Positions 1 through 64,000 of a stretch of DNA of 64,000 nt are shown here, piece by piece; the stretch's first letter is position 1; each line of letters begins with the position of its first letter. The translations under genes were made by a program, and so were the position numbers. The stretch is from a virus. The notes below the pieces were generated by a model. The model made no database searches. It was not told the origin of the DNA and saw only the letters and a program-made list of their open reading frames with translations. Location of the stretch: IMG/VR virus record IMGVR_UViG_3300043788_000040, positions 64,001 through 128,000 of that record. The stretch is one strand, 5' to 3'.

Positions 1-146
1 TGTATACGAGCTTCGCAACCACAAAACCAAACTCTCCAAAGTCTTAGCCTGCGGTCTGATAGCCTTCCACGTTGACGCGGCCGTTTCGGATGCACTTGAC
101 AAAGCCCCCCTCTCTCGGCGTATACTAGATAAGTTGCGCCCACACC

Positions 147-494
147 ATGACAGCCACACCAAAAGCGGCACCTGATAGGATTTACCTGTTCTGCTACGGC
201 ACTTTGAAGCGGGGCGAGCCAGGACACGAACTTATGTCCGGCGCTACCTTCATCGGCACGGTGAAGGTGGATCATCTCTGTTGGATCAGGGACGCCGAGT
301 ACCCCTCCTGTATTGAGACCACCAGCGCAGCCGACACAGTCGTTGGAGAAATCTGGGAAGTCCCGATGTCCGACCTCCCGATCATCAACGAGTACGAGGG
401 CAAGAACTACAGGCTGGTGAAGCTCAAGGACTCCAACCTACACGCCTACCTGCTGAAAGAGAATGAGTCTGACAGATTCGTTGAGACCACCTAA
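147..494 (+). CDS. Gamma-glutamylcyclotransferase (AIG2/YtfP-like) family protein
   Basis: N-terminal LFCYGTLKRG motif and GEIWEV...EYEG pattern typical of GGCT-like proteins. Confidence 0.8.
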   Translation: MTATPKAAPDRIYLFCYGTLKRGEPGHELMSGATFIGTVKVDHLCWIRDAEYPSCIETTSAADTVVGEIWEVPMSDLPIINEYEGKNYRLVKLKDSNLHAYLLKENESDRFVETT

Positions 495-515
495 ATCCCC
501 AGTATTAAGGGGAGA

Positions 516-1136
516 ATGAACATTCTCTCCAAACCGAACATCTTTTTCACCAGCGACTACCACATCTACCACGAGAACATCCTCAAGCTGGGCAAGGGGC
601 GTCCCTTCGCCAGCACGGAGGAGATGCACGCGGCGATAGCTGACCGCCACAACGCCGTGGTGCGCCCCGGTGACCGTGTCTTCAATCTCGGGGACTTCGC
701 CCTCAAGTGTAAGTGGGAGCAGGCGTACGCCTTCCGCCAGCGGCTCATGGGGCAGCAGCACTTCCTGTTTGGCAACCACGACAACATCGCATGGGACATG
801 ATTCGGAACGTGCCTGACTGCTTCGTGCGGGTGTGGGGCGACCCGGATTCCCCCGGATCGTACGTTCTCCGGCTGAAGGGCTACGACGTCCCGAAAATTC
901 AGATGGGGCACTTTGCTGCAAGGACTTGGACTTCATCGCACAAGGGAAGCTGGAACCTCTACGGGCACTCGCACAACCAACTCCCCGAGGAGCCAAATTT
1001 TCTTGCGTTTGACGTCGGTGTTGACTGCTGGGATTACGCCCCGGTCAGTATTGAAGAAGTGGCGCAGAAGATGAAAGCCAAGACCCCCGCTTGGGAAAAA
1101 TGGCGTGCGACCCTACCCGAAGGAAGAATGGAATAA
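516..1136 (+). CDS. Calcineurin-like metallophosphoesterase
   Basis: Motifs TSDYH, NLGDF, GNHD, GHSH; GGGGAG RBS upstream. Confidence 0.9.
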   Translation: MNILSKPNIFFTSDYHIYHENILKLGKGRPFASTEEMHAAIADRHNAVVRPGDRVFNLGDFALKCKWEQAYAFRQRLMGQQHFLFGNHDNIAWDMIRNVPDCFVRVWGDPDSPGSYVLRLKGYDVPKIQMGHFAARTWTSSHKGSWNLYGHSHNQLPEEPNFLAFDVGVDCWDYAPVSIEEVAQKMKAKTPAWEKWRATLPEGRME

Positions 1137-1480
1137 TGTCAGAACACTTTGATCCAGAAGCCGGACAGCCGTTGCCCATCACGACCAAGAAGAGCGTGGA
1201 CGTAGCTGTAGAAGTAGCGAACGATCTGAAGAGGGCTGACCTATCAAACATCGCCGAGGACGTTGAGGCTCGCATCCGCATCGGCGAGAAGAAGTACGGC
1301 AAGCGGCTCCAATCATTCAACGGTCGTGATGCCGTCAAGGACCTGTACGACGAGGTGCTTGATGCCCTGAACTATTCAAAGCAACTTGAGCTTGAGGGCA
1401 AGGATAACGGCAACATCTTCCGAGACCTCATCAGCCTCGCCGCTACAGTGAAGGCACGACTGGACAGCACGGCAGTCTAA
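1136..1480 (+). CDS. Hypothetical phage protein (possible all-alpha NTP pyrophosphohydrolase-like)
   Basis: ATG overlaps previous TAA; GEKKYG...DLYDEVLDALNY pattern. Confidence 0.45.
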   Translation: MSEHFDPEAGQPLPITTKKSVDVAVEVANDLKRADLSNIAEDVEARIRIGEKKYGKRLQSFNGRDAVKDLYDEVLDALNYSKQLELEGKDNGNIFRDLISLAATVKARLDSTAV

Positions 1481-1571
1481 TGAGCGACATGGCAGCGTTC
1501 TTCCTGCTTTACGTTGGATCAATCGTCGGCGTCATCCTGCTGACCATTTTCTTGTACCGCAGGGGCAAGCA

Positions 1572-2567
1572 GTGATACACGCGCAGGCACTAGGAGTTCT
1601 CCAGATGAACGAGATGTACGAAGCAGCGGCGAAGCATTTTGCCGAGCGTGTTGAAGCCATGTTTCAATCTGAGCAGACGCTTGAAGCAGCATTCAAGCTC
1701 CTCTACCCCGGTCTGCCCTTTGATCGCACCGACCACTGGGCGCATGTCTTTGAGACGCTGCTCAACGAGGCGTGGGATGTCAAGGGTCCGGTTGTCAAGA
1801 GCAACCCCACCGCCATGGATCGCCTGCATATCATCCGGGCGCTCCACCCGCTGCTTGACTACAACCTCTTCACCCAAGTGCTCCTCAACCTCCAAGGCTA
1901 TACGGGCATGTTCTACCTGACCGGGGATGTGGAGAAGGAAATCACACGCCTGAAGGACTATTGGAAGTCAAGGCAGTGGCAGTCCGACCCGTTCGCCCCG
2001 AAAGCCAAGATGGTGAAGCGGTCGGCGACCATCACGGATGAGCAGAGCGAGTACAACAACATTCTGTCCACGCTCAAGGCGCTCCGCACCATCACGCAGT
2101 TCACCCCGCAGATCAGTTTCCGTGTGTCGCCCAAGGGCGGCACCCCGGCGTTCGCCGATTCCCGCAACATCAGCATGATCGGCGTCGGCGGTGACAAGTA
2201 CCTGCGCACCATCCCTGCTCTTCGGGCGTTCTACATCACGTGGGATCAAGTTCCGCAGATGGCGATCCCGACCGGGACTAAGGTCGTGGACGACAAGCCT
2301 GCCATCGTGTTCAAGGCGGACGACATTCCGTACGAGTTCCTCTCCAAGTCCGGGGGCGAGATCATCCAAGAGGTGCTGTTCGCCCGCAAACTGATGTGGT
2401 ACATCTTCGCCGGGGTGGACACGACCAAGGAAACCTGCATCATGCTGCCCCGCATCAACTCCCTGCTGGTGGTCACCGACGCAGGCGGCGCAAGCCTCCT
2501 TGACGCCTTCACGCTGGTGCGAGAGAAGTTCCCCATGGTACAATTGACCGAGGGTGCGCGTGCGTAG
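1572..2567 (+). CDS. Hypothetical protein (331 aa)
   Basis: Long ORF with genome-typical codon usage; true start may be an internal ATG after AGGAG. Confidence 0.65.
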   Translation: MIHAQALGVLQMNEMYEAAAKHFAERVEAMFQSEQTLEAAFKLLYPGLPFDRTDHWAHVFETLLNEAWDVKGPVVKSNPTAMDRLHIIRALHPLLDYNLFTQVLLNLQGYTGMFYLTGDVEKEITRLKDYWKSRQWQSDPFAPKAKMVKRSATITDEQSEYNNILSTLKALRTITQFTPQISFRVSPKGGTPAFADSRNISMIGVGGDKYLRTIPALRAFYITWDQVPQMAIPTGTKVVDDKPAIVFKADDIPYEFLSKSGGEIIQEVLFARKLMWYIFAGVDTTKETCIMLPRINSLLVVTDAGGASLLDAFTLVREKFPMVQLTEGARA

Positions 2568-3049
2568 GCTTTGTGATTTTGACTTCTCGGACGGAGCGGA
2601 GTGTCTTAAGCCTGCCGTAGCAAACATCCATCATTTGTGGTATTGTGCTGAACACTACGATGTGTGGGTAGACTATTTCCGCCGTAGGGACGACCCGGAC
2701 GCTAAACGGATACTGAGGGAAGCACGTGCATGACATTCCGGCAAGTTGGCTCAGGCATCCTTTCCTGACTGTAGCAATAGCATCTGTCCTCTCAGCGGTG
2801 TTCAACACAGGCTTGGTCGCTCTCTTTGTGATGTTCGGCAAGAAGATGGGCTGGAAGAGGTTTCAGGAATGAAACAGTGCTGTTGGCAGGGCGATGACAT
2901 AAGGTGCGAGAAGCCGGGCGTCTGTTCCATAGACTGGCCCGATTGCGGTGACGACGGCAGCAGCATCTTTTGGTACTGCGCCGAGCACTATGACCACCTG
3001 ATTGCTCGTCTGAAAGAATCTGGGCGGATAGCCGTACTGAAGGGAAAGC

Positions 3050-4036
3050 ATGCCTAAGAGAATTTTCCTGCTCGACACGATGTCGCAAGTCTACCGTGCT
3101 TACCACGCGGGGGCGCACCAGCGCATCCAGATGACCACCAAGGCAGGCTTCCCCACGGGCGCAACTTACATCCTAGCCCGCATGTTCAAGAAACTCTTCG
3201 CCGACCACAAGCCCGAGTACATGATCGCCTGCATGGAAGGCGGCTCCGGCGCTACGAATCGTGAGAAGATGTACCCCGAGTACAAAGCGAACAGACGCGG
3301 CGAGACTCCGAACGAACTTACACGGCAGTTCCCGTACATCAACGGCTTGATTGACGCCTACAATCTGAAACGCATCAGCGTGGAGGGGTATGAGGCGGAC
3401 GACATCATCGGAACACTGTCAAAGCAGTTCTACGAGAGCGACCCGGAGAACCAGATTTTCATCGTGACAGGCGACAAGGACATGTTCCAGCTTGTCAACG
3501 ACCGCATCTTCATCGTGAACCCGATGAAAGACCTCCTTGCCGACACGCAGAAGGTTGAGCTTATCGTCGGCGTGCCTCCCGCACTGGTAACCGATGTCAT
3601 GGCGCTGCGTGGCGACACCGTGGACAACGTACCTGGCGCACCAGGCATCGGCGACAAAGGTTCCGTCGCCATCATCAAGCAATTCGGATCGCTGACTGCT
3701 GCCCTTGACCGTGCAGCCGAAGTGACACGCAAGAGCTATCGTGAGTCGCTCCAGAACAACCGGGCGCAGATTGAACTCAGCCACAAGCTGGTCACCATTG
3801 ACCGTGACGCACCCGTGGGAGTCGGCTTGGATCAGTACGTGTTCAACGGGGCTGATGCCGAGGCACTGAAGAAGATTTACGCCGAGCTTGAGTTCGCATC
3901 GCTGCTAAGCAAGGAATCGCTGGATGCGGTTGAAGACTTTGCCGAGATCGTGCAGCCCGAGGCTCCAGCCGTGGTTGACACACGCACGACGATGACCGAT
4001 GACCAAGCGGACAAGCTGATTGACAGCCTGTTCTAG
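3050..4036 (+). CDS. 5'-3' exonuclease / flap endonuclease (Pol I N-terminal-like)
   Basis: YRAYHA, YPEYKANR, EGYEADDIIGTL, TGDKDMFQL, GDTVDNVPGAPGIGDK motifs. Confidence 0.95.
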   Translation: MPKRIFLLDTMSQVYRAYHAGAHQRIQMTTKAGFPTGATYILARMFKKLFADHKPEYMIACMEGGSGATNREKMYPEYKANRRGETPNELTRQFPYINGLIDAYNLKRISVEGYEADDIIGTLSKQFYESDPENQIFIVTGDKDMFQLVNDRIFIVNPMKDLLADTQKVELIVGVPPALVTDVMALRGDTVDNVPGAPGIGDKGSVAIIKQFGSLTAALDRAAEVTRKSYRESLQNNRAQIELSHKLVTIDRDAPVGVGLDQYVFNGADAEALKKIYAELEFASLLSKESLDAVEDFAEIVQPEAPAVVDTRTTMTDDQADKLIDSLF

Positions 4037-4285
4037 GAGTAGACATGCCACAACCGTATCGGTGGTCAGACGGGTACAACCCGAACATTCCGCGTAACTG
4101 CACAGCCTGCGGGGAACTTCTCCTGTTGGAGAACCTATACGTGGACGATGGGTGTCCCTGTAATTCCGCAAGGGGCGTCAATTTCAAGCCCCAGCCGTGT
4201 GATCTATGCCAACTTGACTGTTGTGTCAAGCCGGGGCATCGGCTATCTCAGCTATTCGGCTCCTAAAAATAGTGAAAATCAGTTG

Positions 4286-4314
4286 TTGACAATTTCTCAG
4301 CTACGCAGTATTCT
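4286..4314 (+). promoter_or_regulatory. sigma70-type promoter of Tyr/Leu tRNA array
   Basis: TTGACA-N17-TATTCT. Confidence 0.8.
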
Positions 4315-4323
4315 TTTAGAGCC

Positions 4324-4398
4324 ATGACAAACCTTACCCTATCCCTGACCTTGTATAGCCTGCTTAGCGGGCTTCACGGCGGTGTGTTCATCGGGTAA
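4324..4398 (+). CDS. Leu-rich attenuator leader peptide MTNLTLSLTLYSLLSGLHGGVFIG
   Basis: 24 codons, 7 Leu (CTT x3, CTG x2, CTA, TTG) plus Tyr TAT; lies between promoter and terminator. Confidence 0.75.
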   Translation: MTNLTLSLTLYSLLSGLHGGVFIG

Positions 4399-4424
4399 GA
4401 CAAGAATCAAACCCAGATTAGAAC

Positions 4425-4455
4425 AGCCGCCGAAGTCAGGCGGCTTTCGTATTTT
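4425..4455 (+). terminator. Attenuator terminator hairpin
   Basis: AGCCGCC/GGCGGCT stem then TTCGTATTTT; 5' arm can instead pair with GGCGGTGTGTTC (4378-4389). Confidence 0.75.
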
Positions 4456-4466
4456 ATGGGCAAAAT

Positions 4467-4554
4467 GGAGGGGATGGCACAATGGCGTGCCAGCAGACTG
4501 TAAATCTGCCGACCCTTGCGGTCATGGTGGGTTCGATCCCCACCCTCTCCACCA
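4467..4554 (+). tRNA. tRNA-Tyr(GTA)
   Basis: GGAGGGG/CCTCTCC acceptor, GCAGA-CTGTAAA-TCTGC, long variable arm, TTCGATC T-loop, ACCA. Confidence 0.92.
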
Positions 4555-4569
4555 ATTTTGGAGCATCAA

Positions 4570-4800
4570 ATGAAAGTAACCCAGACGCACCTGATGAGGA
4601 AGACTGAGCAAGGCACCGAGGTCCACACGATATGCTGGCTCGATGTAAAGCCGAATGTGAAGGTTGGCTCAAGGGTGTCCTTAGAGGACTCGCCAAACGA
4701 GTGGTGGACTGTCTTGTCTCAGGGTGGGTTGCAAGACTCCTCAGAGATCAACCGGAAGTGGGGTCTGGACCTGCCGAAGACTCAACGGCTGGAAAGGTAA
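4570..4800 (+). CDS. Hypothetical protein
   Basis: GGAG RBS and ATG at 4570, 76 aa. Confidence 0.6.
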   Translation: MKVTQTHLMRKTEQGTEVHTICWLDVKPNVKVGSRVSLEDSPNEWWTVLSQGGLQDSSEINRKWGLDLPKTQRLER

Positions 4801-5091
4801 AGCGAAAGGGCATTGAGTCCGGCAAGGTCACGGTGTGCAAGCACTGCGACACGAAGCACCCCATGTACGCGAACGGGACGATTTGCTTCATGGCTTTCTT
4901 CTACATCTACGAGCGTGACTTGCTCTGGATGGCAAGTCACGACGGCACCGATGGCATATCGGGCTGGCGTGCGCTAGCGAATGATCTGGGGTTCAAGGAT
5001 GCAAAGATAGACGTGCCTTGGACATTCCCAGACGAGGGTCGTCTGATCCCGTACCGGAGGATCAAGGACGGCAAGTTTTTGAGCAAGTAAT

Positions 5092-5177
5092 GCGAGCGTG
5101 GCGGAATTGGCAGACGCAACAGGTCGAGAGCCTGTCGGTTAACAGCCATGGAGGTTCAAGTCCTCTCGCTCGCACCA
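5092..5177 (+). tRNA. tRNA-Leu(GAG), atypical anticodon loop (C33, A37)
   Basis: Leu-type D arm GTGGCGGAATTGGCAGACGC, ACAGG-TCGAGAG-CCTGT, T arm, ACCA. Confidence 0.85.
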
Positions 5178-5180
5178 AGA

Positions 5181-5291
5181 TTGTCGGGCTAATTCTGTGA
5201 AACGGATGTCGGCAGAACCCCCGGTGACGCGAGCCTAGCTGTGGCAGGCGAATTGACGCCAAGGCGCTTTGAGGCTGTGGTCGCCCGACAA
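5181..5291 (+). ncRNA. Structured inter-tRNA RNA
   Basis: Ends TTGTCGGGC / GCCCGACAA pair; fills the space between two tRNAs. Confidence 0.45.
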
Positions 5292-5298
5292 AGAATTT

Positions 5299-5385
5299 GC
5301 GGATATGGCGGAGTTGGCAGACGCGCTGGTCTCAGAAGCCAGTGGGGTAAAACCCGTGGAGGTTCGAGTCCTCTTATCCGCACCA
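5299..5385 (+). tRNA. tRNA-Leu(CAG) (A37)
   Basis: GCGGATA/TATCCGC, CTGGT-CTCAGAA-GCCAG, variable arm, ACCA. Confidence 0.93.
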
Positions 5386-5388
5386 AGT

Positions 5389-5534
5389 TTGAGAGCGTTG
5401 AGTGGGGGAACTGGCATACCCGGAGCGCCGTAAGGTGACTCCACGTCCCCGAATTGACGGGGGCTGCGGCGCAGCGTGGCGAAGGCAGTGCGGGTTCGAT
5501 TCCCGCCTCGGAAAGCTGCGACAACCGCTCTCAA
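5389..5534 (+). ncRNA. tRNA-like RNA lacking an anticodon
   Basis: TTGAGAGCG/CGCTCTCAA terminal stem, D-arm-like GGGGAACTGGCATACCC, GTAA-capped hairpin, GCGGG-TTCGATT-CCCGC T arm. Confidence 0.65.
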
Positions 5535-5538
5535 GAAT

Positions 5539-5663
5539 TTCGGGCGACTTCGTTGTTCATGACAGCGAAGCAGTGAGTAAGTGGCGGAATATGGCAGACG
5601 CGGCACTTCGGTGCTTGGATGCAAATCCTTGTGGGTTCGATTCCCACCGCTCCATCGCCCGAA
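5539..5663 (+). ncRNA. tRNA-Leu-like RNA with UUCG hairpin in place of the anticodon arm
   Basis: TTCGGGCGA/TCGCCCGAA ends; GTGGCGGAATATGGCAGACGC D arm; GCAC-TTCG-GTGC; GGAT-GCAA-ATCC; GTGGG-TTCGATT-CCCAC. Confidence 0.7.
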
Positions 5664-5679
5664 CGCGTATTGAGGTCTT

Positions 5680-6066
5680 ATGGCGAAGTTTGAAGACCAT
5701 TGCAAGGACTGTGAACGCATCCTCGGCAACAAGCGCGAGGACGTGAACCGCTGGATGGACGAGCTTTTCAAGCAGTACGGACCTCGTCATCGTAGGCATC
5801 GTCACTGCTGGCACGGGGTGCGCACGGCGCTCAAGTTGTTTGGTATTGAGGGTGCGAAAGCTGCTATCATCCATATCGTGCGCGACTGTGGCGAGGTGCC
5901 GAGCCAGCGCACTTACGACGAGACGGCGCTGGGTGGCGGTGGAATTGTCATCGCACCGGAGTACACGTACTCAGACGGCGAAGCGGCGCAGAAGTCGTTC
6001 GCTGATGTAGTGAACAAAGAGTTTGAACGTGCTGCTGGGATAATTGGTAAGGACTGGCAGCAATAA
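5680..6066 (+). CDS. Hypothetical protein, His/Cys-rich
   Basis: GAGG RBS; HCKDC and HRRHRH motifs. Confidence 0.7.
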   Translation: MAKFEDHCKDCERILGNKREDVNRWMDELFKQYGPRHRRHRHCWHGVRTALKLFGIEGAKAAIIHIVRDCGEVPSQRTYDETALGGGGIVIAPEYTYSDGEAAQKSFADVVNKEFERAAGIIGKDWQQ

Positions 6067-6152
6067 GCGCGAGTGGCGGAATGGCAGACGCACTAGCTTG
6101 AGGTGCTAGCGGTGGAAACATCGTGGAGGTTCGACTCCTCTCTCGCGCACCA
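6067..6152 (+). tRNA. tRNA-Leu(GAG), canonical
   Basis: CTAGC-TTGAGGT-GCTAG, G37, ACCA. Confidence 0.95.
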
Positions 6153-6157
6153 AATTT

Positions 6158-6296
6158 GGGGGAATAGCATTGTGGAATGCGCCGGGGGTAACCCGGAGAA
6201 GTCGGTTCGACTCCGACTCTATATTCGGCAGTTGCGTTGTTCCCGACCGGATTGATTCCGGCTCGCGGTGAGCAGAGGGCGATACTTCCCCCACCA
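6158..6296 (+). ncRNA. CCA-ended tRNA-like RNA, no anticodon loop, insertion after T arm
   Basis: GGGGGAA/TTCCCCC-ACCA 7-bp acceptor; D-like GCATT/AATGC; CCGGG-GGTAA-CCCGG; GTCGG-TTCGACT-CCGAC. Confidence 0.7.
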
Positions 6297-6303
6297 AGTT
6301 AGG

Positions 6304-6397
6304 GGAAGCTCCGTTGTGCTGTCGGTTCGACTCCGACGACGTAGGGAAGGGCAAGCCGTGTAGACGGCCCGATTCTCGGAGAGGCACAACGACTTCC
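6304..6397 (+). ncRNA. T-loop-containing structured RNA
   Basis: GGAAG/CTTCC and CGTTGTGCT/GGCACAACG stems; same GTCGGTTCGACTCCGAC T arm as the previous element. Confidence 0.55.
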
Positions 6398-6405
6398 ATA
6401 AGTTT

Positions 6406-6491
6406 GCGGCTGTGGCGGAATTGGCAGACGCGCTAGCCTTAGGAGCTAGTGGCTAATAACCGTGGGGGTTCGAGTCCCTCCAGCCGCACCA
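6406..6491 (+). tRNA. tRNA-Leu(TAG)
   Basis: CTAGC-CTTAGGA-GCTAG, ACCA. Confidence 0.95.
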
Positions 6492-6496
6492 AGCTT

Positions 6497-6571
6497 TGGG
6501 CGCGGAATATGTCGCCGTGGCGGATCGTATGCCGACACGGTGCCCGCACATTCGGGGTAGCGCCCACACCA
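6497..6571 (+). ncRNA. tRNA-sized CCA-ended hairpin RNA
   Basis: TGGGCGC/GCGCCCA stem followed by CACCA; no D or T consensus. Confidence 0.45.
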
Positions 6572-6575
6572 GATT

Positions 6576-6662
6576 GCCGGGATGGCGGAATTGGCAGACG
6601 CGGCGGCCTCAAACACCGTTGCCTTAAAAAGCGTGCAGGTTCGACTCCTGTTCCCGGCACCA
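6576..6662 (+). tRNA. tRNA-Leu(CAA)
   Basis: GCCGGGA/TCCCGGC, loop CTCAAAC, ACCA. Confidence 0.93.
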
Positions 6663-6697
6663 ATTCCAGTATTATCGTGGTAGGGAGCTACACTACC

Positions 6698-7039
6698 ATG
6701 AAAATCTTCACCGCAGTTCTTTTGACTCTGTCGTTCGCCACACTGGCATCAGCCGCGACCATCAAGGCGTTCTCAGTGAACAACGTCGTTCGGGTCAAGG
6801 ACAACATCTACACCGCTGAGAAGTACATCGCCGACACGCACGGGGAAGCCAACGCAGGCGACATCGCCGAGCAGTACATCACGTTCAAGACCGAGGGCTG
6901 CCTACACAACCCCGCTGCCAACACCAGCGCGATCTATGTGACAACCCCGGACGGCGCAAAGCTGATCTTTTCCGATGGCGGCACTTGCACGGTTGATGTC
7001 ATGCAGAGCGACTCCAAAGCGCCTGCCGTCACAAAGTAA
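6698..7039 (+). CDS. Secreted protein
   Basis: Signal peptide MKIFTAVLLTLSFATLASA; GGGAG RBS. Confidence 0.7.
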   Translation: MKIFTAVLLTLSFATLASAATIKAFSVNNVVRVKDNIYTAEKYIADTHGEANAGDIAEQYITFKTEGCLHNPAANTSAIYVTTPDGAKLIFSDGGTCTVDVMQSDSKAPAVTK

Positions 7040-7072
7040 CCTGTAAGCTTCTCCGTTTCAACCACTTACTGG

Positions 7073-7102
7073 TGGACAAATCTACACCCCTGCCTGTATA
7101 CT
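7073..7102 (+). promoter_or_regulatory. Putative early promoter TGGACA-N18-TATACT
   Basis: Same motif at 60950-60979 (+) and 49432-49461 (-, TGGACG). Confidence 0.6.
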
Positions 7103-8122
7103 ATTCCCATGAAGCTGACTTACTGGATCGCTGACTGCCTCAACGACGCTCCGTGCTATTCTGTCCGTGCGAAGACACGCCGGGAAGTCAAAGCAGAGTT
7201 GGCTAACCGTGAAGTCCGGGGCGGTGATTACGGCAAGCCACGCAAGGTCACGGTTGAATACGCCGGGGCTTTTGACCTCGTGCTCCAATGCACGGGAGAA
7301 GGCGGTCTTTACGAAGGGAAGCGCCAATGAAGCGCCCAAACAAGATCAGGCTGGTGGGGTCAAAACAACAGTCCAAAATCGGGCTGTTTGACGAAGTGCG
7401 GATCGTGCGAATTCAAGTCAAGCGTACGGTTAAGGCATCTAATGACCGTGGGTAAAGAGCTTTGGGAAATTCTGGTGCCGTGCGTACGCAACGACGGGCG
7501 ACCGATTCACACTCGGTTCCACAGGGTGTGGGATCGCAAGGTTGAAGCGATCTGCGGTGGTCTGACTGTCCTCACGCCTGTCGGCAAAGGTACGTGGGTG
7601 CATGAAGGGCGCACTCTCCGTGAGCGCATGATTCCCGTGCGTGTCATGTGTACTCGGGAACAGGTTGACGAAATCATTGATTTGACGCTTGAGTACTACG
7701 AACAACTCGCTGTCATGGCTTACAGGATAAGCGACATGGTAATCCTGAGACACCGGGCGGCGAGGAAAGGCGACAAAAATGTCTAACGAAAGGGGAAAGC
7801 TTGGAGTGTTCGGGGCGTTGGTGGCAGTGCTCATCATTTTGGGTCTGCTCTCTCTGTTCGCCAACTACATCGGCATTCTACCCAAGTACTAACCTATGGC
7901 GCTGCGACTTGAATACAAGGACGACGTCGGCAACACGCACTCCCGGCAGTGGCACTACAGTGAACCCCTGCCCGAGGAATACAAGCGGGCACGTGTCCTC
8001 AAAATAACCGCCGATGGCGATGAACTGGACTTGATCCTGCACACGTTGACCGCAACGATCAAGCCAACCGTGACGATTGATGCGACACCAGCGCCAGCCG
8101 CACTGACGAAAGGGAGCGGACA

Positions 8123-8470
8123 ATGAGAATCCTGATTGCTGAGGATCATGAAGTTCTACGTGATCTACTCGCCAATTTATTGACAGCCAAGGGGCACACC
8201 GTCGTCGCCACGAAAGACGGCGAGGAAGCGCTTCGCACCTTCTACAAAGACGACGGCGGGTTTGACTACGTGATCACCGATTACCAGATGCCACGCAAGA
8301 ACGGCGTCGTGCTCATCATGGACATTCGCCGCATGAATCCTGCCCAAAAGTGCATCCTTGTCTCCGGCGATCCACCACAGATGACGGACATCATCCGCAA
8401 AGAAGCTGGCGAGTTTCCGATCCTGACGAAGCCCTACGGCACCGCCGATTTGTTAGAACTGCTCAAGTAA
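8123..8470 (+). CDS. Stand-alone response regulator receiver (CheY-like)
   Basis: ILIAED, ITDYQMP..NG, LVSG, LTKPY motifs. Confidence 0.92.
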   Translation: MRILIAEDHEVLRDLLANLLTAKGHTVVATKDGEEALRTFYKDDGGFDYVITDYQMPRKNGVVLIMDIRRMNPAQKCILVSGDPPQMTDIIRKEAGEFPILTKPYGTADLLELLK

Positions 8471-8518
8471 CGACGGCCGTTGTTTTGAAATTGCCCATTC
8501 CCAAGGTATTATTGGGTT

Positions 8519-9529
8519 ATGGCGAACCCCTTTGGTAACAGATCAAACGACGAAGCAGAAACCGCAAACACACCTGCACCAACCAGTGCGCAAGGCAACG
8601 CGGCAGCCAAGGCAGACGACGACGATCAGGCGTACTACCACTGGTCAAAGCGTAACGGCCTCTACCGCCCCGTGGGACACACGCAGGACACCGTCCCGGC
8701 TGGCATCTACGAAATAGACAACGACAACTCCGGTTGGTACCTATCCAAGGTGAAGTTCCCCTCCGACGCCCTGCTCCGCCTGCCGGGCATGCCCATTGAC
8801 TATATCCTCGGGCAGATTGACACCTTCTGGCAGCGTGAGAAACTGTTCACTCAGACCGGGCTTCTCCACAAGCGTGGCATTCTGATGTATGGACCCGCTG
8901 GCTGCGGCAAGACCTCAATCATCCGCCTGCTTTGCGACGACATCGTCAACAAGCGTGACGGCATCGTCATCATGGTCACGAACTGCCGTCTTGCAGAGAC
9001 CGCCCTCGGCGGCATCCGCCAGATTGAGCCACGTCGTCCGATCCTCACTATCATTGAGGACATTGAGACATTCATGGGACAGAGCGATGAGTCATCATCG
9101 GCTCGTGCGCTCTTGGCTCTCCTTGACGGCGAGACGCAGATCAACCACGTCGTCCACTTGGCGACGACCAACAAGCCTGACTTACTTGAAGACCGCGTTG
9201 TGAAGCGCCCAGGACGTTTTGATCTCGTCATCGGGCTGAACCACCCCGTCGCCGACGCACGCAAGGCGTACTTGTTCAACCTCCTGCAAGAGCACGTGTC
9301 CGCAGACGAGCTTCAGTCCATGGTGGACGAGACGGAAGGTCTCGGGCTTGCTCACCTACGTGAACTGGTTGCGGCGTCGTACTGCTTGGGGCTGGATCGC
9401 AAAGAGACACTTGCCCGCTTGAAATCCAACTTCAAGAAGAAGCTCAAGAACACCGAGAGCAAGGGCAACATCATGGGGTTCACGACGAACTTCGTTGACG
9501 AGGATGGAAAGGTCAAGCTCAACGACTAG
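8519..9529 (+). CDS. AAA+ ATPase
   Basis: RGILMYGPAGCGKT, IIEDIE, ATTN, KRPGRFD. Confidence 0.92.
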   Translation: MANPFGNRSNDEAETANTPAPTSAQGNAAAKADDDDQAYYHWSKRNGLYRPVGHTQDTVPAGIYEIDNDNSGWYLSKVKFPSDALLRLPGMPIDYILGQIDTFWQREKLFTQTGLLHKRGILMYGPAGCGKTSIIRLLCDDIVNKRDGIVIMVTNCRLAETALGGIRQIEPRRPILTIIEDIETFMGQSDESSSARALLALLDGETQINHVVHLATTNKPDLLEDRVVKRPGRFDLVIGLNHPVADARKAYLFNLLQEHVSADELQSMVDETEGLGLAHLRELVAASYCLGLDRKETLARLKSNFKKKLKNTESKGNIMGFTTNFVDEDGKVKLND

Positions 9530-9531
9530 GC

Positions 9532-10008
9532 ATGAACAGGATCATCCAGTTCGCCTACGAGTACGACTTCCTTTCCAACTTTTACACCACCACTGTTCAC
9601 CTTGACGGCTTGGCATACGCCTCGGTGGAGCACGCATACCAAGCCGCCAAGACTCTCAACCCCGAGAAGCGTCTGATCTTCACGCTGGATAATCCGAGCC
9701 TGACAGCCCGGCAAGCCAAGAAGATAGGACAAAATCTCAAACTGCGCGATGACTGGGATAAGGTCAAAGTTCCGATCATGCGTGAGCTTTTGTTCCAGAA
9801 GTTCTCCGGTGACCTCAAGCAGAAGCTCCTCGCCACAGGGGATGCTTATCTGGAAGAGGGCAACTGGTGGCACGACATCTTCTGGGGCGTATGTCATCAC
9901 AAGATGGAAGGCAAGACCTGCCGTGAGCCGGAGCATAGGCCTTTCGGAGGGAACCACCTCGGGTACCTGCTAATGGACGTCCGTGCCTACCATCCTCCTG
10001 TGCTATAA
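9532..10008 (+). CDS. NADAR (YbiA-like) family protein
   Basis: FLSNFY, SVEHAYQAAK, LLATG..LEEGN..D.FWG, GGNHLGYLLMDVR. Confidence 0.92.
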   Translation: MNRIIQFAYEYDFLSNFYTTTVHLDGLAYASVEHAYQAAKTLNPEKRLIFTLDNPSLTARQAKKIGQNLKLRDDWDKVKVPIMRELLFQKFSGDLKQKLLATGDAYLEEGNWWHDIFWGVCHHKMEGKTCREPEHRPFGGNHLGYLLMDVRAYHPPVL

Positions 10009-10026
10009 TCGGCACTGGAGGAACAC

Positions 10027-10395
10027 ATGGCAACTCTCAAGGAACAAGTAGCCGAACGGATCGCGACCCTCGGACCGACGGTGCAGGATGGCGTTGTTTC
10101 GGTTTTGGTAGAACAGGTCAAAGAGAAGCGCATCAAGGCTGTTCTCACGGCGCTGAGTCTTTTGGAAGACACACAGAAGGAACTCAAGAAAATCAAGCCC
10201 GAGCAGACGTTTGACGGCGACGGTAAGGTTCTCACCGAGTTCTACACCAAGGCGACCACTGAAGCACGCAAAAAGCTGACCGAGAAGATCACCAAGATTG
10301 AGACCGCGCTGACGCAAGCCCTCAGCGAAACCCCGAACTTCGAGAAGCTGTTCGCGGTCACGCAGGGCAAGGAAACCTCCAGCAGCGACGAGTAA
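10027..10395 (+). CDS. Hypothetical coiled-coil protein
   Basis: GGAGG RBS, 122 aa. Confidence 0.7.
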   Translation: MATLKEQVAERIATLGPTVQDGVVSVLVEQVKEKRIKAVLTALSLLEDTQKELKKIKPEQTFDGDGKVLTEFYTKATTEARKKLTEKITKIETALTQALSETPNFEKLFAVTQGKETSSSDE

Positions 10396-10794
10396 CCTTG
10401 ACAACGTCCGAGCATCTCTGGGCACTGGCAACGGAGAGGGCGAACGCCCCCGAACACATGCGGGAATTGTTCGCTCTCGCCATTGACCGCGCCACGTGGG
10501 AAGCAGCCGACAAAATCAATCACGACGTCGGACGTTCCATTTCTTACGACTATCCGCTTTCATCTCGTTGGCAGGGATCGGAACGGCGTTTTTACGCTGA
10601 GGCGCTTCATCGCTACGTTCAACTCAAGCTGGCGCTCCACCGGGTGAAGACAAGGCTTTCGTGGCACACGCCGTCAGAAGACGAAGAGGTCTTCCTTCAC
10701 CACAAAGAGACAGCGCTCCGTGCCCAGATTAAAGCTGCACGAGCCGCCAAGGGCGAAGCGATCTGGGGCGATTTGACGCCCGAAAAATAACCTC

Positions 10795-10823
10795 TTGACA
10801 GTTTCCCGATTTCTTGGTACTAT
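10795..10823 (+). promoter_or_regulatory. sigma70-type promoter of Pro/Met/Phe tRNA array
   Basis: TTGACA-N17-TACTAT. Confidence 0.85.
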
Positions 10824-10876
10824 ATGTGAGTACAAACTAAGCGGCGAAGTAAGCCGCTCATAGGTGCTGCCTTCAA

Positions 10877-10951
10877 ATGAACACGATGCGACCATTTTCG
10901 GGATTCCGACCGTACACGCCACCCAGCGTGCGCGGGGTCGCAAGTCTCTGA
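10877..10951 (+). CDS. Attenuator leader peptide MNTMRPFSGFRPYTPPSVRGVASL
   Basis: 24 codons with Pro CCA/CCG/CCA/CCC, Phe TTT/TTC, Met x2; lies between promoter and terminator. Confidence 0.7.
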   Translation: MNTMRPFSGFRPYTPPSVRGVASL

Positions 10952-10961
10952 CTTAGGAGAC

Positions 10962-10993
10962 AGCCCCCGCGCTGCAAGGCGTCGGGGCTTTGT
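10962..10993 (+). terminator. Attenuator terminator hairpin
   Basis: AGCCCC-C-GCGCT-GCAA-GGCGT-C-GGGGCT plus short T tract; CCCCGCGC can instead pair with GCGCGGGG (10930-10937). Confidence 0.6.
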
Positions 10994-11051
10994 GGGTTAT
11001 GAAATTCCCAACAAAGAAGCAATTTTAGCCGCCCCGACTGTAGTTCTGTAT

Positions 11052-11139
11052 CGGGACGTAGCCTCGTAAATGGAAGCGATCTCGCTTTGGAAGCGAGAGC
11101 TTAACCGCCTTGGGAGTTCGAGTCTCCCCGTCCCGACCA
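11052..11139 (+). tRNA. tRNA-Pro(TGG), atypical (long variable region, A37, irregular D arm)
   Basis: CGGGACG/CGTCCCG-ACCA, CTCGC-TTTGGAA-GCGAG. Confidence 0.8.
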
Positions 11140-11168
11140 AGTTTCGTTCGTGAAGTCAACGAACATGT

Positions 11169-11245
11169 CAGGGCGTAGCGCAGTCTGGTAGCGCACTCGT
11201 TTCGGATACGAGGGGTCGCTGGTTCGAATCCAGTCGCCCTGACCA
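11169..11245 (+). tRNA. tRNA-Pro(CGG) (A37)
   Basis: CAGGGCG/CGCCCTG, CTCGT-TTCGGAT-ACGAG, ACCA. Confidence 0.93.
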
Positions 11246-11434
11246 AGTTTGAGAGGCCCGGTGGACGTACCCATCGGCGTAAGTGGGTGGTTACATCCAG
11301 CCTCGTTGAGTGTGAGGTGGAGCGACATACGGGAAGGCGGCTGGCGATCAGCCCCCGGAGTCGTGGTACCGCAAGGTCCATAGTGCTGCCTGCCTAACCG
11401 CTCGCCGGATGGCAGCACGAGTCGCCCATAATTT

Positions 11435-11511
11435 CGGGACGTAGCGAAGCCTGGTATCGCGCACCCTTGGGGTGGGTGAGGCCCCGAGTTCGAATCTCGG
11501 CGTCCCGACCA
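11435..11511 (+). tRNA. tRNA-Pro(GGG)
   Basis: CACCC-TTGGGGT-GGGTG, ACCA. Confidence 0.93.
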
Positions 11512-11639
11512 AATTTTAGTAGTCAAAGGAAGCAATGATGAACAAACAACGCGGCTGGTACACAAGGATTTCAATGTAAGGCACCCTCACGTCCGTTTCG
11601 GTCGGAGGGATACTATCCCTCTGGGAAAGGAGACGGACG

Positions 11640-11825
11640 ATGAAGGTCGTGAAGGTGAAGTTTAACGCCAAGATGTTTTTCGTGAAGTTTGTGTTTTTCG
11701 TTGTTATCGCTGTGGTTGTGATCGCGATCTTCAAGAAGATCGGCGAGTTGGTTACCGCAGCGAAGTTGGTTGAGATGGCAGGCGAGGCTGTAAGCGAGGC
11801 TTTGTCTGAGGCAATCGACGTTTAA
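11640..11825 (+). CDS. Small membrane peptide (61 aa) with sequestered RBS
   Basis: AGGAG RBS; hydrophobic FVFFVVIAVVVIAIF segment. Confidence 0.65.
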   Translation: MKVVKVKFNAKMFFVKFVFFVVIAVVVIAIFKKIGELVTAAKLVEMAGEAVSEALSEAIDV

Positions 11826-11829
11826 GTTT

Positions 11830-11932
11830 TGCAGGTTCGGATTGAGGGGCAGGGTTAATGGCCCTGCTCCGTCCCGTGTGGGTGACCCATTATCACCCTT
11901 AAGCGCCAGTGAAAAGCTGGAGCCTGCGACCA
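11830..11932 (+). ncRNA. CCA-ended cloverleaf-like RNA without T-loop consensus
   Basis: TGCAGGTTC/GAGCCTGCG-ACCA with three internal hairpins. Confidence 0.5.
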
Positions 11933-11936
11933 GTTT

Positions 11937-12008
11937 TGCGGGGAAGTGAATTGGATCACGTCAGCCTCATAAGCTGAAAACCCGGTTCGAATCCGGCGAC
12001 CGCAACCA
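11937..12008 (+). tRNA. Degenerate tRNA-Met(CAT)
   Basis: TCAGC-CTCATAA-GCTGA, TTCGAAT loop, CCGCA-ACCA; acceptor stem mismatches. Confidence 0.65.
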
Positions 12009-12080
12009 ATTTGGGCAGGTAGTGCCTCCGAACGGCGGGCACGTAAAGCGGAATCAACCGCCATCCTAGCCCGACATTTT

Positions 12081-12686
12081 ATGGAACAGTACCCAGAGAT
12101 ACCCGGCGCGAAGAAAGCTCCCCTCGGGGAGAAGTGCATCGCGTTCTACAAGTACGACGGCTCCAACCTCCGGTGGGAATGGAGTCCGAAGCGTGGCTGG
12201 TACAAGTTCGGCACACGGACGGAATTGTTTGCCCCGAACCATCCGCTGTGGGGGCAGGCGGTGCCGCTCTTCAACGCAGTCGGCGACGACATCGTCAAGC
12301 GGGTGCTGGCGAGTGACAAGAAGTTCCGCAACATTGAGCGGATCATAGCGTTCACGGAATTCTTCGGGCCTTCAAGCTTTGCCGGGACGCACGACGAGAA
12401 GGAACAGAAGGAACTCAGGCTCTTTGACGTTTGGCTGTACAAGAAAGGCAGGATGTCCCCCCGGTGGTTTGTGGAGACGTTCGGAGACGCACCCTATGCG
12501 GCTCAGGTGATCTACGAAGGCAACCTGAACATGGAGTTCATCCGCGACGTGCGGACTGGGAAGTATCCGGTGTGGGAAGGAGTCGTGGCGAAGGGCGACG
12601 ACTTCATGGTCAAGATCAAGACCGAGGCGTACATGCTGAAGCTGAAAGAAGTGTACGGTCTGAACTGGGAAAAGTTTTCGGAGTAA
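12081..12686 (+). CDS. ATP-dependent RNA ligase-like nucleotidyltransferase (Rnl2-like adenylation domain)
   Basis: Motifs KYDGSN (I), EFFG (III), LFDV (IIIa), EGVV (IV), KIK (V). Confidence 0.8.
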   Translation: MEQYPEIPGAKKAPLGEKCIAFYKYDGSNLRWEWSPKRGWYKFGTRTELFAPNHPLWGQAVPLFNAVGDDIVKRVLASDKKFRNIERIIAFTEFFGPSSFAGTHDEKEQKELRLFDVWLYKKGRMSPRWFVETFGDAPYAAQVIYEGNLNMEFIRDVRTGKYPVWEGVVAKGDDFMVKIKTEAYMLKLKEVYGLNWEKFSE

Positions 12687-12687
12687 A

Positions 12688-12764
12688 CGGGACGTAGCGT
12701 AGCCTGGTATCGCGCATGCTTCGGGAGCATGAGACCGTGGGTTCGAATCCCACCGTCCCGACCA
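12688..12764 (+). tRNA. tRNA-Pro(CGG), canonical G37
   Basis: CATGC-TTCGGGA-GCATG, ACCA. Confidence 0.95.
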
Positions 12765-12769
12765 AGCTT

Positions 12770-12958
12770 ATGAGCAACAAGGTCAATCATAGACGGAGTG
12801 GGAAAGTTCGGGCGCAGCGCAGCAGGCGTTCGTCTAATCTGGTCAACGACCCGCGCCGGGACATCGGCAGGAATCACAACGACCAACTTTGCCACTCGGA
12901 GTGGAAGAAGATCAAGACGAGAATTGAGCGTCGCAGGTTAAAGGGAGAAGGAAGATGA
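12770..12958 (+). CDS. Small basic protein
   Basis: Arg/Lys-rich 62 aa; TGA overlaps the ATG of the release factor. Confidence 0.5.
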   Translation: MSNKVNHRRSGKVRAQRSRRSSNLVNDPRRDIGRNHNDQLCHSEWKKIKTRIERRRLKGEGR

Positions 12959-13615
12959 TTCTGGAGATAAGAGCAGCGGAAGGAGGCGAGGACGCGAAGC
13001 TCCTCGTTGAAGACCAAGTCACCATCTATGCCCGTGTGGCAACACGGAGGGGTCTTTAGTTTTGAGATTGTGGAGAAGCGACCGGGTCTCGTCGTATTGA
13101 GGATCACGGGCGCTGGGGCGGAAAGCATACTCGCCAACGAATCGGGTGGTCACCGCTGGCAAAGGGTACCGCCGACCGAGAGGCGAGGCAGGGTGCAGAC
13201 GAGCACGATCACCGTCGCAACGTTCGCCGAGGTGGCGACGGAAGAGTTCAAGGTGAACCCCACTGACTTAGAATGGGACACCATGCGAAGCGGGGGCAAG
13301 GGCGGGCAGAACGTGAACAAGGTTGAGTCCTGCGTTCGTGTCACGCACAAGCCGACCGGGCTGGCAGTACGATGTGAGTCCGAGCGGTCGCAGTCACGCA
13401 ACAGGGCGACGGCGCTTGCTACCCTGACTGCCCGGCTGGCAGCAGCGCACCGGGAGCGGGAGCAGGGCGCACAGTCCGCCGACCGGAAGGCGCAGATCGG
13501 CACGGGACAGCGTGGGGACAAGCGTAGGACAATCCGTGAGAAGGACGGGGTCGTGACAGACCACATCCTAAACCGGAAATGGCGATACGCGGACTATGTA
13601 CGTGGGCTGTGGTAA
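12955..13615 (+). CDS. RF1-type peptide chain release factor lacking domain 1, expressed via +1 frameshift at CTT-TAG (13054-13059)
   Basis: Frame 0 MILEIRAAEGGEDAKLL...RRGL*; +1 frame HRWQRVPPTERRGRVQTS and SGGKGGQNVNK; GGAGG 3 nt before CTT. Confidence 0.85.
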
Positions 13616-13618
13616 GAT

Positions 13619-13696
13619 GGCGGTGTAGCTCAGTTGGCTAAGAGCGCTGGTCTCATAAACCAGAGGTCGCTGGTTCGATCCCAGCCACCGCTACCA
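13619..13696 (+). tRNA. tRNA-Met(CAT), elongator type (Ile2 not excluded)
   Basis: GGCGGTG/CACCGCT, CTGGT-CTCATAA-ACCAG, ACCA. Confidence 0.9.
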
Positions 13697-13783
13697 AATT
13701 TTGCAGTACAAGGAGACAACGATGGCTAACCTTAGCAAGACCACTCATGCCGCGTAAGGCGTGGGCGGTCAAAGGAGAACCAA

Positions 13784-14299
13784 ATGTTGTCAGAAATCAA
13801 AAAGGCGGTCTCGCTGTACTTTGAGCCGCTCAAGAAGCTGTTGCAGTTCCGCGTAAAGCGCTGGCATACGGCTATGCGCGGCTGGGACGAGAAGGACATC
13901 CGGGTCATCATCTGTCTTGAAGACTTGATCTGGTACTGGATGGTTTTGGAATGGCTGTTCTGGGACAATGGCACGTACATCTGCCACTGGCTCCATTACG
14001 TCCCGCTTCCAAAATTTATCTGCAACTGGGAGCGTCACTGGGACAAGGACGACCCGGAGTACTTCGCCAAGTTCGGTGATTGGTTCGGCGATGACTTCGG
14101 ATGCCTGTGGCACGTATGGGTCTGTGACCCGTTGTGCCAGTGGGTGTGGAAGCACAAGGATTTCCACAAGGCGTGGCCTCAGTGGGAATTGACGCTGGAA
14201 GAAGCTCGCAAGACGTTTGCCCATGATCCGGCCATTTATGAGTGGGTTGAAAAAGAGCTTGAACAGCACAAGAAGTGGGATGCAGAAAAGGCTGAATAG
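13784..14299 (+). CDS. Hypothetical Trp-rich protein
   Basis: AAGGAG RBS, 171 aa. Confidence 0.65.
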   Translation: MLSEIKKAVSLYFEPLKKLLQFRVKRWHTAMRGWDEKDIRVIICLEDLIWYWMVLEWLFWDNGTYICHWLHYVPLPKFICNWERHWDKDDPEYFAKFGDWFGDDFGCLWHVWVCDPLCQWVWKHKDFHKAWPQWELTLEEARKTFAHDPAIYEWVEKELEQHKKWDAEKAE

Positions 14300-14315
14300 C
14301 GGTATCATATACAGA

Positions 14316-14457
14316 GTGGGAACCCCTCACTAACCTGACGAGGGGAGTTACCTGAAGACGCGGGATGGCCCAAAAGCGCTAGTTACCCGGCAGTCTAGGC
14401 TCTTAATCGCGTAACGGCTGAATAGCCGGAGCCGATGGTAACGGGGTTCTCACGCCA
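14316..14457 (+). ncRNA. CCA-ended structured RNA
   Basis: 11-bp GTGGGAACCCC/GGGGTTCTCAC stem followed by GCCA. Confidence 0.55.
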
Positions 14458-14512
14458 AGTTTTCAGTCCCAGTCCTGTCTGACTGGGTGGTTGCGGGGGC
14501 AAAAATTTCTGT

Positions 14513-14589
14513 CGCGGGATGGAGCAGCCCGGAAGCTCGCTTGGCTCATAACCAAGAGGTCGGTGGTTCAAATCCACCTCCCGCTACCA
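14513..14589 (+). tRNA. Initiator tRNA-fMet(CAT)
   Basis: CGCGGGA start with C1/U72 mismatch, GAGCAGCCCGGAAGCTC D arm, CTCATAA, TTCAAAT, ACCA. Confidence 0.9.
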
Positions 14590-15011
14590 GTTCAACGCCC
14601 GTAGGCTACGAGCCGAGAAGCAGAAGGGCTAGCAGAGTCATACGACCTTATAGGACGGGAAAGCTCTGCAACAGATGTGGCACGGGAGAACCGATGCGGG
14701 GAAGTCGCCTGTAAGTTTCCGTGCCGTCGTTTTCGGTTCCGTGTTCGTTTAAGGCGCAAGCCGGGTTCGTCACGGATTAAAGTGGTGGTCCAACGGAGAC
14801 GCCCCACGCCGAAGTGAGTTAACGCTCTAATACGGGAGCCAATCAATAACTCCCGTGGGGGCAGGTAAGACGCATTCGCTGAGTAATCTCCGGTTATCCG
14901 GTTGGTGCAGCGGTGAAATCGCGAATCATAGCGTCTTCTTAAACCGCCAGCCATGAGGGTCCCTGACGTCGGGTGGTGCAGTACTTCATGGAGCAATTTG
15001 GCGGTACGAGT

Positions 15012-15153
15012 TTCGCAGCGGTGTATTGTACGGTTACTTCATGCAACCAGTAGGTCGCGGGTTCGAATCCCGTCATCCCAACGCTTTACGGGGTGTAGCT
15101 CAGTGGTAGAGCGACAGGTAAGAAAAACGCCGTGCATCTTTGTTCCCTGCGGA
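15012..15153 (+). ncRNA. YrlA-like Y RNA (circularly permuted tRNA-like domain)
   Basis: GCAG-C-GG/CC-CTGC bulged terminal helix; T arm, closed acceptor stem and D arm GCTCAGTGGTAGAGC in permuted order; motif shared with RNAs next to the TROVE gene. Confidence 0.75.
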
Positions 15154-15525
15154 TTAACTTTTCCTCGTTTAGCAAAACGAGGTGGCGCAGCGGAGAAGCT
15201 TTAGCGACTCCGTCAGCCGTTCTCGGACGTAAACCGAGTGGTGGAGGCGGGCACACTGTGCTCGCCCCTCAATGTCAGTTGAAGTACCGACGAGGCACGA
15301 AATGTGTGAACCGTTGACTCGGGAAAAAGACTGGCACCAAATTTGAAGATGTTGTCCCAGTCAAGCTGTCGGACTAAACTCTGGACCCGGAGTAATGGGC
15401 TTGAAAGAAGCCATGCCCTAATAAGGAAGGCTGACAGCAAAAGATTACAATGAAGCTCACGTCCCAACTCGACACGTTTACCACGCCGCTTAAGGCGGCG
15501 CAGTAAACCTATCTGTGTACTGTAC

Positions 15526-15601
15526 CCGGACGTAGCTGATGTGGACTTAGCGCCACCCTGAAAAAGTGGAGATGGGAGTTCGATTCTCCCCGTCCGGACC
15601 A
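15526..15601 (+). tRNA. tRNA with Phe anticodon (GAA) and Pro-like acceptor stem
   Basis: CCGGACG/CGTCCGG-ACCA, loop CTGAAAA. Confidence 0.8.
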
Positions 15602-15603
15602 AC

Positions 15604-15681
15604 GGGGAGCGAGCTAGTCCGGTGATTTAGCGTCCGCCTGAAGAGCGGAAGAATTCGGTTCGACTCCGAGGCTCCCCGCCA
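15604..15681 (+). tRNA. tRNA-Phe(GAA), atypical (G8, G37, G73)
   Basis: GGGGAGC/GCTCCCC-GCCA, TCCGC-CTGAAGA-GCGGA. Confidence 0.8.
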
Positions 15682-16042
15682 CTCCTTCAAAAATTCTACC
15701 TTCGTACTTCGCAGCCTCATCCAACCACTTTTGTTCAGTTCTATTTGAATGCTCGATACGATGACAGTTTGAGCACAGCAGATCACATTTGTCTAATTCT
15801 GCTTTGATCACTTCCCAGCTTCTATTGGCGACGTCACCGATACCGAAGTCCTTTTCGTTCGGATCACGGTGGTGGAATTCAAAAGCAGCCGGGTGCCCGT
15901 TGAATCCACATCGCAAACATTTGCCACCAAGATATGCAATAGCAGCATTTTTAGCGCGTATGCGTCTGATTTTCGTGTTGCAAGAGTTGCAGCGATAGCG
16001 ACGCTGGTCGGGATGATCACGCCCACAGAGAGGACATTGCAT
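15614..16042 (-). CDS. HNH endonuclease
   Basis: CLRCG...FHHRDP...KCDLLCSNCHRIEH. Confidence 0.85.
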   Translation of the reverse strand: MQCPLCGRDHPDQRRYRCNSCNTKIRRIRAKNAAIAYLGGKCLRCGFNGHPAAFEFHHRDPNEKDFGIGDVANRSWEVIKAELDKCDLLCSNCHRIEHSNRTEQKWLDEAAKYEGRIFEGVAGSLGVEPNSSALQADAKSPD

Positions 16043-16138
16043 TGGTAGAGCACTCCTTGTTCTACCTTACCTTTGTTCCTGACAAATTGCAACGGCCTCA
16101 GTATTATATTGTCACGAGCACTAGAGGTCTCGTGAGAT

Positions 16139-16498
16139 ATGGCACACCAAAAAGTAGCTGGACGTGGGTGTATTTACTGCATTTACGAAAGCACCGACAA
16201 CACTCCGCTAGACAAGCAAAGCGCACGATACGTGGGAAAAACCTTTGATTTTGACGCCCGGTTAGCCGGACACAATCGAGAAATCCAAGCCCAACAAGAT
16301 GGGAAAAAGACCGCCTCCCTTAACGTGGATAGGAAGATTGCGTCGGGTCGGCGTGGCGGTAAGAGATACACGATGGAGTGTATCAAGCACCACGTGGCAA
16401 GCACAGATTTGAGTGCGTGGGAAAAGCATCTCATTGCTGAGTACAACACATACGGCGCTGCCGCCGAGCTTCAGTGGAACGAGACTGAAGGCGGATAG
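16139..16498 (+). CDS. GIY-YIG nuclease
   Basis: CIYCIY...YVGKT...RLAGH...WEKHLI...WNETEGG. Confidence 0.75.
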   Translation: MAHQKVAGRGCIYCIYESTDNTPLDKQSARYVGKTFDFDARLAGHNREIQAQQDGKKTASLNVDRKIASGRRGGKRYTMECIKHHVASTDLSAWEKHLIAEYNTYGAAAELQWNETEGG

Positions 16499-16515
16499 TC
16501 CAGTATTAGTCATGG

Positions 16516-19500
16516 ATGGACGAACTTTTCCCGCAAGAACAAACAACCGAAACGCCCGCCAAGAAGACACGCAAGCCGCGAGCACCCAAGGCTGAAAAGC
16601 CGAAGAAGGTGAAGCCCGCACGTGACATCCGAACTGTGTTCCGTGAGAAGCTCGCTGGTATAACCGTTGATGGCATCAAGAAGCCATGGATGGCGGAGAA
16701 GGTTTTCCGCTTGGTCACAACGGCGGAGGAGCTTGAGGCATGGGCGGACGGCATTCTAGCCGACACGTCTAGGCACCACGCTTGGGCAGGCAACACTTGC
16801 CCTGTCATTGCAGTTGACACCGAAACGACCAGTCTAGACACCCGCATCTTCACCGACATCAAGCAAGACTCAGATGGTAACTGGTACCTAGTTTATGAAG
16901 TCAAGACTGAGATCGCCGGGGTCTGCCTGTCTGCTGACGGTATTGAGGGGCTGTACATTCCGGTCAACCACGAAAAGGGCGTGAACGTTCCCCGTGCTGA
17001 CGTAGCACGAATCCTCCAGAGGCTCTTTGATAAGTCCCACCTGATTTTCTACAACGGAAAATTTGACCGTGAGGTCATGAAGATCACGCTGGGCATGACG
17101 TTCCGTGGCTACCCCCACTTTGAAGACGTCCAAGTTTTGAACTACATCAACGACCCGAAGGCTGACTTCGGCGACAAGGCAAGCTTTCAAGGCGGTGCGG
17201 AGGGGCTGAAGAAACTCTCCGAACGAGTACTCGGAATTGAACAGATTGAAATTGACGAGGTCGCTAAGGTTCGCTGCCACGTCTGGAACAATGAAACACA
17301 GAAGAACACGCTGAAGCAGAAGGTCGTCCCGTTCACTTGGATTCCACCCGACATCGCTTTGTGGTACGCCGCAGCCGACGCGATATGCACGTGGCTCTTG
17401 TGGAGCCGCATGAAGGACTTGGCACGAAGCCGCAAGCTGGTTCACAGGATTGACCATGAGCTTGTTGATTCGCTCGCATACGTTGAACGCCAGCGCTTCC
17501 TCGTTGACGTGGACCGCCAACACCGCACCGCTCGCTGGCATGGGCGCACACTTGCGGAATTGAAGGCGAAGCTGGTGAAGCTTGCCGAGGCGGCTGGCTG
17601 GACGCAGGAGTTCAATCCTGGTTCCCCTCCGCAACTTGCCAAGTTGCTGTTCACCATGATGGGCTTCACGTCTACCATCACCACCGACAGCGGTGCGAAG
17701 TCTACCAACAAGGAGACGCTGACGGAGCTTGTCAAGGATCACCCGGATAACGAGTTTCTGAAGGCGCTTCAGGACTACCGTGAGCTTGCAGCGCTGCACC
17801 CGGACAACTTGCGCTACGACCCGAAGGACAACTCGGCGAGAATCTACCTCAAGCAGAACGTCGTCGCCGGGGGACGCCTCTCGGGCGGTGGTGGAGAGTT
17901 TGAGAAGGACGGCGGGCTGGAATGGAACCCGCAGGGCGTCAAGAAGCTGGAGAAGGAAGACTTCTGGCGTGTGTACGGCCACGTGTTGGAGCCGGACTCT
18001 GTGGAAGCGTACGACATTGAAGAGCATGATGAGAGTGAGCTTCACCCGTCCTGCTTCGTTGAGGAAAGAGGAGTCAAGACGAAGGCTCCCGGCATCATCA
18101 AGAACCACATCGGTCTGTACCAAGACTATGCGATCTGCCTCGTGCCCGGCTGCAAGACCTGTAGGGACAGGTTCGGTCTTCTGATTGAAGACACGTCGCT
18201 GGATGCGAATCAAGTTGTCAACCTCCGCGTGCTGATGACTGCGCTCAAGGGCTGGACGTTCTTCAGCATTGACTACTCAAACATTGAGATGCGTGCAATG
18301 GCGAACCTGTCCGGTGAGCCGAAGTACGTTCAGGAATTCATGACCGGAAGCGGCGACTTCCATGACCTGACTGCTAAGAACATCTTCCCGCAGTACAGCG
18401 ACCCGACGTCAAAGGACTACAAGTCCAAGACGCTGCGTGGCGTTGCCAAGATCATCAACTTCGCCATCAACTACGGCGGCACTGCTCATGCTATCTACAA
18501 GAACCTGATCAAGAAAGACCCGGCCATGACCATGAAAAGAGCCGAGGAACTGGTTGATAAGTATTGGGCGGGCGTGCCGGAGTTTAGGAAATGGTGCGAC
18601 GTCAAGCAGGCTCGGGCAAAGAATGACTTCGTGACGGAGACCGCTACGGGGCGTGTGATTGACTTCAAGTCGGCGATGGAGCATGAGCACATCCACACAC
18701 CGACGCAGCAGGAAAAGGCGCTCCTGAAAAAGTACTACGACTACAAGCGTGAAGCCAAGGCTGCGAAGGAACGTGGTGACAAGGAAGTTGAGCAGTCGTA
18801 CCAGAACGCAGGAGACAGGCTGTGGAAGAACCCGGAGACGGGCGTCCGCAACGCTATTGACTACAACCAGTTCATCGGTAAGGCGCAGCGCGTGGCGGTC
18901 AACACTCCGGTGCAGGGACTCTGCGGCGACTTCATGCGCATCTCCATCAACCGCATCAAGAAGTGGGTTGAAAAAGACCCGGACGTTCAAAGAGTGTTCC
19001 GTTTCCACGGCTCTGTCCACGACGAAATTGACGTGTCCATCAAGAATGAGTATGTGCCGTTCATTCTGCCACGTCTCACACGCTGGATGAAGCTGCGCAA
19101 GTACCACGAGAGTATGCAGTGGCCCGTTCCCATTGAGTGCGATGCGGAATATGGTCGTAGCTGGGATGTGGACTGGAGCATCAACAAGGTCGGGTACACG
19201 TACATTGACGGTCTTGAGACCTACGTGCCTGACGTGTTCAACTCGGTCACGATCAACAATCTGTACAAGGCTATCGCCTCTGGCGACGAGACGAAACGTG
19301 AGAAGGCTAAGGGCTACCTTCAGCAGTCACTTCATCCACGTGCCTTTGAGTCCACGAAAACCCTGTTCAAATCGCAGGACAGGAAAGAAATCCAGAACCA
19401 GCTTATCGCCGTGCTCCAGCTTCACGAGTACTGGACGATTGATCACACGCCAGACGGAGACGACGGTGACAAGAGTCTTGAGACGCTGGCACAGTACGAG

Positions 19501-19731
19501 GAACGCATGGGCATCAGCGCACGTGATCCGCTCTGCCCGGAGTTCGGGTACATGGGGCCGATTCCGCTGGACAACCCGAATGTGATCCGCCCGGAACCGA
19601 ATCTGCTTGACGGACCAGTCGGCGAGATTACGACCCCGGAAACTTCCGAACCGCAAACGGAAGAAACTGCTTGGGTTGAGACTTCTCTTGACGATCCGCA
19701 GGCCTTCCTGACGCATAAAGTAGGAGCGTAG
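16516..19731 (+). CDS. DNA polymerase family A with 3'-5' exonuclease
   Basis: VDTET, YNGKFD, YAAADA exonuclease motifs; DYSNIEMR (A), KIINFAINYG (B), VHDEI (C). Confidence 0.97.
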   Translation: MDELFPQEQTTETPAKKTRKPRAPKAEKPKKVKPARDIRTVFREKLAGITVDGIKKPWMAEKVFRLVTTAEELEAWADGILADTSRHHAWAGNTCPVIAVDTETTSLDTRIFTDIKQDSDGNWYLVYEVKTEIAGVCLSADGIEGLYIPVNHEKGVNVPRADVARILQRLFDKSHLIFYNGKFDREVMKITLGMTFRGYPHFEDVQVLNYINDPKADFGDKASFQGGAEGLKKLSERVLGIEQIEIDEVAKVRCHVWNNETQKNTLKQKVVPFTWIPPDIALWYAAADAICTWLLWSRMKDLARSRKLVHRIDHELVDSLAYVERQRFLVDVDRQHRTARWHGRTLAELKAKLVKLAEAAGWTQEFNPGSPPQLAKLLFTMMGFTSTITTDSGAKSTNKETLTELVKDHPDNEFLKALQDYRELAALHPDNLRYDPKDNSARIYLKQNVVAGGRLSGGGGEFEKDGGLEWNPQGVKKLEKEDFWRVYGHVLEPDSVEAYDIEEHDESELHPSCFVEERGVKTKAPGIIKNHIGLYQDYAICLVPGCKTCRDRFGLLIEDTSLDANQVVNLRVLMTALKGWTFFSIDYSNIEMRAMANLSGEPKYVQEFMTGSGDFHDLTAKNIFPQYSDPTSKDYKSKTLRGVAKIINFAINYGGTAHAIYKNLIKKDPAMTMKRAEELVDKYWAGVPEFRKWCDVKQARAKNDFVTETATGRVIDFKSAMEHEHIHTPTQQEKALLKKYYDYKREAKAAKERGDKEVEQSYQNAGDRLWKNPETGVRNAIDYNQFIGKAQRVAVNTPVQGLCGDFMRISINRIKKWVEKDPDVQRVFRFHGSVHDEIDVSIKNEYVPFILPRLTRWMKLRKYHESMQWPVPIECDAEYGRSWDVDWSINKVGYTYIDGLETYVPDVFNSVTINNLYKAIASGDETKREKAKGYLQQSLHPRAFESTKTLFKSQDRKEIQNQLIAVLQLHEYWTIDHTPDGDDGDKSLETLAQYEERMGISARDPLCPEFGYMGPIPLDNPNVIRPEPNLLDGPVGEITTPETSEPQTEETAWVETSLDDPQAFLTHKVGA

Positions 19732-19732
19732 G

Positions 19733-20539
19733 ATGGCGGGTTCAGAACACAAGCATAAGCGCTGCCCGCAGTGCGGCGGCGAGATTGACTACTTCGGCTC
19801 GTGCCGCAGGTGCGGTCGCGAATGGACCGAAACCCTCGAAGACGACGAGGTCGCCGATGGTCTGCCCGAGGGACAGCAGCACCCGGCTGAGATAAAGCCC
19901 CCGCCCAGCAAGAAGCCCCGCAAGAACCGCTACACGAAGTCATCCAAACAGGCTGCCTCGGCTGACAAGTACTCCCTCTGGCGCATAGACGCCGACAACG
20001 ACGACGACACCGAGATTACCAGAAAGCGTTCGTTGATGCGGCTGGATTCCCGCAAGACATACAACGCAATGGGGTTGTCCCTCCGTGCGCACGAGGCGGA
20101 GAAAGCCGCGCTGCTGTGGCTTTCAAGGTTGTGGGAGTTCTTGTCTAAGGAAGAGCAGGATGCACTCACTCCGGCTGTTGATCACCTGAAGCGCAGCTTT
20201 GCGGATGTCAGGCTTGTAGCGCAGTCAAAAGTCAACGAAGCGGCACGGATGGAAATAGAGTTGGAGAAAGAGCACAAGGCGGCACGGACGGCTCGCATTC
20301 GGCTCATAAAAGCGGCAACCAAGAAACAGGTAGAGGCAGCCAAGCAGATCACACCGGGGCAGGACACGGAAGGCATGAACCTTCCCGATCCAGCGGTACT
20401 TGACCCGAAGGCGCTGGGGCTGCTTTCGCAAGAGGACCTTCTGGAACTTGCCAAGGAGAAACTGTCTAACCTTGACCAAGAGAAGGCTTTGCGGCGTCGC
20501 ACCGAGCGCCCCACGGACGATGACAGCCCAGAGGAATAA
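19733..20539 (+). CDS. Hypothetical protein with N-terminal zinc ribbon
   Basis: CPQCG...CRRCG. Confidence 0.7.
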   Translation: MAGSEHKHKRCPQCGGEIDYFGSCRRCGREWTETLEDDEVADGLPEGQQHPAEIKPPPSKKPRKNRYTKSSKQAASADKYSLWRIDADNDDDTEITRKRSLMRLDSRKTYNAMGLSLRAHEAEKAALLWLSRLWEFLSKEEQDALTPAVDHLKRSFADVRLVAQSKVNEAARMEIELEKEHKAARTARIRLIKAATKKQVEAAKQITPGQDTEGMNLPDPAVLDPKALGLLSQEDLLELAKEKLSNLDQEKALRRRTERPTDDDSPEE

Positions 20540-20574
20540 AGCTGGCTATCTGATTGCATTTATAGGGAATAAGC

Positions 20575-23211
20575 ATGGCAGACGAGAAAAAGCCCTCCAA
20601 GCGTGTCCGTAACGGCAACGTGCAGGTGGGTAAAACCATTGAATCCCGCAAGGTAGCGACCGCCACCGACAAGGATGGGGTCGTCCGTGAGTTTGCGTCT
20701 GCCGGGCGCTACACCACCTTTGACGGCAAGGAAATCCGTGACGACGTAGCCTACCGCACCAAGCTCCGCTCCCTGCGTGGGCTGGCTGACTCCTTCCTTG
20801 GCGATGATGAGACCCGCCAGTCCGGCAAGATGGCAGGTATGTTCGGCGGCGACGGTGGTCTCGGCTACGCTGACATTGCCGACTCCAACAACATCGGCTA
20901 CTACTCCTACGAATTCCCGGTTGACGCACTTGAACTCCCCGCCTCCCGTGCTGAAGAACTTCGTTTCTATCGCCTCGCATACGACCGTGATCCCATCGTC
21001 GGCCGTGCCATTGACTTGCACACCGAGCTTCCGCTGTCCAAGATGGAACTCAGCAAGCCGAAGTCTTCCAGCGAGGAATACGCGGACTTTGTTTTTGACG
21101 AATATCAGCGTGTCGTGCAAAGCACGAGGTTGTTTCAAGTCCTGATTGATGCGGTGCGTGAGTACTGGACAATCGGCGAGACCTTCATCTTCGTTGAGAA
21201 GCCAGCCGACATTGAGCCATGCAAGGAAGCGACGAAGCAGCTTGAGAAGGGCAAGAAGGGCGACGCAGCCGAACCCGGCAAAGAGTCCCAGTTCAACACC
21301 CCGCTGGGCGGCACGTCCGACCGGATCATTGAGTACCTTGAACCGTCAAAGAAATCCTCGTGGTTAAAGAAGCGTGCCTTTGAGATTGACAGGCTGGTGA
21401 AAGCTGGGGTCGGTTTTGACTTTGATGAGGATGTTGAAAAGGTCGCAGGAGCCATCAAGGAGAAGCGTGCTTCGCTGAACCAGAAGACACGCAAGTACGC
21501 GAAGGTTGCTGGAGTCCCGGCTAAGAAGCTTGCGAAGCTCATCATAGCGGCGGACTCAGGCGGCACCCTCGCCCTTGACAGGATCGCGGCGCTCGCCAAG
21601 GCGACGCTGGCGAAACTCATCGGTCGCACCGACGTAGACGACTCACTCAACGCCCCGATCCAGCAGATCGCAGCCATTACCAAGACCGCACAGCCTCCCG
21701 GTGTCACTGACCCCGGCGCTGCGGCTCCGGCTGCTCCCGCTGCGGGCGGTGCTGGTGAAGCTGGCGGCGGCGCACCTCCGGGCGCTGAAGGCGAAGCTTT
21801 ACCTAGCGTTCCTGGTGCCGAAGGTGCCATGCCGGGCGCAGAGGGCGCTCCCCTCGGCGATGCCGGGCTTGGCGACATTGATGGCGGTGGCGGTATGCCC
21901 ATGGGTGGCGGTGGAGGCGGTGGAGCAGGTATCCCCGCTGACATGGCTGGCGAGGCGCAGGACGCCATCGCAACTGGCGCAAGCATCACGGCGCAGCGTG
22001 AACTCATGGAGATGAAGCACCTCCTCGGCTTGCTTGAAAAGAAGAAGGAACTGCTTGAGGAGTTGAAGGAAATCCGTGAGAAGAAGCAGGAAGAGCTTGA
22101 GCTTTTCTCGCACATCACCAACAAGGACTACGACGGACCGACGAAGATTCAAATCCTGCCCCCGGAACAGATGGAGATCGCCAACGAGGGTCAGATGGAA
22201 GACGGCCCGACGATCTACTACAAACCGCCCGAGAACCAGAAGCAGGCGTATCTGGAAGACCCGGATGTGCCGTCTGAGGTCAAGGAAAAGATTCAGACCG
22301 AGGGTAAGATTCCGCTCAATCAAGACCCGATGAAGGGCAGCTATGTGATTCACCTTGCCCGCAAGAAGTCGGGCTATGAGCTTCACGGGCGCTCAATCCT
22401 TCAGCGCTGCATCCGCACGGTCATCTACCGTGAGAAGCTGCGCCAAGTTCAGTCCACGCTGGCGTCCCGCAACATGACGCCGAAGACCATGGTCATCGCA
22501 CCGGGCATCCCGACGTCTGAAGTCATGGCTCTCCGTGCTCACATTGACGAGGCAAAGGCTGATCCAGACTACTCCGTCGTGCTCAACTACGAAGCCCGCT
22601 GGGACGAAATCGGTTCCGAGGGTCGCCTGCTTGTGCTTGACGGCGAGTACTCGCACACCAACTCAGACTTGGCAATTGGTCTGGGTTTGTCCCCCGAAAT
22701 CCTGATCGGTGAGGGCATGTATTCCGGCAACCGCATTCAGATGCAGTTGATTGAGACCTCGTACACGCAGTTCCGTGACTTGCTCACGGGCATCATTGAA
22801 GACCAAATCTTCAAGCCCATCGCCATGGAGAAGGGCTTCTATGAGATGGACAAGTACGGACGCCCGCGCTGGATTTTCCCGAAGGTGTCATTCAGCCGCA
22901 TGGCTCTCCGCGACTCCGGCGACCTGTACGACATGCTGTTCAACCTGTACAGCAAGGGTTCGCTCCCGGTTGACATCATTTACGAGTTCTTGAACCTCGA
23001 CCCCGAGGACTGCGAACGCAAGCTTGAGGACGCACTTTTCACGGTCAAAGACAGCAAATTCAACGAGATGCTCAGTAATATCTATGGTTCGGTGGGCGAG
23101 TGGATGATGGCGAACACCGACCTTGGCAAGCGCCTAACCAAGGGTCTGACTTTGAACGAGGTAGACCATACCGAGGACGAAGGACCAGAGGGTTCTGGCG
23201 AAGGTGTCTAA
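20575..23211 (+). CDS. Probable portal protein with long low-complexity insertion
   Basis: DPIVGRAIDLHTELP, REYWTIGETF, IHLARK..YELHGRSILQR pattern resembles large-phage portals; precedes virion genes. Confidence 0.6.
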   Translation: MADEKKPSKRVRNGNVQVGKTIESRKVATATDKDGVVREFASAGRYTTFDGKEIRDDVAYRTKLRSLRGLADSFLGDDETRQSGKMAGMFGGDGGLGYADIADSNNIGYYSYEFPVDALELPASRAEELRFYRLAYDRDPIVGRAIDLHTELPLSKMELSKPKSSSEEYADFVFDEYQRVVQSTRLFQVLIDAVREYWTIGETFIFVEKPADIEPCKEATKQLEKGKKGDAAEPGKESQFNTPLGGTSDRIIEYLEPSKKSSWLKKRAFEIDRLVKAGVGFDFDEDVEKVAGAIKEKRASLNQKTRKYAKVAGVPAKKLAKLIIAADSGGTLALDRIAALAKATLAKLIGRTDVDDSLNAPIQQIAAITKTAQPPGVTDPGAAAPAAPAAGGAGEAGGGAPPGAEGEALPSVPGAEGAMPGAEGAPLGDAGLGDIDGGGGMPMGGGGGGGAGIPADMAGEAQDAIATGASITAQRELMEMKHLLGLLEKKKELLEELKEIREKKQEELELFSHITNKDYDGPTKIQILPPEQMEIANEGQMEDGPTIYYKPPENQKQAYLEDPDVPSEVKEKIQTEGKIPLNQDPMKGSYVIHLARKKSGYELHGRSILQRCIRTVIYREKLRQVQSTLASRNMTPKTMVIAPGIPTSEVMALRAHIDEAKADPDYSVVLNYEARWDEIGSEGRLLVLDGEYSHTNSDLAIGLGLSPEILIGEGMYSGNRIQMQLIETSYTQFRDLLTGIIEDQIFKPIAMEKGFYEMDKYGRPRWIFPKVSFSRMALRDSGDLYDMLFNLYSKGSLPVDIIYEFLNLDPEDCERKLEDALFTVKDSKFNEMLSNIYGSVGEWMMANTDLGKRLTKGLTLNEVDHTEDEGPEGSGEGV

Positions 23212-23248
23212 TTTTCCGGCTTTCAAGCCCTAATTTGAGGGACAACTC

Positions 23249-23935
23249 ATGGCAATCGTAAACGGCAATAAGATCACAAGCATCATGGTATCAGCCGCCA
23301 ACGGCGATACTTATGGCGACGCTGAGCGCAAGCTTTTCCGTGGCATCCAGTCGCTCGTCATGCCCAACGTCATTAGCATGGCGCTGAACACACCCCCAGT
23401 CTCGCCGACCTTCGGTCAGACCTACGTGGTCGCCTCTTCCCCCTCCGGCGCGTGGGCTGGACAGGCGAACAGCATCACGGCGTGGGCTATTGACCCCCAA
23501 GACGGCACTGTCACCTCCGGCGCATGGGAATTCTATGCACCGCAGACTGGCTGGCGTGTTTACGACCAGAACACCAATGCTTTCTACACATGGAGCGGTT
23601 CGGCATGGGTTCTGGACAAGTCGGCTCCCAAGCTGGCTGTCACAGCAACCGCGACGACCACTCTCAGCCCTGCCTCCAATAGCAGCTTCCGTGTCAACCT
23701 GAACAACAACGCCACTGTCACCCTCAACATTAACAACGGCGCGTTTGACGGTCAGGAAATCACGATTCTGTACGTTCAAGGCGGCACAACCGGATCAACG
23801 GTCACCGCGGCAGCCAACGTTCACGGCTTCACGACCCCGTCTGCTGGACTCAATACCGTGTCCGCACAGCGGTTTACGTGGGATGTCACGAACACCACCT
23901 GGTACGCCCTGGCTGTTGGCACCACAGGCATGTAA
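23249..23935 (+). CDS. DUF2793-like virion-associated protein
   Basis: PPVSPTFGQTYVV..SGAWAGQ..W.FYAPQTGWRVY. Confidence 0.7.
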   Translation: MAIVNGNKITSIMVSAANGDTYGDAERKLFRGIQSLVMPNVISMALNTPPVSPTFGQTYVVASSPSGAWAGQANSITAWAIDPQDGTVTSGAWEFYAPQTGWRVYDQNTNAFYTWSGSAWVLDKSAPKLAVTATATTTLSPASNSSFRVNLNNNATVTLNINNGAFDGQEITILYVQGGTTGSTVTAAANVHGFTTPSAGLNTVSAQRFTWDVTNTTWYALAVGTTGM

Positions 23936-23962
23936 GCCTGAACGCCACGCTCAAAATACTGG

Positions 23963-23995
23963 AAAGGCGGCACTTACAAAGTGCCGCCTTTTCTT
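23963..23995 (+). terminator. Intrinsic terminator
   Basis: AAAGGCGGCACT/AGTGCCGCCTTT plus T tract. Confidence 0.85.
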
Positions 23996-24029
23996 GTCTT
24001 TGGCGAGCCTTTAGTAGGGGAATGACGCC

Positions 24030-27000
24030 TTGATCACTACGCTCGACACGCTTAGCTGGAGTCCTGAGCTTGTAACAGGCAACGCTGAATTCATCGAACT
24101 TTCGCAGCCCGGATTTGGTTCGGGCTTCTACGGCTTCGGTCCCTTCGGCGGCGGAACTGGCGCGAGCATCTTCGTCATCTCCAACGTTCGCAACAACAGC
24201 GCTGGATTCGGATTTGATTTCGGAGTAACTTTCGGCAGTCAGTTCAGCTTTGAAGTTCTGCAATCAGGTGCGACGCCTCCGGCTCCCGGACCCGGATCAA
24301 CATTTCAGACAGTCGCTTCCTACGTATTTCCACAACCGAACTACACATTTGACCCGGTGGCGGTCTACGCCCCTGCGATCTTCGTGGCTCCGCCAGGATT
24401 TGGTACTGGTACATTCGGCTCTGGACCATTCGGCGAGGTGATTCCCAACGCGAACCCAGCGATCCACATCGTTGGCACCCGCAACACGCCCACGGGTGCG
24501 ATCACATCAAGCAATCAGTATAGCGACGTAATCAAGTTCACGTACGATACGGTTGCGCAAACCCTGACTGGACCGATTGTATTGAGTTCCGGCACACGTA
24601 TTCGAGGAGCCTACGACATCGCGGTGCTCCCGAACGGGAACCAAGTTGTTGCCATGGCTCTTGCAGAACCCGCCATCCAAGGCTCCAACCAAGTCACTTT
24701 CGTCTCGGTTCAGAACAATATCGCAACGTTGACTTTTGCTGGCGACATAACCCCGTTCGTCCCCGGTCAGTGGGTGCTTCTTGACAACTTTGCCAACGCA
24801 GGATTTCTGAATGGGCAGCTAGTGCAGGTGATCTCCGCGAACAGCGGCTCGTTCTCCTTTGTCTTCCAGCTTCCGACCACGGGCTTCGGCATCAACTTCG
24901 GCAACATGTTCGGCAGCTACAGCCAGCCGGAAACTGCGACCCCATTCGCCTATGCCACGCCAGTGGGCGACTGCATCCTTGTCGTGGAGCTTGACGCAAA
25001 TAGCGCCGTCCCGCAGGGATTCGGCTACATTTTCGGCGAGAGCTTTGGCAGCAATGAGGTGGTGCTCGCTGCGACCATCATTGAAAGTTCCCCCGCCCGT
25101 AGCGGGAACTCCTTTGACGCCCTGTCGCTGGTAACTGACGGGAACAACATTGAACTTTACTATCAGACGCACCCGAAGGTGGTCACGTTCCAAGATCAAG
25201 TCTTCACGATCAAGCTAGCTACTGCCGTCCCCGCTGACTTCGGGTACGACTTCGGATTTTCATTTGGGTCCGGCCCGCTGGCTTGGAACCTGCCAGCGAC
25301 GGTGCTCACGACGTACACCGCAAGGTACTCGGACAACAGGCTCACGGTCATCGCCGACGCGGCTGGTAACCGCTATCTCAGCCAGACATACTGGAACCAG
25401 TTCAATCATCCATACGGCATTCTTGGCAATGCTCTTATCGGATACAAGCCATCCGCTGGACCTTGGTTCTTCCACTCAGCCATCGGTTCGTTCATGGGCG
25501 GTTCCATCATCCAGAGCACTCTTGCAATCGCCCAAGACGGCACGGTCAACCTCGTGTATCTGCTCCAGCCCTTTGACCAGATCACCAACCCTCCGTCTGC
25601 GACTGTGGCTGCGTGGCCCTTGCAGGTCGCCACGGTGACCACGAACCCCCCGACTCTTGATCTCACACAAGTGCCGGGCTTCTACAACGATGTCAACTTC
25701 ACGTGGCTGCGTGGAACCAAGTCTGCGATTGACGACGGATCAGTGTGGGCTATCGTGGGCGAACGAGAAATCCTAACGACCGTCTCGGGAGAACAACAGA
25801 CGATCCCGGCTCTCCCAGCGCAGACCGCCGTCCAAGTTACGAACCACGTCGGCTACTTTGAGAACATCGCGGTTAATTACGCCATATCTGGTATCCCCCT
25901 CATACAGGTTGCGACTGCTCCTGATGAGGGACAGTACACCGTTGAGCCGTCTACCGGGGAGTACTCGTTCAACAGAAATGATGCTGGCGCACGGATCATA
26001 ATCAGCTACAACTACGTCTCAAGCATCCAGCCAGTTTACGTGAGTCTGTTCAACGTCCCTCCGGTCGCCGTGCTCTCGCCCGAGGTCGTGACAGTGTATC
26101 GTGGCGGTACGTTCTACTCAACCGACACAGCAAACATCACGCAGATCAACCTCACCGGGGGCAGCGTCACCGTCATCGTCAACAACGATTTCAAAGTGGG
26201 GGATCAGGTAGCCATGTACGGCATCAGCGGTGCGGTTGGGCCGTTCGGTCAAGGCCCCTTCGGCGCTGGACTATTCAGCCCGGCGTTCAACGCCACTGCA
26301 TCATTCCTAAACGGCATCCTGCTGACTGTAGCCAGTGCGACGGCTACTCAGTTCACCGCTTTCTTCTCCCCGCAGCTTGCGGCGACAGTAGAGTTGCTGA
26401 GTGAGTTGGGCTTCGGCTTCAATTTCGGTAACAGCTTCAGCGAATTCAGCGAGCTAGTGTCGGGCACCGTTGCCGATCTCATACCTGGGGCGCTCACCCT
26501 TTCTGCTGCTGGGTCAACCGATGCGGACAACGATGCGTTGGAGTTCTTCTGGTCGGAAAACGATCCCGATCTCAAGGACGTTACGCTTACACCTAACGGC
26601 AGTCAAGCCACCCTCAACGTGGCGAGAAAAGTGGGACCAGCATCACGTAACTTCAACGTGGGCGTCTCGGTAGTTGACCTCAATCCAGACCTCATCACCC
26701 AGAGACATCCCGCTCTGTTGATCTCAAACGCCACGGTCACAGGAGCCGATAGCATAACGCTTACTTTTGCGCCTCCGGGCGGCGCAGGCTTTGGCGCTGC
26801 CTTCGGCGCACAGTTCGGCTTGCCCGTTCCTGCGGGAGCCGTTGTTCCCATCGCAGGCGATCAAGTCATGATGTACGACATGATGCTGACTGCACCGCAA
26901 CCTCCGACGTTGGGTCAGATACCGGGTGGTTCGCTGCCTCCGCAGCCCAACCTATCCGTAATCATCACGTATGTGAACAACGCAGGCGAAACGGTTGGAA

Positions 27001-30000
27001 GCAGCAATGCCATTCTCAGCGTGAGTGCAAACAACCTGCTGACTGTGAACTCGCCAGGCGGCAACGGGTCTGCGACAGCATACAACGTGTACGTCGGACA
27101 ACCCGGCAACGAGACGCTACAAACGTTGACACCGCAGCCCCTCGGCTCAACGTTCGTTGAGTCCACCGGGGGATTCATTTCGTCGTTCACGACACCGCCC
27201 GTGACGAGCACGGCTCTGGAAGTGGTGCTCAACGACGAAGTGCTTACGCTCACGAACGCCACCTCAAGCACAATGACTGCCCCGTTCACGACTGCCGGGA
27301 CGTTCGGTCTTGACTTCGGCTTCTCGTTCAACGGCAACTACACGGCGTCGCTCACAGGCTTTGCGATTAAAGAATTCCAGTGGGAAATTGCCAACATCTT
27401 CGTACCTCAAAACGTTGCACCCACCATCGTCTTCCCTGCCCCGTTGTGGAGGGCGAACGCACTGGGCGTCTCCGCAGTCACAGCGACCTCGGCATCGTCA
27501 AACGTACTCACGGTCATGTGTGCGAACGCTTTCGTCGTGGGCGAGATGGTTACCCTGAGTGGTACGGCCGAGATCGTCCTGAACGGACAGCTTCTCACGG
27601 TCACCTCGGCGAACTCAACTCAGTTCACTGCGAACTTCACCATCGCTGACTACACGAACAACGTTGACACGGGCACGGCGACGCTGAGACTCGCACGCAA
27701 CACGCAGATCACCATCACGCCGACGCCGAAAGCATCTGATCCAACCACCCAGTTCCCTGTCGTGTACACCGGAATCTACGACCCGGACGATTCGGTCAGC
27801 TACCTCTGGACGCAGACGGCAGGCACCCCCGTCACTCTCGTGGGGGGTAACAATAACTCGTCGCTCTCGTTCCTCACGAACGGAGTCAACATCAATGGCG
27901 AGACCCTGACGTTCAGCCTGACCGTGAACGACAGCGTCAACTCTCCGGTCACGGCGAGCTTCACCGTCAACGTCGCATCGTTCAACTTCGCAGGCACGAA
28001 GGACACGGAACAACTGTCACGTTCCACTTGGAGCCAGACGGCGAACATCACCAACGTGGCGATCACCTCGGGCGTGGTTACCGTCACAGCCAACAACAGC
28101 TTCCTCGTGGGGGAACCTGTCAGGCTTACGGGTCTTGTAAATGCGATATTCCTGAACGACACCGTGGGCTTCTACGTTACGTCAGCCAACGCGACCCAGT
28201 TCACATTCACGACCACGTTCCCGAACTACCCGTCCACATCAGACACAGGCATCGCCTATGCCAAGGTGCCGATCTCGCAGCGCAACTCGCCTCAGATTTG
28301 GTCGCCCATGGACATCTCCGTCCTCTTCAGCGACTTGATCAGCATCAAGCGTGTGTCTGTGATTGACGGCAGCGACCGCTACATCCTGATCTCGCCCTAC
28401 AGCGTCCTCGTGTACGGCGTGTTCCCATCCGCTACTCCAGTGGCGATCCTCCTGCGCAAGCTCCTGACGCCTAACCGCACGACTATCTTAGACGCCGTCC
28501 ACACCGAGCAGGACTACACGCTGGTGCTGGACAACCAAGGCAACATCTTCCGCTACACGACCGCCCCGTTGATTGACACGGACAACCCGGACACCACGCT
28601 GACTCTGTCAAGCATCACGTCGGTCAGCTTCACAGACGCCGATCTTGACAGCGACGTGAAGATCATGACGACGCCGAGCTTTGGTAACAAGCGCATAGTG
28701 GTGCTGTCGGGCGAGCAGGGTGCGGTGCTGATGCAACTCAATACCACGACGCTCGTGGTAGAAGGTGTGCTGGACTTCCTAACTTCCGACCACTTGATCT
28801 ACGGGTCAAACGCAATCCAGTTCGTGCGTTGGGTCAACATGGACAACCTGCACACCGGACGCGTGCTCCTTGGCTCCGTGGTGTACAACACTGCGAACGT
28901 CACCAATGTGTCCATCCTCAACAACGCCCTGACGTTCACTGGTTCCAACAGCTTCGTCGTCGGAGACAAGCTCGTGCTGTCGGGCTTCCAGAACGCAGCG
29001 TTCCTCAACGGTCTTACCGTCATCGTCATCAGCGCCACGTCCACATCGTTCACGGCGTCGTTCCAGTTCTCGGGAAGCTACGGCCCGTCTGGCGAAGCCT
29101 CAGCCGTCGCCGAGGCACAGTTCTCCGGCACTACCTACGAGACGCTTGTGGACTTGTCTCAAGGACAGATCGTCGGCACGTGGGACAAGAGCAAGCTCCG
29201 CAACCAGTTCGTCCAATCGGGAGAAATCCTGTTCACGCCGGACACGACGTACGGCGGCTCTCCGATTCCGCCAGTGCTGTTGCAGCCGACATCTGCCGTG
29301 CAGAATGGGAAGACCTTTGTCACCATTTCTTGGCAGCAGGAGCGCCCGGACCTCATCACTTCTTACATCGTGAGCTACGCCACCGAGACCTTGGTCAACA
29401 ACGTGGTACCGCTTGTGGCTCCGTACACGGTTCAGATTCCCATCGCGTTCACCTTCACGGCGGACGAAGGGGCAACGGACACGGCGTCGCCCATCACCAT
29501 CACTCAAGCGACGGTCACGGGAAACGTCCTTACCATCACCGGGAACAACAACTTCGCTATCGGACAGGGCGTAAGCTTCAGCAGTCTGACAGGTCTTCCA
29601 TCACTGATCGGTACGACCTTGCCTATCTCAACGCTGATCGGAGTAGGCCCGACGTACACCGGGTTCACCGCACCGTTCACACATGCCGACTACGGGCACT
29701 TGGCAAATGTGGCGAACGTGACGATTGTTTCAAACGTGCTTGAAATCCAGACAGCCGTGAACCACACGTTCCTGCCGGGCACGCAGGTCTCGTTCAACAC
29801 CGTTGTGGGTACGGCAAGCTTCCTCAACGGTCAGACTGTGACCATCGTGAGCGTGCCGACAGCCAACACGTTCCACGCCAGCTTCAACCACGTGGACTAC
29901 CCGACCACCGTGAACACAGGTAACATCGTGGATGCGGACACTGGCAGTGGCTTCGTGTTCGTGAACACGCCTCTCGTCGCCGTCACGGGCACCCCGCAGG

Positions 30001-30236
30001 CGGGGCAGTACACAGTCACCCCGACCGGGCTATACACGTTCAATGCGGCGCAAGCGGGGCACTCCGTAAGCCTCTCCATCCGCCAGTCCTTCAACGCGTT
30101 GCAGAACGTGGGAAGCGGCGCTACGCAGTCAATCACCGTGCAGATGGCTACCGGGCAGACGTACTTCTTTGAAGTGCAGGCCTTCGGTCTGGACGGAGCT
30201 TCCGGTGAATCCAACACCGTCTCAATTTCCATATAA
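24030..30236 (+). CDS. Giant beta-rich virion/tail protein with FG motifs and repeated ~50-aa modules
   Basis: 2068 aa; repeated F.VG..V.L.G..NA.FLNG..V.V.SA..T.FTA.F modules; GFGxxFGxxFG motifs. Confidence 0.8.
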   Translation: MITTLDTLSWSPELVTGNAEFIELSQPGFGSGFYGFGPFGGGTGASIFVISNVRNNSAGFGFDFGVTFGSQFSFEVLQSGATPPAPGPGSTFQTVASYVFPQPNYTFDPVAVYAPAIFVAPPGFGTGTFGSGPFGEVIPNANPAIHIVGTRNTPTGAITSSNQYSDVIKFTYDTVAQTLTGPIVLSSGTRIRGAYDIAVLPNGNQVVAMALAEPAIQGSNQVTFVSVQNNIATLTFAGDITPFVPGQWVLLDNFANAGFLNGQLVQVISANSGSFSFVFQLPTTGFGINFGNMFGSYSQPETATPFAYATPVGDCILVVELDANSAVPQGFGYIFGESFGSNEVVLAATIIESSPARSGNSFDALSLVTDGNNIELYYQTHPKVVTFQDQVFTIKLATAVPADFGYDFGFSFGSGPLAWNLPATVLTTYTARYSDNRLTVIADAAGNRYLSQTYWNQFNHPYGILGNALIGYKPSAGPWFFHSAIGSFMGGSIIQSTLAIAQDGTVNLVYLLQPFDQITNPPSATVAAWPLQVATVTTNPPTLDLTQVPGFYNDVNFTWLRGTKSAIDDGSVWAIVGEREILTTVSGEQQTIPALPAQTAVQVTNHVGYFENIAVNYAISGIPLIQVATAPDEGQYTVEPSTGEYSFNRNDAGARIIISYNYVSSIQPVYVSLFNVPPVAVLSPEVVTVYRGGTFYSTDTANITQINLTGGSVTVIVNNDFKVGDQVAMYGISGAVGPFGQGPFGAGLFSPAFNATASFLNGILLTVASATATQFTAFFSPQLAATVELLSELGFGFNFGNSFSEFSELVSGTVADLIPGALTLSAAGSTDADNDALEFFWSENDPDLKDVTLTPNGSQATLNVARKVGPASRNFNVGVSVVDLNPDLITQRHPALLISNATVTGADSITLTFAPPGGAGFGAAFGAQFGLPVPAGAVVPIAGDQVMMYDMMLTAPQPPTLGQIPGGSLPPQPNLSVIITYVNNAGETVGSSNAILSVSANNLLTVNSPGGNGSATAYNVYVGQPGNETLQTLTPQPLGSTFVESTGGFISSFTTPPVTSTALEVVLNDEVLTLTNATSSTMTAPFTTAGTFGLDFGFSFNGNYTASLTGFAIKEFQWEIANIFVPQNVAPTIVFPAPLWRANALGVSAVTATSASSNVLTVMCANAFVVGEMVTLSGTAEIVLNGQLLTVTSANSTQFTANFTIADYTNNVDTGTATLRLARNTQITITPTPKASDPTTQFPVVYTGIYDPDDSVSYLWTQTAGTPVTLVGGNNNSSLSFLTNGVNINGETLTFSLTVNDSVNSPVTASFTVNVASFNFAGTKDTEQLSRSTWSQTANITNVAITSGVVTVTANNSFLVGEPVRLTGLVNAIFLNDTVGFYVTSANATQFTFTTTFPNYPSTSDTGIAYAKVPISQRNSPQIWSPMDISVLFSDLISIKRVSVIDGSDRYILISPYSVLVYGVFPSATPVAILLRKLLTPNRTTILDAVHTEQDYTLVLDNQGNIFRYTTAPLIDTDNPDTTLTLSSITSVSFTDADLDSDVKIMTTPSFGNKRIVVLSGEQGAVLMQLNTTTLVVEGVLDFLTSDHLIYGSNAIQFVRWVNMDNLHTGRVLLGSVVYNTANVTNVSILNNALTFTGSNSFVVGDKLVLSGFQNAAFLNGLTVIVISATSTSFTASFQFSGSYGPSGEASAVAEAQFSGTTYETLVDLSQGQIVGTWDKSKLRNQFVQSGEILFTPDTTYGGSPIPPVLLQPTSAVQNGKTFVTISWQQERPDLITSYIVSYATETLVNNVVPLVAPYTVQIPIAFTFTADEGATDTASPITITQATVTGNVLTITGNNNFAIGQGVSFSSLTGLPSLIGTTLPISTLIGVGPTYTGFTAPFTHADYGHLANVANVTIVSNVLEIQTAVNHTFLPGTQVSFNTVVGTASFLNGQTVTIVSVPTANTFHASFNHVDYPTTVNTGNIVDADTGSGFVFVNTPLVAVTGTPQAGQYTVTPTGLYTFNAAQAGHSVSLSIRQSFNALQNVGSGATQSITVQMATGQTYFFEVQAFGLDGASGESNTVSISI

Positions 30237-30242
30237 TGGGTA

Positions 30243-31286
30243 TTGTCCCTCATGGGGACTGCTGCCCTTATGCTGGTTAACAAGAAAGACCTGCTCCTAC
30301 CTCTCAAAGCTCTTGAAGCCTTTGACTACAAGGGTGCGCCTTACGTCGGCGTCCAACTCGTGGACGGGCACAAGCCGATGTTCCTCCGCTCCAACAACGA
30401 CGGCATCATCCGATCCAAAGAGTACGGTGTGTTCCCCACGACCTACGTCTCCCTCGGTCACCTGAAGAACGTCCTCAAGAACTGCCCCGAGGACAGCATT
30501 GAACTCAGCGTCAACGAACGTGGGATCATGCGCATGTACGGTACGAGCGAGGTCGGCTCAAACACCGAGACCAATGTCCACACGGTGAGCGAGAAGCAGG
30601 CGGGCACCAAGATTCACGACATCGGGGTCAACATGGTGTCGCTTGACACCCAGACATTCGTTGGGTTTAACATTGACAAGTTCACGTTGGTGTCTGAGCC
30701 TGTGCTCGCACACGGTAAGCTCATGCTTGCGACCAACAAGGGTGCAGTCGTGATGTGGAAGAACGAACTTTTCAGTAGCCAACCCGTGAACCTCAGCCCG
30801 AGGGAATCTTTTCTCCGTATGGTCTGCGGACAGGAGGTAAGCGAACTCTCGCTCACCAAGAACGGCTACTGGGGCGCTGGGATCGGCGATCTCGTGACCT
30901 ACACGAAGGGGCACATTCTCGGACGCCAGCTTTTTGACAGCTACAACCAGCCGGGCACTGGGGCAGCACAGATTCCTGCCGAGCGTTTACTGACCTGCCT
31001 GCGTGCGGCCGTGGGGCTGCTGGATGAACAGGAAGTAATTGAGGTTGACCCCAAGCTGGGCGTCATCGCCAAGGGCACGTTCGGCGAGAACCGAAACTCC
31101 CTCGGAGAGACTGGGGATTGGAAACGCTTCAGCCTGCAAGCCAAGACTGCCAAGGTCGTCATTGACGCCCTATCGCAAACAGCCGGAGATTATGCTACAC
31201 TGGAACTCACGTCAACCGGATCGGGACCGTCCTCCACGATGAGGCTAGTTCGTGGCGAGGTGGCGGTGAATTTCAGGAGCTTCTGA
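30243..31286 (+). CDS. Hypothetical protein, possible sliding clamp
   Basis: 347 aa, about beta-clamp size, alternating helix/strand pattern; clamp loader present in window; no diagnostic motif. Confidence 0.35.
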   Translation: MSLMGTAALMLVNKKDLLLPLKALEAFDYKGAPYVGVQLVDGHKPMFLRSNNDGIIRSKEYGVFPTTYVSLGHLKNVLKNCPEDSIELSVNERGIMRMYGTSEVGSNTETNVHTVSEKQAGTKIHDIGVNMVSLDTQTFVGFNIDKFTLVSEPVLAHGKLMLATNKGAVVMWKNELFSSQPVNLSPRESFLRMVCGQEVSELSLTKNGYWGAGIGDLVTYTKGHILGRQLFDSYNQPGTGAAQIPAERLLTCLRAAVGLLDEQEVIEVDPKLGVIAKGTFGENRNSLGETGDWKRFSLQAKTAKVVIDALSQTAGDYATLELTSTGSGPSSTMRLVRGEVAVNFRSF

Positions 31287-31470
31287 TGGCAAAATTCAAG
31301 TACCACACCAACAAAGGATTCACAGCAGCCACCTACAACGACATTGATCCAGAAAACGTGGACACTGTCGGCGAAGGCAACAACGCAGTCGTCGTACTCT
31401 CGGATGACGACGGCGTGAAAGCCGTCATCCACCTCGCTCCTGGCGACTACATTGAAAGGATCAACGACTA

Positions 31471-31797
31471 ATGCAAGTCACAGACGAAACGTTCCAGCAG
31501 GAAGTCCTCGCTTCAGAAACCCCGGTGCTTGTGGATTTCTACGCCGATTGGTGCGGTCCATGCCGTGCGGCCGCTCCTGTCATTGAAGCCCTCGCCGAGG
31601 AGTACGCGGGCAAGATCAAGGTGGTCAAGGTGGACGTGGACACCAGCAGCAAGAACGCTGTGGAACACGGCGTGCGTGGCATCCCCAACTTCATTGTTTT
31701 CAAGGGCGGGCAGCGTGTGGCGCAGTTCATCGGTTGGGGTGAGAATCGTGCCGAAGAGATTCGTGCAGCATTGGAAACTGCTCTGGCATCTAATTAG
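31471..31797 (+). CDS. trxA: Thioredoxin
   Basis: VLVDFYADWCGPC, VRGIP. Confidence 0.97.
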   Translation: MQVTDETFQQEVLASETPVLVDFYADWCGPCRAAAPVIEALAEEYAGKIKVVKVDVDTSSKNAVEHGVRGIPNFIVFKGGQRVAQFIGWGENRAEEIRAALETALASN

Positions 31798-31866
31798 CAG
31801 AAGATTTTTGTAAAAATTACGCCGTCCGGGCGGTTATATACAGTAGAGCCAAAAGGAGGCTCTCGC

Positions 31867-32571
31867 ATGTTGACATTTCTCGCAAGTTTACTTGCCCTCG
31901 GCACCATCGGGTTCTGGCTTTTGGTGCTCGTTGACTTCATCGTGATCACCGCCTTGGTTGAGAACGAGGAAGGCGTTTGGGCCACCGTCGTAGCCATCGG
32001 TTCTATCATCGGTCTCAACTATCTCTGGAAGCTCCCCATCGTTGCCACCATCAAAGCCAACCCCGGCCACACCGCGATCCTGATCGCCAGCTATTTTGCC
32101 ATCGGCATCGCTTGGTCATTCGCGAAGTGGGTTCTCTTCCTGCACAAGCAGAATTTCAAGTACCGGGACTTCAAGACGCAGTTCTTGTCCAAGAACAACG
32201 CCAAGGAACTGACGCCGGAGCTTGCCGCCTCGCTGATGGAAGAACTGGAAAGCCACAACAGGTACGAGTCTTACGTTGACAGGCGGATCAGTGCGACCCC
32301 GCCCCAATTCCTTGACCACAAAGGCAAGCTGACCCGCTGGGCGACCTACTGGCCTTTCTCCATCATCGGCACGCTTCTCAACGATGTCGTCCGCAAGTCG
32401 TGGACTTACATCATCAATATGCTCCAAGGCGCTTACCAGCGTGTCTCCAACTACATCTTCCGTGGTGCTCTTGCCGACAAGGCATTGGCAGAAAACTACA
32501 AAGCCAAACAAGCAGCCGCAGGTGCGGATGGCGGATCAAGTGACGCCCCGTCTCGCAGACGTGGCTACTAA
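31867..32571 (+). CDS. Membrane protein
   Basis: AGGAGG RBS, several hydrophobic segments. Confidence 0.75.
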   Translation: MLTFLASLLALGTIGFWLLVLVDFIVITALVENEEGVWATVVAIGSIIGLNYLWKLPIVATIKANPGHTAILIASYFAIGIAWSFAKWVLFLHKQNFKYRDFKTQFLSKNNAKELTPELAASLMEELESHNRYESYVDRRISATPPQFLDHKGKLTRWATYWPFSIIGTLLNDVVRKSWTYIINMLQGAYQRVSNYIFRGALADKALAENYKAKQAAAGADGGSSDAPSRRRGY

Positions 32572-33197
32572 GACCCTGATCACAGCCCCGATGTCCGCAA
32601 GCCGGGGCTGTGATCTCTTCCTCACCGCTGCGAAGAAATTGCTGCGGGAGCTTGTGGTGGGTCGCCCTCCGATGGAGATGTATCCGGGCGAGATAGACGG
32701 GACTCTGGAGTACCAGAGACGTCTTGACCGCTTGCGCACGCCGAATCCGTTTGAGGGTGAGGCGACTGAGGCTCGCTCGTGCTTTCTGCTCCGGTACTAT
32801 TCTGGCAAGCGTGAATGCTTCTTTGCAGACACCGACACGCAGGAGCTTACGCCCTTGTCCTTCTTCGCTTCCTACAGGGGACAGTCCGAATACTACCCTG
32901 ACCTTGAAATCGGTACCCCGAAGGGGATTCCGCAGTATTAGCCTCATGGAGGATCATCTCTATGAGCGTTGACGCAGTAGGCAATTTGGACACTCCGGTA
33001 GAAGAGCCGAAGAAAAAGCGGGTCAAGATTGTGTCCGCGAATACTGGGGTGCGCAAGCATCTCCTAACCACGGCATACAAGCAGGACGTCGCCGAGAAGC
33101 TGGACAAGCTCCACGCGGCGGGACACACCATCGTTTCCATCACCTCATCTTCCGATATTCGGGGTTTTGAGGTCGTTAGCTACAAAGAGGAGTAACC

Positions 33198-33845
33198 GTG
33201 GATCAGGCACTCGTCTCCCGGCTGGGAAAAGTGCATGCCACCGTCTCATCTATCGCTCAGCGGCTTGAGTATGAGACTGCGACTATCACCCGGCTGACAT
33301 CCAGAATCAAACAGCTTGAAGAAGAGAAGGCTCACTTGGTGAAAGCCGTGGGCACGATAGACCGCTGCGTCCAGATTGTGTCGGCAAACGGCATCGGCAA
33401 GATTGAAGGCATTGTGTCAGATGGTCTTCACCGGGTCTTCGGCAATGACCAGCTTGGTCTTTTCATTGAGAAGAAAGAGACAGCGAGGGGTAACACCTAC
33501 CGCCTGCTCATCCGCAAGGGCGAAACTGTGGGCAACCCCATGGACTCGTTCGGTGGGGGCGTCCAGAACGTAGTCGCCTTCCTGCTCCGTGTCATCCTGA
33601 TCAAACGCTTCAAGCTGGCTCCATTCATCGCCTTGGACGAGCAGTTCTCCAACGTGTCTTCCGAGTACCAACCTAAGATTTCTGAGATGCTGAAGGTGCT
33701 GTCCAAGATGGGCTTCACGATCTTCGCCATATCGCACCAGCCCACAATCACCTCCGCTGCTGATACAATATACGAGGTGGTGGTTGATGAAGGCTTCCCA
33801 CCCGTTCTACGTAAGCAGGTCTTGCCTCAATCTGAGGTGTTGTGA
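33198..33845 (+). CDS. SbcC/Rad50-like ABC ATPase, C-terminal half
   Basis: Coiled coil, SFGGG signature, IALDE Walker B, ISH H-loop; no Walker A. Confidence 0.85.
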   Translation: MDQALVSRLGKVHATVSSIAQRLEYETATITRLTSRIKQLEEEKAHLVKAVGTIDRCVQIVSANGIGKIEGIVSDGLHRVFGNDQLGLFIEKKETARGNTYRLLIRKGETVGNPMDSFGGGVQNVVAFLLRVILIKRFKLAPFIALDEQFSNVSSEYQPKISEMLKVLSKMGFTIFAISHQPTITSAADTIYEVVVDEGFPPVLRKQVLPQSEVL

Positions 33846-35911
33846 TGGCTGAACATTACTGTGAAACATTTCATGTCCCAAAGCCTCATCGCTTTAAGGC
33901 TGACGACTATCCCCACGCCCATGCTGAGTGTCTGCACTGTTACCGTCCAGCACAGGAACATGTATGCGGTAAGGTGGCAAGGTTCTTCCATTGTGAACGT
34001 TGGTATTGTGCTGCCCACTATGACGAACGTATCGCCTTTGAGGAGGCAATACAAGCGAGGCGCTTAGACACCGCAGGTTACGACGGGGACACACGATGAA
34101 CGACCCGCTGGTCAGCAAAGTCAAGCTTAAGGCTCTGGAAGAGATCATCGCGGCGGCACGGGAAACCATCCACCGTCACCGCAGGCGCTTCCTTCAGCGC
34201 AACCTACGCCCTTGCCCGGAGAACTGCAAAGGTGTTAGTATGTTGGGACGGGAGATTATCGGATGCACTAACTGCGGCAGTCCTAGCGGTGACAAGTGCA
34301 TCAGGGAAGATAAGTTCGTTCCTGTGTTCACGAAGGAAGAACTGGCTCAGCAATTTGCCGAGCAGCTTCGGAACCCGGAAATTCTTCTCCGCGAGTACCG
34401 GGACGTGACCGTTTTCCTGTGGGTTTTGGGGGCTTTTGACAAGCAGAAGAAGACTTTGGACGAGACCATTGTTGAGAGGGTGGAGCAAAGTGAAAACAAG
34501 TCTAGGAAGATGGCTGCTAGTGGCGACGGTGCTGTTACTCCTGTACGTGAACATCCAACAGGCGGCAACAATAGCGAAGCAGAAACACGAACTGGTAGAG
34601 ACCCTGAAGACTTTAATCGCTAGCCAGAAGCACGAAGTAGAGATGAACCAGCAACTTCTTGAAGCGCAAAAGTCCTGCCAAAAGTAACCGCTTTTTCCCA
34701 ATAAAATACAGTATCTAGTCGTGTGGACGATGCTGACGTTATCCTTGAGCTTGATGCGGCCATCCGCAACGACCCGGATGCTCCCGTCTTAGAGCAGCAA
34801 TTTGATCCTCTTGACCCCGTGGCAATTGAGATCGTGCTGCACGAGGCGGATTTTGCCGTAGACAGGTACATGGAAAAGTGGGAAAGCTTTCGTGCCAAGT
34901 TCTCCAATCCAGCCATGTACGACGCATTCATCCTTGACTACCAGACGAGGGTGCGCAGGGACTTGAAGATGATAATCTCCAACGCGCAGCAGTTCTTGGC
35001 TGATGCAATGAATCAGCCCGAAGAGGACGAGGATGAGGGACAAGAATAAGCGCACGCTGACGGTGGTCATTGAGAACGTGACGGAAGCGCAAGAGATCGC
35101 GCTGAACGACCTGTTCGCCACGTGGCAGTACCTCGGCAACATCGGAGCGTCACGTGATACGACGTTCTTCGCTGACGGCGATGGCGATTTCAGACCGAAG
35201 ATCACGGTCAACGGCGAGAAGGCTAGGTTCACTGACCTGATACCCCGTGAGGAAATGTGGCGTGGCGGTCGCCACGGCGAGTATCGGATTGATTTTGACT
35301 GGATCGGATGGAAGCTTCAGGAGAAGGAAGATGGCAAAGGCAAAGACGGCGAAAGCCAAGAAGGCTAAGAACCACAAGTTCATCCTCGTTGAGGCGGACT
35401 ACTGGGTCGGGCTGTACGTGGACGGCAAGCTCGTTGAGCAGCACCATGACATAGACCTCGTGGAGTACCTGCGCAAGTACGGCGTGGACATCAAGACGAA
35501 GTACGCCTACAACGATCCGCAGGTCACCACTGAGGGGACGCTGCCGGAGGATTTGTCGGACGTCAAGTTTGACCGAGGGTAAGGAGAAGCCAATGAAACA
35601 AACTGGTGTAGTGATGGTGACGATTCCTGTTGAAGAAACTGTTCTGATACATGCTTTTGACGGGATGGTGAAAAATCTCCCCACGCAGTTCGCCGATGGG
35701 ATAGTAGTCCGACCGGGGTCTGGGGAGGCCGGGTCGGAAAATTTTTACATCCTTCCGATCAATGAGCTTGAAAGCCTTGGGGCTTTGGTCAGACTGGACA
35801 TCACGGTAGACGGTCAATCCTGTTCTATTTTCGTCCCAGTAGATAGGATTCGTTTCGCGCTAATCGGGGGGAACTTAAGCAAGCTAGGATTCGTCCCGAA
35901 GGCTCTCGCAA

Positions 35912-36361
35912 GTGGGGCCTGATTGTCCCCGCTGCAACCGCCCGTTCAGTGAGGGAGGCAAGCCCCGCCGACCGGGAGATCGGCGCTGTGGCGCGGCTAA
36001 AGGACTGTGCAGTGAGTGCTATCACAAGGAGTATCACGCTGGTAAAACACCAGAACAGCGTGAGGCTCATCGCAAACGCACCCGAGAGCGCAGTGCTGAG
36101 GCTAAGGCTGAAGTCTACCGAATTCTAGGACGTGCTTGTGCCTGCTGCGATGAGAGGCGAGAAGAGTTCCTGACTGTTGACCATATCGGCGGAGGCGGAC
36201 GCAAGCACAGGAAGAAGATTGGGTCAGGCCTTTGGTTTTACCAGACGATTCTCAAAGAAGGCGTCCCCAGAGATAAGTATCGGTTGTTGTGTTGGAACTG
36301 CAACAGCGCCATTGGCGTGTTTGGGTATTGCCCGCACGAAAGGGAGAGAAATGGGAGTTGA
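35912..36361 (+). CDS. HNH/EndoVII-like endonuclease
   Basis: CACC...LTVDHI...LLCWNCNSAIG. Confidence 0.8.
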   Translation: MGPDCPRCNRPFSEGGKPRRPGDRRCGAAKGLCSECYHKEYHAGKTPEQREAHRKRTRERSAEAKAEVYRILGRACACCDERREEFLTVDHIGGGGRKHRKKIGSGLWFYQTILKEGVPRDKYRLLCWNCNSAIGVFGYCPHERERNGS

Positions 36362-37514
36362 TACACATAAGGTGGAGATTGTTCCAGTCAGTCTTGAACC
36401 GCACCCGAATGCGGATCGCTTATCTGTGGTGCGGGTGTACAACTTCACTTGCGTCGTGAATACCGCCGACTGGACTGGTGTTGAGAAGGCTGCGTACGTC
36501 CAGCCGGACTCCGTCATGCCGGACACGCCCGAGTACCGCTTCCTCAAGAACACCTCCAGCTTCCGCAAGGAACGTGAGGCTCTTGATGCCGTGCTTGCGG
36601 CAGATCACGAGAGCGACCTTTGCCGACTGGATTACAACGAGAAGGTCGCTGCCCTTGAGGCGAAGATTGACGCCAACACCAAGCACCTCCGCATCACCGT
36701 GAAGAAGCTACGTGGCATCATCTCCATGGGTATGCTCCTGCCCGCGCCGGAAGGCTCACAGATCGGCGACGACGTGGCGGAGCAGCTTGGCATCACGCAC
36801 TACGAACCGCCCTCTATGGACGAGCTTGACGGCCGCAGGCAGCATGCCGGGGACGATGTCGGACCCGCGTCGCCGATGATCTACGCCCCGAAGTACGACG
36901 TGGAGTCCATTTACAAATTCGCCGACTGCTTTGACGCGGGCGAGCCTGTGTACGTGTCCGAGAAGCTGGACGGGCAGAACGGCCGCTTCGTGGCGACTGA
37001 GAACGGCAACGAGACGGTCATAGAGCCGGGACGACGGTCCACCCTCGTCTCCCTGTACGCCGGATCGCGCACCGAGTGGAAGAAGAAGGAAGGCGGCTCA
37101 AACTGGTGGAGGGTCATGGAGGACAACCCTTGGATTGATCGGTGGTGCTACGACAACCAAGACTCCGTCCTTTACGGGGAAGTCTTCGGCTGGGTGCAGG
37201 CTCTCAAGTACGGAGCCAAGCCAGGGCAGCTTTTCTTCCGCGCCTTTGACGTCATGGAAGGCATGGAATACTGGGATGCCGAAAAGTTCATTGCGGAGAT
37301 TTATAAGGATTGCCGAGTACCGGACTTCGGCGTCATGCCGTACGACTTTGAGAAGTTGCAGGCCTTAGCGGATGGACCCTCCCTCATCAAGGGTGCCGAC
37401 CACATGCGCGAGGGCATCGTGATCAAGCCAGTCAAGGAGCGCAAGCACTGGAAGCTGGGGCGTGTTATGTTGAAGATGGTTTCCAACGCGTACCTTGAGA
37501 AATCCGCAAGATAG
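36351..37514 (+). CDS. RNA ligase, DRB0094/Rnl5 family
   Basis: HPNADRL, LRGIISMG, SEKLDG, YGEVFG, AFDV, REGIVIK, LKMVS..YL. Confidence 0.92.
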   Translation: MGVDTHKVEIVPVSLEPHPNADRLSVVRVYNFTCVVNTADWTGVEKAAYVQPDSVMPDTPEYRFLKNTSSFRKEREALDAVLAADHESDLCRLDYNEKVAALEAKIDANTKHLRITVKKLRGIISMGMLLPAPEGSQIGDDVAEQLGITHYEPPSMDELDGRRQHAGDDVGPASPMIYAPKYDVESIYKFADCFDAGEPVYVSEKLDGQNGRFVATENGNETVIEPGRRSTLVSLYAGSRTEWKKKEGGSNWWRVMEDNPWIDRWCYDNQDSVLYGEVFGWVQALKYGAKPGQLFFRAFDVMEGMEYWDAEKFIAEIYKDCRVPDFGVMPYDFEKLQALADGPSLIKGADHMREGIVIKPVKERKHWKLGRVMLKMVSNAYLEKSAR

Positions 37515-37884
37515 CAGTATTACTGGAGAGAATGATGGCTGTGGCAAAACACGAGACCAATACGTTGCTGGATGCAGTCCGCAAGCTCTACTACGCTGCC
37601 GTTTGGCATGCTGATCGTCCGGTGGACGAGCAAGCCCTATGGACAGCAATCCGAGACGCTGCGGGGTTCAAGCCAGGCGGTTCACCCGAAGCGCTTCCGT
37701 TTGACGGCATCAAAGCAACCTACACCGTGGATCGCTTGCGGCAGATAGGGCACCTCGTCAGCGCCAAGAACGGCAAAGAGTTTGGTACCGCAGAGACCCG
37801 TGCTTTCCTTCTGCTGTACGGTACGGAGTTGGAAAGCAAAATCGACGCCGCAGTGCGGCAATTCCTTGAGGAGAAACTAAGCTA

Positions 37885-38265
37885 ATGGCAACGCAAATCG
37901 CAGTACAACCAGTTGTGGGTCCTTACCCGACAGTTCCAGTCGCGGCAGCATCGCTTGACTTGACTTTCGTGGCAGCCGACATCACCGGAAACTTCTTCAC
38001 CGCAGACCAGATTGCCGTAACCGTAGGCGCTGGCAGCATTGGTGGGGACATCCTTCTCGTGTGGAACACCGATGCTGCTCCGCACAACCTGACGATTGCC
38101 TCCCAGCCGCTCAACGGCCGCACGGGCGACATCACGTCCTATGTGGTCGGACCGGGCGTCATCTCGGCGTTCAAGTTCAGCCAACTCGCAGGATGGCAGA
38201 GTGGCACCACTGTGACTTTCACCGCCGACAACGTGCTGGTGAAGCTCGCTGTCCTAACACGGTAA
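37885..38265 (+). CDS. Small beta-rich, probably structural protein
   Basis: GAGGAG RBS; Thr/Val/Ala-rich like the other virion genes. Confidence 0.55.
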   Translation: MATQIAVQPVVGPYPTVPVAAASLDLTFVAADITGNFFTADQIAVTVGAGSIGGDILLVWNTDAAPHNLTIASQPLNGRTGDITSYVVGPGVISAFKFSQLAGWQSGTTVTFTADNVLVKLAVLTR

Positions 38266-38959
38266 CAGATGCCCAGCCTACGTGAGATCGCGAACGAGTA
38301 TCACCACGCCGCCAACCGGATAGCTGCCCGTGCAGATCGTGCCGGGCAACTGACCGAGAACCAGCGTCGTGCCATTGACTCGTTCCGTGACAGCGCAGCC
38401 AAAGTTGAAGCGCTCATCCGTCCTGAGGACTCCGCCCCTAAACAGGTTGAGGTTCAGGACACGGAAGCGCCTGTCACGCCGACAAAGAAATTTAAGGCTC
38501 ACAAGGCGGCAACGCCGCAGGAGCTTCTGGAGAAGGCACAATGAACTTTGGAAACGAAGGCACACAACCCGCTCAGCAGGCTGACGGCTACTCGGACCCT
38601 ATTGACGAGATCGTCGGGCAACTTTCCGGCGAAGTCAACGACGACCCGGAGCTTGTAGAGGAGCTTGCCGACACGGTCACCATTGAGAAGCTCATGGACG
38701 CGTTCATCGCCGAGGTGAGTGAAATCCTTGGGACTACCGTTGAGGTGTCGCTGGATGGCAACCCCGTGCGTACCCACTTGGAACTAGCCAACGCGGAGCA
38801 GGACATCGTTGAGTTGGCTTACGAACTGAGGCAAGACCTTCTCACTAAGATCGCCAACCGTGCGGAAGCAATAACCGAGCAGAATTTCGGTGCGACGCAG
38901 ATCGCCGCAGCCACCCACCCTTCCGAACTACGCAAGCAAGTCATCGTTGAGGAGAACTA

Positions 38960-40156
38960 ATGTTCGCACGCGGCTCGTGGGCAATCTTCGGCATCAAGTC
39001 CGACTCTGAGGCTGCTTTCGTCAAGAGCCTTGACGACTACAGCAGCGTGAGCCAAGCGGTTGCTGTCCAGAAAGCCAAGAACGACAGCCTGCCGACCAAC
39101 GGCATCAACCCATACGACCGCCCACGCCACGATGAGAGCGACGATTTGCAATCAACGGTTGACTCCAACAGTTTCAAGCTGGGCGACCACGTCTACGGAT
39201 TCTGGTACTGCCTGAATGGCTTTGAGGATGTCACCGACCCCAAGTCCAAGCAGGAAGCCCTCGCCTACGAACACTTCGGAAAGCCCTTCAAATTCCTCAA
39301 GAAGGAAGAGAAGGCGCACGTGGATTCACTGGTCGCGGCAAGCGCCGTTGCATCACGCAAGCAGTTCCCAGTCCTGATTGACTTTGTTGAGGAGCGTGTG
39401 TACGCAGAGACCACCAGCCCGGAAGAGATCGGCGACCTGCGTAGGCTTCTTGAGGTCACGGGAGCCGTGCCCTACAACCTGACTTGGAATTTCGGAAGCG
39501 CCGAGTGGCCTTTTCAGTTCCTCGCCAAGGTCAACGAAGCGAACAAGTTTCACAAAGAGATGCAAGACCGTGCTGGTGAGCTTAGCCGCTTCCATGCCAA
39601 CGAGGTTGAGAAGCTGGAAGACAAGATGATGGAGTCCATCGTCTCCGGCTACTTCGCCATGTCCGAGCTTGAGACCGGACAGTGGGCCGGGCTTTCCACT
39701 CCGGCGAAGATCAGGCTGTTCAACACGACCGACCCATCAACAGAGTCCGCCGTGAGCACTGCGTTCACGATACTCGGGCTTGTAGACACCGCGACGGTCG
39801 TGTCGGCAGCGGTCGTCTTCCAGAACCTTGACTCAAAATTTGCCAAGAAGACGGGCGAGGAGAAGCAGTTTCGTACCGACCTGTTCACCGTTGACATCAA
39901 CGACAAGGTCGTCATCTCCGACGCCGGGGCGGCGGCTCTGCGTGGCTTTGACCTACCGCAGTACAAGAAAGACATGAAGCGACTCGCCAAGAGCGGTGAG
40001 GTGCCCATCAAGGTCTACTGGTTTGATTGGCTGATCGCCATGAAGAATGCGATCCACTTCTTCGTTGACAACGTCACCGAGACGCTGAAGGTTGACAAGA
40101 AGCTGGGATTGAAAGCCTATGAGGCTGACATTGTGGAAGAGACGGAGGAGGTCTAA
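38960..40156 (+). CDS. Hypothetical protein (398 aa)
   Basis: Long ORF, coupled start and stop. Confidence 0.75.
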   Translation: MFARGSWAIFGIKSDSEAAFVKSLDDYSSVSQAVAVQKAKNDSLPTNGINPYDRPRHDESDDLQSTVDSNSFKLGDHVYGFWYCLNGFEDVTDPKSKQEALAYEHFGKPFKFLKKEEKAHVDSLVAASAVASRKQFPVLIDFVEERVYAETTSPEEIGDLRRLLEVTGAVPYNLTWNFGSAEWPFQFLAKVNEANKFHKEMQDRAGELSRFHANEVEKLEDKMMESIVSGYFAMSELETGQWAGLSTPAKIRLFNTTDPSTESAVSTAFTILGLVDTATVVSAAVVFQNLDSKFAKKTGEEKQFRTDLFTVDINDKVVISDAGAAALRGFDLPQYKKDMKRLAKSGEVPIKVYWFDWLIAMKNAIHFFVDNVTETLKVDKKLGLKAYEADIVEETEEV

Positions 40157-40599
40157 TGCCACAGCTTGAGGTAGCGACAATCGTGATGAAGGATGCAGTT
40201 AATGTCTTGATCGGCAAACAGAAGGAAGGTCCGGACGCCGGGAAGTGGGTCATCCCCAGCAGCTTTGTCAAGGAAGGCGAGCGCATGATTGACACGTGCT
40301 CACGTTCCATTCTTGAAGAGGCTGGAATTGAAGTCCAGCCCAAGCAGATACTCTTCCTGTCCGAGGTTTTGGAGCCAGGGCAGCACCGCACGGCGGTGTT
40401 CTGCTTCGCCGAGTACGTGAGCGGTGAGCCTTCTCCGGGCACATCCCTGACCGAGGTCAAGTTCGTGGACCCGAGGACTCTGGGCGAGTACCAGACCGAG
40501 GGCATGTCGGAACTGACGCAGGACGCTTTCTACAAATTCAGTATGGTTCTCAGGAGTCAACAACAAGCGGCTTCCGCTCCGACCTCCGGCACGGTATAA
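40156..40599 (+). CDS. Nudix hydrolase with degenerate Nudix box
   Basis: GKWVIPSSFVKEGE...RSILEEAGI. Confidence 0.8.
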   Translation: MPQLEVATIVMKDAVNVLIGKQKEGPDAGKWVIPSSFVKEGERMIDTCSRSILEEAGIEVQPKQILFLSEVLEPGQHRTAVFCFAEYVSGEPSPGTSLTEVKFVDPRTLGEYQTEGMSELTQDAFYKFSMVLRSQQQAASAPTSGTV

Positions 40600-40622
40600 T
40601 AGGGCACGGAAAGTGAGACCCA

Positions 40623-41102
40623 GTGAAGCCGTTCGTATTGTTGCTTGTCATTCTGCTTTTTGCTGTTCCCACGTTCGCTGATGACCAAGTCGGCGTAGCG
40701 CTAGATTTCCACACCAAGAAAGCCACTCTCGGCGTCCGCCTCATGAACGACGGCGTGGACTTTGGTGCGAGCATCCCTACATTTAAGCATCAAGCTTTGG
40801 TGCTGGATTTTGAGACCGACAGAATCGCCGGGCAAACCTCCATGTCCCCCGCCTTGGGCTGGCAGTTCTTCACCACGTACAAGCGGTTCACGCCATACGC
40901 CTACTTCAACGTCGGCGGCACGGAGACCATTCACCAAGGCGCAGTGTTCAACAGCACTGTCGGGCAGGGACTTGATTTCCGGCTGACTTCCCGCTATGGG
41001 CTGAGGTTTGAGCACGAATTTGATTGGTCAAAGCAGATGGCAAACCAGTGGGATCAGCGATACACCGTGCTTTTCGTCGTGCATTTCGGAGGTAAGAAAT
41101 AG
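40623..41102 (+). CDS. Small outer-membrane beta-barrel-like protein
   Basis: Signal peptide, amphipathic strands, PYAYF..G, G.GLDFRL..YGLRFE, near-terminal Phe. Confidence 0.65.
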   Translation: MKPFVLLLVILLFAVPTFADDQVGVALDFHTKKATLGVRLMNDGVDFGASIPTFKHQALVLDFETDRIAGQTSMSPALGWQFFTTYKRFTPYAYFNVGGTETIHQGAVFNSTVGQGLDFRLTSRYGLRFEHEFDWSKQMANQWDQRYTVLFVVHFGGKK

Positions 41103-42244
41103 TGCCGACCCTGATAGCACAGCGACCCTCGCATTGGAATGATGTGATCGGTCAGACGAGAGCCTTAGATGTCCTTCAGGCTGCGTTGCGCAACCAGCGT
41201 TTCCTCAGCCGTGGGATCATCCTGCACGGTGTTGTTGGCGTTGGCAAGACCACCAGTGCCTACCTCGCAGCGAAGGCTCTCATGTGTACTGGGGAAGAGA
41301 CCTTGCTGGGCTGCGGGGAATGTCCTTCCTGCCTGCTCGTCCAGAGTGACGGCATTGACAAACACCCGGACTTCATTGAGATTGACGGCGCTGTCAAGCC
41401 CGGCGTGGAGGGCGCACGTGAAACCATTGAATCCACGCTCACACTCCCAGTCCTCGGCAAGCGCCGTGTGACGATCATTGACGAAGCACATTGGCTTAGC
41501 CCCGAGGCATGGAGCGCCTACCTCAAGACCTTAGAATCCGGCGAGACCGATTCCATCTTCCTGTTTGTGTCACAGGACTACGGCAGGATTCAGCCCAACA
41601 TCCGCTCACGCTGCATCCGCATCGCCTTTGATCGTGTGAACCTAGAGGTGCTTGTCGGACACCTTGCGAACGTCGCATCCAAGAACGAGATCGCCTGCGA
41701 CCTAGATGCCCTGAAGCTCATCGCCCGGCAAACTAAGGGCATCGTGCGGGATGCTGTCCAGTATCTCAACACGTGCGGAGCGCTAGGCGTTCGGGTGGAT
41801 GTGAAAGTCGTGCGGCAGGTGATTGACACGACACTGGACGACTTGTGCGAGAAGCTTCTCTTGACGCTGGCGGCACGGGATCAAGTCGGGGCAATAAAGC
41901 TGGCGGACGATCTTGTCCGCAAGGACATGCCCGGCAAGGTCGCCGAGCGCATGCTGTCCCTGTACAGCCGGGCGATCTACACCGATGACGCCCACCTCCG
42001 CAAGATATACCTCGGGCTGCCAGATGTCAGCGCCGTCGCCGGGGTGCTCATAAAGTGGGCTGCCGTGCAGCACGCCCCCGCCGACATCGTGACCATTATC
42101 GTGTACGAGCTTCTCCGCACGCAGAACGCCGTCAGGACGCACTCCGTGGCGTCTGCCCACCCCAAACCCCAGCCTACCCCCCAAATCACGCCTACGAGCC
42201 GGAAATCGTCATTAGAGGCTATGCTGGACGACGAGGCGGTCTGA
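41102..42244 (+). CDS. dnaX: Clamp loader, DNA polymerase III gamma/tau-like
   Basis: RP..W.DVIGQ, GVVGVGKTT, CGECPSC, IIDEAH, IRSRC, G.VRDA. Confidence 0.93.
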   Translation: MPTLIAQRPSHWNDVIGQTRALDVLQAALRNQRFLSRGIILHGVVGVGKTTSAYLAAKALMCTGEETLLGCGECPSCLLVQSDGIDKHPDFIEIDGAVKPGVEGARETIESTLTLPVLGKRRVTIIDEAHWLSPEAWSAYLKTLESGETDSIFLFVSQDYGRIQPNIRSRCIRIAFDRVNLEVLVGHLANVASKNEIACDLDALKLIARQTKGIVRDAVQYLNTCGALGVRVDVKVVRQVIDTTLDDLCEKLLLTLAARDQVGAIKLADDLVRKDMPGKVAERMLSLYSRAIYTDDAHLRKIYLGLPDVSAVAGVLIKWAAVQHAPADIVTIIVYELLRTQNAVRTHSVASAHPKPQPTPQITPTSRKSSLEAMLDDEAV

Positions 42245-42527
42245 TCATGCCCTATTTATGCGATTTTGTGTTCACAGGAAGACCGGATGTTTCCATGTTT
42301 AGTGCGGCTGAGCGTTCAAGGTTCGGGGGCACGGTCTGCCGCCGAGACAAATACCCCGATGCGGCGTGCTGCCCGGAGATCGCCACAGTCAAGCACAAGG
42401 GCTGGTGGCTGTGCGAGGAACATTACGATCTTGTGAAGACCACGGACGAGATTGGGTTTGAGGACGAGGACGGAATGATCACCTACCCCCACGAGATACT
42501 GCACCGAGATTTAGTGGACGGCAAGTT

Positions 42528-43292
42528 TTAGGGGATCGGGTGCGGTAATTCCCGCTTCTGGATCGCGGTTCGTGTAGCCGCAAGCGTTGCCCGAAGAGAG
42601 TCCTCGGGTAGGTGGCTTATGATCGGGTTCACGAGCCAGCGAAAGAGGAAAGGCACGTCACGGCTCAGCCCCACCGCTTCCAGTTCAATGTAAACCCCGC
42701 CGTCCGCTTCCTCAAAACTGGTGATGGTGTAAAGCCTCCAGACGTAACCCGGTCCTTGGTCAGGCGGGTCAAGTTGTTCGTCCGTCGTACCGAAGTTTTC
42801 CACCGCTTGCAGCTTGGTGCTCTGACTGATGCTATACCAGTGGGTGGGGTCTATTTGGAGGTACAGGGTTTCGTACTCCCCGTCTATCGCTGCCGTGGTG
42901 AAAGCCGTGTGTGTGACGGTGAGGATGGAGTAGTGGTCAATCATCCCCGTGGAGGCGAGTTCCTTGCCCCGGACGATGGACGGATTGAAGAAGCCCCCAC
43001 GTGCGGTGGCTAAAGCCTCGGTCATGGTGACACCGGGGATGAACACGACACCCGCCCAGTCGTGGATCAAGCCGTGAGGTACTTTGATGGGGTTCACCTC
43101 GGCGACGGGCCAGACGATGATCTGTCCGCTTTGCGCTTCGTTACGCTGCATCGGGGAGAGCTTGAGGGGTTGGTTGTGCTTGGCGACGATGTAAGCTGTC
43201 CAAGCTGCGAGAGTTTCGGGTTTCAGTTCCCCTGCGGAGACGTTCGGCACGAAAACAAGAACCAGCAGGAGAGGCAAAAATCTACGAAACAT
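42528..43292 (-). CDS. Secreted hypothetical protein (host-like)
   Basis: Signal peptide; GLIHDW.G.VFIPG and GVYIE.EA..LSRD.P pattern recalled from Acidobacteriota proteins. Confidence 0.65.
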   Translation of the reverse strand: MFRRFLPLLLVLVFVPNVSAGELKPETLAAWTAYIVAKHNQPLKLSPMQRNEAQSGQIIVWPVAEVNPIKVPHGLIHDWAGVVFIPGVTMTEALATARGGFFNPSIVRGKELASTGMIDHYSILTVTHTAFTTAAIDGEYETLYLQIDPTHWYSISQSTKLQAVENFGTTDEQLDPPDQGPGYVWRLYTITSFEEADGGVYIELEAVGLSRDVPFLFRWLVNPIISHLPEDSLRATLAATRTAIQKRELPHPIP

Positions 43293-43556
43293 AGAGGCCT
43301 ACCTTTCTGTGAGGTGCAGGGCTTTCTCACGGAAAAACCGCTCCAAGTTCTCATCCATCTCCACGTTCCCATCCGCCTCCCTCACAAGGTCATTGAACGC
43401 CCGCAGGGAAATGTGCCTCTCAACAAGCAAATAGAGAAGCTGGATCAGGCGGTCGTTTACCTTGCGTGGAGTTGCCATCCCTTCATGATACTGCCCTTAC
43501 AAGGGTAAATCAACCCCGAAAAAGGTAATTTTTCCCTGTATCGGGTATCTATATCC

Positions 43557-44867
43557 ATGATCCTAGAGTACGGAGATGTGTCCAAGCTTCAGGGAACGAA
43601 TTGGTTCATGATGGAATTGAGGTCTGAGAAGACCATCGAATCCACCATGCGCCGTGTCGGCAAGCAGCTTTCCGGCATCTTCCGCCACGACCCCATAGAA
43701 ATTTTCATCCCAGTCGTCAAGCGCGATCTGGACGTGTTTGAACTCAGCACCGGGCCTTACGTGTTCGTCCGCAGCACCAGCTTCAACGCCCTGCTTCGGC
43801 TCAAGAGCATCACGGGAGTTGTCAGCTTGGTCACCGAGGGTGATACCAACCGCCCGAACAAGGCGATCTCAGTTGAAGACACTTACGTCCAAGGTTTGAT
43901 CAAGCAGGCTGAGGAAGAGCACCGCAAGCGCGCCATCGGCATTGAAGTGGGGAGCTTTGTCCGCATCCTGAACGGCGAGACCCGTGACTTCTGCGGTGAA
44001 GTTGAGATCATCGGCGACGGCAAGGCAGTGATCCGTGTCACGCTCCGCACCAAGTCCATCCTGCTAGAAACCCCGGTACGAAACCTTTTGAACCTCTCCC
44101 ATGTCCCCAAAGAACAGCGTGTCTATTACTACAGCCCGCTCGTAGAGGAACTGTTCAAGGACAACCCAACCGCCGCGACCGCGATGGTGGAGGAAGACCT
44201 GCACTTGGACGAGGCGACTCCGATGCCGGAGCAGGTTGAAGTGCAGCCGACCGAGGAGCCGAAGAAGCACTCACGCCAACGCACCGTTACCGCACTGGTC
44301 AAGAAGCTCGTCCTAATTGAAGGACTGCACACGCCTCTGGAGATCGCCAAGGCGGTCGTCCACGCTCTGCGCACCAAAGAGATCAGGGCACCGAAGAATC
44401 TGTTCATCGTGTACTGCATCATCAAGGACAGACTCCGGCAGGACTACTTCGCCAAGATTGATCCGAGCCTCTCCAACTACCGTGAGATCATCAAGAAGTA
44501 CGGCAAGGACTACAAGTTCAGCGCCCAGCAGATCGCCAAGATAGACCCCGACCTCGGCGTCCCCGTGCAGACCGTAGACGTATGCAAGGACGGTCGCAGC
44601 CGGGAGGCTCGTCAGAAGTCCAAGACAAAGATTCAGCCAGCGTCGGAGGTCAAGAAGCTAGCGGCGAAGAGCAAGCAGGACAAGGACAAAAAGAAGAAGG
44701 GTCCGACCGACAAGTGCGGCGAATGCTTCCACGAACGCAAAGCGCACAAGCTGTCCCCGAAAGGCGCATGGATGCGCTGCACCGGAGTATCAAACCATGA
44801 TATTCACCCTTGGGTCAAGGAACGTGGCCCCTGCTGGTGCAAGAGGTTTAAGGAGAAGGAGAAATAG
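43557..44867 (+). CDS. NusG/RfaH-family transcription factor with long C-terminal extension
   Basis: NGN-like WF...IFIP...GPYVFV...ITGVVSLV; KOW IEVGSFVRILNG...F.GEV. Confidence 0.8.
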   Translation: MILEYGDVSKLQGTNWFMMELRSEKTIESTMRRVGKQLSGIFRHDPIEIFIPVVKRDLDVFELSTGPYVFVRSTSFNALLRLKSITGVVSLVTEGDTNRPNKAISVEDTYVQGLIKQAEEEHRKRAIGIEVGSFVRILNGETRDFCGEVEIIGDGKAVIRVTLRTKSILLETPVRNLLNLSHVPKEQRVYYYSPLVEELFKDNPTAATAMVEEDLHLDEATPMPEQVEVQPTEEPKKHSRQRTVTALVKKLVLIEGLHTPLEIAKAVVHALRTKEIRAPKNLFIVYCIIKDRLRQDYFAKIDPSLSNYREIIKKYGKDYKFSAQQIAKIDPDLGVPVQTVDVCKDGRSREARQKSKTKIQPASEVKKLAAKSKQDKDKKKKGPTDKCGECFHERKAHKLSPKGAWMRCTGVSNHDIHPWVKERGPCWCKRFKEKEK

Positions 44868-44897
44868 GGCTTTTAAGGCTTTATTAGAGGTACATTT

Positions 44898-45689
44898 ATG
44901 CCATCAATCGCACCCATAACCGGGGGAGAGTTGGGGAAGATTCGGTCTTTCCTGATTGACCACGAGAAACTACTCATCGTTGTCATCGCCGCTGTTCTAA
45001 TCTTCGCCGGGTACGTCAAGGTCACCAACATCATCGCCGCACACGACGAGGCGCAGCTTAAACAGGCGCAGATCGTGGCAAACGCTCAGCAAGCCGCCAA
45101 CGTGCAGCTTGCGCAGCAGGCAGCACAGAACGCACAACAGATCGCGCAGGACAAGGCACAGCTTCAGGCTTTATCCGACAAACTGACCGCCCAGAACCAG
45201 CAGCTTGTGAACGCCAACACGGCGCTCGCAACTGCCCTGACAAAGCAGCAGAAGACTGACGCCTCACTTCCAGTCCCCGCGCTCGTTGACCGCTGGGCGC
45301 AACTTGCGCCAGGCACCAACTTCACCGGGGCAATAGGTTCCGGCAACAACGTAGAGGTCACGCCGTCCAACGCCTTGGCGACCGTGCAGCAGCTTGAGAA
45401 GGTTCCCGTCTTGACGCAGCAGCTTGCGAACGAGACGACTGAGAAGATCAACGACGACCAGCTTATCACGCAGCAGGGGAAGAGCATCTTTGACCTGAAC
45501 GGCCAAGTGGGCACGCTGAACGCATCCATCGTGGGGCTGAACAAGCAGATCGTGGACAACAACGCAGTGTGCCAAGACCAGATCAAGGTGGTCAAGGCCG
45601 AGGCGTCCAAGTCCAAGCGACGCTGGTTTATCATCGGCTTCGTGACTGGCTTTATTAGTCGCCAGTTGTTGATAGGAAAAACTTTGTAA
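44898..45689 (+). CDS. Membrane-anchored coiled-coil protein (spanin-like?)
   Basis: N-terminal TM, Gln/Ala coiled coil, C-terminal hydrophobic segment. Confidence 0.55.
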   Translation: MPSIAPITGGELGKIRSFLIDHEKLLIVVIAAVLIFAGYVKVTNIIAAHDEAQLKQAQIVANAQQAANVQLAQQAAQNAQQIAQDKAQLQALSDKLTAQNQQLVNANTALATALTKQQKTDASLPVPALVDRWAQLAPGTNFTGAIGSGNNVEVTPSNALATVQQLEKVPVLTQQLANETTEKINDDQLITQQGKSIFDLNGQVGTLNASIVGLNKQIVDNNAVCQDQIKVVKAEASKSKRRWFIIGFVTGFISRQLLIGKTL

Positions 45690-47362
45690 GGCAGTATTAA
45701 ATCGCTGAGGAGCACCAAAATGAAGATAGTGTTTTTGCTGGACAACAACGAGTACGTTGAAGTTGCACCGGAGAAGTTGCAGATCAGGCAGATCGCGCCA
45801 GGTCAGTCCGCTCTCGGTATTGAAGTCACGGTTCCTGTGCGCAAGGAAGACGGCACGCCCGAGACGAACGAAGACGGCAGCGCCAAGTTGCAGACCGGGT
45901 TCCGCCCGTTCATCAACTACGCGGTGGACCTGACGGTTCCAAAGCCTGCTGAAGCCCCAGCGGCAACCCCGGTTGCGGAAGAAAAGACCGCCCCGAAAGC
46001 TGCAAAGTCCAAGAGCAAGGCTGCAAAGCGTCGCTCAAATTGATCGAGGGCTAAGTGGCTGCCGTATATACACTTGACCCCGAATTAGGATGGGTGCCAG
46101 CAATACCGGAACCATTCTGGTACAGGGGTTGGCGCACGCTGTTTCGCTACCGCCCGGCTTGCTACCAGTGCAAGAAGGGCAAACAGCCGACGATCTTCAA
46201 GACGCGGCATGAGTGGCAGACGCACTACGTGCTGAGCCACCTCCAAGGGGATTGGAAAGATGAAGGTCACCAAAACTTCCGTTCATAGGCTCACCATTGA
46301 AAAAACTTGCGGCTGCCAAGCCACCCGCGAGTACGAGGACGTCCGCTATACCAAGCCTGTTGCGGAAGGCGTGTTCACCGCGTGCGAGAAGCACGAGAAG
46401 AACAAGCTGATTGCCGAGTTCGCCGGGGAGATGCTGATTGAGGCGCTTGACAAGGAAGCCGAGACTGCTGGCAAGACCGTAGTCGCCTCCGTCCGAGAGA
46501 CCGCCACAGCTTTGTCTGGTACCAGCGGCGGAAGCGTCACATCTATGGGCGCACCAAACGTCCCGAAGAGTCGGGAGAAGGTGGACCCTCTGAAACCCAA
46601 GACCGCACACTTTGACCGACCTGACCCACGGCGTCCCAGCAACACATCCCCCACAGGGAACCTGAACCTTGCCCAGCATGAAGACATCTCCGACGAGGAG
46701 TTGCAGGAGCAAGGTATTACCATGACCGGAGACATTGACGGCGTCCCAGTAGACCCGAGGGTTGACCAAGCACTAGGCGAGGGTCTCCGTGACCTTGAGA
46801 ACATCTTTGACGATGAAGACGCCAAGGCTGGCGGCGTGTCGCAAAAGCTGATCAACATCCAAGCTGTAGACTAATTCCCTAAACCTGTTACAATCAAGAC
46901 ATGAACGCACCGAAACCAGACCCGGTTGAGGAGTGCATAGAATACCTGCGCCAACACGGGGACTATTTTGGCGTGAGCCTACTCAAGGCATGGCGGGTGG
47001 AACGTGGACAAAAAGACGCCGAAGATTCTGAACGCACACGCAAAGAAACGGGCGGAGGAGAGGTACGGTCTTAACCTCAACAAAGAAGCCCGGCACGAGA
47101 TCGTGCAAATGATCCAGACGAACCAAGCTGAGTTCGTCGGCAAGCAAAGCAACAACCGCACGCTCTGGCGTGTCACGTACCAAGATCAGCCCCTCAACGT
47201 CGTCTACGACAAAGCACGGAGCACCATGTGTACCGTGCTTCCGAAAGAGGCGCACGAGTTTCAAGAAGGCGGATGGGTAGAGCCGGAACACGAACATTCC
47301 ACTTCTGCGCAGAGCCGTGCCGACATCACAGCGGAATTGAAAGAACTTTGGAAGGATACCGA

Positions 47363-47797
47363 ATGAATTTCCTCTACTATTTTGCGGCGGCAATCCTCGG
47401 GCACTTCGTGGGTGATTACATCTTCCAGAACCAGTGGATGGCTATTGGTAAGTCACAACCCGGAAGGCTGGGGCACGTCGCTTGCACCGTCCACGTCCTG
47501 CTTTACACGTTCGCCGTGGCGCTGCTCACGGGTTGGCACCCGCTGTTCCTGCTCGTGGTTGCGGTGCCGCACTGGATCATTGACCGCTGGAGCCTTGCGA
47601 CCTATATTCTGTGGCTCAAGAACGGCTACTCCCCTTGGACGGCGTGGGATAAGACCCAGCCGACCGATGTAGCGGAGGAAAGACTGGTCAAGAACGTGTG
47701 GAAGGTTTCATTCGCCGCCCCGGTTTACATCTTCAACGACAACACCCTGCATTGGGTGTGCCTGTGGTTCACCTGCAAGTACTTCTTTCACGGTTAG
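47363..47797 (+). CDS. DUF3307-like membrane protein
   Basis: GHFVGDYIFQ, HVLLY, HWIIDR, DNTLH. Confidence 0.8.
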   Translation: MNFLYYFAAAILGHFVGDYIFQNQWMAIGKSQPGRLGHVACTVHVLLYTFAVALLTGWHPLFLLVVAVPHWIIDRWSLATYILWLKNGYSPWTAWDKTQPTDVAEERLVKNVWKVSFAAPVYIFNDNTLHWVCLWFTCKYFFHG

Positions 47798-48688
47798 TGT
47801 CGGGTGCGAATCGGTTCGTACTGTGTCGCTGGTTGCATACCTTCCGGCGCATCAAAGGGTTCGTGAATCTCGCCGTTGGACTCAGCTTCCAAGCGGTCTA
47901 GCGCCTCACGGCGCATCTGATCGTTGTGGGTGTCTGAGGAATCCAGTCGGGTGCTGAACAGTGCCGCCACTGTCAGAAGGATAAAGACCAAGAGCAGTTT
48001 GCCGACGTTGTTCCACACGAATCGCAGTGCGCTGTCAACTGAGGACGACCCGGTCGTGCTTGGGGCAATCAAGGCGTCGTCGCCGTTGGAGTAGCCGTTG
48101 GCTTGCACGATATGCTGTGCTAGATACCAATCCGCATCCCGTTGCACGGTGACATCGTTCGGAGTCCAAGTCACGACTCTATTGACGCTTGGCTTCGTCA
48201 CAGCAGACATGATTCCGGGCGTAGGAATAAACCCGTGGTCAATGCCAGCCTTGAGTCCGATCACGGTCAGCATCATCAGGATGAAAGCGAAAACCATCTT
48301 GGGGAAAGGTTTCATGTTCACAGGATTGGCTCCTCTTCTTCCGGCTCCGGTTCGTCGTCGGGTTCTGGCTCTTCGTCGTATTCCTCGTCAAATTCGTCTT
48401 CCGAGACGTAGTGTCCTTCAACGGTGCAGACTTCACGCCCCTCAAAGCGGCTGAGAATGTCCAGCAGGATTGCTGTGCGCCCAGAGTTGCTGACTACCCA
48501 ATGGTAGACCAGTTGGGCGAACACCAAGGCTAGAATGAAATCAACGGCAGTGGCGTACTCTACGTGTCGGGCGTCAATGCCGACCAGCCGGGGAATGAGG
48601 CTCTCGGCGACGGCAAGACCGCAGCCTACCAGCCAAACAATGAACAGTCTCGGGTACTGCTGAACATTCATTCTGAATCGTGTGAACA

Positions 48689-49414
48689 TTATCGGCTCTC
48701 CCTTTCAATTTGAACTCGGAATTTGTTGTAGGCGACGCTGAACGCTTGCTTCTCGTCTAGTTCGCCGTCTTGGTAGTAGTTCTCGGGGGCTTCGGACTTG
48801 TACGTGATAATGCGTGCCCGAATCATAGCATCAACCTCGCTGGTGTTGTCCGTGATCGGGGCGGGGGCTGCGCTGCCGCTTGCTTGCACCGCTGGTTTCG
48901 GCTGGCGTGCGGAGCCGTCAAAGTTCAGGTTGTGCGAGGCGGCTGCGCCAGAAGCGATCACAGTCACGACGGCTGCTGCCAAACCCATCATCTGGATACA
49001 ATCAGGTCCAAAGCCGGATGCGATAGACTCAGGCACGGTCAGCTTTTTACCGCAGCGACCGCACTTGCCTTCGTGCCAGACTTCAAAGCCGCACATGGTG
49101 TCCGCTTGGAGCGATTCAAAAACAAATTGGAAGCCGACGAGGGACGGCGCATCTTGGGCGACCTTGGACTTTCCAGTCCAACGAAATTGGTTGTTCTTGA
49201 TCATGCCGATGTACTTGTAGTTCGCCCAATTGTCGGGTCCCATCAGGAGACTCACGAACCAAGTGTCGGTGTCGTTCGGGTTGCGCTTGTCGGCTTGCTC
49301 AATTTTGTAGGTATAGCGGTTACCGCTCTTGAGGCTCACGAGGGTGACGAATGCTTTGCCGCCAAGAATGAAGGTCAAGGCTGCCTTTGGGTCGGTGATT
49401 TGTCCCTGCGTCAT
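48689..49414 (-). CDS. DUF6011-like zinc-finger protein
   Basis: CGRCGKKLTVPESIASGFGPDC; GGAGG RBS before ATG at 49414. Confidence 0.8.
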   Translation of the reverse strand: MTQGQITDPKAALTFILGGKAFVTLVSLKSGNRYTYKIEQADKRNPNDTDTWFVSLLMGPDNWANYKYIGMIKNNQFRWTGKSKVAQDAPSLVGFQFVFESLQADTMCGFEVWHEGKCGRCGKKLTVPESIASGFGPDCIQMMGLAAAVVTVIASGAAASHNLNFDGSARQPKPAVQASGSAAPAPITDNTSEVDAMIRARIITYKSEAPENYYQDGELDEKQAFSVAYNKFRVQIERESR

Positions 49415-49518
49415 TGTTTCCCTCCACATGAAGTATACAGCGGGGCACTCGGAAACGTCCATTTTCATGTCTTTTATTTTCAACAGTTTGCAACTAAAAA
49501 CGTCACCGGGGCGCTGAA

Positions 49519-50241
49519 GTGCATCTTATGGGTATGAGAACGTTCGCAGCGCTTATGCTTCTTCTGTGCTTCCCCGCCGTTGTGACGGCTCGGAAACACC
49601 AGAAGCGCAAGCCCGTGATAGTGGACAACCGCTTATTCGTGGGCACGTCCGAGAGCTTGATCTCGCAGAACGAGGCGATAGATGCGATGGGTCTCCCCCG
49701 CATCCGTGATGATAAGCAGCTTCGGTCGCTGATCGGTGAAGAAGCACTCGTGCCTGTGACCTTGAACCAGTACGTCATAATCTCCCCTAAACTGGAAGTG
49801 AAGCGCCGCTACGTCAATCCACTCGTCAATGAGTTCCTTCAGGAACTCGGGCAAGAATACTATGCACAGTTCGGTAAGCCGATCCAAGTCAATTCCGCTG
49901 TCCGTACTGTGCGAACACAGCTAAGTCTCCTGCGCTGGAACCGCAATGCGGCTCCCATTCACGGAGAAAAAGCAAGCGCACACCTCGCAGGCGTCGCAGT
50001 GGACTTGCAGCGCCGAGGTTTGACGACGGAACAGATCAGGTTCCTTCAGCAAAAGCTCTTGCCTTTCGCAAGGGCGGACATGATAATCGTTGAGGAAGAA
50101 ATAAAGGAACCGTGCTTTCATATCGTGGTGACAGGGAACTATCCGAACCCGCTGCCTCCCGATTTGCCGACCGCATTGCCGTTTATTGACCCGCTGCTCT
50201 TGCAGCAAACCCAACCGGAGGCACCGAATGAACTTCACTAA
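49519..50241 (+). CDS. Secreted M15-peptidase-like (DUF5715-like) protein, candidate cell-wall hydrolase
   Basis: Signal peptide; NSAVRT...SAHLAGVAVDL...CFHI zinc-peptidase pattern. Confidence 0.7.
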   Translation: MHLMGMRTFAALMLLLCFPAVVTARKHQKRKPVIVDNRLFVGTSESLISQNEAIDAMGLPRIRDDKQLRSLIGEEALVPVTLNQYVIISPKLEVKRRYVNPLVNEFLQELGQEYYAQFGKPIQVNSAVRTVRTQLSLLRWNRNAAPIHGEKASAHLAGVAVDLQRRGLTTEQIRFLQQKLLPFARADMIIVEEEIKEPCFHIVVTGNYPNPLPPDLPTALPFIDPLLLQQTQPEAPNELH

Positions 50242-52488
50242 AATTCCGACGAACCACGTCTGGACGGGAGAACAGATTCAGGAACTCCTAGACACACAGG
50301 TCAAGTACAAAGACTGGGTCTTCGTCGTGCAGGAAGAAAAAGTCGCCGAGACGATTGAGTTGCTGGGGTCGGGCGTCACCATCGCTGGCGACATTGACAT
50401 CCACATCCGTGCCGAGTGGTTTGCCCCGGATAATGTCACCGGAGAGATGGGAAAGCAGACGTCACGCTGGTGGAGGGTGTCAAAGCATTCCCGCAAGAAT
50501 GAGATCATCGCCGCAGCCTTTGCGTGCATCCAAAGAGCAGAGGAGCACGAGATGCGTGAGTGCTTCAAGTACCTGTTTAAGGGCCAGTGGACGATGCCGT
50601 ACAACACCCACACCGACGTGGACGAGCTTGCCGACGCTTCGCTGCACTTGGACGTTCGCACCGACACTCGCCCGGAAGCGCCGAAGAACCAGAGGAGAGA
50701 TTGATGTTCACCCACGGGGAACAACTGGCGCATGGCGAGAAGCTTGTCGCTGTGGCTGGGAAATGGGCGGAAGAAAAGGGCTTCGGTTCAACGAAGACTG
50801 TTTACGCCAAAACCTTCGCAGCGGCGCTCTCTGCTGTACAGGACATGGGGCCGAGCATGCTCACCTTTGACGAGATGAGAGAGCTTACCGAAGTCCTTGC
50901 AAAGGTGGAGTGATGGAAGACGGACACAGTTGCCAGACGATTTTGGCACGCAGGATGGCGGAACAATTCTACGACATCCCCATCGCTGTAACCGTGTTTG
51001 GCGACAAAGTTTACGGGGCGTATATCGGCAACTGGAGGCCCTATGAGTTGACCGCCTATACGCCGATGATTGCGACGCTGGCAATTGAGATGGGGCTGTT
51101 TAGCAACTCGCAGCCCGGCGAGATTGACGGCAAAGAAGTGACATGGTGGAGGAACCGACGTGCCTAATTGCCCAGTAAAGACGTTAGCTGAACGGATGGA
51201 TGATGAGCACAACCCCAGCACTCGCTGGGAGTTCATCGTAGGCAAGGCGCTGAAGGATTGGGCGACGGCTCTGATGCAGTTCGGCATGACCCGAGACGAG
51301 GCACGAGTGCATGTGCTCTCCGAGATCAAGCGTGAAACAGAGCGTATCAAGTTTGATTACGAGGAAAAGAAGAAGGGAGGATTAGTAAAATGAACGGCTT
51401 CAAAATTGAACTCAACGAGTTCGTGGCGAGCGCCTTGCTTATCACCATCGCGGCGGTTACCGTGGGCTACTGGCAGACGCACCGACCCGCAGAGGTCATC
51501 AAGGAGGCGACGGTCAAGGTGGAGACGCAGTACATCCCCGCCCCAGCGGCGAAGGTCAATGTCCGCGTGATCTACCCGAAACTGAAGCCTCAGACGGACA
51601 TGTTCATTCAGCCGACCCCGCAGGATCAGTTGAACCTGCCGCCGACGCAACCATTGCCGCAGGCGCAGCCAAGGGTTTGGAACAACGACAACATGCTTCG
51701 CGCCTCCGATCCGCCGACGTTTGAACATCGGACGCCGAAGATTACGGCATCGCTCAGGGACAGTCAGTGAAGCCGGAAACCCACATCACGACCGTCTCGT
51801 CGCCCCACTGGGGGCCGGGCGACGATTACGAGGTGGTTGAGGTGCAAGTATTTGACCTCCCGGCGCGGACCCCCGTTCGCATAACCGTGGTACCTCTCTC
51901 GCAGGAGGAGTATAATTCGTACCTTGAGGGGAAGACGGACGCAGCGGGCAATGAGATCAAGAAGGCGAGTCGTGGAAGAAAAAGAGCTAAAAGCTAAGCT
52001 GAAGGAACTTGACGACAAACTTGCCGTGCTGTCGGGCGAGATTGAAGACATGCAGTACGAAGCCGAGGCGCTGCTGAAGAAGCGTCGGGCGTTCGCACGC
52101 CGGAACTGCAAGCACCAACGCACCCGCCAACGCAGCGTGATGGGCAAAGAGATCGTCACCTACTGCGACATCTGCGACGAAGAACTATAAAGCCCCTACA
52201 ATCCCCTAATCTTTTTGCCTTCCCGCATCCTTTGGTAGGGGGAAGCGCATGAACCGCATCACCCACTTCATAAACTCGGAGTGCGAAATCTACATCACCC
52301 GAGTCGCCGAAAACGGCGTGAGAATCCGCATAGCAGAGAAAGACACCAGCCTGCCCGACCCCACCGACTTTGAAATAGAGGGAAATCCTGCATATATCGC
52401 TGAAGCGTTCGCATCGCTCGCGTCAGTTTTGAGAAGCCTTGACCAGATACTCAAGGAACCTTCGTGATCTCAGTTCAGGAGATGTCCT

Positions 52489-53187
52489 ATCCGTTCGAAG
52501 CATAAGAAGTCGCACGATAAACCGCACGAAAAGCCATCGTTCACCGTACGCAGATCATTCGCCCCACTCAACGACTCCCAACGTGAATACGTTGCCGCCA
52601 TCGGTGAGGGCGGCATTCTGTTTGGCGTCGGTCCCGCAGGTACAGGGAAGACATACGCCGCTGTTGCCATGGCTCTCGCGGCTCTCAACGCCGGGCGCGT
52701 GAAGAGGATTATTTTCACTCGTCCCGCCATTGAAGCTGGGGAAAAGCTGGGGTTTCTTCCCGGCACCATGCAGGAAAAAGTAGACCCCTACATGCGCCCA
52801 CTTTTTGATGCCCTACATGACATGGTGGACAACGAAGAACTTCTCAAGATGATGGCCGGGGGCATCATTGAAATCGCCCCTCTGGCTTTCATGCGGGGTC
52901 GGACTTTGAGCAAGGCCTTCGTCATTTTGGACGAGGCGCAGAACACCACCAGCGAGCAGATGAAGATGTTCCTGACTCGTTTGGGGTTTGGCTCGCAGAT
53001 GGTGATCACCGGGGATGTCACCCAAGTGGACTTGCCCAACGGGAAAGTGTCTGGTCTGGTTGAGGCAGTAGAACTGTTCAAGGACGTGCCGGAGATCGGC
53101 ATCTTCCATTTCAACGCTACGGATGTCGTCCGTAACGCCCTTGTACAGGTGGTGGTCAACACTTACGAGAGTAAGCGCTCGCGTTAG
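52489..53187 (+). CDS. phoH: PhoH-family ATPase (probable ATC start)
   Basis: GPAGTGKT upstream of first [38 protein letters not shown]. Confidence 0.9.
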
Positions 53188-53483
53188 AAAATGAACGTGC
53201 CCGTGACGATGTAGTCTGTCGCGGCAAGCAAAGCGGATGAAAAGGTCAGCGTAATCGAGTCTGTCAATCCAATTGCTCCTGTGACCGTGATCGTGTTGTC
53301 TGAACAATTCAGATTTGTCACGCTAGTGGGCATGAGGGCCATGGCTGTGAAGCCATCAGAGATAGTTTGACCAGTGGGGGAAGCATAGCTGAGTGCTGCC
53401 GTGCCGAGTGAGATGGTGATGGACGTTGCAGACCCGTCACCGTGCAATTGGACGCCGAAGTTGATGGACTGTTTGATAGCCAT
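53184..53483 (-). CDS. Small structural protein
   Basis: Beta-rich; N-terminus similar to the 53485-54693 product. Confidence 0.6.
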
Positions 53484-53484
53484 T

Positions 53485-54693
53485 TTAGTATTCGTACCCG
53501 CAGATGGTGACGTTGAGGATGTTGGTTGTCGCCTGATCCAAGTGACTGACGCCGATAGTCTGCGTACCGTTGCCGAAGAACTCGATGCCGTCTGGAATAT
53601 CTATGACAACCTCGCCGCCTGAACCCGACGTGGCGTTCAGCGTATTTGCTTCAGGCACCAAGTACGCGATGGGGCTGGCAGCAGTAGTGGCTCCAGCGGT
53701 GTTGTGGCGCAGAGCGATGCGTGAAAACGCGATAGCAGCCGCACCGGAACGCACGCTTACACCGATTGATGTGATGCGAAGAGTCTTGCCGGATGTGATT
53801 GTGTAACTGGTGACGCCAGCCGTGTTGACGCCCTGCTTGTTTTGAGCCATGGACAGCAGAGCTTCAGCCGTGACGCCCGCTGCTGCGAGTGCGGTAAAGG
53901 AAACGTAGGTACGACCCGAATCCTTCATGTCCTGCGTGGTGAGCGCACGTGCGCCCTGCGTTGCCTTGGCGACGGTGTTGACCGCGTTACCGCCAGCCGC
54001 ATCGTCCAGTGTCATGTGCAGGTTCGCACCGTTAGCTTGTCCCACGGTGGGAACAGGCTCTACGCTGACGTCGTTCCCCTCCATGATGAACGTGACGGTG
54101 CCCGTTCCGGTAAGCTGCGGATTGAGGCGTAGACGCATGTAGGATAGACCTGCTACGTCGAACTGGATAGCGCGGCTGCCGACGCCGTTTGTCCAGCCTG
54201 TAAGTGCGGTGTAGCCGTCAGCGATGGCTCCTTGAATTGGAAACCAAGCTGCGCCGTCTTGTGAAACTTCAAAAAGAATTGTGCCGCCCGTGATAGAGCC
54301 GCTGACCACGAATCCTACTTCAACGGAATTTGAACCAGACAACGGCAGAGTCCATGTGGTGTTGAGAGCAGTGGCACTTGTCCAAGCAGCCGTGGTGCCT
54401 TGCAAAGTGCCAGAGTTGAAGAACAGTCCAACGAAAGCTGTGCCCTGACCAGACCAAGCCGAGGGGAAAGACAGAATCAGGTTGCCAAAGCCGTCGAGGG
54501 AGGCTGATCCGCCAGCCGGAAGTGCTCCGACTACGTTGTTCAGAGTCGCGCTGTTCGGGAGAGTTCCAGGGTTGACAACTTGCCCAGAGTCCAACACAAG
54601 CTGAAACAGTTTCGCGAAGCTGTACGTGAAAGAAGTAGCGACGTTGTCGCCATTCAATAAAATTTCTACTGTGACCACTTGCTGGATCGCCAT
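53485..54693 (-). CDS. Fibre/decoration-like protein
   Basis: Shares W.SATA.NT module and KDSGRT...YT.T.GKT.R...GYEY C-terminal domain with neighbour. Confidence 0.7.
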   Translation of the reverse strand: MAIQQVVTVEILLNGDNVATSFTYSFAKLFQLVLDSGQVVNPGTLPNSATLNNVVGALPAGGSASLDGFGNLILSFPSAWSGQGTAFVGLFFNSGTLQGTTAAWTSATALNTTWTLPLSGSNSVEVGFVVSGSITGGTILFEVSQDGAAWFPIQGAIADGYTALTGWTNGVGSRAIQFDVAGLSYMRLRLNPQLTGTGTVTFIMEGNDVSVEPVPTVGQANGANLHMTLDDAAGGNAVNTVAKATQGARALTTQDMKDSGRTYVSFTALAAAGVTAEALLSMAQNKQGVNTAGVTSYTITSGKTLRITSIGVSVRSGAAAIAFSRIALRHNTAGATTAASPIAYLVPEANTLNATSGSGGEVVIDIPDGIEFFGNGTQTIGVSHLDQATTNILNVTICGYEY

Positions 54694-54769
54694 AGTGTTT
54701 GACTGCCTCCTGCCCAAGGAACGTAAAGTGCGCCGACGCATCGGCTTGCGACAAGGGCAAACTTAGGGA

Positions 54770-56767
54770 TTAGTATTCGTACCCCACGACGCACACAGTC
54801 GCGTTGCCAGTGTTCACCTGCGAAAGTGTGCTGATGCCCACTTGCTGACCAGCCGCTATTTCTAATCCATCTGGAAAAACTTGCTCGGCGTTGCCTACGT
54901 CAGCCGTGCCTGAGGTCGTAGATGGAGAGGCGAATAGGGTGCAGTAAATCGGCGAGGTGACGAGGACAGCCGCAGCAGCGCGGATGCGTGCTTTGACTGC
55001 GCCGATGCCAGTATTGACTTGCGAAGCCAGCGTCATGCTCTGCATGCGGAACGTTTTACCAGCCGTCACGGTGTACGAAGTTCCCGTTGTCGTTGCACCG
55101 TTCTTGGTGATGCTCATCGTCTGCAAAGCTTCCGCCGCTGGGGCTGTAACGTTGTCGATATACAACACCACTACGGTGCGACCAGAGTCCTTGAGTTCTT
55201 GCACCTTGGTCGGTGGTACTCCGTTGGATTGTGCCGCGAAACCAACGGTGACCGTGCCCGTCCCTGTGATAGCTGGGCTGAGTCGGACGCGGAAGTATTG
55301 CCAGCCTCCGATGTTGAACTTGAAGGAGATGTAGGTGCTGGCTTGGAACGTGTAGGACTGGATGTCATTGCCGTCAGCGGCATAGTTGACACCTGAGGCT
55401 GCGACCCAGTTGGCGTTATCGTTGCTGACTTCGAAGTTGGCAGCACCACCCGTGATCGTCGTCGTCTGGTTGAAAGTGACTAGGATAGTGTTGTACGAAA
55501 AGTTCGCACTGAGCAGGGTGACGGCTGTATTGTTCGCTGTGGCAGATGTCCAAGATGCAGCGGCGGTGTTGCTAGTGCCGCTGTTCGCTTCCTTCAAAGC
55601 ACCAATGGCGTCAACCTGCAAGGGCGATACGTTACCCGTGGTGATTGTAGTGGGGGTCGTGTTGAACTGTCCGGCGATCAGAAGCTCGTTGGCAGGAGAG
55701 GCTGCGTTTTGACCCGCAGCATCCATCGCCGCGCCCGTATTTCCGACAATGCCAACCTTCTGCACACCAGCCGCAGCCGTTACGACAGCCACACCTGCCA
55801 CTGCTTGCAGATCGTGATTGAGTGCGCCGTGTAAATCGGTAACGGGCAGGACTTGATCGCCTGTCGTGTAAGTGACAGTCGTGTACGCGGTCTCAGCAAT
55901 CGCAGGCAGTACGCCAAGATTTTGAGCGTTCGGAGCCGCGTTATTGTTGGTCAAGTTGCCAACGACTGTGAACGGTGCGGCTGGGTTTGTCACATTGACG
56001 TTCAGCGACGTGCCTGTCGCGGTGATCCCGGTGACGCCAGCGAACAGAGAAGAGTTGACGGCTGGAACTGCAACGGCTGCTGGAGCCGATCCGAAGTTTA
56101 CAATCGCCGTGGCACCGAGTGCTGTACCTGCGACAGCTTGCAAATCTTGGTTGAGAGCACCGTGCAGGTCCGTGACGGGAAGCACCATGTCGCCCGTGGT
56201 GTAGGTGACGGTCGTGTACGCAGTCTCAGCAATAGCACCCAGTACGCCAACTAGCGTTGCGGTAGGAGCCGCGTTGTTGTTCGTTAGGTTTCCGTCAACG
56301 ACCCATGGGGTTGTGCTCTGCGTGACACCCACGGTCCCTGAGATTGCTGTCGTGGAGAGGGAACTGACAAACGAGTCAGCGGAGTATCCGATGGTGACCG
56401 TTCCCGTGCCTGTGATTGCCGAACTAAGAAGAACTTGAAAATACGGAATGGCGGTTAGGTTAAACTGGAAGACCGCGTAGGTGTTCGCTTGAAGCGTGTA
56501 CGTAGCTCCCACCAACGCCAGCGTGGAGGTGTTGAATCCTTGAAGGTTGAAGAAGTTTACGCCGTCGAAGCTGCCCTGAAATGTGACCACGCCGCCTGTG
56601 ATCGTGGTGGTCTGTGACAGGGAAATGTTCAGGGTGTTGTAGGAGATGTCATTGCTGACCAGCGAGGCGACTGTGTTGAGAGCAGTGCTGCTGTTCCACG
56701 CGACAAACGAAGGGTTCTGCGAACCTACGCTGATACTTGCCGTGATGGAATACTGTGACTCAGGCAT
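54770..56767 (-). CDS. Fibre-like repeat protein
   Basis: Repeats GNLTNNNAAP...AETAYTTVTYTTGD.VLPVTDLHGALN.DLQAVAG. Confidence 0.75.
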   Translation of the reverse strand: MPESQYSITASISVGSQNPSFVAWNSSTALNTVASLVSNDISYNTLNISLSQTTTITGGVVTFQGSFDGVNFFNLQGFNTSTLALVGATYTLQANTYAVFQFNLTAIPYFQVLLSSAITGTGTVTIGYSADSFVSSLSTTAISGTVGVTQSTTPWVVDGNLTNNNAAPTATLVGVLGAIAETAYTTVTYTTGDMVLPVTDLHGALNQDLQAVAGTALGATAIVNFGSAPAAVAVPAVNSSLFAGVTGITATGTSLNVNVTNPAAPFTVVGNLTNNNAAPNAQNLGVLPAIAETAYTTVTYTTGDQVLPVTDLHGALNHDLQAVAGVAVVTAAAGVQKVGIVGNTGAAMDAAGQNAASPANELLIAGQFNTTPTTITTGNVSPLQVDAIGALKEANSGTSNTAAASWTSATANNTAVTLLSANFSYNTILVTFNQTTTITGGAANFEVSNDNANWVAASGVNYAADGNDIQSYTFQASTYISFKFNIGGWQYFRVRLSPAITGTGTVTVGFAAQSNGVPPTKVQELKDSGRTVVVLYIDNVTAPAAEALQTMSITKNGATTTGTSYTVTAGKTFRMQSMTLASQVNTGIGAVKARIRAAAAVLVTSPIYCTLFASPSTTSGTADVGNAEQVFPDGLEIAAGQQVGISTLSQVNTGNATVCVVGYEY

Positions 56768-56799
56768 TGGATAATCCCCTACAAATCCCTTAGAAAGTC

Positions 56800-56830
56800 A
56801 AAAGAAAAGGGGCACCTTGCGGTGCCCCTC
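56800..56830 (-). terminator. Intrinsic terminator
   Basis: AGGGGCACC-GCAA-GGTGCCCCT followed by TTTCTTTT on the minus strand. Confidence 0.85.
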
Positions 56831-56905
56831 GTCCGAATGCCTCAACTTCAAGGCACGCCCTGATAAAGATCAAAATTGATGACAGGCAGGATGGGTACGA
56901 TCAAG

Positions 56906-56990
56906 CGGAAGGCACCGGAGTTGAACCGGAGAGGTTTCCCTCCCATCGCTTTATCAGGGCGTGCTCAATGACCTATTGAGATTACCTTCC
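56906..56990 (-). tRNA. 8/4-fold tRNA-like gene (allo-tRNA/tRNA-Sec-like), anticodon GAT, G73, CCA not encoded
   Basis: GGAAGGTA/TGCCTTCC 8-bp acceptor, 6-bp D stem, CTGATAA loop, GGAGG-GAAA-CCTCT variable arm, CCGG-TTCAACT-CCGG. Confidence 0.75.
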
Positions 56991-57045
56991 GAGAGCAGCC
57001 CTGCCTGTCAAATGTCTAATACCCTCTCCCCAACAATTCAGCCGA

Positions 57046-58602
57046 TTAGATTGCAGCGGCTTCTTCTGACCAGCGGATGGAACCAAAAGCCTTGGAAGTA
57101 CCAGTGCCGAACTTCTGAGCGGCAAGGGTGTAGGTGTCTCCAGGTGCCCCGGCAGCCATGTACTGCAACAGCATGTCGGTGTGCGCGGGAGCCGAAGCAA
57201 GCATAGATGACCAAACCACGGTTCCGGTGCCGATAGTGACAGCAGTCGCCGTGACGTCACGCTTGATGTGCGAACCAGTCGGAATACCAGTCGCCGTGAA
57301 CGCTGCGCCCGTGAGGGTTTGGGGGTTCTTGATGAGCACGACCTTGACCTGCGAGCCGTCTCCGTACGCCTGAACCTCGCGGATAAGGAATGACTCCGTG
57401 GTTGAGTTGGACTGAATCGAGATCAGCGGTACCAGCGTGGCGTTCGGCAGTGTGATGAGGGTCGTGAAGCCGGAGTCGTCAGCGAAGTAGTTGATTGACT
57501 GGGCATACTGCTCATCCGCAGGAATCGTGACCAGCGAACCGCCCTGCGACACGCGCAGAAGTTCTTGGTCGCCAGCGGTGTAAGCCGGGAGGGTGACGGT
57601 CGGGAACGTGCCGGAGTCCGTGACTGCGATCAACGCGCCGATGTTGTTCGTAGTCGGAGCCGCGTTGTTGTTCGTCAGGTTGCCAGCGATTACCCAAGGC
57701 GTGGTGCCCTGCGTGACTGCGACCGTGCCGCCCGTGACATCCACGTTCAGGCTGGAGCCTGTCGCGGTGATGCCCGTGGTTCCGGCGAAGATTGAAACGT
57801 TCGCGCCGATTACGTTTGCAGCAGCGGGTGCCGTACCGAAGGCGGTAACAGCAGTCGCACCCAGTTGGACGCCAGCCGAAGCCTGCATGTCGTTGTTGAC
57901 TGCGCCATGGAGGTCGGTGACTGCCAGTACTTGGTTGCCCGTCGTGTAGGTGACGGTGTTGTAAGCGGTCTCAGCGATGAAGCCCAGCACGCCCATGTTG
58001 TCGGCAATCGGGGCTGCCGTGTTGTTAGACAGGTTGCCAGCAACCGTGACGGTAGTCGTGCTACCAGTCAGGTTGACGTTCAGCGCACCGCCCGTGTTCG
58101 TCAGAGCCGTGGTGCCTGAGAAGATTGAGGAGTTGACAGCCGGAACGTTTACAGCGGCCGGAGCCGAACCGAAGGCGACTACTGCGGTCGCGCCAAGCTG
58201 GACGCCAGCAACAGCCTGCAAGTCGTCATTGACTGCTCCATGCAAGTCGGTGGTCGCCAGAACTTGGAAGCCGTTCGTGTAGGTGTTGGTCGTGTACGCG
58301 GTTGAAGCAAGGAAGCCAAGCGTGCCGAGGTTGTCTGCAACGGGCGCTGCGTTGTTGTTCGTCAACGTGCCCATGACGTTCGTGGTGCCCGCGAACGTGG
58401 CGTTGACGTTTAGAAAGCCGTTTGGAGTGGACGAGAGCGGCTGGAAGTTGCCGTTGCTGTCCATGCTGCCGACTAGGATGCCCGATGTCGGGGACGCTGT
58501 GCCATTAGCAGCAAATAAAGGCGATTCGGTGTTGTTGTCGTACAACCCGGAGACTGTGACTGTCGTGTACTGGTCAGTTCCGGGGAATAGTGTCAATGGC
58601 AT
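57046..58602 (-). CDS. Fibre-like repeat protein
   Basis: Same NNNAAP/TDLHGA repeats as 54770-56767. Confidence 0.75.
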   Translation of the reverse strand: MPLTLFPGTDQYTTVTVSGLYDNNTESPLFAANGTASPTSGILVGSMDSNGNFQPLSSTPNGFLNVNATFAGTTNVMGTLTNNNAAPVADNLGTLGFLASTAYTTNTYTNGFQVLATTDLHGAVNDDLQAVAGVQLGATAVVAFGSAPAAVNVPAVNSSIFSGTTALTNTGGALNVNLTGSTTTVTVAGNLSNNTAAPIADNMGVLGFIAETAYNTVTYTTGNQVLAVTDLHGAVNNDMQASAGVQLGATAVTAFGTAPAAANVIGANVSIFAGTTGITATGSSLNVDVTGGTVAVTQGTTPWVIAGNLTNNNAAPTTNNIGALIAVTDSGTFPTVTLPAYTAGDQELLRVSQGGSLVTIPADEQYAQSINYFADDSGFTTLITLPNATLVPLISIQSNSTTESFLIREVQAYGDGSQVKVVLIKNPQTLTGAAFTATGIPTGSHIKRDVTATAVTIGTGTVVWSSMLASAPAHTDMLLQYMAAGAPGDTYTLAAQKFGTGTSKAFGSIRWSEEAAAI

Positions 58603-58679
58603 ATAGGGGAGTCCTCTCCAACTTCGGGTTCAAAATCGCTTCTATCTGAGGGAATGGTAGTCGAAAAAGGGCTATCTCG

Positions 58680-59870
58680 TTAGAGACACGTGGCTTGTTC
58701 ATCCCAAGCAAACGAACACCCAGCTATTGATTTTGGGGTGCCCGTGGAGACAGCGCCGACATAAACGAGGGTGATGGTGTCCGGCGTCCCTCCGGTGAAT
58801 CCGAAGTGCATCTCATAATCGTGACGCTCGTGGTCAGCGCCGACGAACCCGGAGTCAATGAGCCTGCCCCCGGTGTAGGATGTCGCGGAGACGTCGTACT
58901 GGGCTTGGGACGCGGCGTCCACGTTCACGAAGCTCGCCCCGGTCAGCGTCGCGTTGAGGAGAAGCTGGTAATGGGACAGGTTCCCACCGCTGAGGAAGTC
59001 CGAGTTCCTGAGAGTGAATGTGACAGCGGTCGCCGCAACCTTTGGCCGGATGGACAGCAGGGGCACCAAGGCAGCCGTGGCGTTCGTCTTGAGCGCCGCG
59101 CCCGTGGTCGCACCGAAGCGCAGGACGTTGATGTCCGTCTCTTGGTCTTGCGTGAGCGTGACGATCTTGCCGCCCGTGGTAACCGAGATGTTTTGGAGTA
59201 CACCGTTGCAATCCGCACCGCCGATGAGGATAGGCTGGATGCAGGTCGGCGGGACGTACGCGGGCGCTGGGCAGATGGTGCTGCCTGCTGCATACAAACC
59301 CTGAACCTGAGGGTCCATCCAAGCCGCTGAGGTATTGCCCGGCTGCGAGATCAGGAGCATTCCGGGGTGCGTTGGGTGGCTGATGTTGGTGACAACCGGG
59401 GTGCAGGTATCGGTCGCAAGTTCGGTCGCCTCAATGACGCCTGTGCTACCACATTCAACGGTCAGCGTCGCACCGCTGCCGACCACCATCGTCGCTACGG
59501 TGTTCGTGCCGGACAGGATTTGGTCAAAGTGTACCGTTGTGCCTGAGGTCGTGTAGTAGGCGCTGATGTTTCCGCTGCCATCGGTCTGCCAAAAGACGTT
59601 GGACGAACCTGCCGGGGGTGCCGGGGTCAAGTTGTTGAAGTTCGGAGCCGCAGGGCCAAACAGAACTGCGGTGCCGTTGACGAATACCTCGTCAACGTCG
59701 GGACCTGTCGGCAAGAGGCACGGATCAATCTTGCAGTCGGGGCCAAGTAGGACTATAGCGCCGGGCTGCGCGGGGCAGCAGCCGTCAACGGCGGGGACAC
59801 GATACTCAGTCCAGAAGGGCTGGTTCGCTTTGTCCTTGCGATTTGCCAGTATGCTGTAGATGGGAGCCAT
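58680..59870 (-). CDS. Fibre/structural protein
   Basis: C-terminal domain resembles 57046-58602 (LVPLLSI...YDVSAT...PDT.TL...W.E). Confidence 0.7.
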   Translation of the reverse strand: MAPIYSILANRKDKANQPFWTEYRVPAVDGCCPAQPGAIVLLGPDCKIDPCLLPTGPDVDEVFVNGTAVLFGPAAPNFNNLTPAPPAGSSNVFWQTDGSGNISAYYTTSGTTVHFDQILSGTNTVATMVVGSGATLTVECGSTGVIEATELATDTCTPVVTNISHPTHPGMLLISQPGNTSAAWMDPQVQGLYAAGSTICPAPAYVPPTCIQPILIGGADCNGVLQNISVTTGGKIVTLTQDQETDINVLRFGATTGAALKTNATAALVPLLSIRPKVAATAVTFTLRNSDFLSGGNLSHYQLLLNATLTGASFVNVDAASQAQYDVSATSYTGGRLIDSGFVGADHERHDYEMHFGFTGGTPDTITLVYVGAVSTGTPKSIAGCSFAWDEQATCL

Positions 59871-60064
59871 TACTGGTTACCCCCTTGGCGCATCTGGTCT
59901 ATCATGTCGGGGCTGAAGCGGAGGTTACGTCCAATGCGAATGCACGGAATCTTGCCTGCGGAGGCGAGGCGGTAGAGAGTCTTCGGAGCGATCTTGACGA
60001 GCTTCGCAAACTCCTTGATCGTCAAAAGCTCGGTCTGGGAGCCTTTTTGTGTTCCAGAAGCCAT
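59870..60064 (-). CDS. Excisionase-like helix-turn-helix protein
   Basis: LLTIKEFAKLVKIAPKTLYRLASAGKIPCIRIGRNLRF. Confidence 0.85.
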   Translation of the reverse strand: MASGTQKGSQTELLTIKEFAKLVKIAPKTLYRLASAGKIPCIRIGRNLRFSPDMIDQMRQGGNQ

Positions 60065-60121
60065 TTCCTCAGTTTTCCCCGCTTTTCACTTAGGGGTTTG
60101 GTAGCAGGTTTTTACTTTTGA

Positions 60122-60901
60122 TTAGCCGAACAGGGCTTCCATATCGGTGATGAAGGCTTGCGCAGCGACCCCGATCAGTTGGCGGGGGGCCTGAGAAGGC
60201 GAGACGTTGGTCTCGCTATAGAAGAGCCAAACCTTGCGGGCTGCCGGGTCGGTCACGGTGCCGGAGTCGGCATTGCTGTAGCCGTTTGTGTTCAGTGTCG
60301 CCAAGCCCACATCGCCGCTCGCCCCGCATCCCGCCGTGCCGTAGTCTGCGTGTGTGAACGGTGCTGTGAAGCTGGCGTAGCCGGATGGGTCGGAGGGATT
60401 TTTTGAGACGCTGGCGATGGTCACAGTCTGGGCGTTGAGGAACGTCGCATTCACCAAGCCAGAGAAAGTCACGGTCATACCTACGACCCAATCCTGCCGG
60501 GCGGTGACAGTCAGCACGTTGGACACGATTTCAACCGCCGACACGGGCGCTGTGATAGCGGGCATGGTCGCCGTGAAGGCTCCAGGCGTTGCTGTGCTGA
60601 CGTTCACGATCTTGCCGTTCAGGAATGAGGCATTGGTCAGCCCGTTAATCAGGGCGGCGTTCATGTTCGCTTGGAAGGTGTTGACGCCAGTGACGGTGAG
60701 CAAGCCGCCTGCGATTGCGATGTTGGTGATTTGGGGCATGCGGATAGTGGGCTGATCCGCTTCAAGATACTGAAGCCCGTTGACGTTGATCATCACTTCC
60801 TTACCGTGTGGGTCAAAGGTAAAGTCCGGCTTGTAAATCCAGAAAGCCGCGTGGATCGTCGTGTTTAGTTGGAAGCCCGCTTCAAACTGATTCAACGGCA
60901 T
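60122..60901 (-). CDS. Structural protein sharing modules with the 2068-aa protein
   Basis: GL.NA.FLN...V.....FTA repeats; FTAPFTHADYG also occurs in 24030-30236. Confidence 0.7.
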   Translation of the reverse strand: MPLNQFEAGFQLNTTIHAAFWIYKPDFTFDPHGKEVMINVNGLQYLEADQPTIRMPQITNIAIAGGLLTVTGVNTFQANMNAALINGLTNASFLNGKIVNVSTATPGAFTATMPAITAPVSAVEIVSNVLTVTARQDWVVGMTVTFSGLVNATFLNAQTVTIASVSKNPSDPSGYASFTAPFTHADYGTAGCGASGDVGLATLNTNGYSNADSGTVTDPAARKVWLFYSETNVSPSQAPRQLIGVAAQAFITDMEALFG

Positions 60902-61324
60902 GTACCCCTACCTATGGTGGGAAAGCCCACGAATACCAAGTACTCGGGCTGGACAAAAATGTCCATTTCGCTGTATACTATTGCTGTGAGAGACCCTCTA
61001 AAATGCCCACGGTGTGGGCTTGGCAAAGACACGGACGGCGACGGCGATTGTCCGGTATGCGCCCACTGGGAAGACGGTCGAGAAGTCGGCCCGGCGCTCG
61101 CTAAGCTGATCCGCAGGAGCAAGAAGAAACAATGAGCCGCACCTACTCGCGGAGGACATGCCGATGCGGGCGGGAAGTCAGCGCCAACGGCGCAGCGTGG
61201 CACAACCACATGATGGGGCACGTCCGCAAGGGCGAGGCAACCAAATCATTCGTAATCTCCGGCTGCCTCACGCCGGGCGCTGGTTCACGGTACACCGAAT
61301 TTCGCTGGATAAAGGAGCCTGCTA

Positions 61325-62146
61325 ATGCGACGAGGAAGTAAGCCCGCTTTGATCTACGACGAGGTTCGCAAGAACGCAGACGGCAAACCGCTGCTTCTCG
61401 GCATCAACCTTTCCTCGGACTTTTGCGCCGAGCACGAGTGGGGCATCAAGGACATCAAGTCCGCTTTTGGCATCCCCGAAAAAGGTTACGGCTTGAAGCG
61501 CCGCCAGATCACAGCTACGCCCAAAGGACTTGCATGGGTGAAGTACGCTGCCAAGACCTACATGGGACGTTACGACGTGGAACGAGGTTTGGCGAAGAAG
61601 GTTGGGGATGTGACTCTCAAGAACGAGGGCTTTGTCTTCCATGGCTGGTACGGATTGGAGCCAGAGAAGATGGCGGTCTCCAGCGAGTTGTCTGGCGCTG
61701 GTCTCCGGGGCGCATGGTCGGACGACGATTTCGCTGCCGTGTCCAGCAGCCCGGAGGACATCGTCGCCCTCAAGGAAATTTTCTCCGCGTTTGAAAACAA
61801 AAACATCGCTGTCTGCTTCTCCGCTGCACTGCCCGCTTTTGACAACGCAGGTCTCGTCTTCGCCATCGCCGACCGCCTGCCCGAGAGTGTCACCGAAGAT
61901 TGGGACAAGTACGACCGGGAACAGGAGAAGATCAAGAAAGAGTTCACGGCGACTGGTATTGAGAAGCTTCTCGCCGATGCGGGCAAGCGGTACTATGCCC
62001 TTTCACCACGCCGCCGTGACGACGGTAGTCTGTGGTACTGGCTGAACCCTATGGAACAGCAGCAGCACAACTACGGCTGGTTCACTCTTGAAGACCTTCA
62101 GGCATGGGCACGCAACGAAGGTCCGATCCCGATGAAGCAAAAGTAG
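61325..62146 (+). CDS. Hypothetical protein
   Basis: AAGGAG RBS, 273 aa. Confidence 0.7.
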   Translation: MRRGSKPALIYDEVRKNADGKPLLLGINLSSDFCAEHEWGIKDIKSAFGIPEKGYGLKRRQITATPKGLAWVKYAAKTYMGRYDVERGLAKKVGDVTLKNEGFVFHGWYGLEPEKMAVSSELSGAGLRGAWSDDDFAAVSSSPEDIVALKEIFSAFENKNIAVCFSAALPAFDNAGLVFAIADRLPESVTEDWDKYDREQEKIKKEFTATGIEKLLADAGKRYYALSPRRRDDGSLWYWLNPMEQQQHNYGWFTLEDLQAWARNEGPIPMKQK

Positions 62147-62159
62147 TTCAGTATTAGAC

Positions 62160-62570
62160 GTGATGGAAAGACCATCACGAATCATTGACGCAATCCGTGC
62201 TGAACTCGGACCGCACCTCGTCAAATCCAACTACCGCAAATTTCTCCCCAAGGACGCCAAGCCGTCGTGGGGCACCTGCTACGTGGCGTCCGAAGCCCTG
62301 TACCACTTGTGGGGTAAAGAGAATGGCTTCACGCCCGTCCGCATACCGTACAAGGTCAATCGCACTATGAACGGGCAGCACTGGTTCCTTGAGCATAGGC
62401 CTTCGGGGTTCCAAGTGGACATCACGGCAGACCAGTTCACAAAGTCCCCGCCGAACCGGGTGCCGGACTGGACGAAGGCGGTTCCAGCCGGATTCCTTAC
62501 CAAAAAGCCCTCCAAACGTGCCCAACAGATCATTGACGTCGTCCGCAAAAAATTTCAGTTTGATAATTGA
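62160..62570 (+). CDS. Hypothetical protein, possible Cys-His-Asp (papain/transglutaminase-like) fold
   Basis: GTCYVASEAL...HWFL...DITADQF. Confidence 0.5.
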   Translation: MMERPSRIIDAIRAELGPHLVKSNYRKFLPKDAKPSWGTCYVASEALYHLWGKENGFTPVRIPYKVNRTMNGQHWFLEHRPSGFQVDITADQFTKSPPNRVPDWTKAVPAGFLTKKPSKRAQQIIDVVRKKFQFDN

Positions 62571-62595
62571 CAGAATCCCCTAACTACGGTATTCT
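62567..62595 (+). promoter_or_regulatory. sigma70-type promoter of Y RNA-TROVE operon
   Basis: TTGACA-N17-TATTCT, same hexamers as 4286-4314. Confidence 0.75.
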
Positions 62596-62664
62596 CCCTT
62601 AGAGAGACTTTGACGGTGGCGTTTCCCTGCGTCCGCAGGGCGACATCCCCTCTTAGCAATTTTG

Positions 62665-62766
62665 GTCGTGCAGCGGTGTTTAGCTGACGGATACTTCTTC
62701 CAATGAACAGCCCGCTAGGGCTGCGGAGGCTTGCCTCCTTTCCGTTGCTTATTGTTCCCTGCCGAC
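62665..62766 (+). ncRNA. Y RNA-like element 1
   Basis: GCAGCGG...ACGGATACTTC...CCGTTGCTTATTGTTCCCTGC; upstream of TROVE gene. Confidence 0.7.
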
Positions 62767-62775
62767 AATTCTTGT

Positions 62776-62901
62776 GTGCGGCGGTTTTTGGTTACGGTTA
62801 CTTCTGCCTGTAAAGCAGACGAGCGGGGTTCGACCCCCCGGCGACCCGTGAGGGTCGTGGCGTGGGCCTAGTCAAATACCGAAGCCTATTGTTCCCCGCA
62901 C
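62776..62901 (+). ncRNA. Y RNA-like element 2 with tRNA-Tyr-like arms
   Basis: GCGGCGG...ACGGTTACTTC...CCGAAGCCTATTGTTCCCCGC; TCTGC-CTGTAAA-GCAGA and T arm inside. Confidence 0.72.
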
Positions 62902-63019
62902 CTAATTTCACTCAGCACCAAACGGGACGCTTGCATGAGTACGCTGCCCGTGCTGTTGCCGAAACATGGCGTAGAACCAAGCGATAGGCACAGCAAATTT
63001 TAGTTCAAAGAGGTGAACT

Positions 63020-64000
63020 ATGGCATCACTCAACACTGCAACGAAGACTGCAAAGACTGCAATCAAGACCGCCGAGGGCGGCAAGGCTGTCAACATTGGC
63101 AAGGCGCTTCAGCTTCAGCGCTTGCTGAACGCATGCCTCCTGTGGGAGGACAACTTTTACTCTGACGGCGAGTCCGTCGCCAACGCGATGCGCAAGCTCG
63201 TGCGTGAGGTTCCTGCCGAGAAGGTCGCCGAACTCGCGATCAAGGCTCGTGAAGAGCAGAAGCTTCGCCACGCCCCGCTGCTCATCGTGTACGAGATGAC
63301 CCTCGCCTCCAAGTCTCACCGTGAGCTTGTCGGGGAGACGCTCGCCCGTGTGGTTCAGCGCCCGGACGAGATCACTGAGTTCGTGGCGATCTACTACAAG
63401 CTTGGCGGCGGGAAGCGTCCGCTCTCCAAGCAGGTCAAGAAGGGTCTGGCCGCAGCCTTCAACAAGTTCAACGAGTACTCGCTCGCAAAGTACAACCGTG
63501 ATAAGGACATCAAGCTCGCGGACGTGCTGGCGCTCGTTCACCCGAAGCCGAAGGACAAGGAACAGGGTCTTCTTTTCGCGAAGCTTGCGAACAAGGATCA
63601 CCTGCCGAAGAAGACGAAGTACGCCGCGTTTCCGGTGGCTAACACCTACCGTGCGCTCGCAAAGAACTTCGTCGGCCTCGTCACGCCGGACACTTGGGAG
63701 GTCGCACTCTCTGGTGGAGCGGACAAGAAGGAGACTTTCACTCGTCTCATCGCCGAGGACAAGCTTGGTGGTCTGGCAATGATCCGCAACCTGCGCAACA
63801 TGCAGGAAGCGGGCGTGTCGGATGCGGTCATCAAGCAGGGTCTCTCGCAGATGAACGCTGAGCGTGTGCTTCCGTTCCGCTTCATCTCGGCGGCGAAGTA
63901 CGCTCCGAAGTTTGAGCAGCACCTTGAGGCAGCGATGTTCAAGTGCCTTGAGGGCTTCTCCAAGCTGAAGGGCAAGACTGTGCTGCTCGTGGACGTTTCT
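63020..64000 (+). CDS. TROVE-domain (Ro60-like) RNA-binding protein with vWA domain, truncated by window end
   Basis: GAGGTG RBS; my translation gives CLLWEDNFY, KLRHAPL, QRPDE, KFNEYSLAKY, HPKP, TWEVALS, MIRNLRNM, LPFRF, LLVDVS. Confidence 0.9.
   Translation, partial: MASLNTATKTAKTAIKTAEGGKAVNIGKALQLQRLLNACLLWEDNFYSDGESVANAMRKLVREVPAEKVAELAIKAREEQKLRHAPLLIVYEMTLASKSHRELVGETLARVVQRPDEITEFVAIYYKLGGGKRPLSKQVKKGLAAAFNKFNEYSLAKYNRDKDIKLADVLALVHPKPKDKEQGLLFAKLANKDHLPKKTKYAAFPVANTYRALAKNFVGLVTPDTWEVALSGGADKKETFTRLIAEDKLGGLAMIRNLRNMQEAGVSDAVIKQGLSQMNAERVLPFRFISAAKYAPKFEQHLEAAMFKCLEGFSKLKGKTVLLVDVS

Follow-up and report, generated by a model that had tools for sequence, protein, structure and literature searches.

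This locus raises the question of whether three short elements that share one unusual stem, two of them just upstream of a TROVE gene and one in a remote tRNA array, are the RNA partners of a phage Ro60 protein, and what their differing inserts might do. A preliminary description, made from the same DNA, had proposed that they are three Y-RNA-like genes which belong with TROVE and share a stem of the Ro-binding type. We analyzed IMG/VR record IMGVR_UViG_3300043788_000040 (G000; 170.5 kb), where the window, meaning the whole 64,000-nt stretch, spans record positions 64,001–128,000. We find that this giant uncultured jumbo phage probably encodes one Ro60 (TROVE plus vWA) together with at least four Y RNAs of its own, forming a Ro60 ribonucleoprotein system; judging from sequence, we put the probability of this reading at roughly 80%. 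The set represents, in fuller form, a system known before from bacteria and phages, not a new kind.

Table 1. Features of the Ro60/Y RNA system, in window positions unless a record is named.
Feature	Position	Strand	Description
Y1	15012-15153	+	YrlA-type Y RNA inside tRNA array, between tRNA-Met (14513-14589) and tRNA-Phe (15526-15601)
Promoter	62567-62595	+	Sigma-70-like, TTGACA-17-TATTCT, 10/12 matches
Leader hairpin	62596-62664	+	Before Y2; AGAGAGACTTTGACGG... stem-loop, fold z-score -2.4
Y2	62665-62766	+	Shared frame; 3-bp/7-nt hairpin and two GC-rich hairpins; not tRNA-like
Y3	62776-62901	+	YrlA-derived Y RNA: frame, UUAC, hairpin, CGAG, T arm, capped stem, mini D hairpin
Y3 hairpin	62803-62819		5 bp, 7-nt loop CUGUAAA
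Y3 T arm	62824-62840
Y3 acceptor-like stem	62841-62858		7 bp, GTGA-capped
Y3 mini D hairpin	62859-62868		GGC-GUGG-GCC
TROVE mRNA 5' leader	62902-63019	+	Conserved, two hairpins; 26-nt loop of the second contains GCGUAGAAC
Ro60/TROVE gene	63020-64000, on past window end to G000:128450	+	476 aa
Y4	G000:129028-129097 (= L103:1501-1570)	+	Fourth unit, 70 nt, just outside the window, after the TROVE terminator

Judged by its predicted domain order, the TROVE gene encodes a true Ro60, an RNA-binding ring protein in which a TROVE domain of HEAT repeats (PF05731, 63.1 bits) is followed by a Ro60-type vWA domain (PF13519 VWA_2, 38.7 bits; PF25045 vWA_Ro60, 30.5 bits); all three scores are above the Pfam cut-offs. 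Its closest solved relative is the Ro60 of Thermus phage phiLo (9KOP/9L5Y, E 3.8e-32), with an alignment covering residues 12–467. All four RNAs lie on the TROVE strand. Y2 and Y3 end 254 and 118 nt before the ATG, while the 3' side of the gene carries a terminator, two small ORFs and then Y4, about 580 nt past the stop codon. Y1 is 47.9 kb away. The arrangement of two elements before TROVE and one some 48 kb off in a tRNA array is thus as first described, although the count of three was too low: all three are real, and Y4 is a fourth. This four-unit layout is retained in relatives whose TROVE proteins are 64–99% identical (L024–L038, L077) and in record G001, where the remote position of Y1 is also kept.

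In the three elements of the window, the shared frame has a closing stem interrupted by a single bulged C, a clamp of GG/CC, another stem, and the motifs GWTACTTC and TTGTTCC. We find that ACGGWTACTTC and TTGTTCCCYGC each occur exactly three times in the window, always on the + strand and only within Y1–Y3, just where the preliminary description had placed them. Searched over all 170.5 kb of the record, the combined 5' pattern was found three times and its reversed control not at all. The terminal helix with a single bulged C, likened earlier to that of Y RNAs, is seen in all three folds: the ends pair, GG/CC follows the bulged C, and beyond an internal loop lies the second stem (ACGG/CCGU). 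Across all four RNAs, the frame consists of a lower stem of variable, covarying sequence, a single bulged pyrimidine (C in this phage), an invariant GG/CC, an internal loop with GGYG... on its 5' side and YUUGUUCC on its 3' side, and a covarying upper stem that leads into UUAC or AUAC.

A covariance model of this frame (R1) was trained on 40 short units, all from other phage contigs. Its alignment has compensatory changes in 14 of 16 pairs, with 92.9% of cells paired versus 60.9% in shuffles, which is beyond chance; covariation of the lower helix is partly circular, since the harvest of units demanded a paired lower stem. The upper stem, which played no part in selecting these 40 units, is 85–97% paired, with compensatory changes in 8/8 pairs. 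Within the window, R1 matches only Y3 (29 bits, E 3.7e-5) and Y2 (19.7 bits, E 0.009). Y1 is missed (9.7 bits) because its payload insert is long (80 nt); its identity rests on the Rfam YrlA family and the shared motifs. Y4 scores 60.1 bits but is itself among the training sequences.

The frame follows TROVE genes elsewhere, as the earlier proposal would predict. All 128 R1 matches across TROVE loci are on the TROVE strand, distributed over 59 of 86 loci, and 78 unrelated viral loci (~690 kb) gave none. An exact-pattern scan of viral_contigs for GCGGT-N-ACGGWTACTTC returned at least 116 stretches, nearly all of them chance occurrences, which served as a negative control: only 2 of the 80 such loci searched with R1 passed. 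These two records (L140 and L158) had been chosen by RNA motif alone, and both have a TROVE gene adjoining the units.

This distribution bears on the idea that the elements are tRNA genes in decay, or repeats derived from tRNAs, unconnected to Ro60. Such an origin would account for the tRNA-like T and D arms, for the position of Y1 within a tRNA array and for weak matches to the tRNA model (20 bits for Y3, 32.7 bits for a unit of L030). However, the part that covaries is a non-tRNA frame, kept across phages whose TROVE proteins are only 25–50% identical; the units without exception have the orientation of TROVE, and some lack any tRNA-like part. This explanation was already disfavored, and we consider it highly improbable.

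By homology with YrlA/YrlB and with phiLo Yrl1/Yrl2, the shared frame would be the Ro60 handle, and the inserted module the effector side. For the Y RNAs of bacterial and phage Ro60 loci, the motifs GNCGAAN0-1G and YUAY have been described (PMC4201824). The literal Ro motif (GNCGAA/CGAA) is absent from the four RNAs of this phage, which instead have GGUGUAU, GGUGUUU, GGUUUUU and GGUGCUA. More distant phage members of the R1 family have GGCGAAG, GGCGUAG or GGUGAAG at this place.

The payloads set the RNAs apart: Y1 has a canonical permuted tRNA-like domain, Y3 the same with a reduced D arm, and Y2 two plain hairpins. Y1 consists of the closing stem with its bulged C, UUAC, a T arm, a closed 6-bp acceptor-like stem and a full D arm. 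It has the YrlA architecture in full (T arm, closed acceptor-like stem, D arm and an upstream YUAY). The Rfam comparison supports the earlier assignment of its payload as a YrlA-like permuted T/acceptor/D module, with a match to YrlA (RF02553) of 45.1 bits (E 7.8e-9) that is under the gathering score of 69. Units of related phages score 25–47 bits, placing the whole phage clade under the curated threshold, and YrlA-like matches adjoin TROVE in most related loci. An ortholog of Y1 occupies the same Met-Phe slot in G001, with two compensatory T-stem changes. No promoter or terminator of its own was found for Y1.

The phage also invests in tRNA functions, with large tRNA arrays, a CCA-adding enzyme and two RNA ligases. 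In the Leu array, a further element is a tRNA-like RNA within which the handle forms a capped hairpin; no match to this permuted handle element was found in G001, a 27% fragment.

Y2 and Y4 are the simpler members. The payload of Y2 had been described as short hairpins, and its fold (z-score -4.3) indeed has two GC-rich ones. Eleven orthologs retain the frame and, by eye, also hairpins of differing sequence; MAFFT misaligns these payload hairpins, so that their support is by eye, with no formal covariation count. Y2 has no Rfam YrlA match. The payload of Y4 is almost nil, making it YrlB-like, and orthologs are found in L024, L025, L026, L028, L030, L031 and L060.

Y3 is a YrlA whose D arm has shrunk. 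It keeps the T arm, the 7-bp closed stem and UUAC but has a reduced D arm, and thus shows the YrlA architecture only in part; no Rfam YrlA match was obtained. The YrlA of M. smegmatis likewise has a capped acceptor stem of 7 bp. In sister phages, the position of Y3 is taken by YrlA units with a full D arm, and Y3 can be aligned with such units everywhere but in the D arm. The consensus fold of six orthologs has compensatory changes in nine pairs. The preliminary description had read Y3 as a full Tyr-type anticodon arm, a T arm and a GTGA-closed acceptor, without mention of the mini D hairpin. These parts are all present, the anticodon-like arm being real as a hairpin, but the Tyr identity does not hold: loops of close relatives read CUGUUAA, UGCUUAA and CUAUGAA, and the triplets include GUA, GUU, CUU and AUG. 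We also rejected Y3 as a decoding tRNA-Tyr, for which ARAGORN gave no call and the tRNA model a score below its gathering score of 29; its acceptor stem is capped instead of free, and the triplet varies among orthologs.

The hairpin of Y3 is a family-wide feature, present in most units, short ones included. It occupies the place of the YrlA 'V' stem-loop (Chen et al. 2014), after the conserved YUAY. A 7-nt loop occurs in 31 of 76 units, as counted with a crude parser, and the consensus of these 31 is C-U-G-U-W-A-A. Could the tRNA-like units be decoys, whose U-G-U loops (CUGUAAA/CUGUUAA) bait host anticodon nucleases or tRNA-modifying enzymes? The hairpin is shaped like an anticodon arm: its stem has 5 bp, and its 7-nt loop has U at position 2 and A at positions 6–7. 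An AGGUC-type linker of 4–5 nt joins the hairpin to the T arm, and both the loop consensus and the phage's heavy tRNA investment fit such a role. Yet the triplet varies even between close relatives, the 7-nt loop is a minority form by the same crude count, Y1 and Y4 have a degenerate version of the hairpin, and no linked nuclease, TGT or immunity gene was found; TGT was likewise absent from the record as a whole, which represents 54% of the genome. The hairpin is also the 'V' stem-loop of published YrlA RNAs. We found no evidence for the anticodon bait suggested earlier, and we regard decoys as very unlikely.

A joint reading, which we hold to be rather unlikely, takes the hairpin after UAC as a retained anticodon arm, the Y RNAs as derived from tRNA transcripts, and the Ro60 particle as part of a tRNA surveillance or counter-defense circuit. 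Throughout this phage Ro60 family, the 5-bp stem, the 7-nt CUGUWAA consensus loop, the T arm and, before it, a variable loop of AGGUC type would then reflect a Ro handle inserted into a tRNA, with Y1 still inside a tRNA operon. The phage RNase P RNA, CCA-adding enzyme and RNA ligases would be partners in the circuit, and the UGU loop might be shown to host enzymes that read Q-family anticodon loops. If true, the retained anticodon arm would be living evidence for an origin of Y RNAs from tRNA transcripts.

The region upstream of TROVE suggests how Y2 and Y3 are made. The TTGACA...TACGGTAT promoter box is retained in relatives L024–L036, L077 and L102, and probably drives the leader, Y2, Y3 and TROVE as one transcript. 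In the hairpin before Y2, AGAGAGACTTTGACGG is conserved while the stem sequence varies among relatives. The leader between Y3 and the start codon had no Rfam match; by eye, its CGGG/CCCG pairing changes to CAGG/CCUG, and in L031, L037 and L027 compensatory changes have replaced its second stem. A Ro site for autoregulation is one possible role for it. Taken further, Y2 and Y3 could, together with this leader, be mainly cis-acting parts of the TROVE 5' UTR, where Ro60 binds its own leader and no stable trans-acting Y RNAs are freed. The single promoter upstream of Y2, the lack of a terminator between Y3 and the ATG, and GCGUAGA in the conserved loop of the last leader element are consistent with this. 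But Y1, 48 kb off in a tRNA operon, and Y4, past the TROVE terminator, share the frame and cannot act in cis, and upstream Y RNAs of M. smegmatis are processed from a precursor and bound by Rsr (PMC4201824). A mainly cis-acting role is therefore unlikely; cis and trans roles of Y2 and Y3 are compatible with each other.

For trans-acting Y RNAs, we propose that Y2 and Y3 are probably excised from the 5' leader of the TROVE mRNA, and that Y1 probably derives from the tRNA operon transcript. Each RNA may dock Ro60 to a different partner, candidates being host PNPase, as in RYPER complexes, and, for the tRNA-like modules, tRNA-elbow-binding enzymes. During infection, the phage might in this way divert the decay or the quality control of RNA. 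Neither PNPase nor RtcB was found in the record, which represents 54% of the genome. The earlier suggestion that differing payloads are tethers for decay or repair enzymes is the already published Y RNA model.

Together, these data map with good support a jumbo-phage Ro60 particle that has four RNAs. In this subfamily of phage Ro60, arrays in which two to four Y RNAs share a single conserved handle are the rule (five in CcrColossus, including one weak match). All are under the Rfam YrlA threshold and unannotated even in the cultured CcrColossus; their sequences can now serve to improve covariance modeling of Y RNAs from phages.

Metazoan Y RNAs (Y1, Y3, Y4 and Y5) are paralogs in which a bulged terminal stem binds Ro60 and a differing loop module recruits factors. 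The phage units resemble them in this bulged-stem/variable-module plan, without sequence similarity, and the metazoan RNAs have no tRNA-like domain. Closer comparisons are with YrlA and YrlB of bacteria and mycobacteriophage (RF02553; PMC4201824; 10.1101/312249), which share a Ro-binding stem that bears a permuted T arm, closed acceptor stem and D arm, the YUAY preceding a hairpin upstream of the T arm, gene positions beside rsr, and a set of at least two Y RNAs in each genome, of which one is tRNA-like and another short. YrlA and further Y RNAs adjoin bacterial and phage Ro60 genes, and in M. smegmatis they have one common precursor (PMC4201824). In contrast, Y1, the YrlA copy of our phage, is well short of the Rfam gathering score and is not beside the Ro60 gene, while Y3, with its 3-bp/4-nt D hairpin and 5-bp/7-nt hairpin, escapes the Rfam model.

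The Ro60 of phiLo binds two upstream Y-like RNAs (Yrl1 and Yrl2) and forms ternary complexes with host PNPase (PMC12135203). In both phages, a pair of Y-like RNAs immediately precedes the Ro60 gene on its strand, and one phiLo RNA is two-hairpin like Y2. The phage described here differs in having at least four Y RNAs, two of them tRNA-like, one in a tRNA operon 48 kb off and one downstream, and in a handle of GGUG-U.. instead of CGAA. CcrColossus, a cultured Caulobacter jumbo phage (JX100810), has four to five unannotated R1-family units upstream of TROVE gp139 and co-oriented with it. A tRNA gene lies within this group, and the tRNA-like part of one unit matches Y1 by BLAST. Unlike in our phage, all its units are in a single cluster beside the TROVE gene, which is similar to ours only over a short stretch (70.7% DNA identity). 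The CcrColossus units make the role of phage Ro60, and recruitment by each payload, testable in Caulobacter.

The three stretches that the preliminary description proposed as Y-RNA-like genes (Y1, Y2, and Y3) have the sequences it claimed. They align on a common frame, with GCRGCGGT..ACGGWTACTTC on the 5' side and CCG..TTGTTCCCYGC on the 3' side. Both motifs have three exact occurrences in the window, confined to Y1-Y3 on the + strand, and a search of the entire record for the joint 5' pattern gives three matches (0 for the reversed control). Folding pairs both ends of every element and leaves a single bulged C, confirming the proposed terminal helix. This stem is followed by GG/CC, an internal loop, and a second stem. 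In the literature, the bulged stem of Y RNAs is the Ro60 binding place.

Y RNA elements and associated features (window positions unless a record or locus is named)
Feature	Location	Strand	Sequence or form	Setting or basis
Y1	15012-15153	+		
Y2	62665-62766	+		
Y3	62776-62901	+		
Y4	G000:C1:129028-129097 = L103:1501-1570 (65028-65097 in window numbering, just outside)		70 nt	
Putative permuted Y-like element	6230-6345		TTGTTCC-CGACCGG-loop-CCGGCTCG-C-GG-TG...GATACTTC	Leu tRNA array; reading and folding
Promoter	62567-62595		TTGACA-17-TATTCT	Upstream of leader hairpin and Y2
Second unit, Y3 form	Window, L024, L029, L031, L034, L036, G001		Mini D hairpin GGC-GYGG/TTGG-GCC	
Second unit, full-D-arm form	L026, L027, L030, L037, L077		GGTG-CAATGGCA-GCAC	
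Second unit, short form	L028, L035		Without payload	
CcrColossus units and tRNA-Gln	L242:2234-3212 = JX100810 108717-109695	complement		

Searches with the TROVE (phage Ro60) protein recovered 18 viral and 79 metagenome loci. Sub-threshold YrlA matches adjoin TROVE in the majority of distant loci, and the flanks of TROVE relatives carry tandem units with a common frame, ..GGYG-NAG..-stem-GNTACTTC...stem-YTTGTTCC... Units were gathered by a simple scan and 40 short ones were aligned, with Y1, Y2, and Y3 all excluded. Their consensus fold has 16 pairs, 14 of which show compensatory changes, and 92.9% of the cells on the consensus structure are paired, against 60.9% when shuffled and 45-56% when partners are slid. 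The lower helix is partly selected because the harvest demanded a paired lower stem. The upper stem escaped this selection; its pairing is 85-97%, and 8/8 of its pairs show compensatory changes.

A covariance model of these 40 units (R1) matches the 64-kb window solely at Y3 (29 bits, E 3.7e-5) and Y2 (19.7 bits, E 0.009); Y1, whose payload insert is long, was not recovered. Searching the whole record adds only Y4 (60 bits), itself a training row. Over 86 TROVE loci, R1 gives 128 matches at E<=0.01. These fall in 59 loci, at most four per locus, and always share the strand of TROVE. Only 2 of 80 viral loci sharing just a short pattern were matched, and both are records with a TROVE gene beside the units. 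The matches are tied to TROVE loci, and the refuting condition named in the preliminary description, a motif lacking this association elsewhere, therefore does not hold. We find a common covarying handle with differing payloads, strict linkage to a Ro60 gene, and conservation. Each payload would dock Ro60 to a different partner.

The IMG/VR record (170.5 kb; the window is its bases 64001-128000) is estimated to be 54% complete and is therefore a fragment of a jumbo phage. The window has 15 tRNA genes, in arrays. At its right end, an ORF starting at 63020 continues past the window edge and encodes 476 amino acids, with TROVE, VWA_2, and Ro60-specific vWA domains each above the Pfam cut-off. Among solved structures, the closest relatives are 9KOP and 9L5Y (E 3.8e-32), Ro60 of Thermus phage phiLo. 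The record also has two RNA_ligase-family genes (G000:C1:136845-138406 and 100942-101481); a CCA-adding enzyme gene adjoins the former, and this pair lies 8-10 kb downstream of TROVE. The CCA-adding enzyme and ligases are RNA-repair-type functions close to the Ro60 locus. Neither RtcB nor TGT was found in the 170.5-kb record (an estimated 54% of the genome).

Relatives with TROVE proteins 64-99% identical form a close clade with a conserved order: promoter, leader hairpin, Y2-type unit, second unit, conserved structured leader, and TROVE. The second unit takes three forms, alignable throughout except for the D arm, which identifies Y3 as a YrlA whose D arm is reduced. The consensus fold of Y3 has nine compensatory pairs, across the frame, hairpin, T arm, and capped stem. 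Y4 has the same bulged-C handle with an almost nil payload. It starts ~580 nt past the TROVE stop; a terminator and two small ORFs separate it from TROVE, and a GIY-YIG endonuclease gene follows. Seven related contigs retain the unit.

Between Y3 and the TROVE start, the conserved leader (62902-63019) forms two hairpins, and a 26-nt loop holds GCGUAGAAC, which is similar to the Ro motif that distant Y RNAs carry. Rfam gave no match to this leader, which may be an autoregulatory site. In one relative, the stretch from the second Y RNA to the start of TROVE contains a bacterial small SRP (4.5S) RNA gene (L034:2376-2473; 66.6 bits vs a gathering score of 40); at the corresponding place, L026 and L038 carry an insert with a similar GGTCCGCAAGGAAAG core.

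The proposed Tyr anticodon arm of Y3 is a real hairpin (62803-62819) with two compensatory pairs, but the Tyr identity is not kept. The loop is CUGUAAA in the window and L036, CUGUUAA in L029 and G001, UGCUUAA in L031, and CUAUGAA in L034. A hairpin beginning in the UUC of UACUUC occurs in most units, including short ones; by a crude parse, 31 of 76 have a 7-nt loop (consensus C-U-G-U-W-A-A). The tRNA model scores 20 bits on Y3 and 32.7 bits, above its cut-off, on one sister unit. A less conserved "V" stem-loop, preceded by a conserved YUAY, has been described upstream of the YrlA T arm (Chen et al. 2014, PMC4201824). Our hairpin corresponds to this element, and UUAC/AUAC within GWTACTTC to YUAY. 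Wang et al. 2018 (10.1101/312249) describe YrlA as having no anticodon loop and cite an earlier proposal that it originated in dimeric tRNA transcripts. Locally, the phage units have anticodon-arm geometry: 5 bp and 7 nt, followed by an AGGUC-type 4-5-nt linker and the T arm. This geometry is compatible with a tRNA origin; it is no evidence for the suggested nuclease bait.

The suggested comparison with Rfam YrlA matched Y1 end to end (15027-15139; 45.1 bits, E 7.8e-9), short of the curated cut-off of 69 bits; Y2 and Y3 had no YrlA match. In the related record G001, the Y1 ortholog, with two compensatory changes in the T-stem, lies between tRNA-Met and tRNA-Phe, ~52 kb from the TROVE gene. Because the ortholog keeps this slot far from TROVE, the remote site is conserved, not accidental. 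We looked for a promoter or terminator of Y1's own and found none; its probable source is therefore the tRNA operon transcript. Directly 3' of Y1 is a structured stretch (15154-15300, starting GGTGGCGCAGCGGAG). Within this stretch, a 36-nt segment (15212-15247) shares 94% identity with a site, intergenic or at the edge of an ORF, in the tRNA region of Xanthomonas phage XacN1.

The Leu tRNA array contains what we read as a permuted fifth Y-like element. Its Ro-type handle is capped as a hairpin, and its T arm lies at 6323-6339. Since the handle is loop-closed, the tRNA-like part must contain the RNA ends. The element had no match in fragment G001.

Bacteria have tRNA-like YrlA and shorter Y RNAs, cut from one precursor (PMC4201824). 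In phage phiLo, Ro60 binds both upstream Yrl RNAs and associates with host PNPase (PMC12135203), and TROVE-bearing jumbo phages have already been noted in connection with RNA repair. Published work already includes several Y RNAs sharing a Ro handle, a tRNA-like member among them, and a phage origin. Upstream of its TROVE gene, gp139, the cultured phage CcrColossus (JX100810) has a tRNA-Gln and five Y-like units that lack annotation (R1 15.6-48.9 bits); an annotated terminator feature overlaps one of the units. New here are a count of at least four Y RNAs, the conservation of a YrlA copy within a tRNA operon distant from the Ro60 gene, a D-arm-reduced YrlA, and evidence that members of this phage Ro60 subfamily generally have Y RNA arrays, unannotated even in CcrColossus.

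Follow-up and report, generated by a model that had tools for sequence, protein, structure and literature searches.

An 8/4 allo-tRNA-like gene with a conserved complement of its own anticodon arm in a phage and in metagenome contigs

Introduction

How does a cell or a phage bear the cost of encoding a tRNA that violates the genetic code? This question is posed by the allo-tRNAs. Those of the (8/4) type have a 12-bp acceptor branch split into 8 + 4 bp, a long variable arm, a long D stem with a small loop, G73 or U73 and a non-serine anticodon, and they occur in soil bacteria and phages (PMC5389517, PMC7609411). The class was discovered through its high similarity to the Rfam tRNA-Sec covariance model, and its published consensus has an anticodon stem longer than the canonical one (PMC5389517). 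Other allo-tRNAs insert serine at leucine codons in E. coli, some being toxic or lethal and some inactive; some adjoin toxin-antitoxin genes, and the literature on them raises a "regulatory non-coding RNA" as a possibility (PMC5389517, PMC7609411).

The locus described here raises the question in a particular form. It holds, on one strand, an 8/4 allo-tRNA-like gene and, a short distance downstream, a perfect complement of that gene's own anticodon arm. An antisense RNA co-evolving with the anticodon arm of a tRNA would answer directly how such a gene can be afforded. We analyzed a stretch of 64,000 nucleotides (hereafter the window), which corresponds to bases 64001–128000 of a 170,563-bp IMG/VR virus record (IMGVR_UViG_3300043788_000040). 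The completeness of this record is 54% according to CheckV, indicating that it is a fragment of a jumbo phage.

Results

Genomic Setting of the Locus

All elements of the locus lie on the minus strand, between two open reading frames (ORFs) of the same orientation. In the direction of transcription they are:

57046..58602, minus strand: upstream ORF of 518 aa, with repeats, ending 35 nt before leader arm A
57000..57010, minus strand: leader arm A, UGACAGGCAGG, an 11-bp perfect inverted repeat with 56880-56890
56906..56990, minus strand: 8/4 allo-tRNA-like gene, 85 nt (ARAGORN -ps80, Rfam tRNA-Sec, family model R1)
56949..56964, minus strand: segment B, the antisense target, tRNA positions 25-40
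56880..56890, minus strand: trailer arm A', CCUGCCUGUCA, which pairs with the leader arm
56853..56868, minus strand: segment B', the antisense, CUUUAUCAGGGCGUGC, a 16-nt perfect complement of 56949-56964
56835..56858, minus strand: small hairpin, after the antisense seed and before the terminator, in the fold of the trailer RNA
56797..56830, minus strand: intrinsic terminator, with a 10-pair G+C-rich stem (56830-56807), a GCAA loop and then UUCUUUU
54770..56767, minus strand: downstream ORF of 665 aa, starting about 30 nt past the terminator tail

A repeat of about 170 aa is common to the two flanking ORFs. Sequence searches of Pfam, PHROGs and PDB returned no match for the upstream one. The downstream ORF had been called a fibre gene in a first-pass annotation of the window, a name that finds no backing in our searches: PHROGs and PDB gave no match, and Pfam gave only DUF1999, below threshold (19.7 bits, cut-off 25).

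ARAGORN found 31 ordinary tRNA genes in the record, organized in two plus-strand arrays; Ile and Ser are not represented among them, and every one of the 31 has CCA encoded at its end. The allo-tRNA-like element is isolated from these arrays, on the minus strand, and has no encoded CCA. It is present once in the 170-kb record, in which segments B and B' have no other 10-mer match, and its homolog described below is likewise present once in the 44.6-kb phage that carries it (G001). Four sequencing runs were consulted, all as Logan contigs. In one of them (X1) the element was found unchanged on a 272-nt contig. In another (X4), which contains a soil relative about 94% identical, the similarity ends at 56829, the edge of the terminator, with only nine loose letters, too few to call an insertion boundary. 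The sole RNA run (X3, a metatranscriptome) yielded a contig that spans 56600-56771 only, that is, the downstream gene and not the element. Relatives with homologs of the flanking ORFs (L002-L008, L151-L154) gave no tRNA-like match in an Rfam scan.

The tRNA-like Gene

The 85-nt cloverleaf that the first-pass annotation had described on the minus strand, with its 8-bp acceptor, 6-bp D stem, GAT anticodon, long variable arm, 4-bp T stem and G73, is present in all its parts at 56990-56906. The acceptor stem pairs GGAAGGUA with UGCCUUCC, the D stem (CUCAAU/AUUGAG) closes a 5-nt loop containing GG, the variable arm consists of 5 bp and a GAAA loop, and the T loop reads UUCAACU. The anticodon loop, CUGAUAA, has the canonical 7 nt with U33 and A37 and exposes the anticodon GAU (GAT in the DNA, at 56955-56953), and the stem below it has only three Watson-Crick pairs, with A.A and C.A mismatches on either side. 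G73, at 56906, is followed by CUU.

With default settings ARAGORN missed this gene. At the 80% threshold it called an 86-nt tRNA-Ile(gat), drawn with the 8/4 stems (acceptor of 8 bp, T of 4 bp), the long variable arm and G73; relaxed calls of this kind are weak when taken alone, 10 kb of one relative (L002) giving four dubious ones. Covariance models carry more weight here: the Rfam tRNA-Sec model matched 56907-56990 with 32 bits, under its gathering score of 47 (E-value of 2e-4 in a scan of 601 bases and of 1.3e-5 in the whole 170-kb record). The homolog L021 scored 41 bits with the same model and the ordinary class II tRNAs of the same phage 30-36 bits, so that the score reads as "tRNA with a long variable arm" and not as "tRNA-Sec". 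A model built from the family (R1) gave the window element 78.8 bits. No tmRNA was called by ARAGORN in the window or in the whole record, and a permuted tmRNA, considered as a candidate, was likewise given no ARAGORN call.

The Antisense Segment and Its Surroundings

Three perfect inverted repeats were found between 56780 and 57050: one of 16 nt (56853-56868/56949-56964), one of 11 nt (56880-56890/57000-57010) and the terminator stem (56808-56816/56821-56829). Among 400 shuffles of this region none had an inverted repeat longer than 12 nt, and four had one of at least 11 nt. Three statements of the earlier annotation thus stand as made: that an 11-bp inverted repeat brackets the tRNA, the match being perfect; that a 16-nt perfect complement of the anticodon arm follows, longer than any repeat in the 400 shuffles; and that this is followed by a strong terminator, which has a 10-pair stem (56830-56807) and a U tract. 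Segment B runs from the final D-stem base through the 5' half of the anticodon stem and all of the anticodon loop to two nucleotides past that loop. Arms A and A' form a 12-pair helix that closes the tRNA in the minimum-energy fold. Leader arm A also has the motif CAGGGC in common with the antisense segment, and the pairing of the leader with the anticodon arm is marginal in the window (p=0.067).

The second part of the locus starts 37 nt past the 3' end of the tRNA and is predicted to be a terminator-ended RNA of about 70 nt. When this trailer RNA was folded alone, the first 10 nt of the antisense were predicted to be single-stranded. An unpaired 5' stretch is the usual design of an antisense seed. 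At E<=10 Rfam showed no riboswitch or T-box, apart from one match of 21.7 bits, at chance level, on the terminator.

Homologous Units

A distant blastn search of the element against 50,697 phage records returned nothing, and an exact pattern of the T arm plus acceptor strand had no match. A first pattern combining the anticodon loop, the T loop and a 7-nt core of the complement gave ten loci on viral contigs, one of them a true homolog (L021); a tighter pattern gave nine loci on metagenome contigs, eight of them true homologs (L030-L037). L021 lies near the terminase gene of a 44.6-kb phage that is 96% complete. All nine homologs start with GGAGGGUR and fold into an 8/4 cloverleaf in which the anticodon is GAU and the discriminator is G73, and in none of them is CCA encoded. 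After the tRNA they show the same order of parts, namely a trailer of 42-51 nt, a 13-15-nt complement of their own anticodon arm, a small hairpin and an intrinsic terminator; the succession of seed, hairpin and terminator was recovered by folding in the window, L021, L034 and the L03x copies. Nine homologs with the same shape, each with its own complement, indicate that the arrangement is not due to chance. No counterpart of arm A' was seen in the L03x homologs, as judged by eye in the alignment, and L021 has only a short, split leader-trailer helix.

The genes around these units differ. MazG lies downstream of L031 and a convergent ORF of 2797 aa next to L034, and L021 is preceded by a DUF6496 gene, the terminase lying further on. 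Such unlike neighbors suggest that the unit is a self-contained RNA locus and not the leader of one particular gene.

Loci set aside as chance matches were ordinary tRNA-Ile genes or unrelated sequences with a nearby TTATCAG (L017, L019, L022, L023, L029), tandem repeats of tRNA 3' halves (L018, L025) and a different long tRNA (L024, L026). A pattern anchored in the D arm and free of any requirement for the complement returned L021 only on viral contigs and nothing on metagenome contigs; on genome contigs it returned two unrelated serine tRNAs (L027, L028). The scans that did not demand the complement gave no additional GAU members, a result that counts against the masking of the tRNA by its complement discussed below. 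In the 316-kb phage G002 model R1 detected one gene only, an ordinary tRNA-Ser, and in four other phages it had no match.

Covariation in the Cloverleaf and in the Antisense Helix

Together with the window element the homologs make a family of ten sequences. Since nine of the ten were found with patterns that demand the central 7-8 nt of the complement (8 pairs fixed in eight homologs, 7 in L021), independent evidence comes from the flanking pairs only. Positions 28, 29, 30, 39 and 40 are paired in all ten sequences, with two to four pair types each, and the helix between B and B' ends after position 40 in all ten. Over the alignment (A2) this helix is 97.8% paired, six of its 14 pairs having changed on both sides, a value reached by none of 500 shuffles; sliding the register brings the pairing down to 25-45%.

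The cloverleaf is 92.3% paired in the family, and 18 of its 29 pairs have changed on both sides. Double changes occur in the acceptor stem (98.8% paired) and in the T stem (97.5%), and the stem of the variable arm is 100% paired across four unrelated sequences. The anticodon stem is 76% paired, and a C31.A39 mismatch is conserved in it, position 31-39 being unpaired in nine of the ten sequences. Within the closely related L03x group, L030 differs from L031 in having C28 in place of U28, a change matched both in the cloverleaf, by A42 to G, and in the antisense, by A to G. Compensatory changes in both structures indicate that both are under selection. The family comprises about five independent lineages, which limits the statistics. 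As far as the alignment goes, then, the 5' strand of the anticodon stem is engaged in two mutually exclusive pairings, both of them conserved. The complementarity first noticed in the window copy is kept, with compensatory changes between the anticodon arm and the antisense, in five lineages.

The antisense helix contains G.U pairs, which on the opposite strand would be A.C, a situation that favors a constraint at the RNA level on the strand that carries the tRNA. Two DNA-level candidates were set aside: a MITE with the 11-bp repeat as its ends, given that the repeat encloses the tRNA only and occurs in a single copy, and an invertible segment, given that 80 bp is too short and that the G.U pairs argue for RNA.

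The body of the tRNA is also constrained. G1-C72, G2-C71, A3-U70 and G73 are invariant among all ten sequences, and the D loop GG and the T loop UUCRAYU, both elements of the elbow, are conserved in the family.

Comparison with Other Viral tRNAs

Two control scans of viral contigs used the acceptor type and the T loop only, whatever the anticodon and whether or not a complement followed. They matched 237 viral tRNA-like sequences (114 with GGAGGGTR and 123 with GGAAGGTR), and 199 of the 237 were called tRNA-Ser by ARAGORN, which gives empirical support to the acceptor stem and G73 as marks of a serine-type body. The invariant G1-C72, G2-C71, A3-U70 and G73, together with an acceptor pattern that retrieves almost only tRNA-Ser, thus lend indirect support to the allo-tRNA body being of the serine type.

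The longest downstream complements of these 237 sequences followed the same distribution as a reversed-sequence control, with L021 (13 nt) as the sole clear exception. A duplex-energy test of 87 tRNA-Ser genes found one at p <= 0.01, as expected by chance. Viral tRNAs with other odd anticodons (L096 with UAU, L140 with UAA, L092 with CAA, and also GCA) had no significant complement, suggesting that the lock is a property of the GAU family and not of every odd tRNA.

Promoters and Additional Pairings

A near-consensus promoter in L034 (TTGACT-17-TATATT, extended by TG) stops 7 nt short of the antisense. All seven L03x copies have a TGnTAnnnT motif just before the antisense, in which T1, A2 and T6 are conserved and the interior varies, and a similar promoter-like motif upstream of the tRNA leader. 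A scan of L031 for sigma-70 promoters was negative by the criteria of the tool. These motifs suggest that in the homologs the antisense is made as a separate small RNA of 65-82 nt whose 5' end is the antisense itself. The sigma-70 scan of the window found no promoter before the tRNA or before the antisense, and the hexamer aligned with the L03x motif is CATCAA. With no promoter visible there, the simplest reading of the phage copy is a stretch of 3' untranslated RNA in the transcript of the upstream gene. Its antisense would then act in cis or after processing, perhaps only in the form of a co-transcribed trailer.

The L03x copies show two further pairings. Their trailers also pair with the junction of the anticodon stem and the variable arm of the tRNA, with one compensatory event, and a 9-nt stretch of the antisense is repeated in their leaders (p <= 0.007 for six copies out of seven and 0.067 for L030).

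Predicted Folding Energies

The duplex of B' with the anticodon arm has a predicted energy of -30.4 kcal/mol, which none of 300 shuffles reached. In trans, a mature tRNA and a trailer RNA are predicted to gain 9-23 kcal/mol on pairing in every lineage tested. Within one precursor the outcome varied. The helix between B and B' was the minimum-energy state in five of the seven precursors folded (L034, L030, L031, L032 and L035), by 3 to 21 kcal/mol, and also in the window precursor without its leader arm. When the leader arm was included, the cloverleaf with the leader-trailer helix came to -87.9 kcal/mol versus -84.8 for the forced antisense helix; the tRNA fold of the full-length window precursor is predicted to be 3-5 kcal/mol more stable than the locked one, which counts against masking. 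For L021 the cloverleaf is favored by a predicted 8-10 kcal/mol. All these values refer to nested folds, a pseudoknot in which both helices coexist, including any coexistence with the 11-bp helix, lying outside the algorithm.

The first-pass annotation had proposed a tRNA held inactive in its precursor until processing. Folding with and without the trailer bears out that the antisense helix comes close in energy, but in the window phage the result is a near-tie and no clear lock. Its overall interpretation fares in the same way: an 8/4 allo-type tRNA with an antisense against its own anticodon arm is borne out by the covariation of the homologs, whereas the clear lock is not borne out by folding (-87.9 vs. 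-84.8 kcal/mol).

Discussion

Good support exists for the structure of the locus, for its conservation and for the co-evolution of the antisense pairing, and from these we infer, as the most economical reading, the masking of a serine-charged tRNA that reads isoleucine codons. We consider it moderately probable that the locus is a two-part RNA module, in which an allo-tRNA(GAU) with a serine-type body would be masked by an antisense RNA. Its first part would be an orphan 8/4 allo-tRNA with a serine-type acceptor and G73, carrying GAU in a deliberately weak anticodon stem. The second would be the terminator-ended RNA of about 70 nt, with a single-stranded 5' end complementary to tRNA positions 25-40. 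The antisense seed would dock on the anticodon loop, in which C-U-G-A offers a YUNR U-turn, and pairing could then zip through the weak stem into a 16-bp duplex. Such a duplex would hide the anticodon and unfold the anticodon arm, so that the tRNA could not decode.

In the window phage both parts most likely share a transcript with the upstream structural gene, which they follow, and the lock would operate at least in cis; the 11-bp leader-trailer helix would stabilize the tRNA fold and bring the two states to near-equal energy. In the homologs of bacterial type the antisense would be a separate small RNA with its own promoter, acting in trans. The likely purpose would be to restrain a tRNA that would otherwise place serine at AUC and AUU codons, as an RNA-only toxin/antidote pair or as a device for conditional mistranslation. 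Against this stands the fact that IleRS reads the anticodon, and the element might be charged with isoleucine and be harmless.

A stronger form of the two-part module can be put forward only tentatively. It would be a protein-free toxin-antidote pair, made of a serine-charged tRNA reading isoleucine codons and an antisense RNA that captures its anticodon loop, and a portable module of phages and bacteria. Such a pair could poison translation once the short-lived antidote runs out, as in addiction or abortive infection, or it could let a phage degrade the quality of host proteins on cue.

Other explanations assign the complement a different role. The element might be a working, if unusual, tRNA, possibly charged by IleRS, whose leader and trailer complements would do no more than time or gate the RNase P and 3' processing of the precursor, with no mistranslation or toxicity involved. 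Its anticodon loop CUGAUAA, which we take to be that of ordinary bacterial tRNA-Ile(GAU), would fit such a control of maturation, and a role at the precursor level is also suggested by the L03x trailers that pair with the anticodon-stem/variable-arm junction, by the partial antisense copy in their leaders and by the window copy, with no visible promoter before its antisense. Yet G73, the long variable arm and the GGA/UCC start of the acceptor are of the serine and not of the isoleucine type, and the acceptor pattern retrieves almost exclusively tRNA-Ser; ordinary tRNA genes, including the 87 tRNA-Ser examined by duplex energy, have no such complement; and from the promoter-like motifs of L034 and of the L03x copies an antisense RNA free of the tRNA would arise. 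We regard maturation control alone as unlikely, and we give a similarly low probability to the element being a tRNA mimic that does not decode, for instance a decoy for anticodon nucleases or other tRNA-binding enzymes, or a handle for RNase P/Z, whose availability the antisense would tune. A mimic would be in keeping with the weak anticodon stem and its conserved C31.A39 mismatch, and with the lack of an encoded CCA, unlike the 31 ordinary tRNAs of the phage; moreover, allo-tRNA(UAU) species were inactive in translation (Mukai et al.; PMC5389517). However, the elbow elements of the D and T loops are conserved, and the canonical 7-nt anticodon loop with U33 and A37 and the intact, covarying acceptor stem are what a decoding tRNA needs. 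We also know of no anticodon nuclease specific for tRNA-Ile(GAU).

The position of the element between two co-oriented ORFs, with a strong terminator at its end and two alternative folds within about 3 kcal/mol, could suggest an attenuator of transcription, or a leader akin to a riboswitch, governing how much transcription continues from the upstream into the downstream gene, an option already raised in the first-pass annotation. Here the geometry is unfavorable, since the antisense (56868-56853) and the hairpin (56858-56835) keep clear of the terminator stem (56830-56807) and no anti-terminator is evident. Given also that the genes after the homologs are unrelated or convergent (MazG in L031, the 2797-aa ORF in L034) and that Rfam showed no riboswitch or T-box, we regard control of read-through as a very improbable explanation. 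Equally improbable is a feature of the DNA itself, either interleaved inverted repeats at which a small mobile cassette would recombine or transpose, or a tRNA pseudogene in decay. Relatives with homologous neighbor genes do have no tRNA-like element, and the soil relative about 94% identical loses its similarity exactly at the edge of the terminator. Nevertheless, the element is single copy in the 170-kb record and in G001, no target-site duplication was seen on reading the flanks, covariation keeps the RNA helices, G.U pairs included (A.C on the other strand), and all five stems of the cloverleaf are kept, unlike in a pseudogene.

If the two-part module is confirmed, it would amount to a further level at which translation is controlled, and possibly to a new type of RNA-only toxin-antitoxin system, and it would offer synthetic biology a natural design for switchable suppressor or mistranslating tRNAs. 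The allo-tRNA class itself has already been published; the pairing with a dedicated antisense RNA is the new part, for which our literature search gave no precedent. In full-text searches, no antisense partner of a tRNA or allo-tRNA and no combination of an allo-tRNA with an antisense were found described, nor did we find a natural tRNA regulated by base pairing at its anticodon. The words "complementary" and "antisense" are absent from the texts of PMC5389517 and PMC7609411, and GAU is absent from the main text of Mukai et al. (Nucleic Acids Res 2017; PMC5389517), the anticodon table of its Figure 2 apart.

Comparison with Known Systems

A canonical tRNA-Ile(GAU) has a 7/5 acceptor branch, a short variable loop and A73, whereas the element has an 8/4 branch, a long variable arm and G73-CUU. 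It shares with the (8/4) allo-tRNAs the 8/4 branch, the long variable arm, the long D stem with a small loop, G73 and a mismatched anticodon, and differs from them in that the element and its family have an anticodon stem of 3-4 bp with the conserved C31.A39 mismatch.

In the RNA-RNA toxin-antitoxin systems of type VIII (SdsR/RyeA, CreT/CreA) a harmful RNA is neutralized by a neighboring RNA through pairing, and in hok/sok a 3' element of hok holds the full-length transcript inactive until processing. The locus resembles type VIII in that a neighboring complementary RNA is conserved together with the tRNA, with covariation, in five lineages. The toxins of those systems are, however, an mRNA or a small RNA, and CreT sequesters a tRNA by means of codons; here the target is itself a tRNA and its toxicity is putative. 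A small RNA encoded in a tRNA trailer and ending at the operon terminator has a parallel in 3'ETS-leuZ of E. coli, the RNA of a tRNA 3' external transcribed spacer that, as reportedly described by Lalaouna and colleagues in 2015, sponges other small RNAs; 3'ETS-leuZ is not complementary to its own tRNA, whereas the window trailer is.

The T-box also reads a tRNA through anticodon pairing. It pairs with 3 nt of the anticodon and with the NCCA end of a folded tRNA and controls a downstream gene; the family described here has instead a duplex of 13-16 bp, which can form only if the anticodon stem opens, and its members share no downstream gene. The closest parallel in the manner of recognition may be that of the antisense RNAs of CopA/CopT and Sok/hok, which are said, in work ascribed to Franch and colleagues in 1999, to recognize YUNR U-turn loops. 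Here, too, a single-stranded antisense seed faces a 7-nt U-turn loop, and the C-U-G-A of the anticodon loop fits YUNR; the targets of CopA/CopT and Sok/hok lie in mRNAs or replication primers, and that of the present antisense lies in a tRNA.

A second pairing in the trailers and the surroundings of the element

In the metagenome-contig homologs of the element (L030-L037), the trailer, the RNA segment 3' of the tRNA, begins with 15 nt complementary to the junction of the anticodon stem and variable arm of the tRNA (CACTCGATC with GATCGAGTG; positions 3352-3370 in L031, with counterparts throughout L030-L037). In two of these homologs, L032 and L037, both sides of this pairing have changed in a matching way (GATTGAGTG / ACTCAATC), and the base concerned has no partner in the cloverleaf. 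Judged from these sequences, the pairing of the trailer start with the junction looks like a second lock, one that would act only in cis.

A soil metatranscriptome contig identical to the window stops at 56771, 4 bases before the ATG of the downstream ORF. In a soil DNA contig of ~94% identity, similarity is lost at 56829, exactly at the 5' boundary of the terminator stem, so that the tRNA/antisense block may be absent or different in this relative. The ORFs flanking the element (window 57046-58602 and 54770-56767) have a ~170-aa repeat in common, with 68% identity, and many copies of it are found in the relatives L151 and L152; neither ORF had an above-threshold sequence match in Pfam, PHROG or PDB.

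Ordinary tRNA genes of the phage

The whole record (G000) contains the following tRNA genes, the last three being members of the arrays:

G000 30590-33571 and 68467-79681 (the latter window 4467-15681): 31 ordinary tRNA genes
Window 15604-15681: second tRNA-Phe(GAA), with G73 where A73 is usual
Window 11052-11139: tRNA-Pro(UGG), 88 nt, with an odd extra arm
Window 4467-4554: tRNA-Tyr

In all 31 ordinary genes the CCA end is encoded, and a short spacer of similar sequence, A/G-(A/T)TTT(G), comes after each; this spacer may be a processing signal. Genes for the same amino acid stand together, with consecutive runs of five Leu, four Pro, three Met and two Phe genes. The last three genes were absent among the Rfam tRNA matches at gathering score; the second tRNA-Phe(GAA) scored 38.8 bits with the 8/4 family model.

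Other tRNA-like arrangements

The following arrangements were seen in other contigs:

L028 1124-1189: 8/4-type tRNA-Ser(UGA)
L096 oriented 12247-12339: allo-tRNA(UAU)
L091 oriented 9494-9578, minus strand: allo-like tRNA with GCA anticodon
L018 1-196 and L025 799-1024: tandem repeats, each unit combining a tRNA 3' half (GGGTTCGACTCCCACTAGGGG) with a hairpin that contains CCCTGATAAG / CTTATCTGGGG

The tRNA-Ser(UGA), from a contig binned as Pseudobdellovibrionaceae, adjoins three ordinary tRNA-Ser genes within a 15-tRNA array and is without an antisense element. No complement follows the allo-tRNA(UAU) gene of the viral contig L096, which has a consensus promoter 3' of it. Immediately 3' of the tRNA(GCA) of L091, also viral, lie 8 nt complementary to its anticodon stem (GCAGACCG). 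The tandem units of L018 and L025, pattern-scan matches set aside as non-homologs, are a different repeated arrangement around the same anticodon-loop-like motif.
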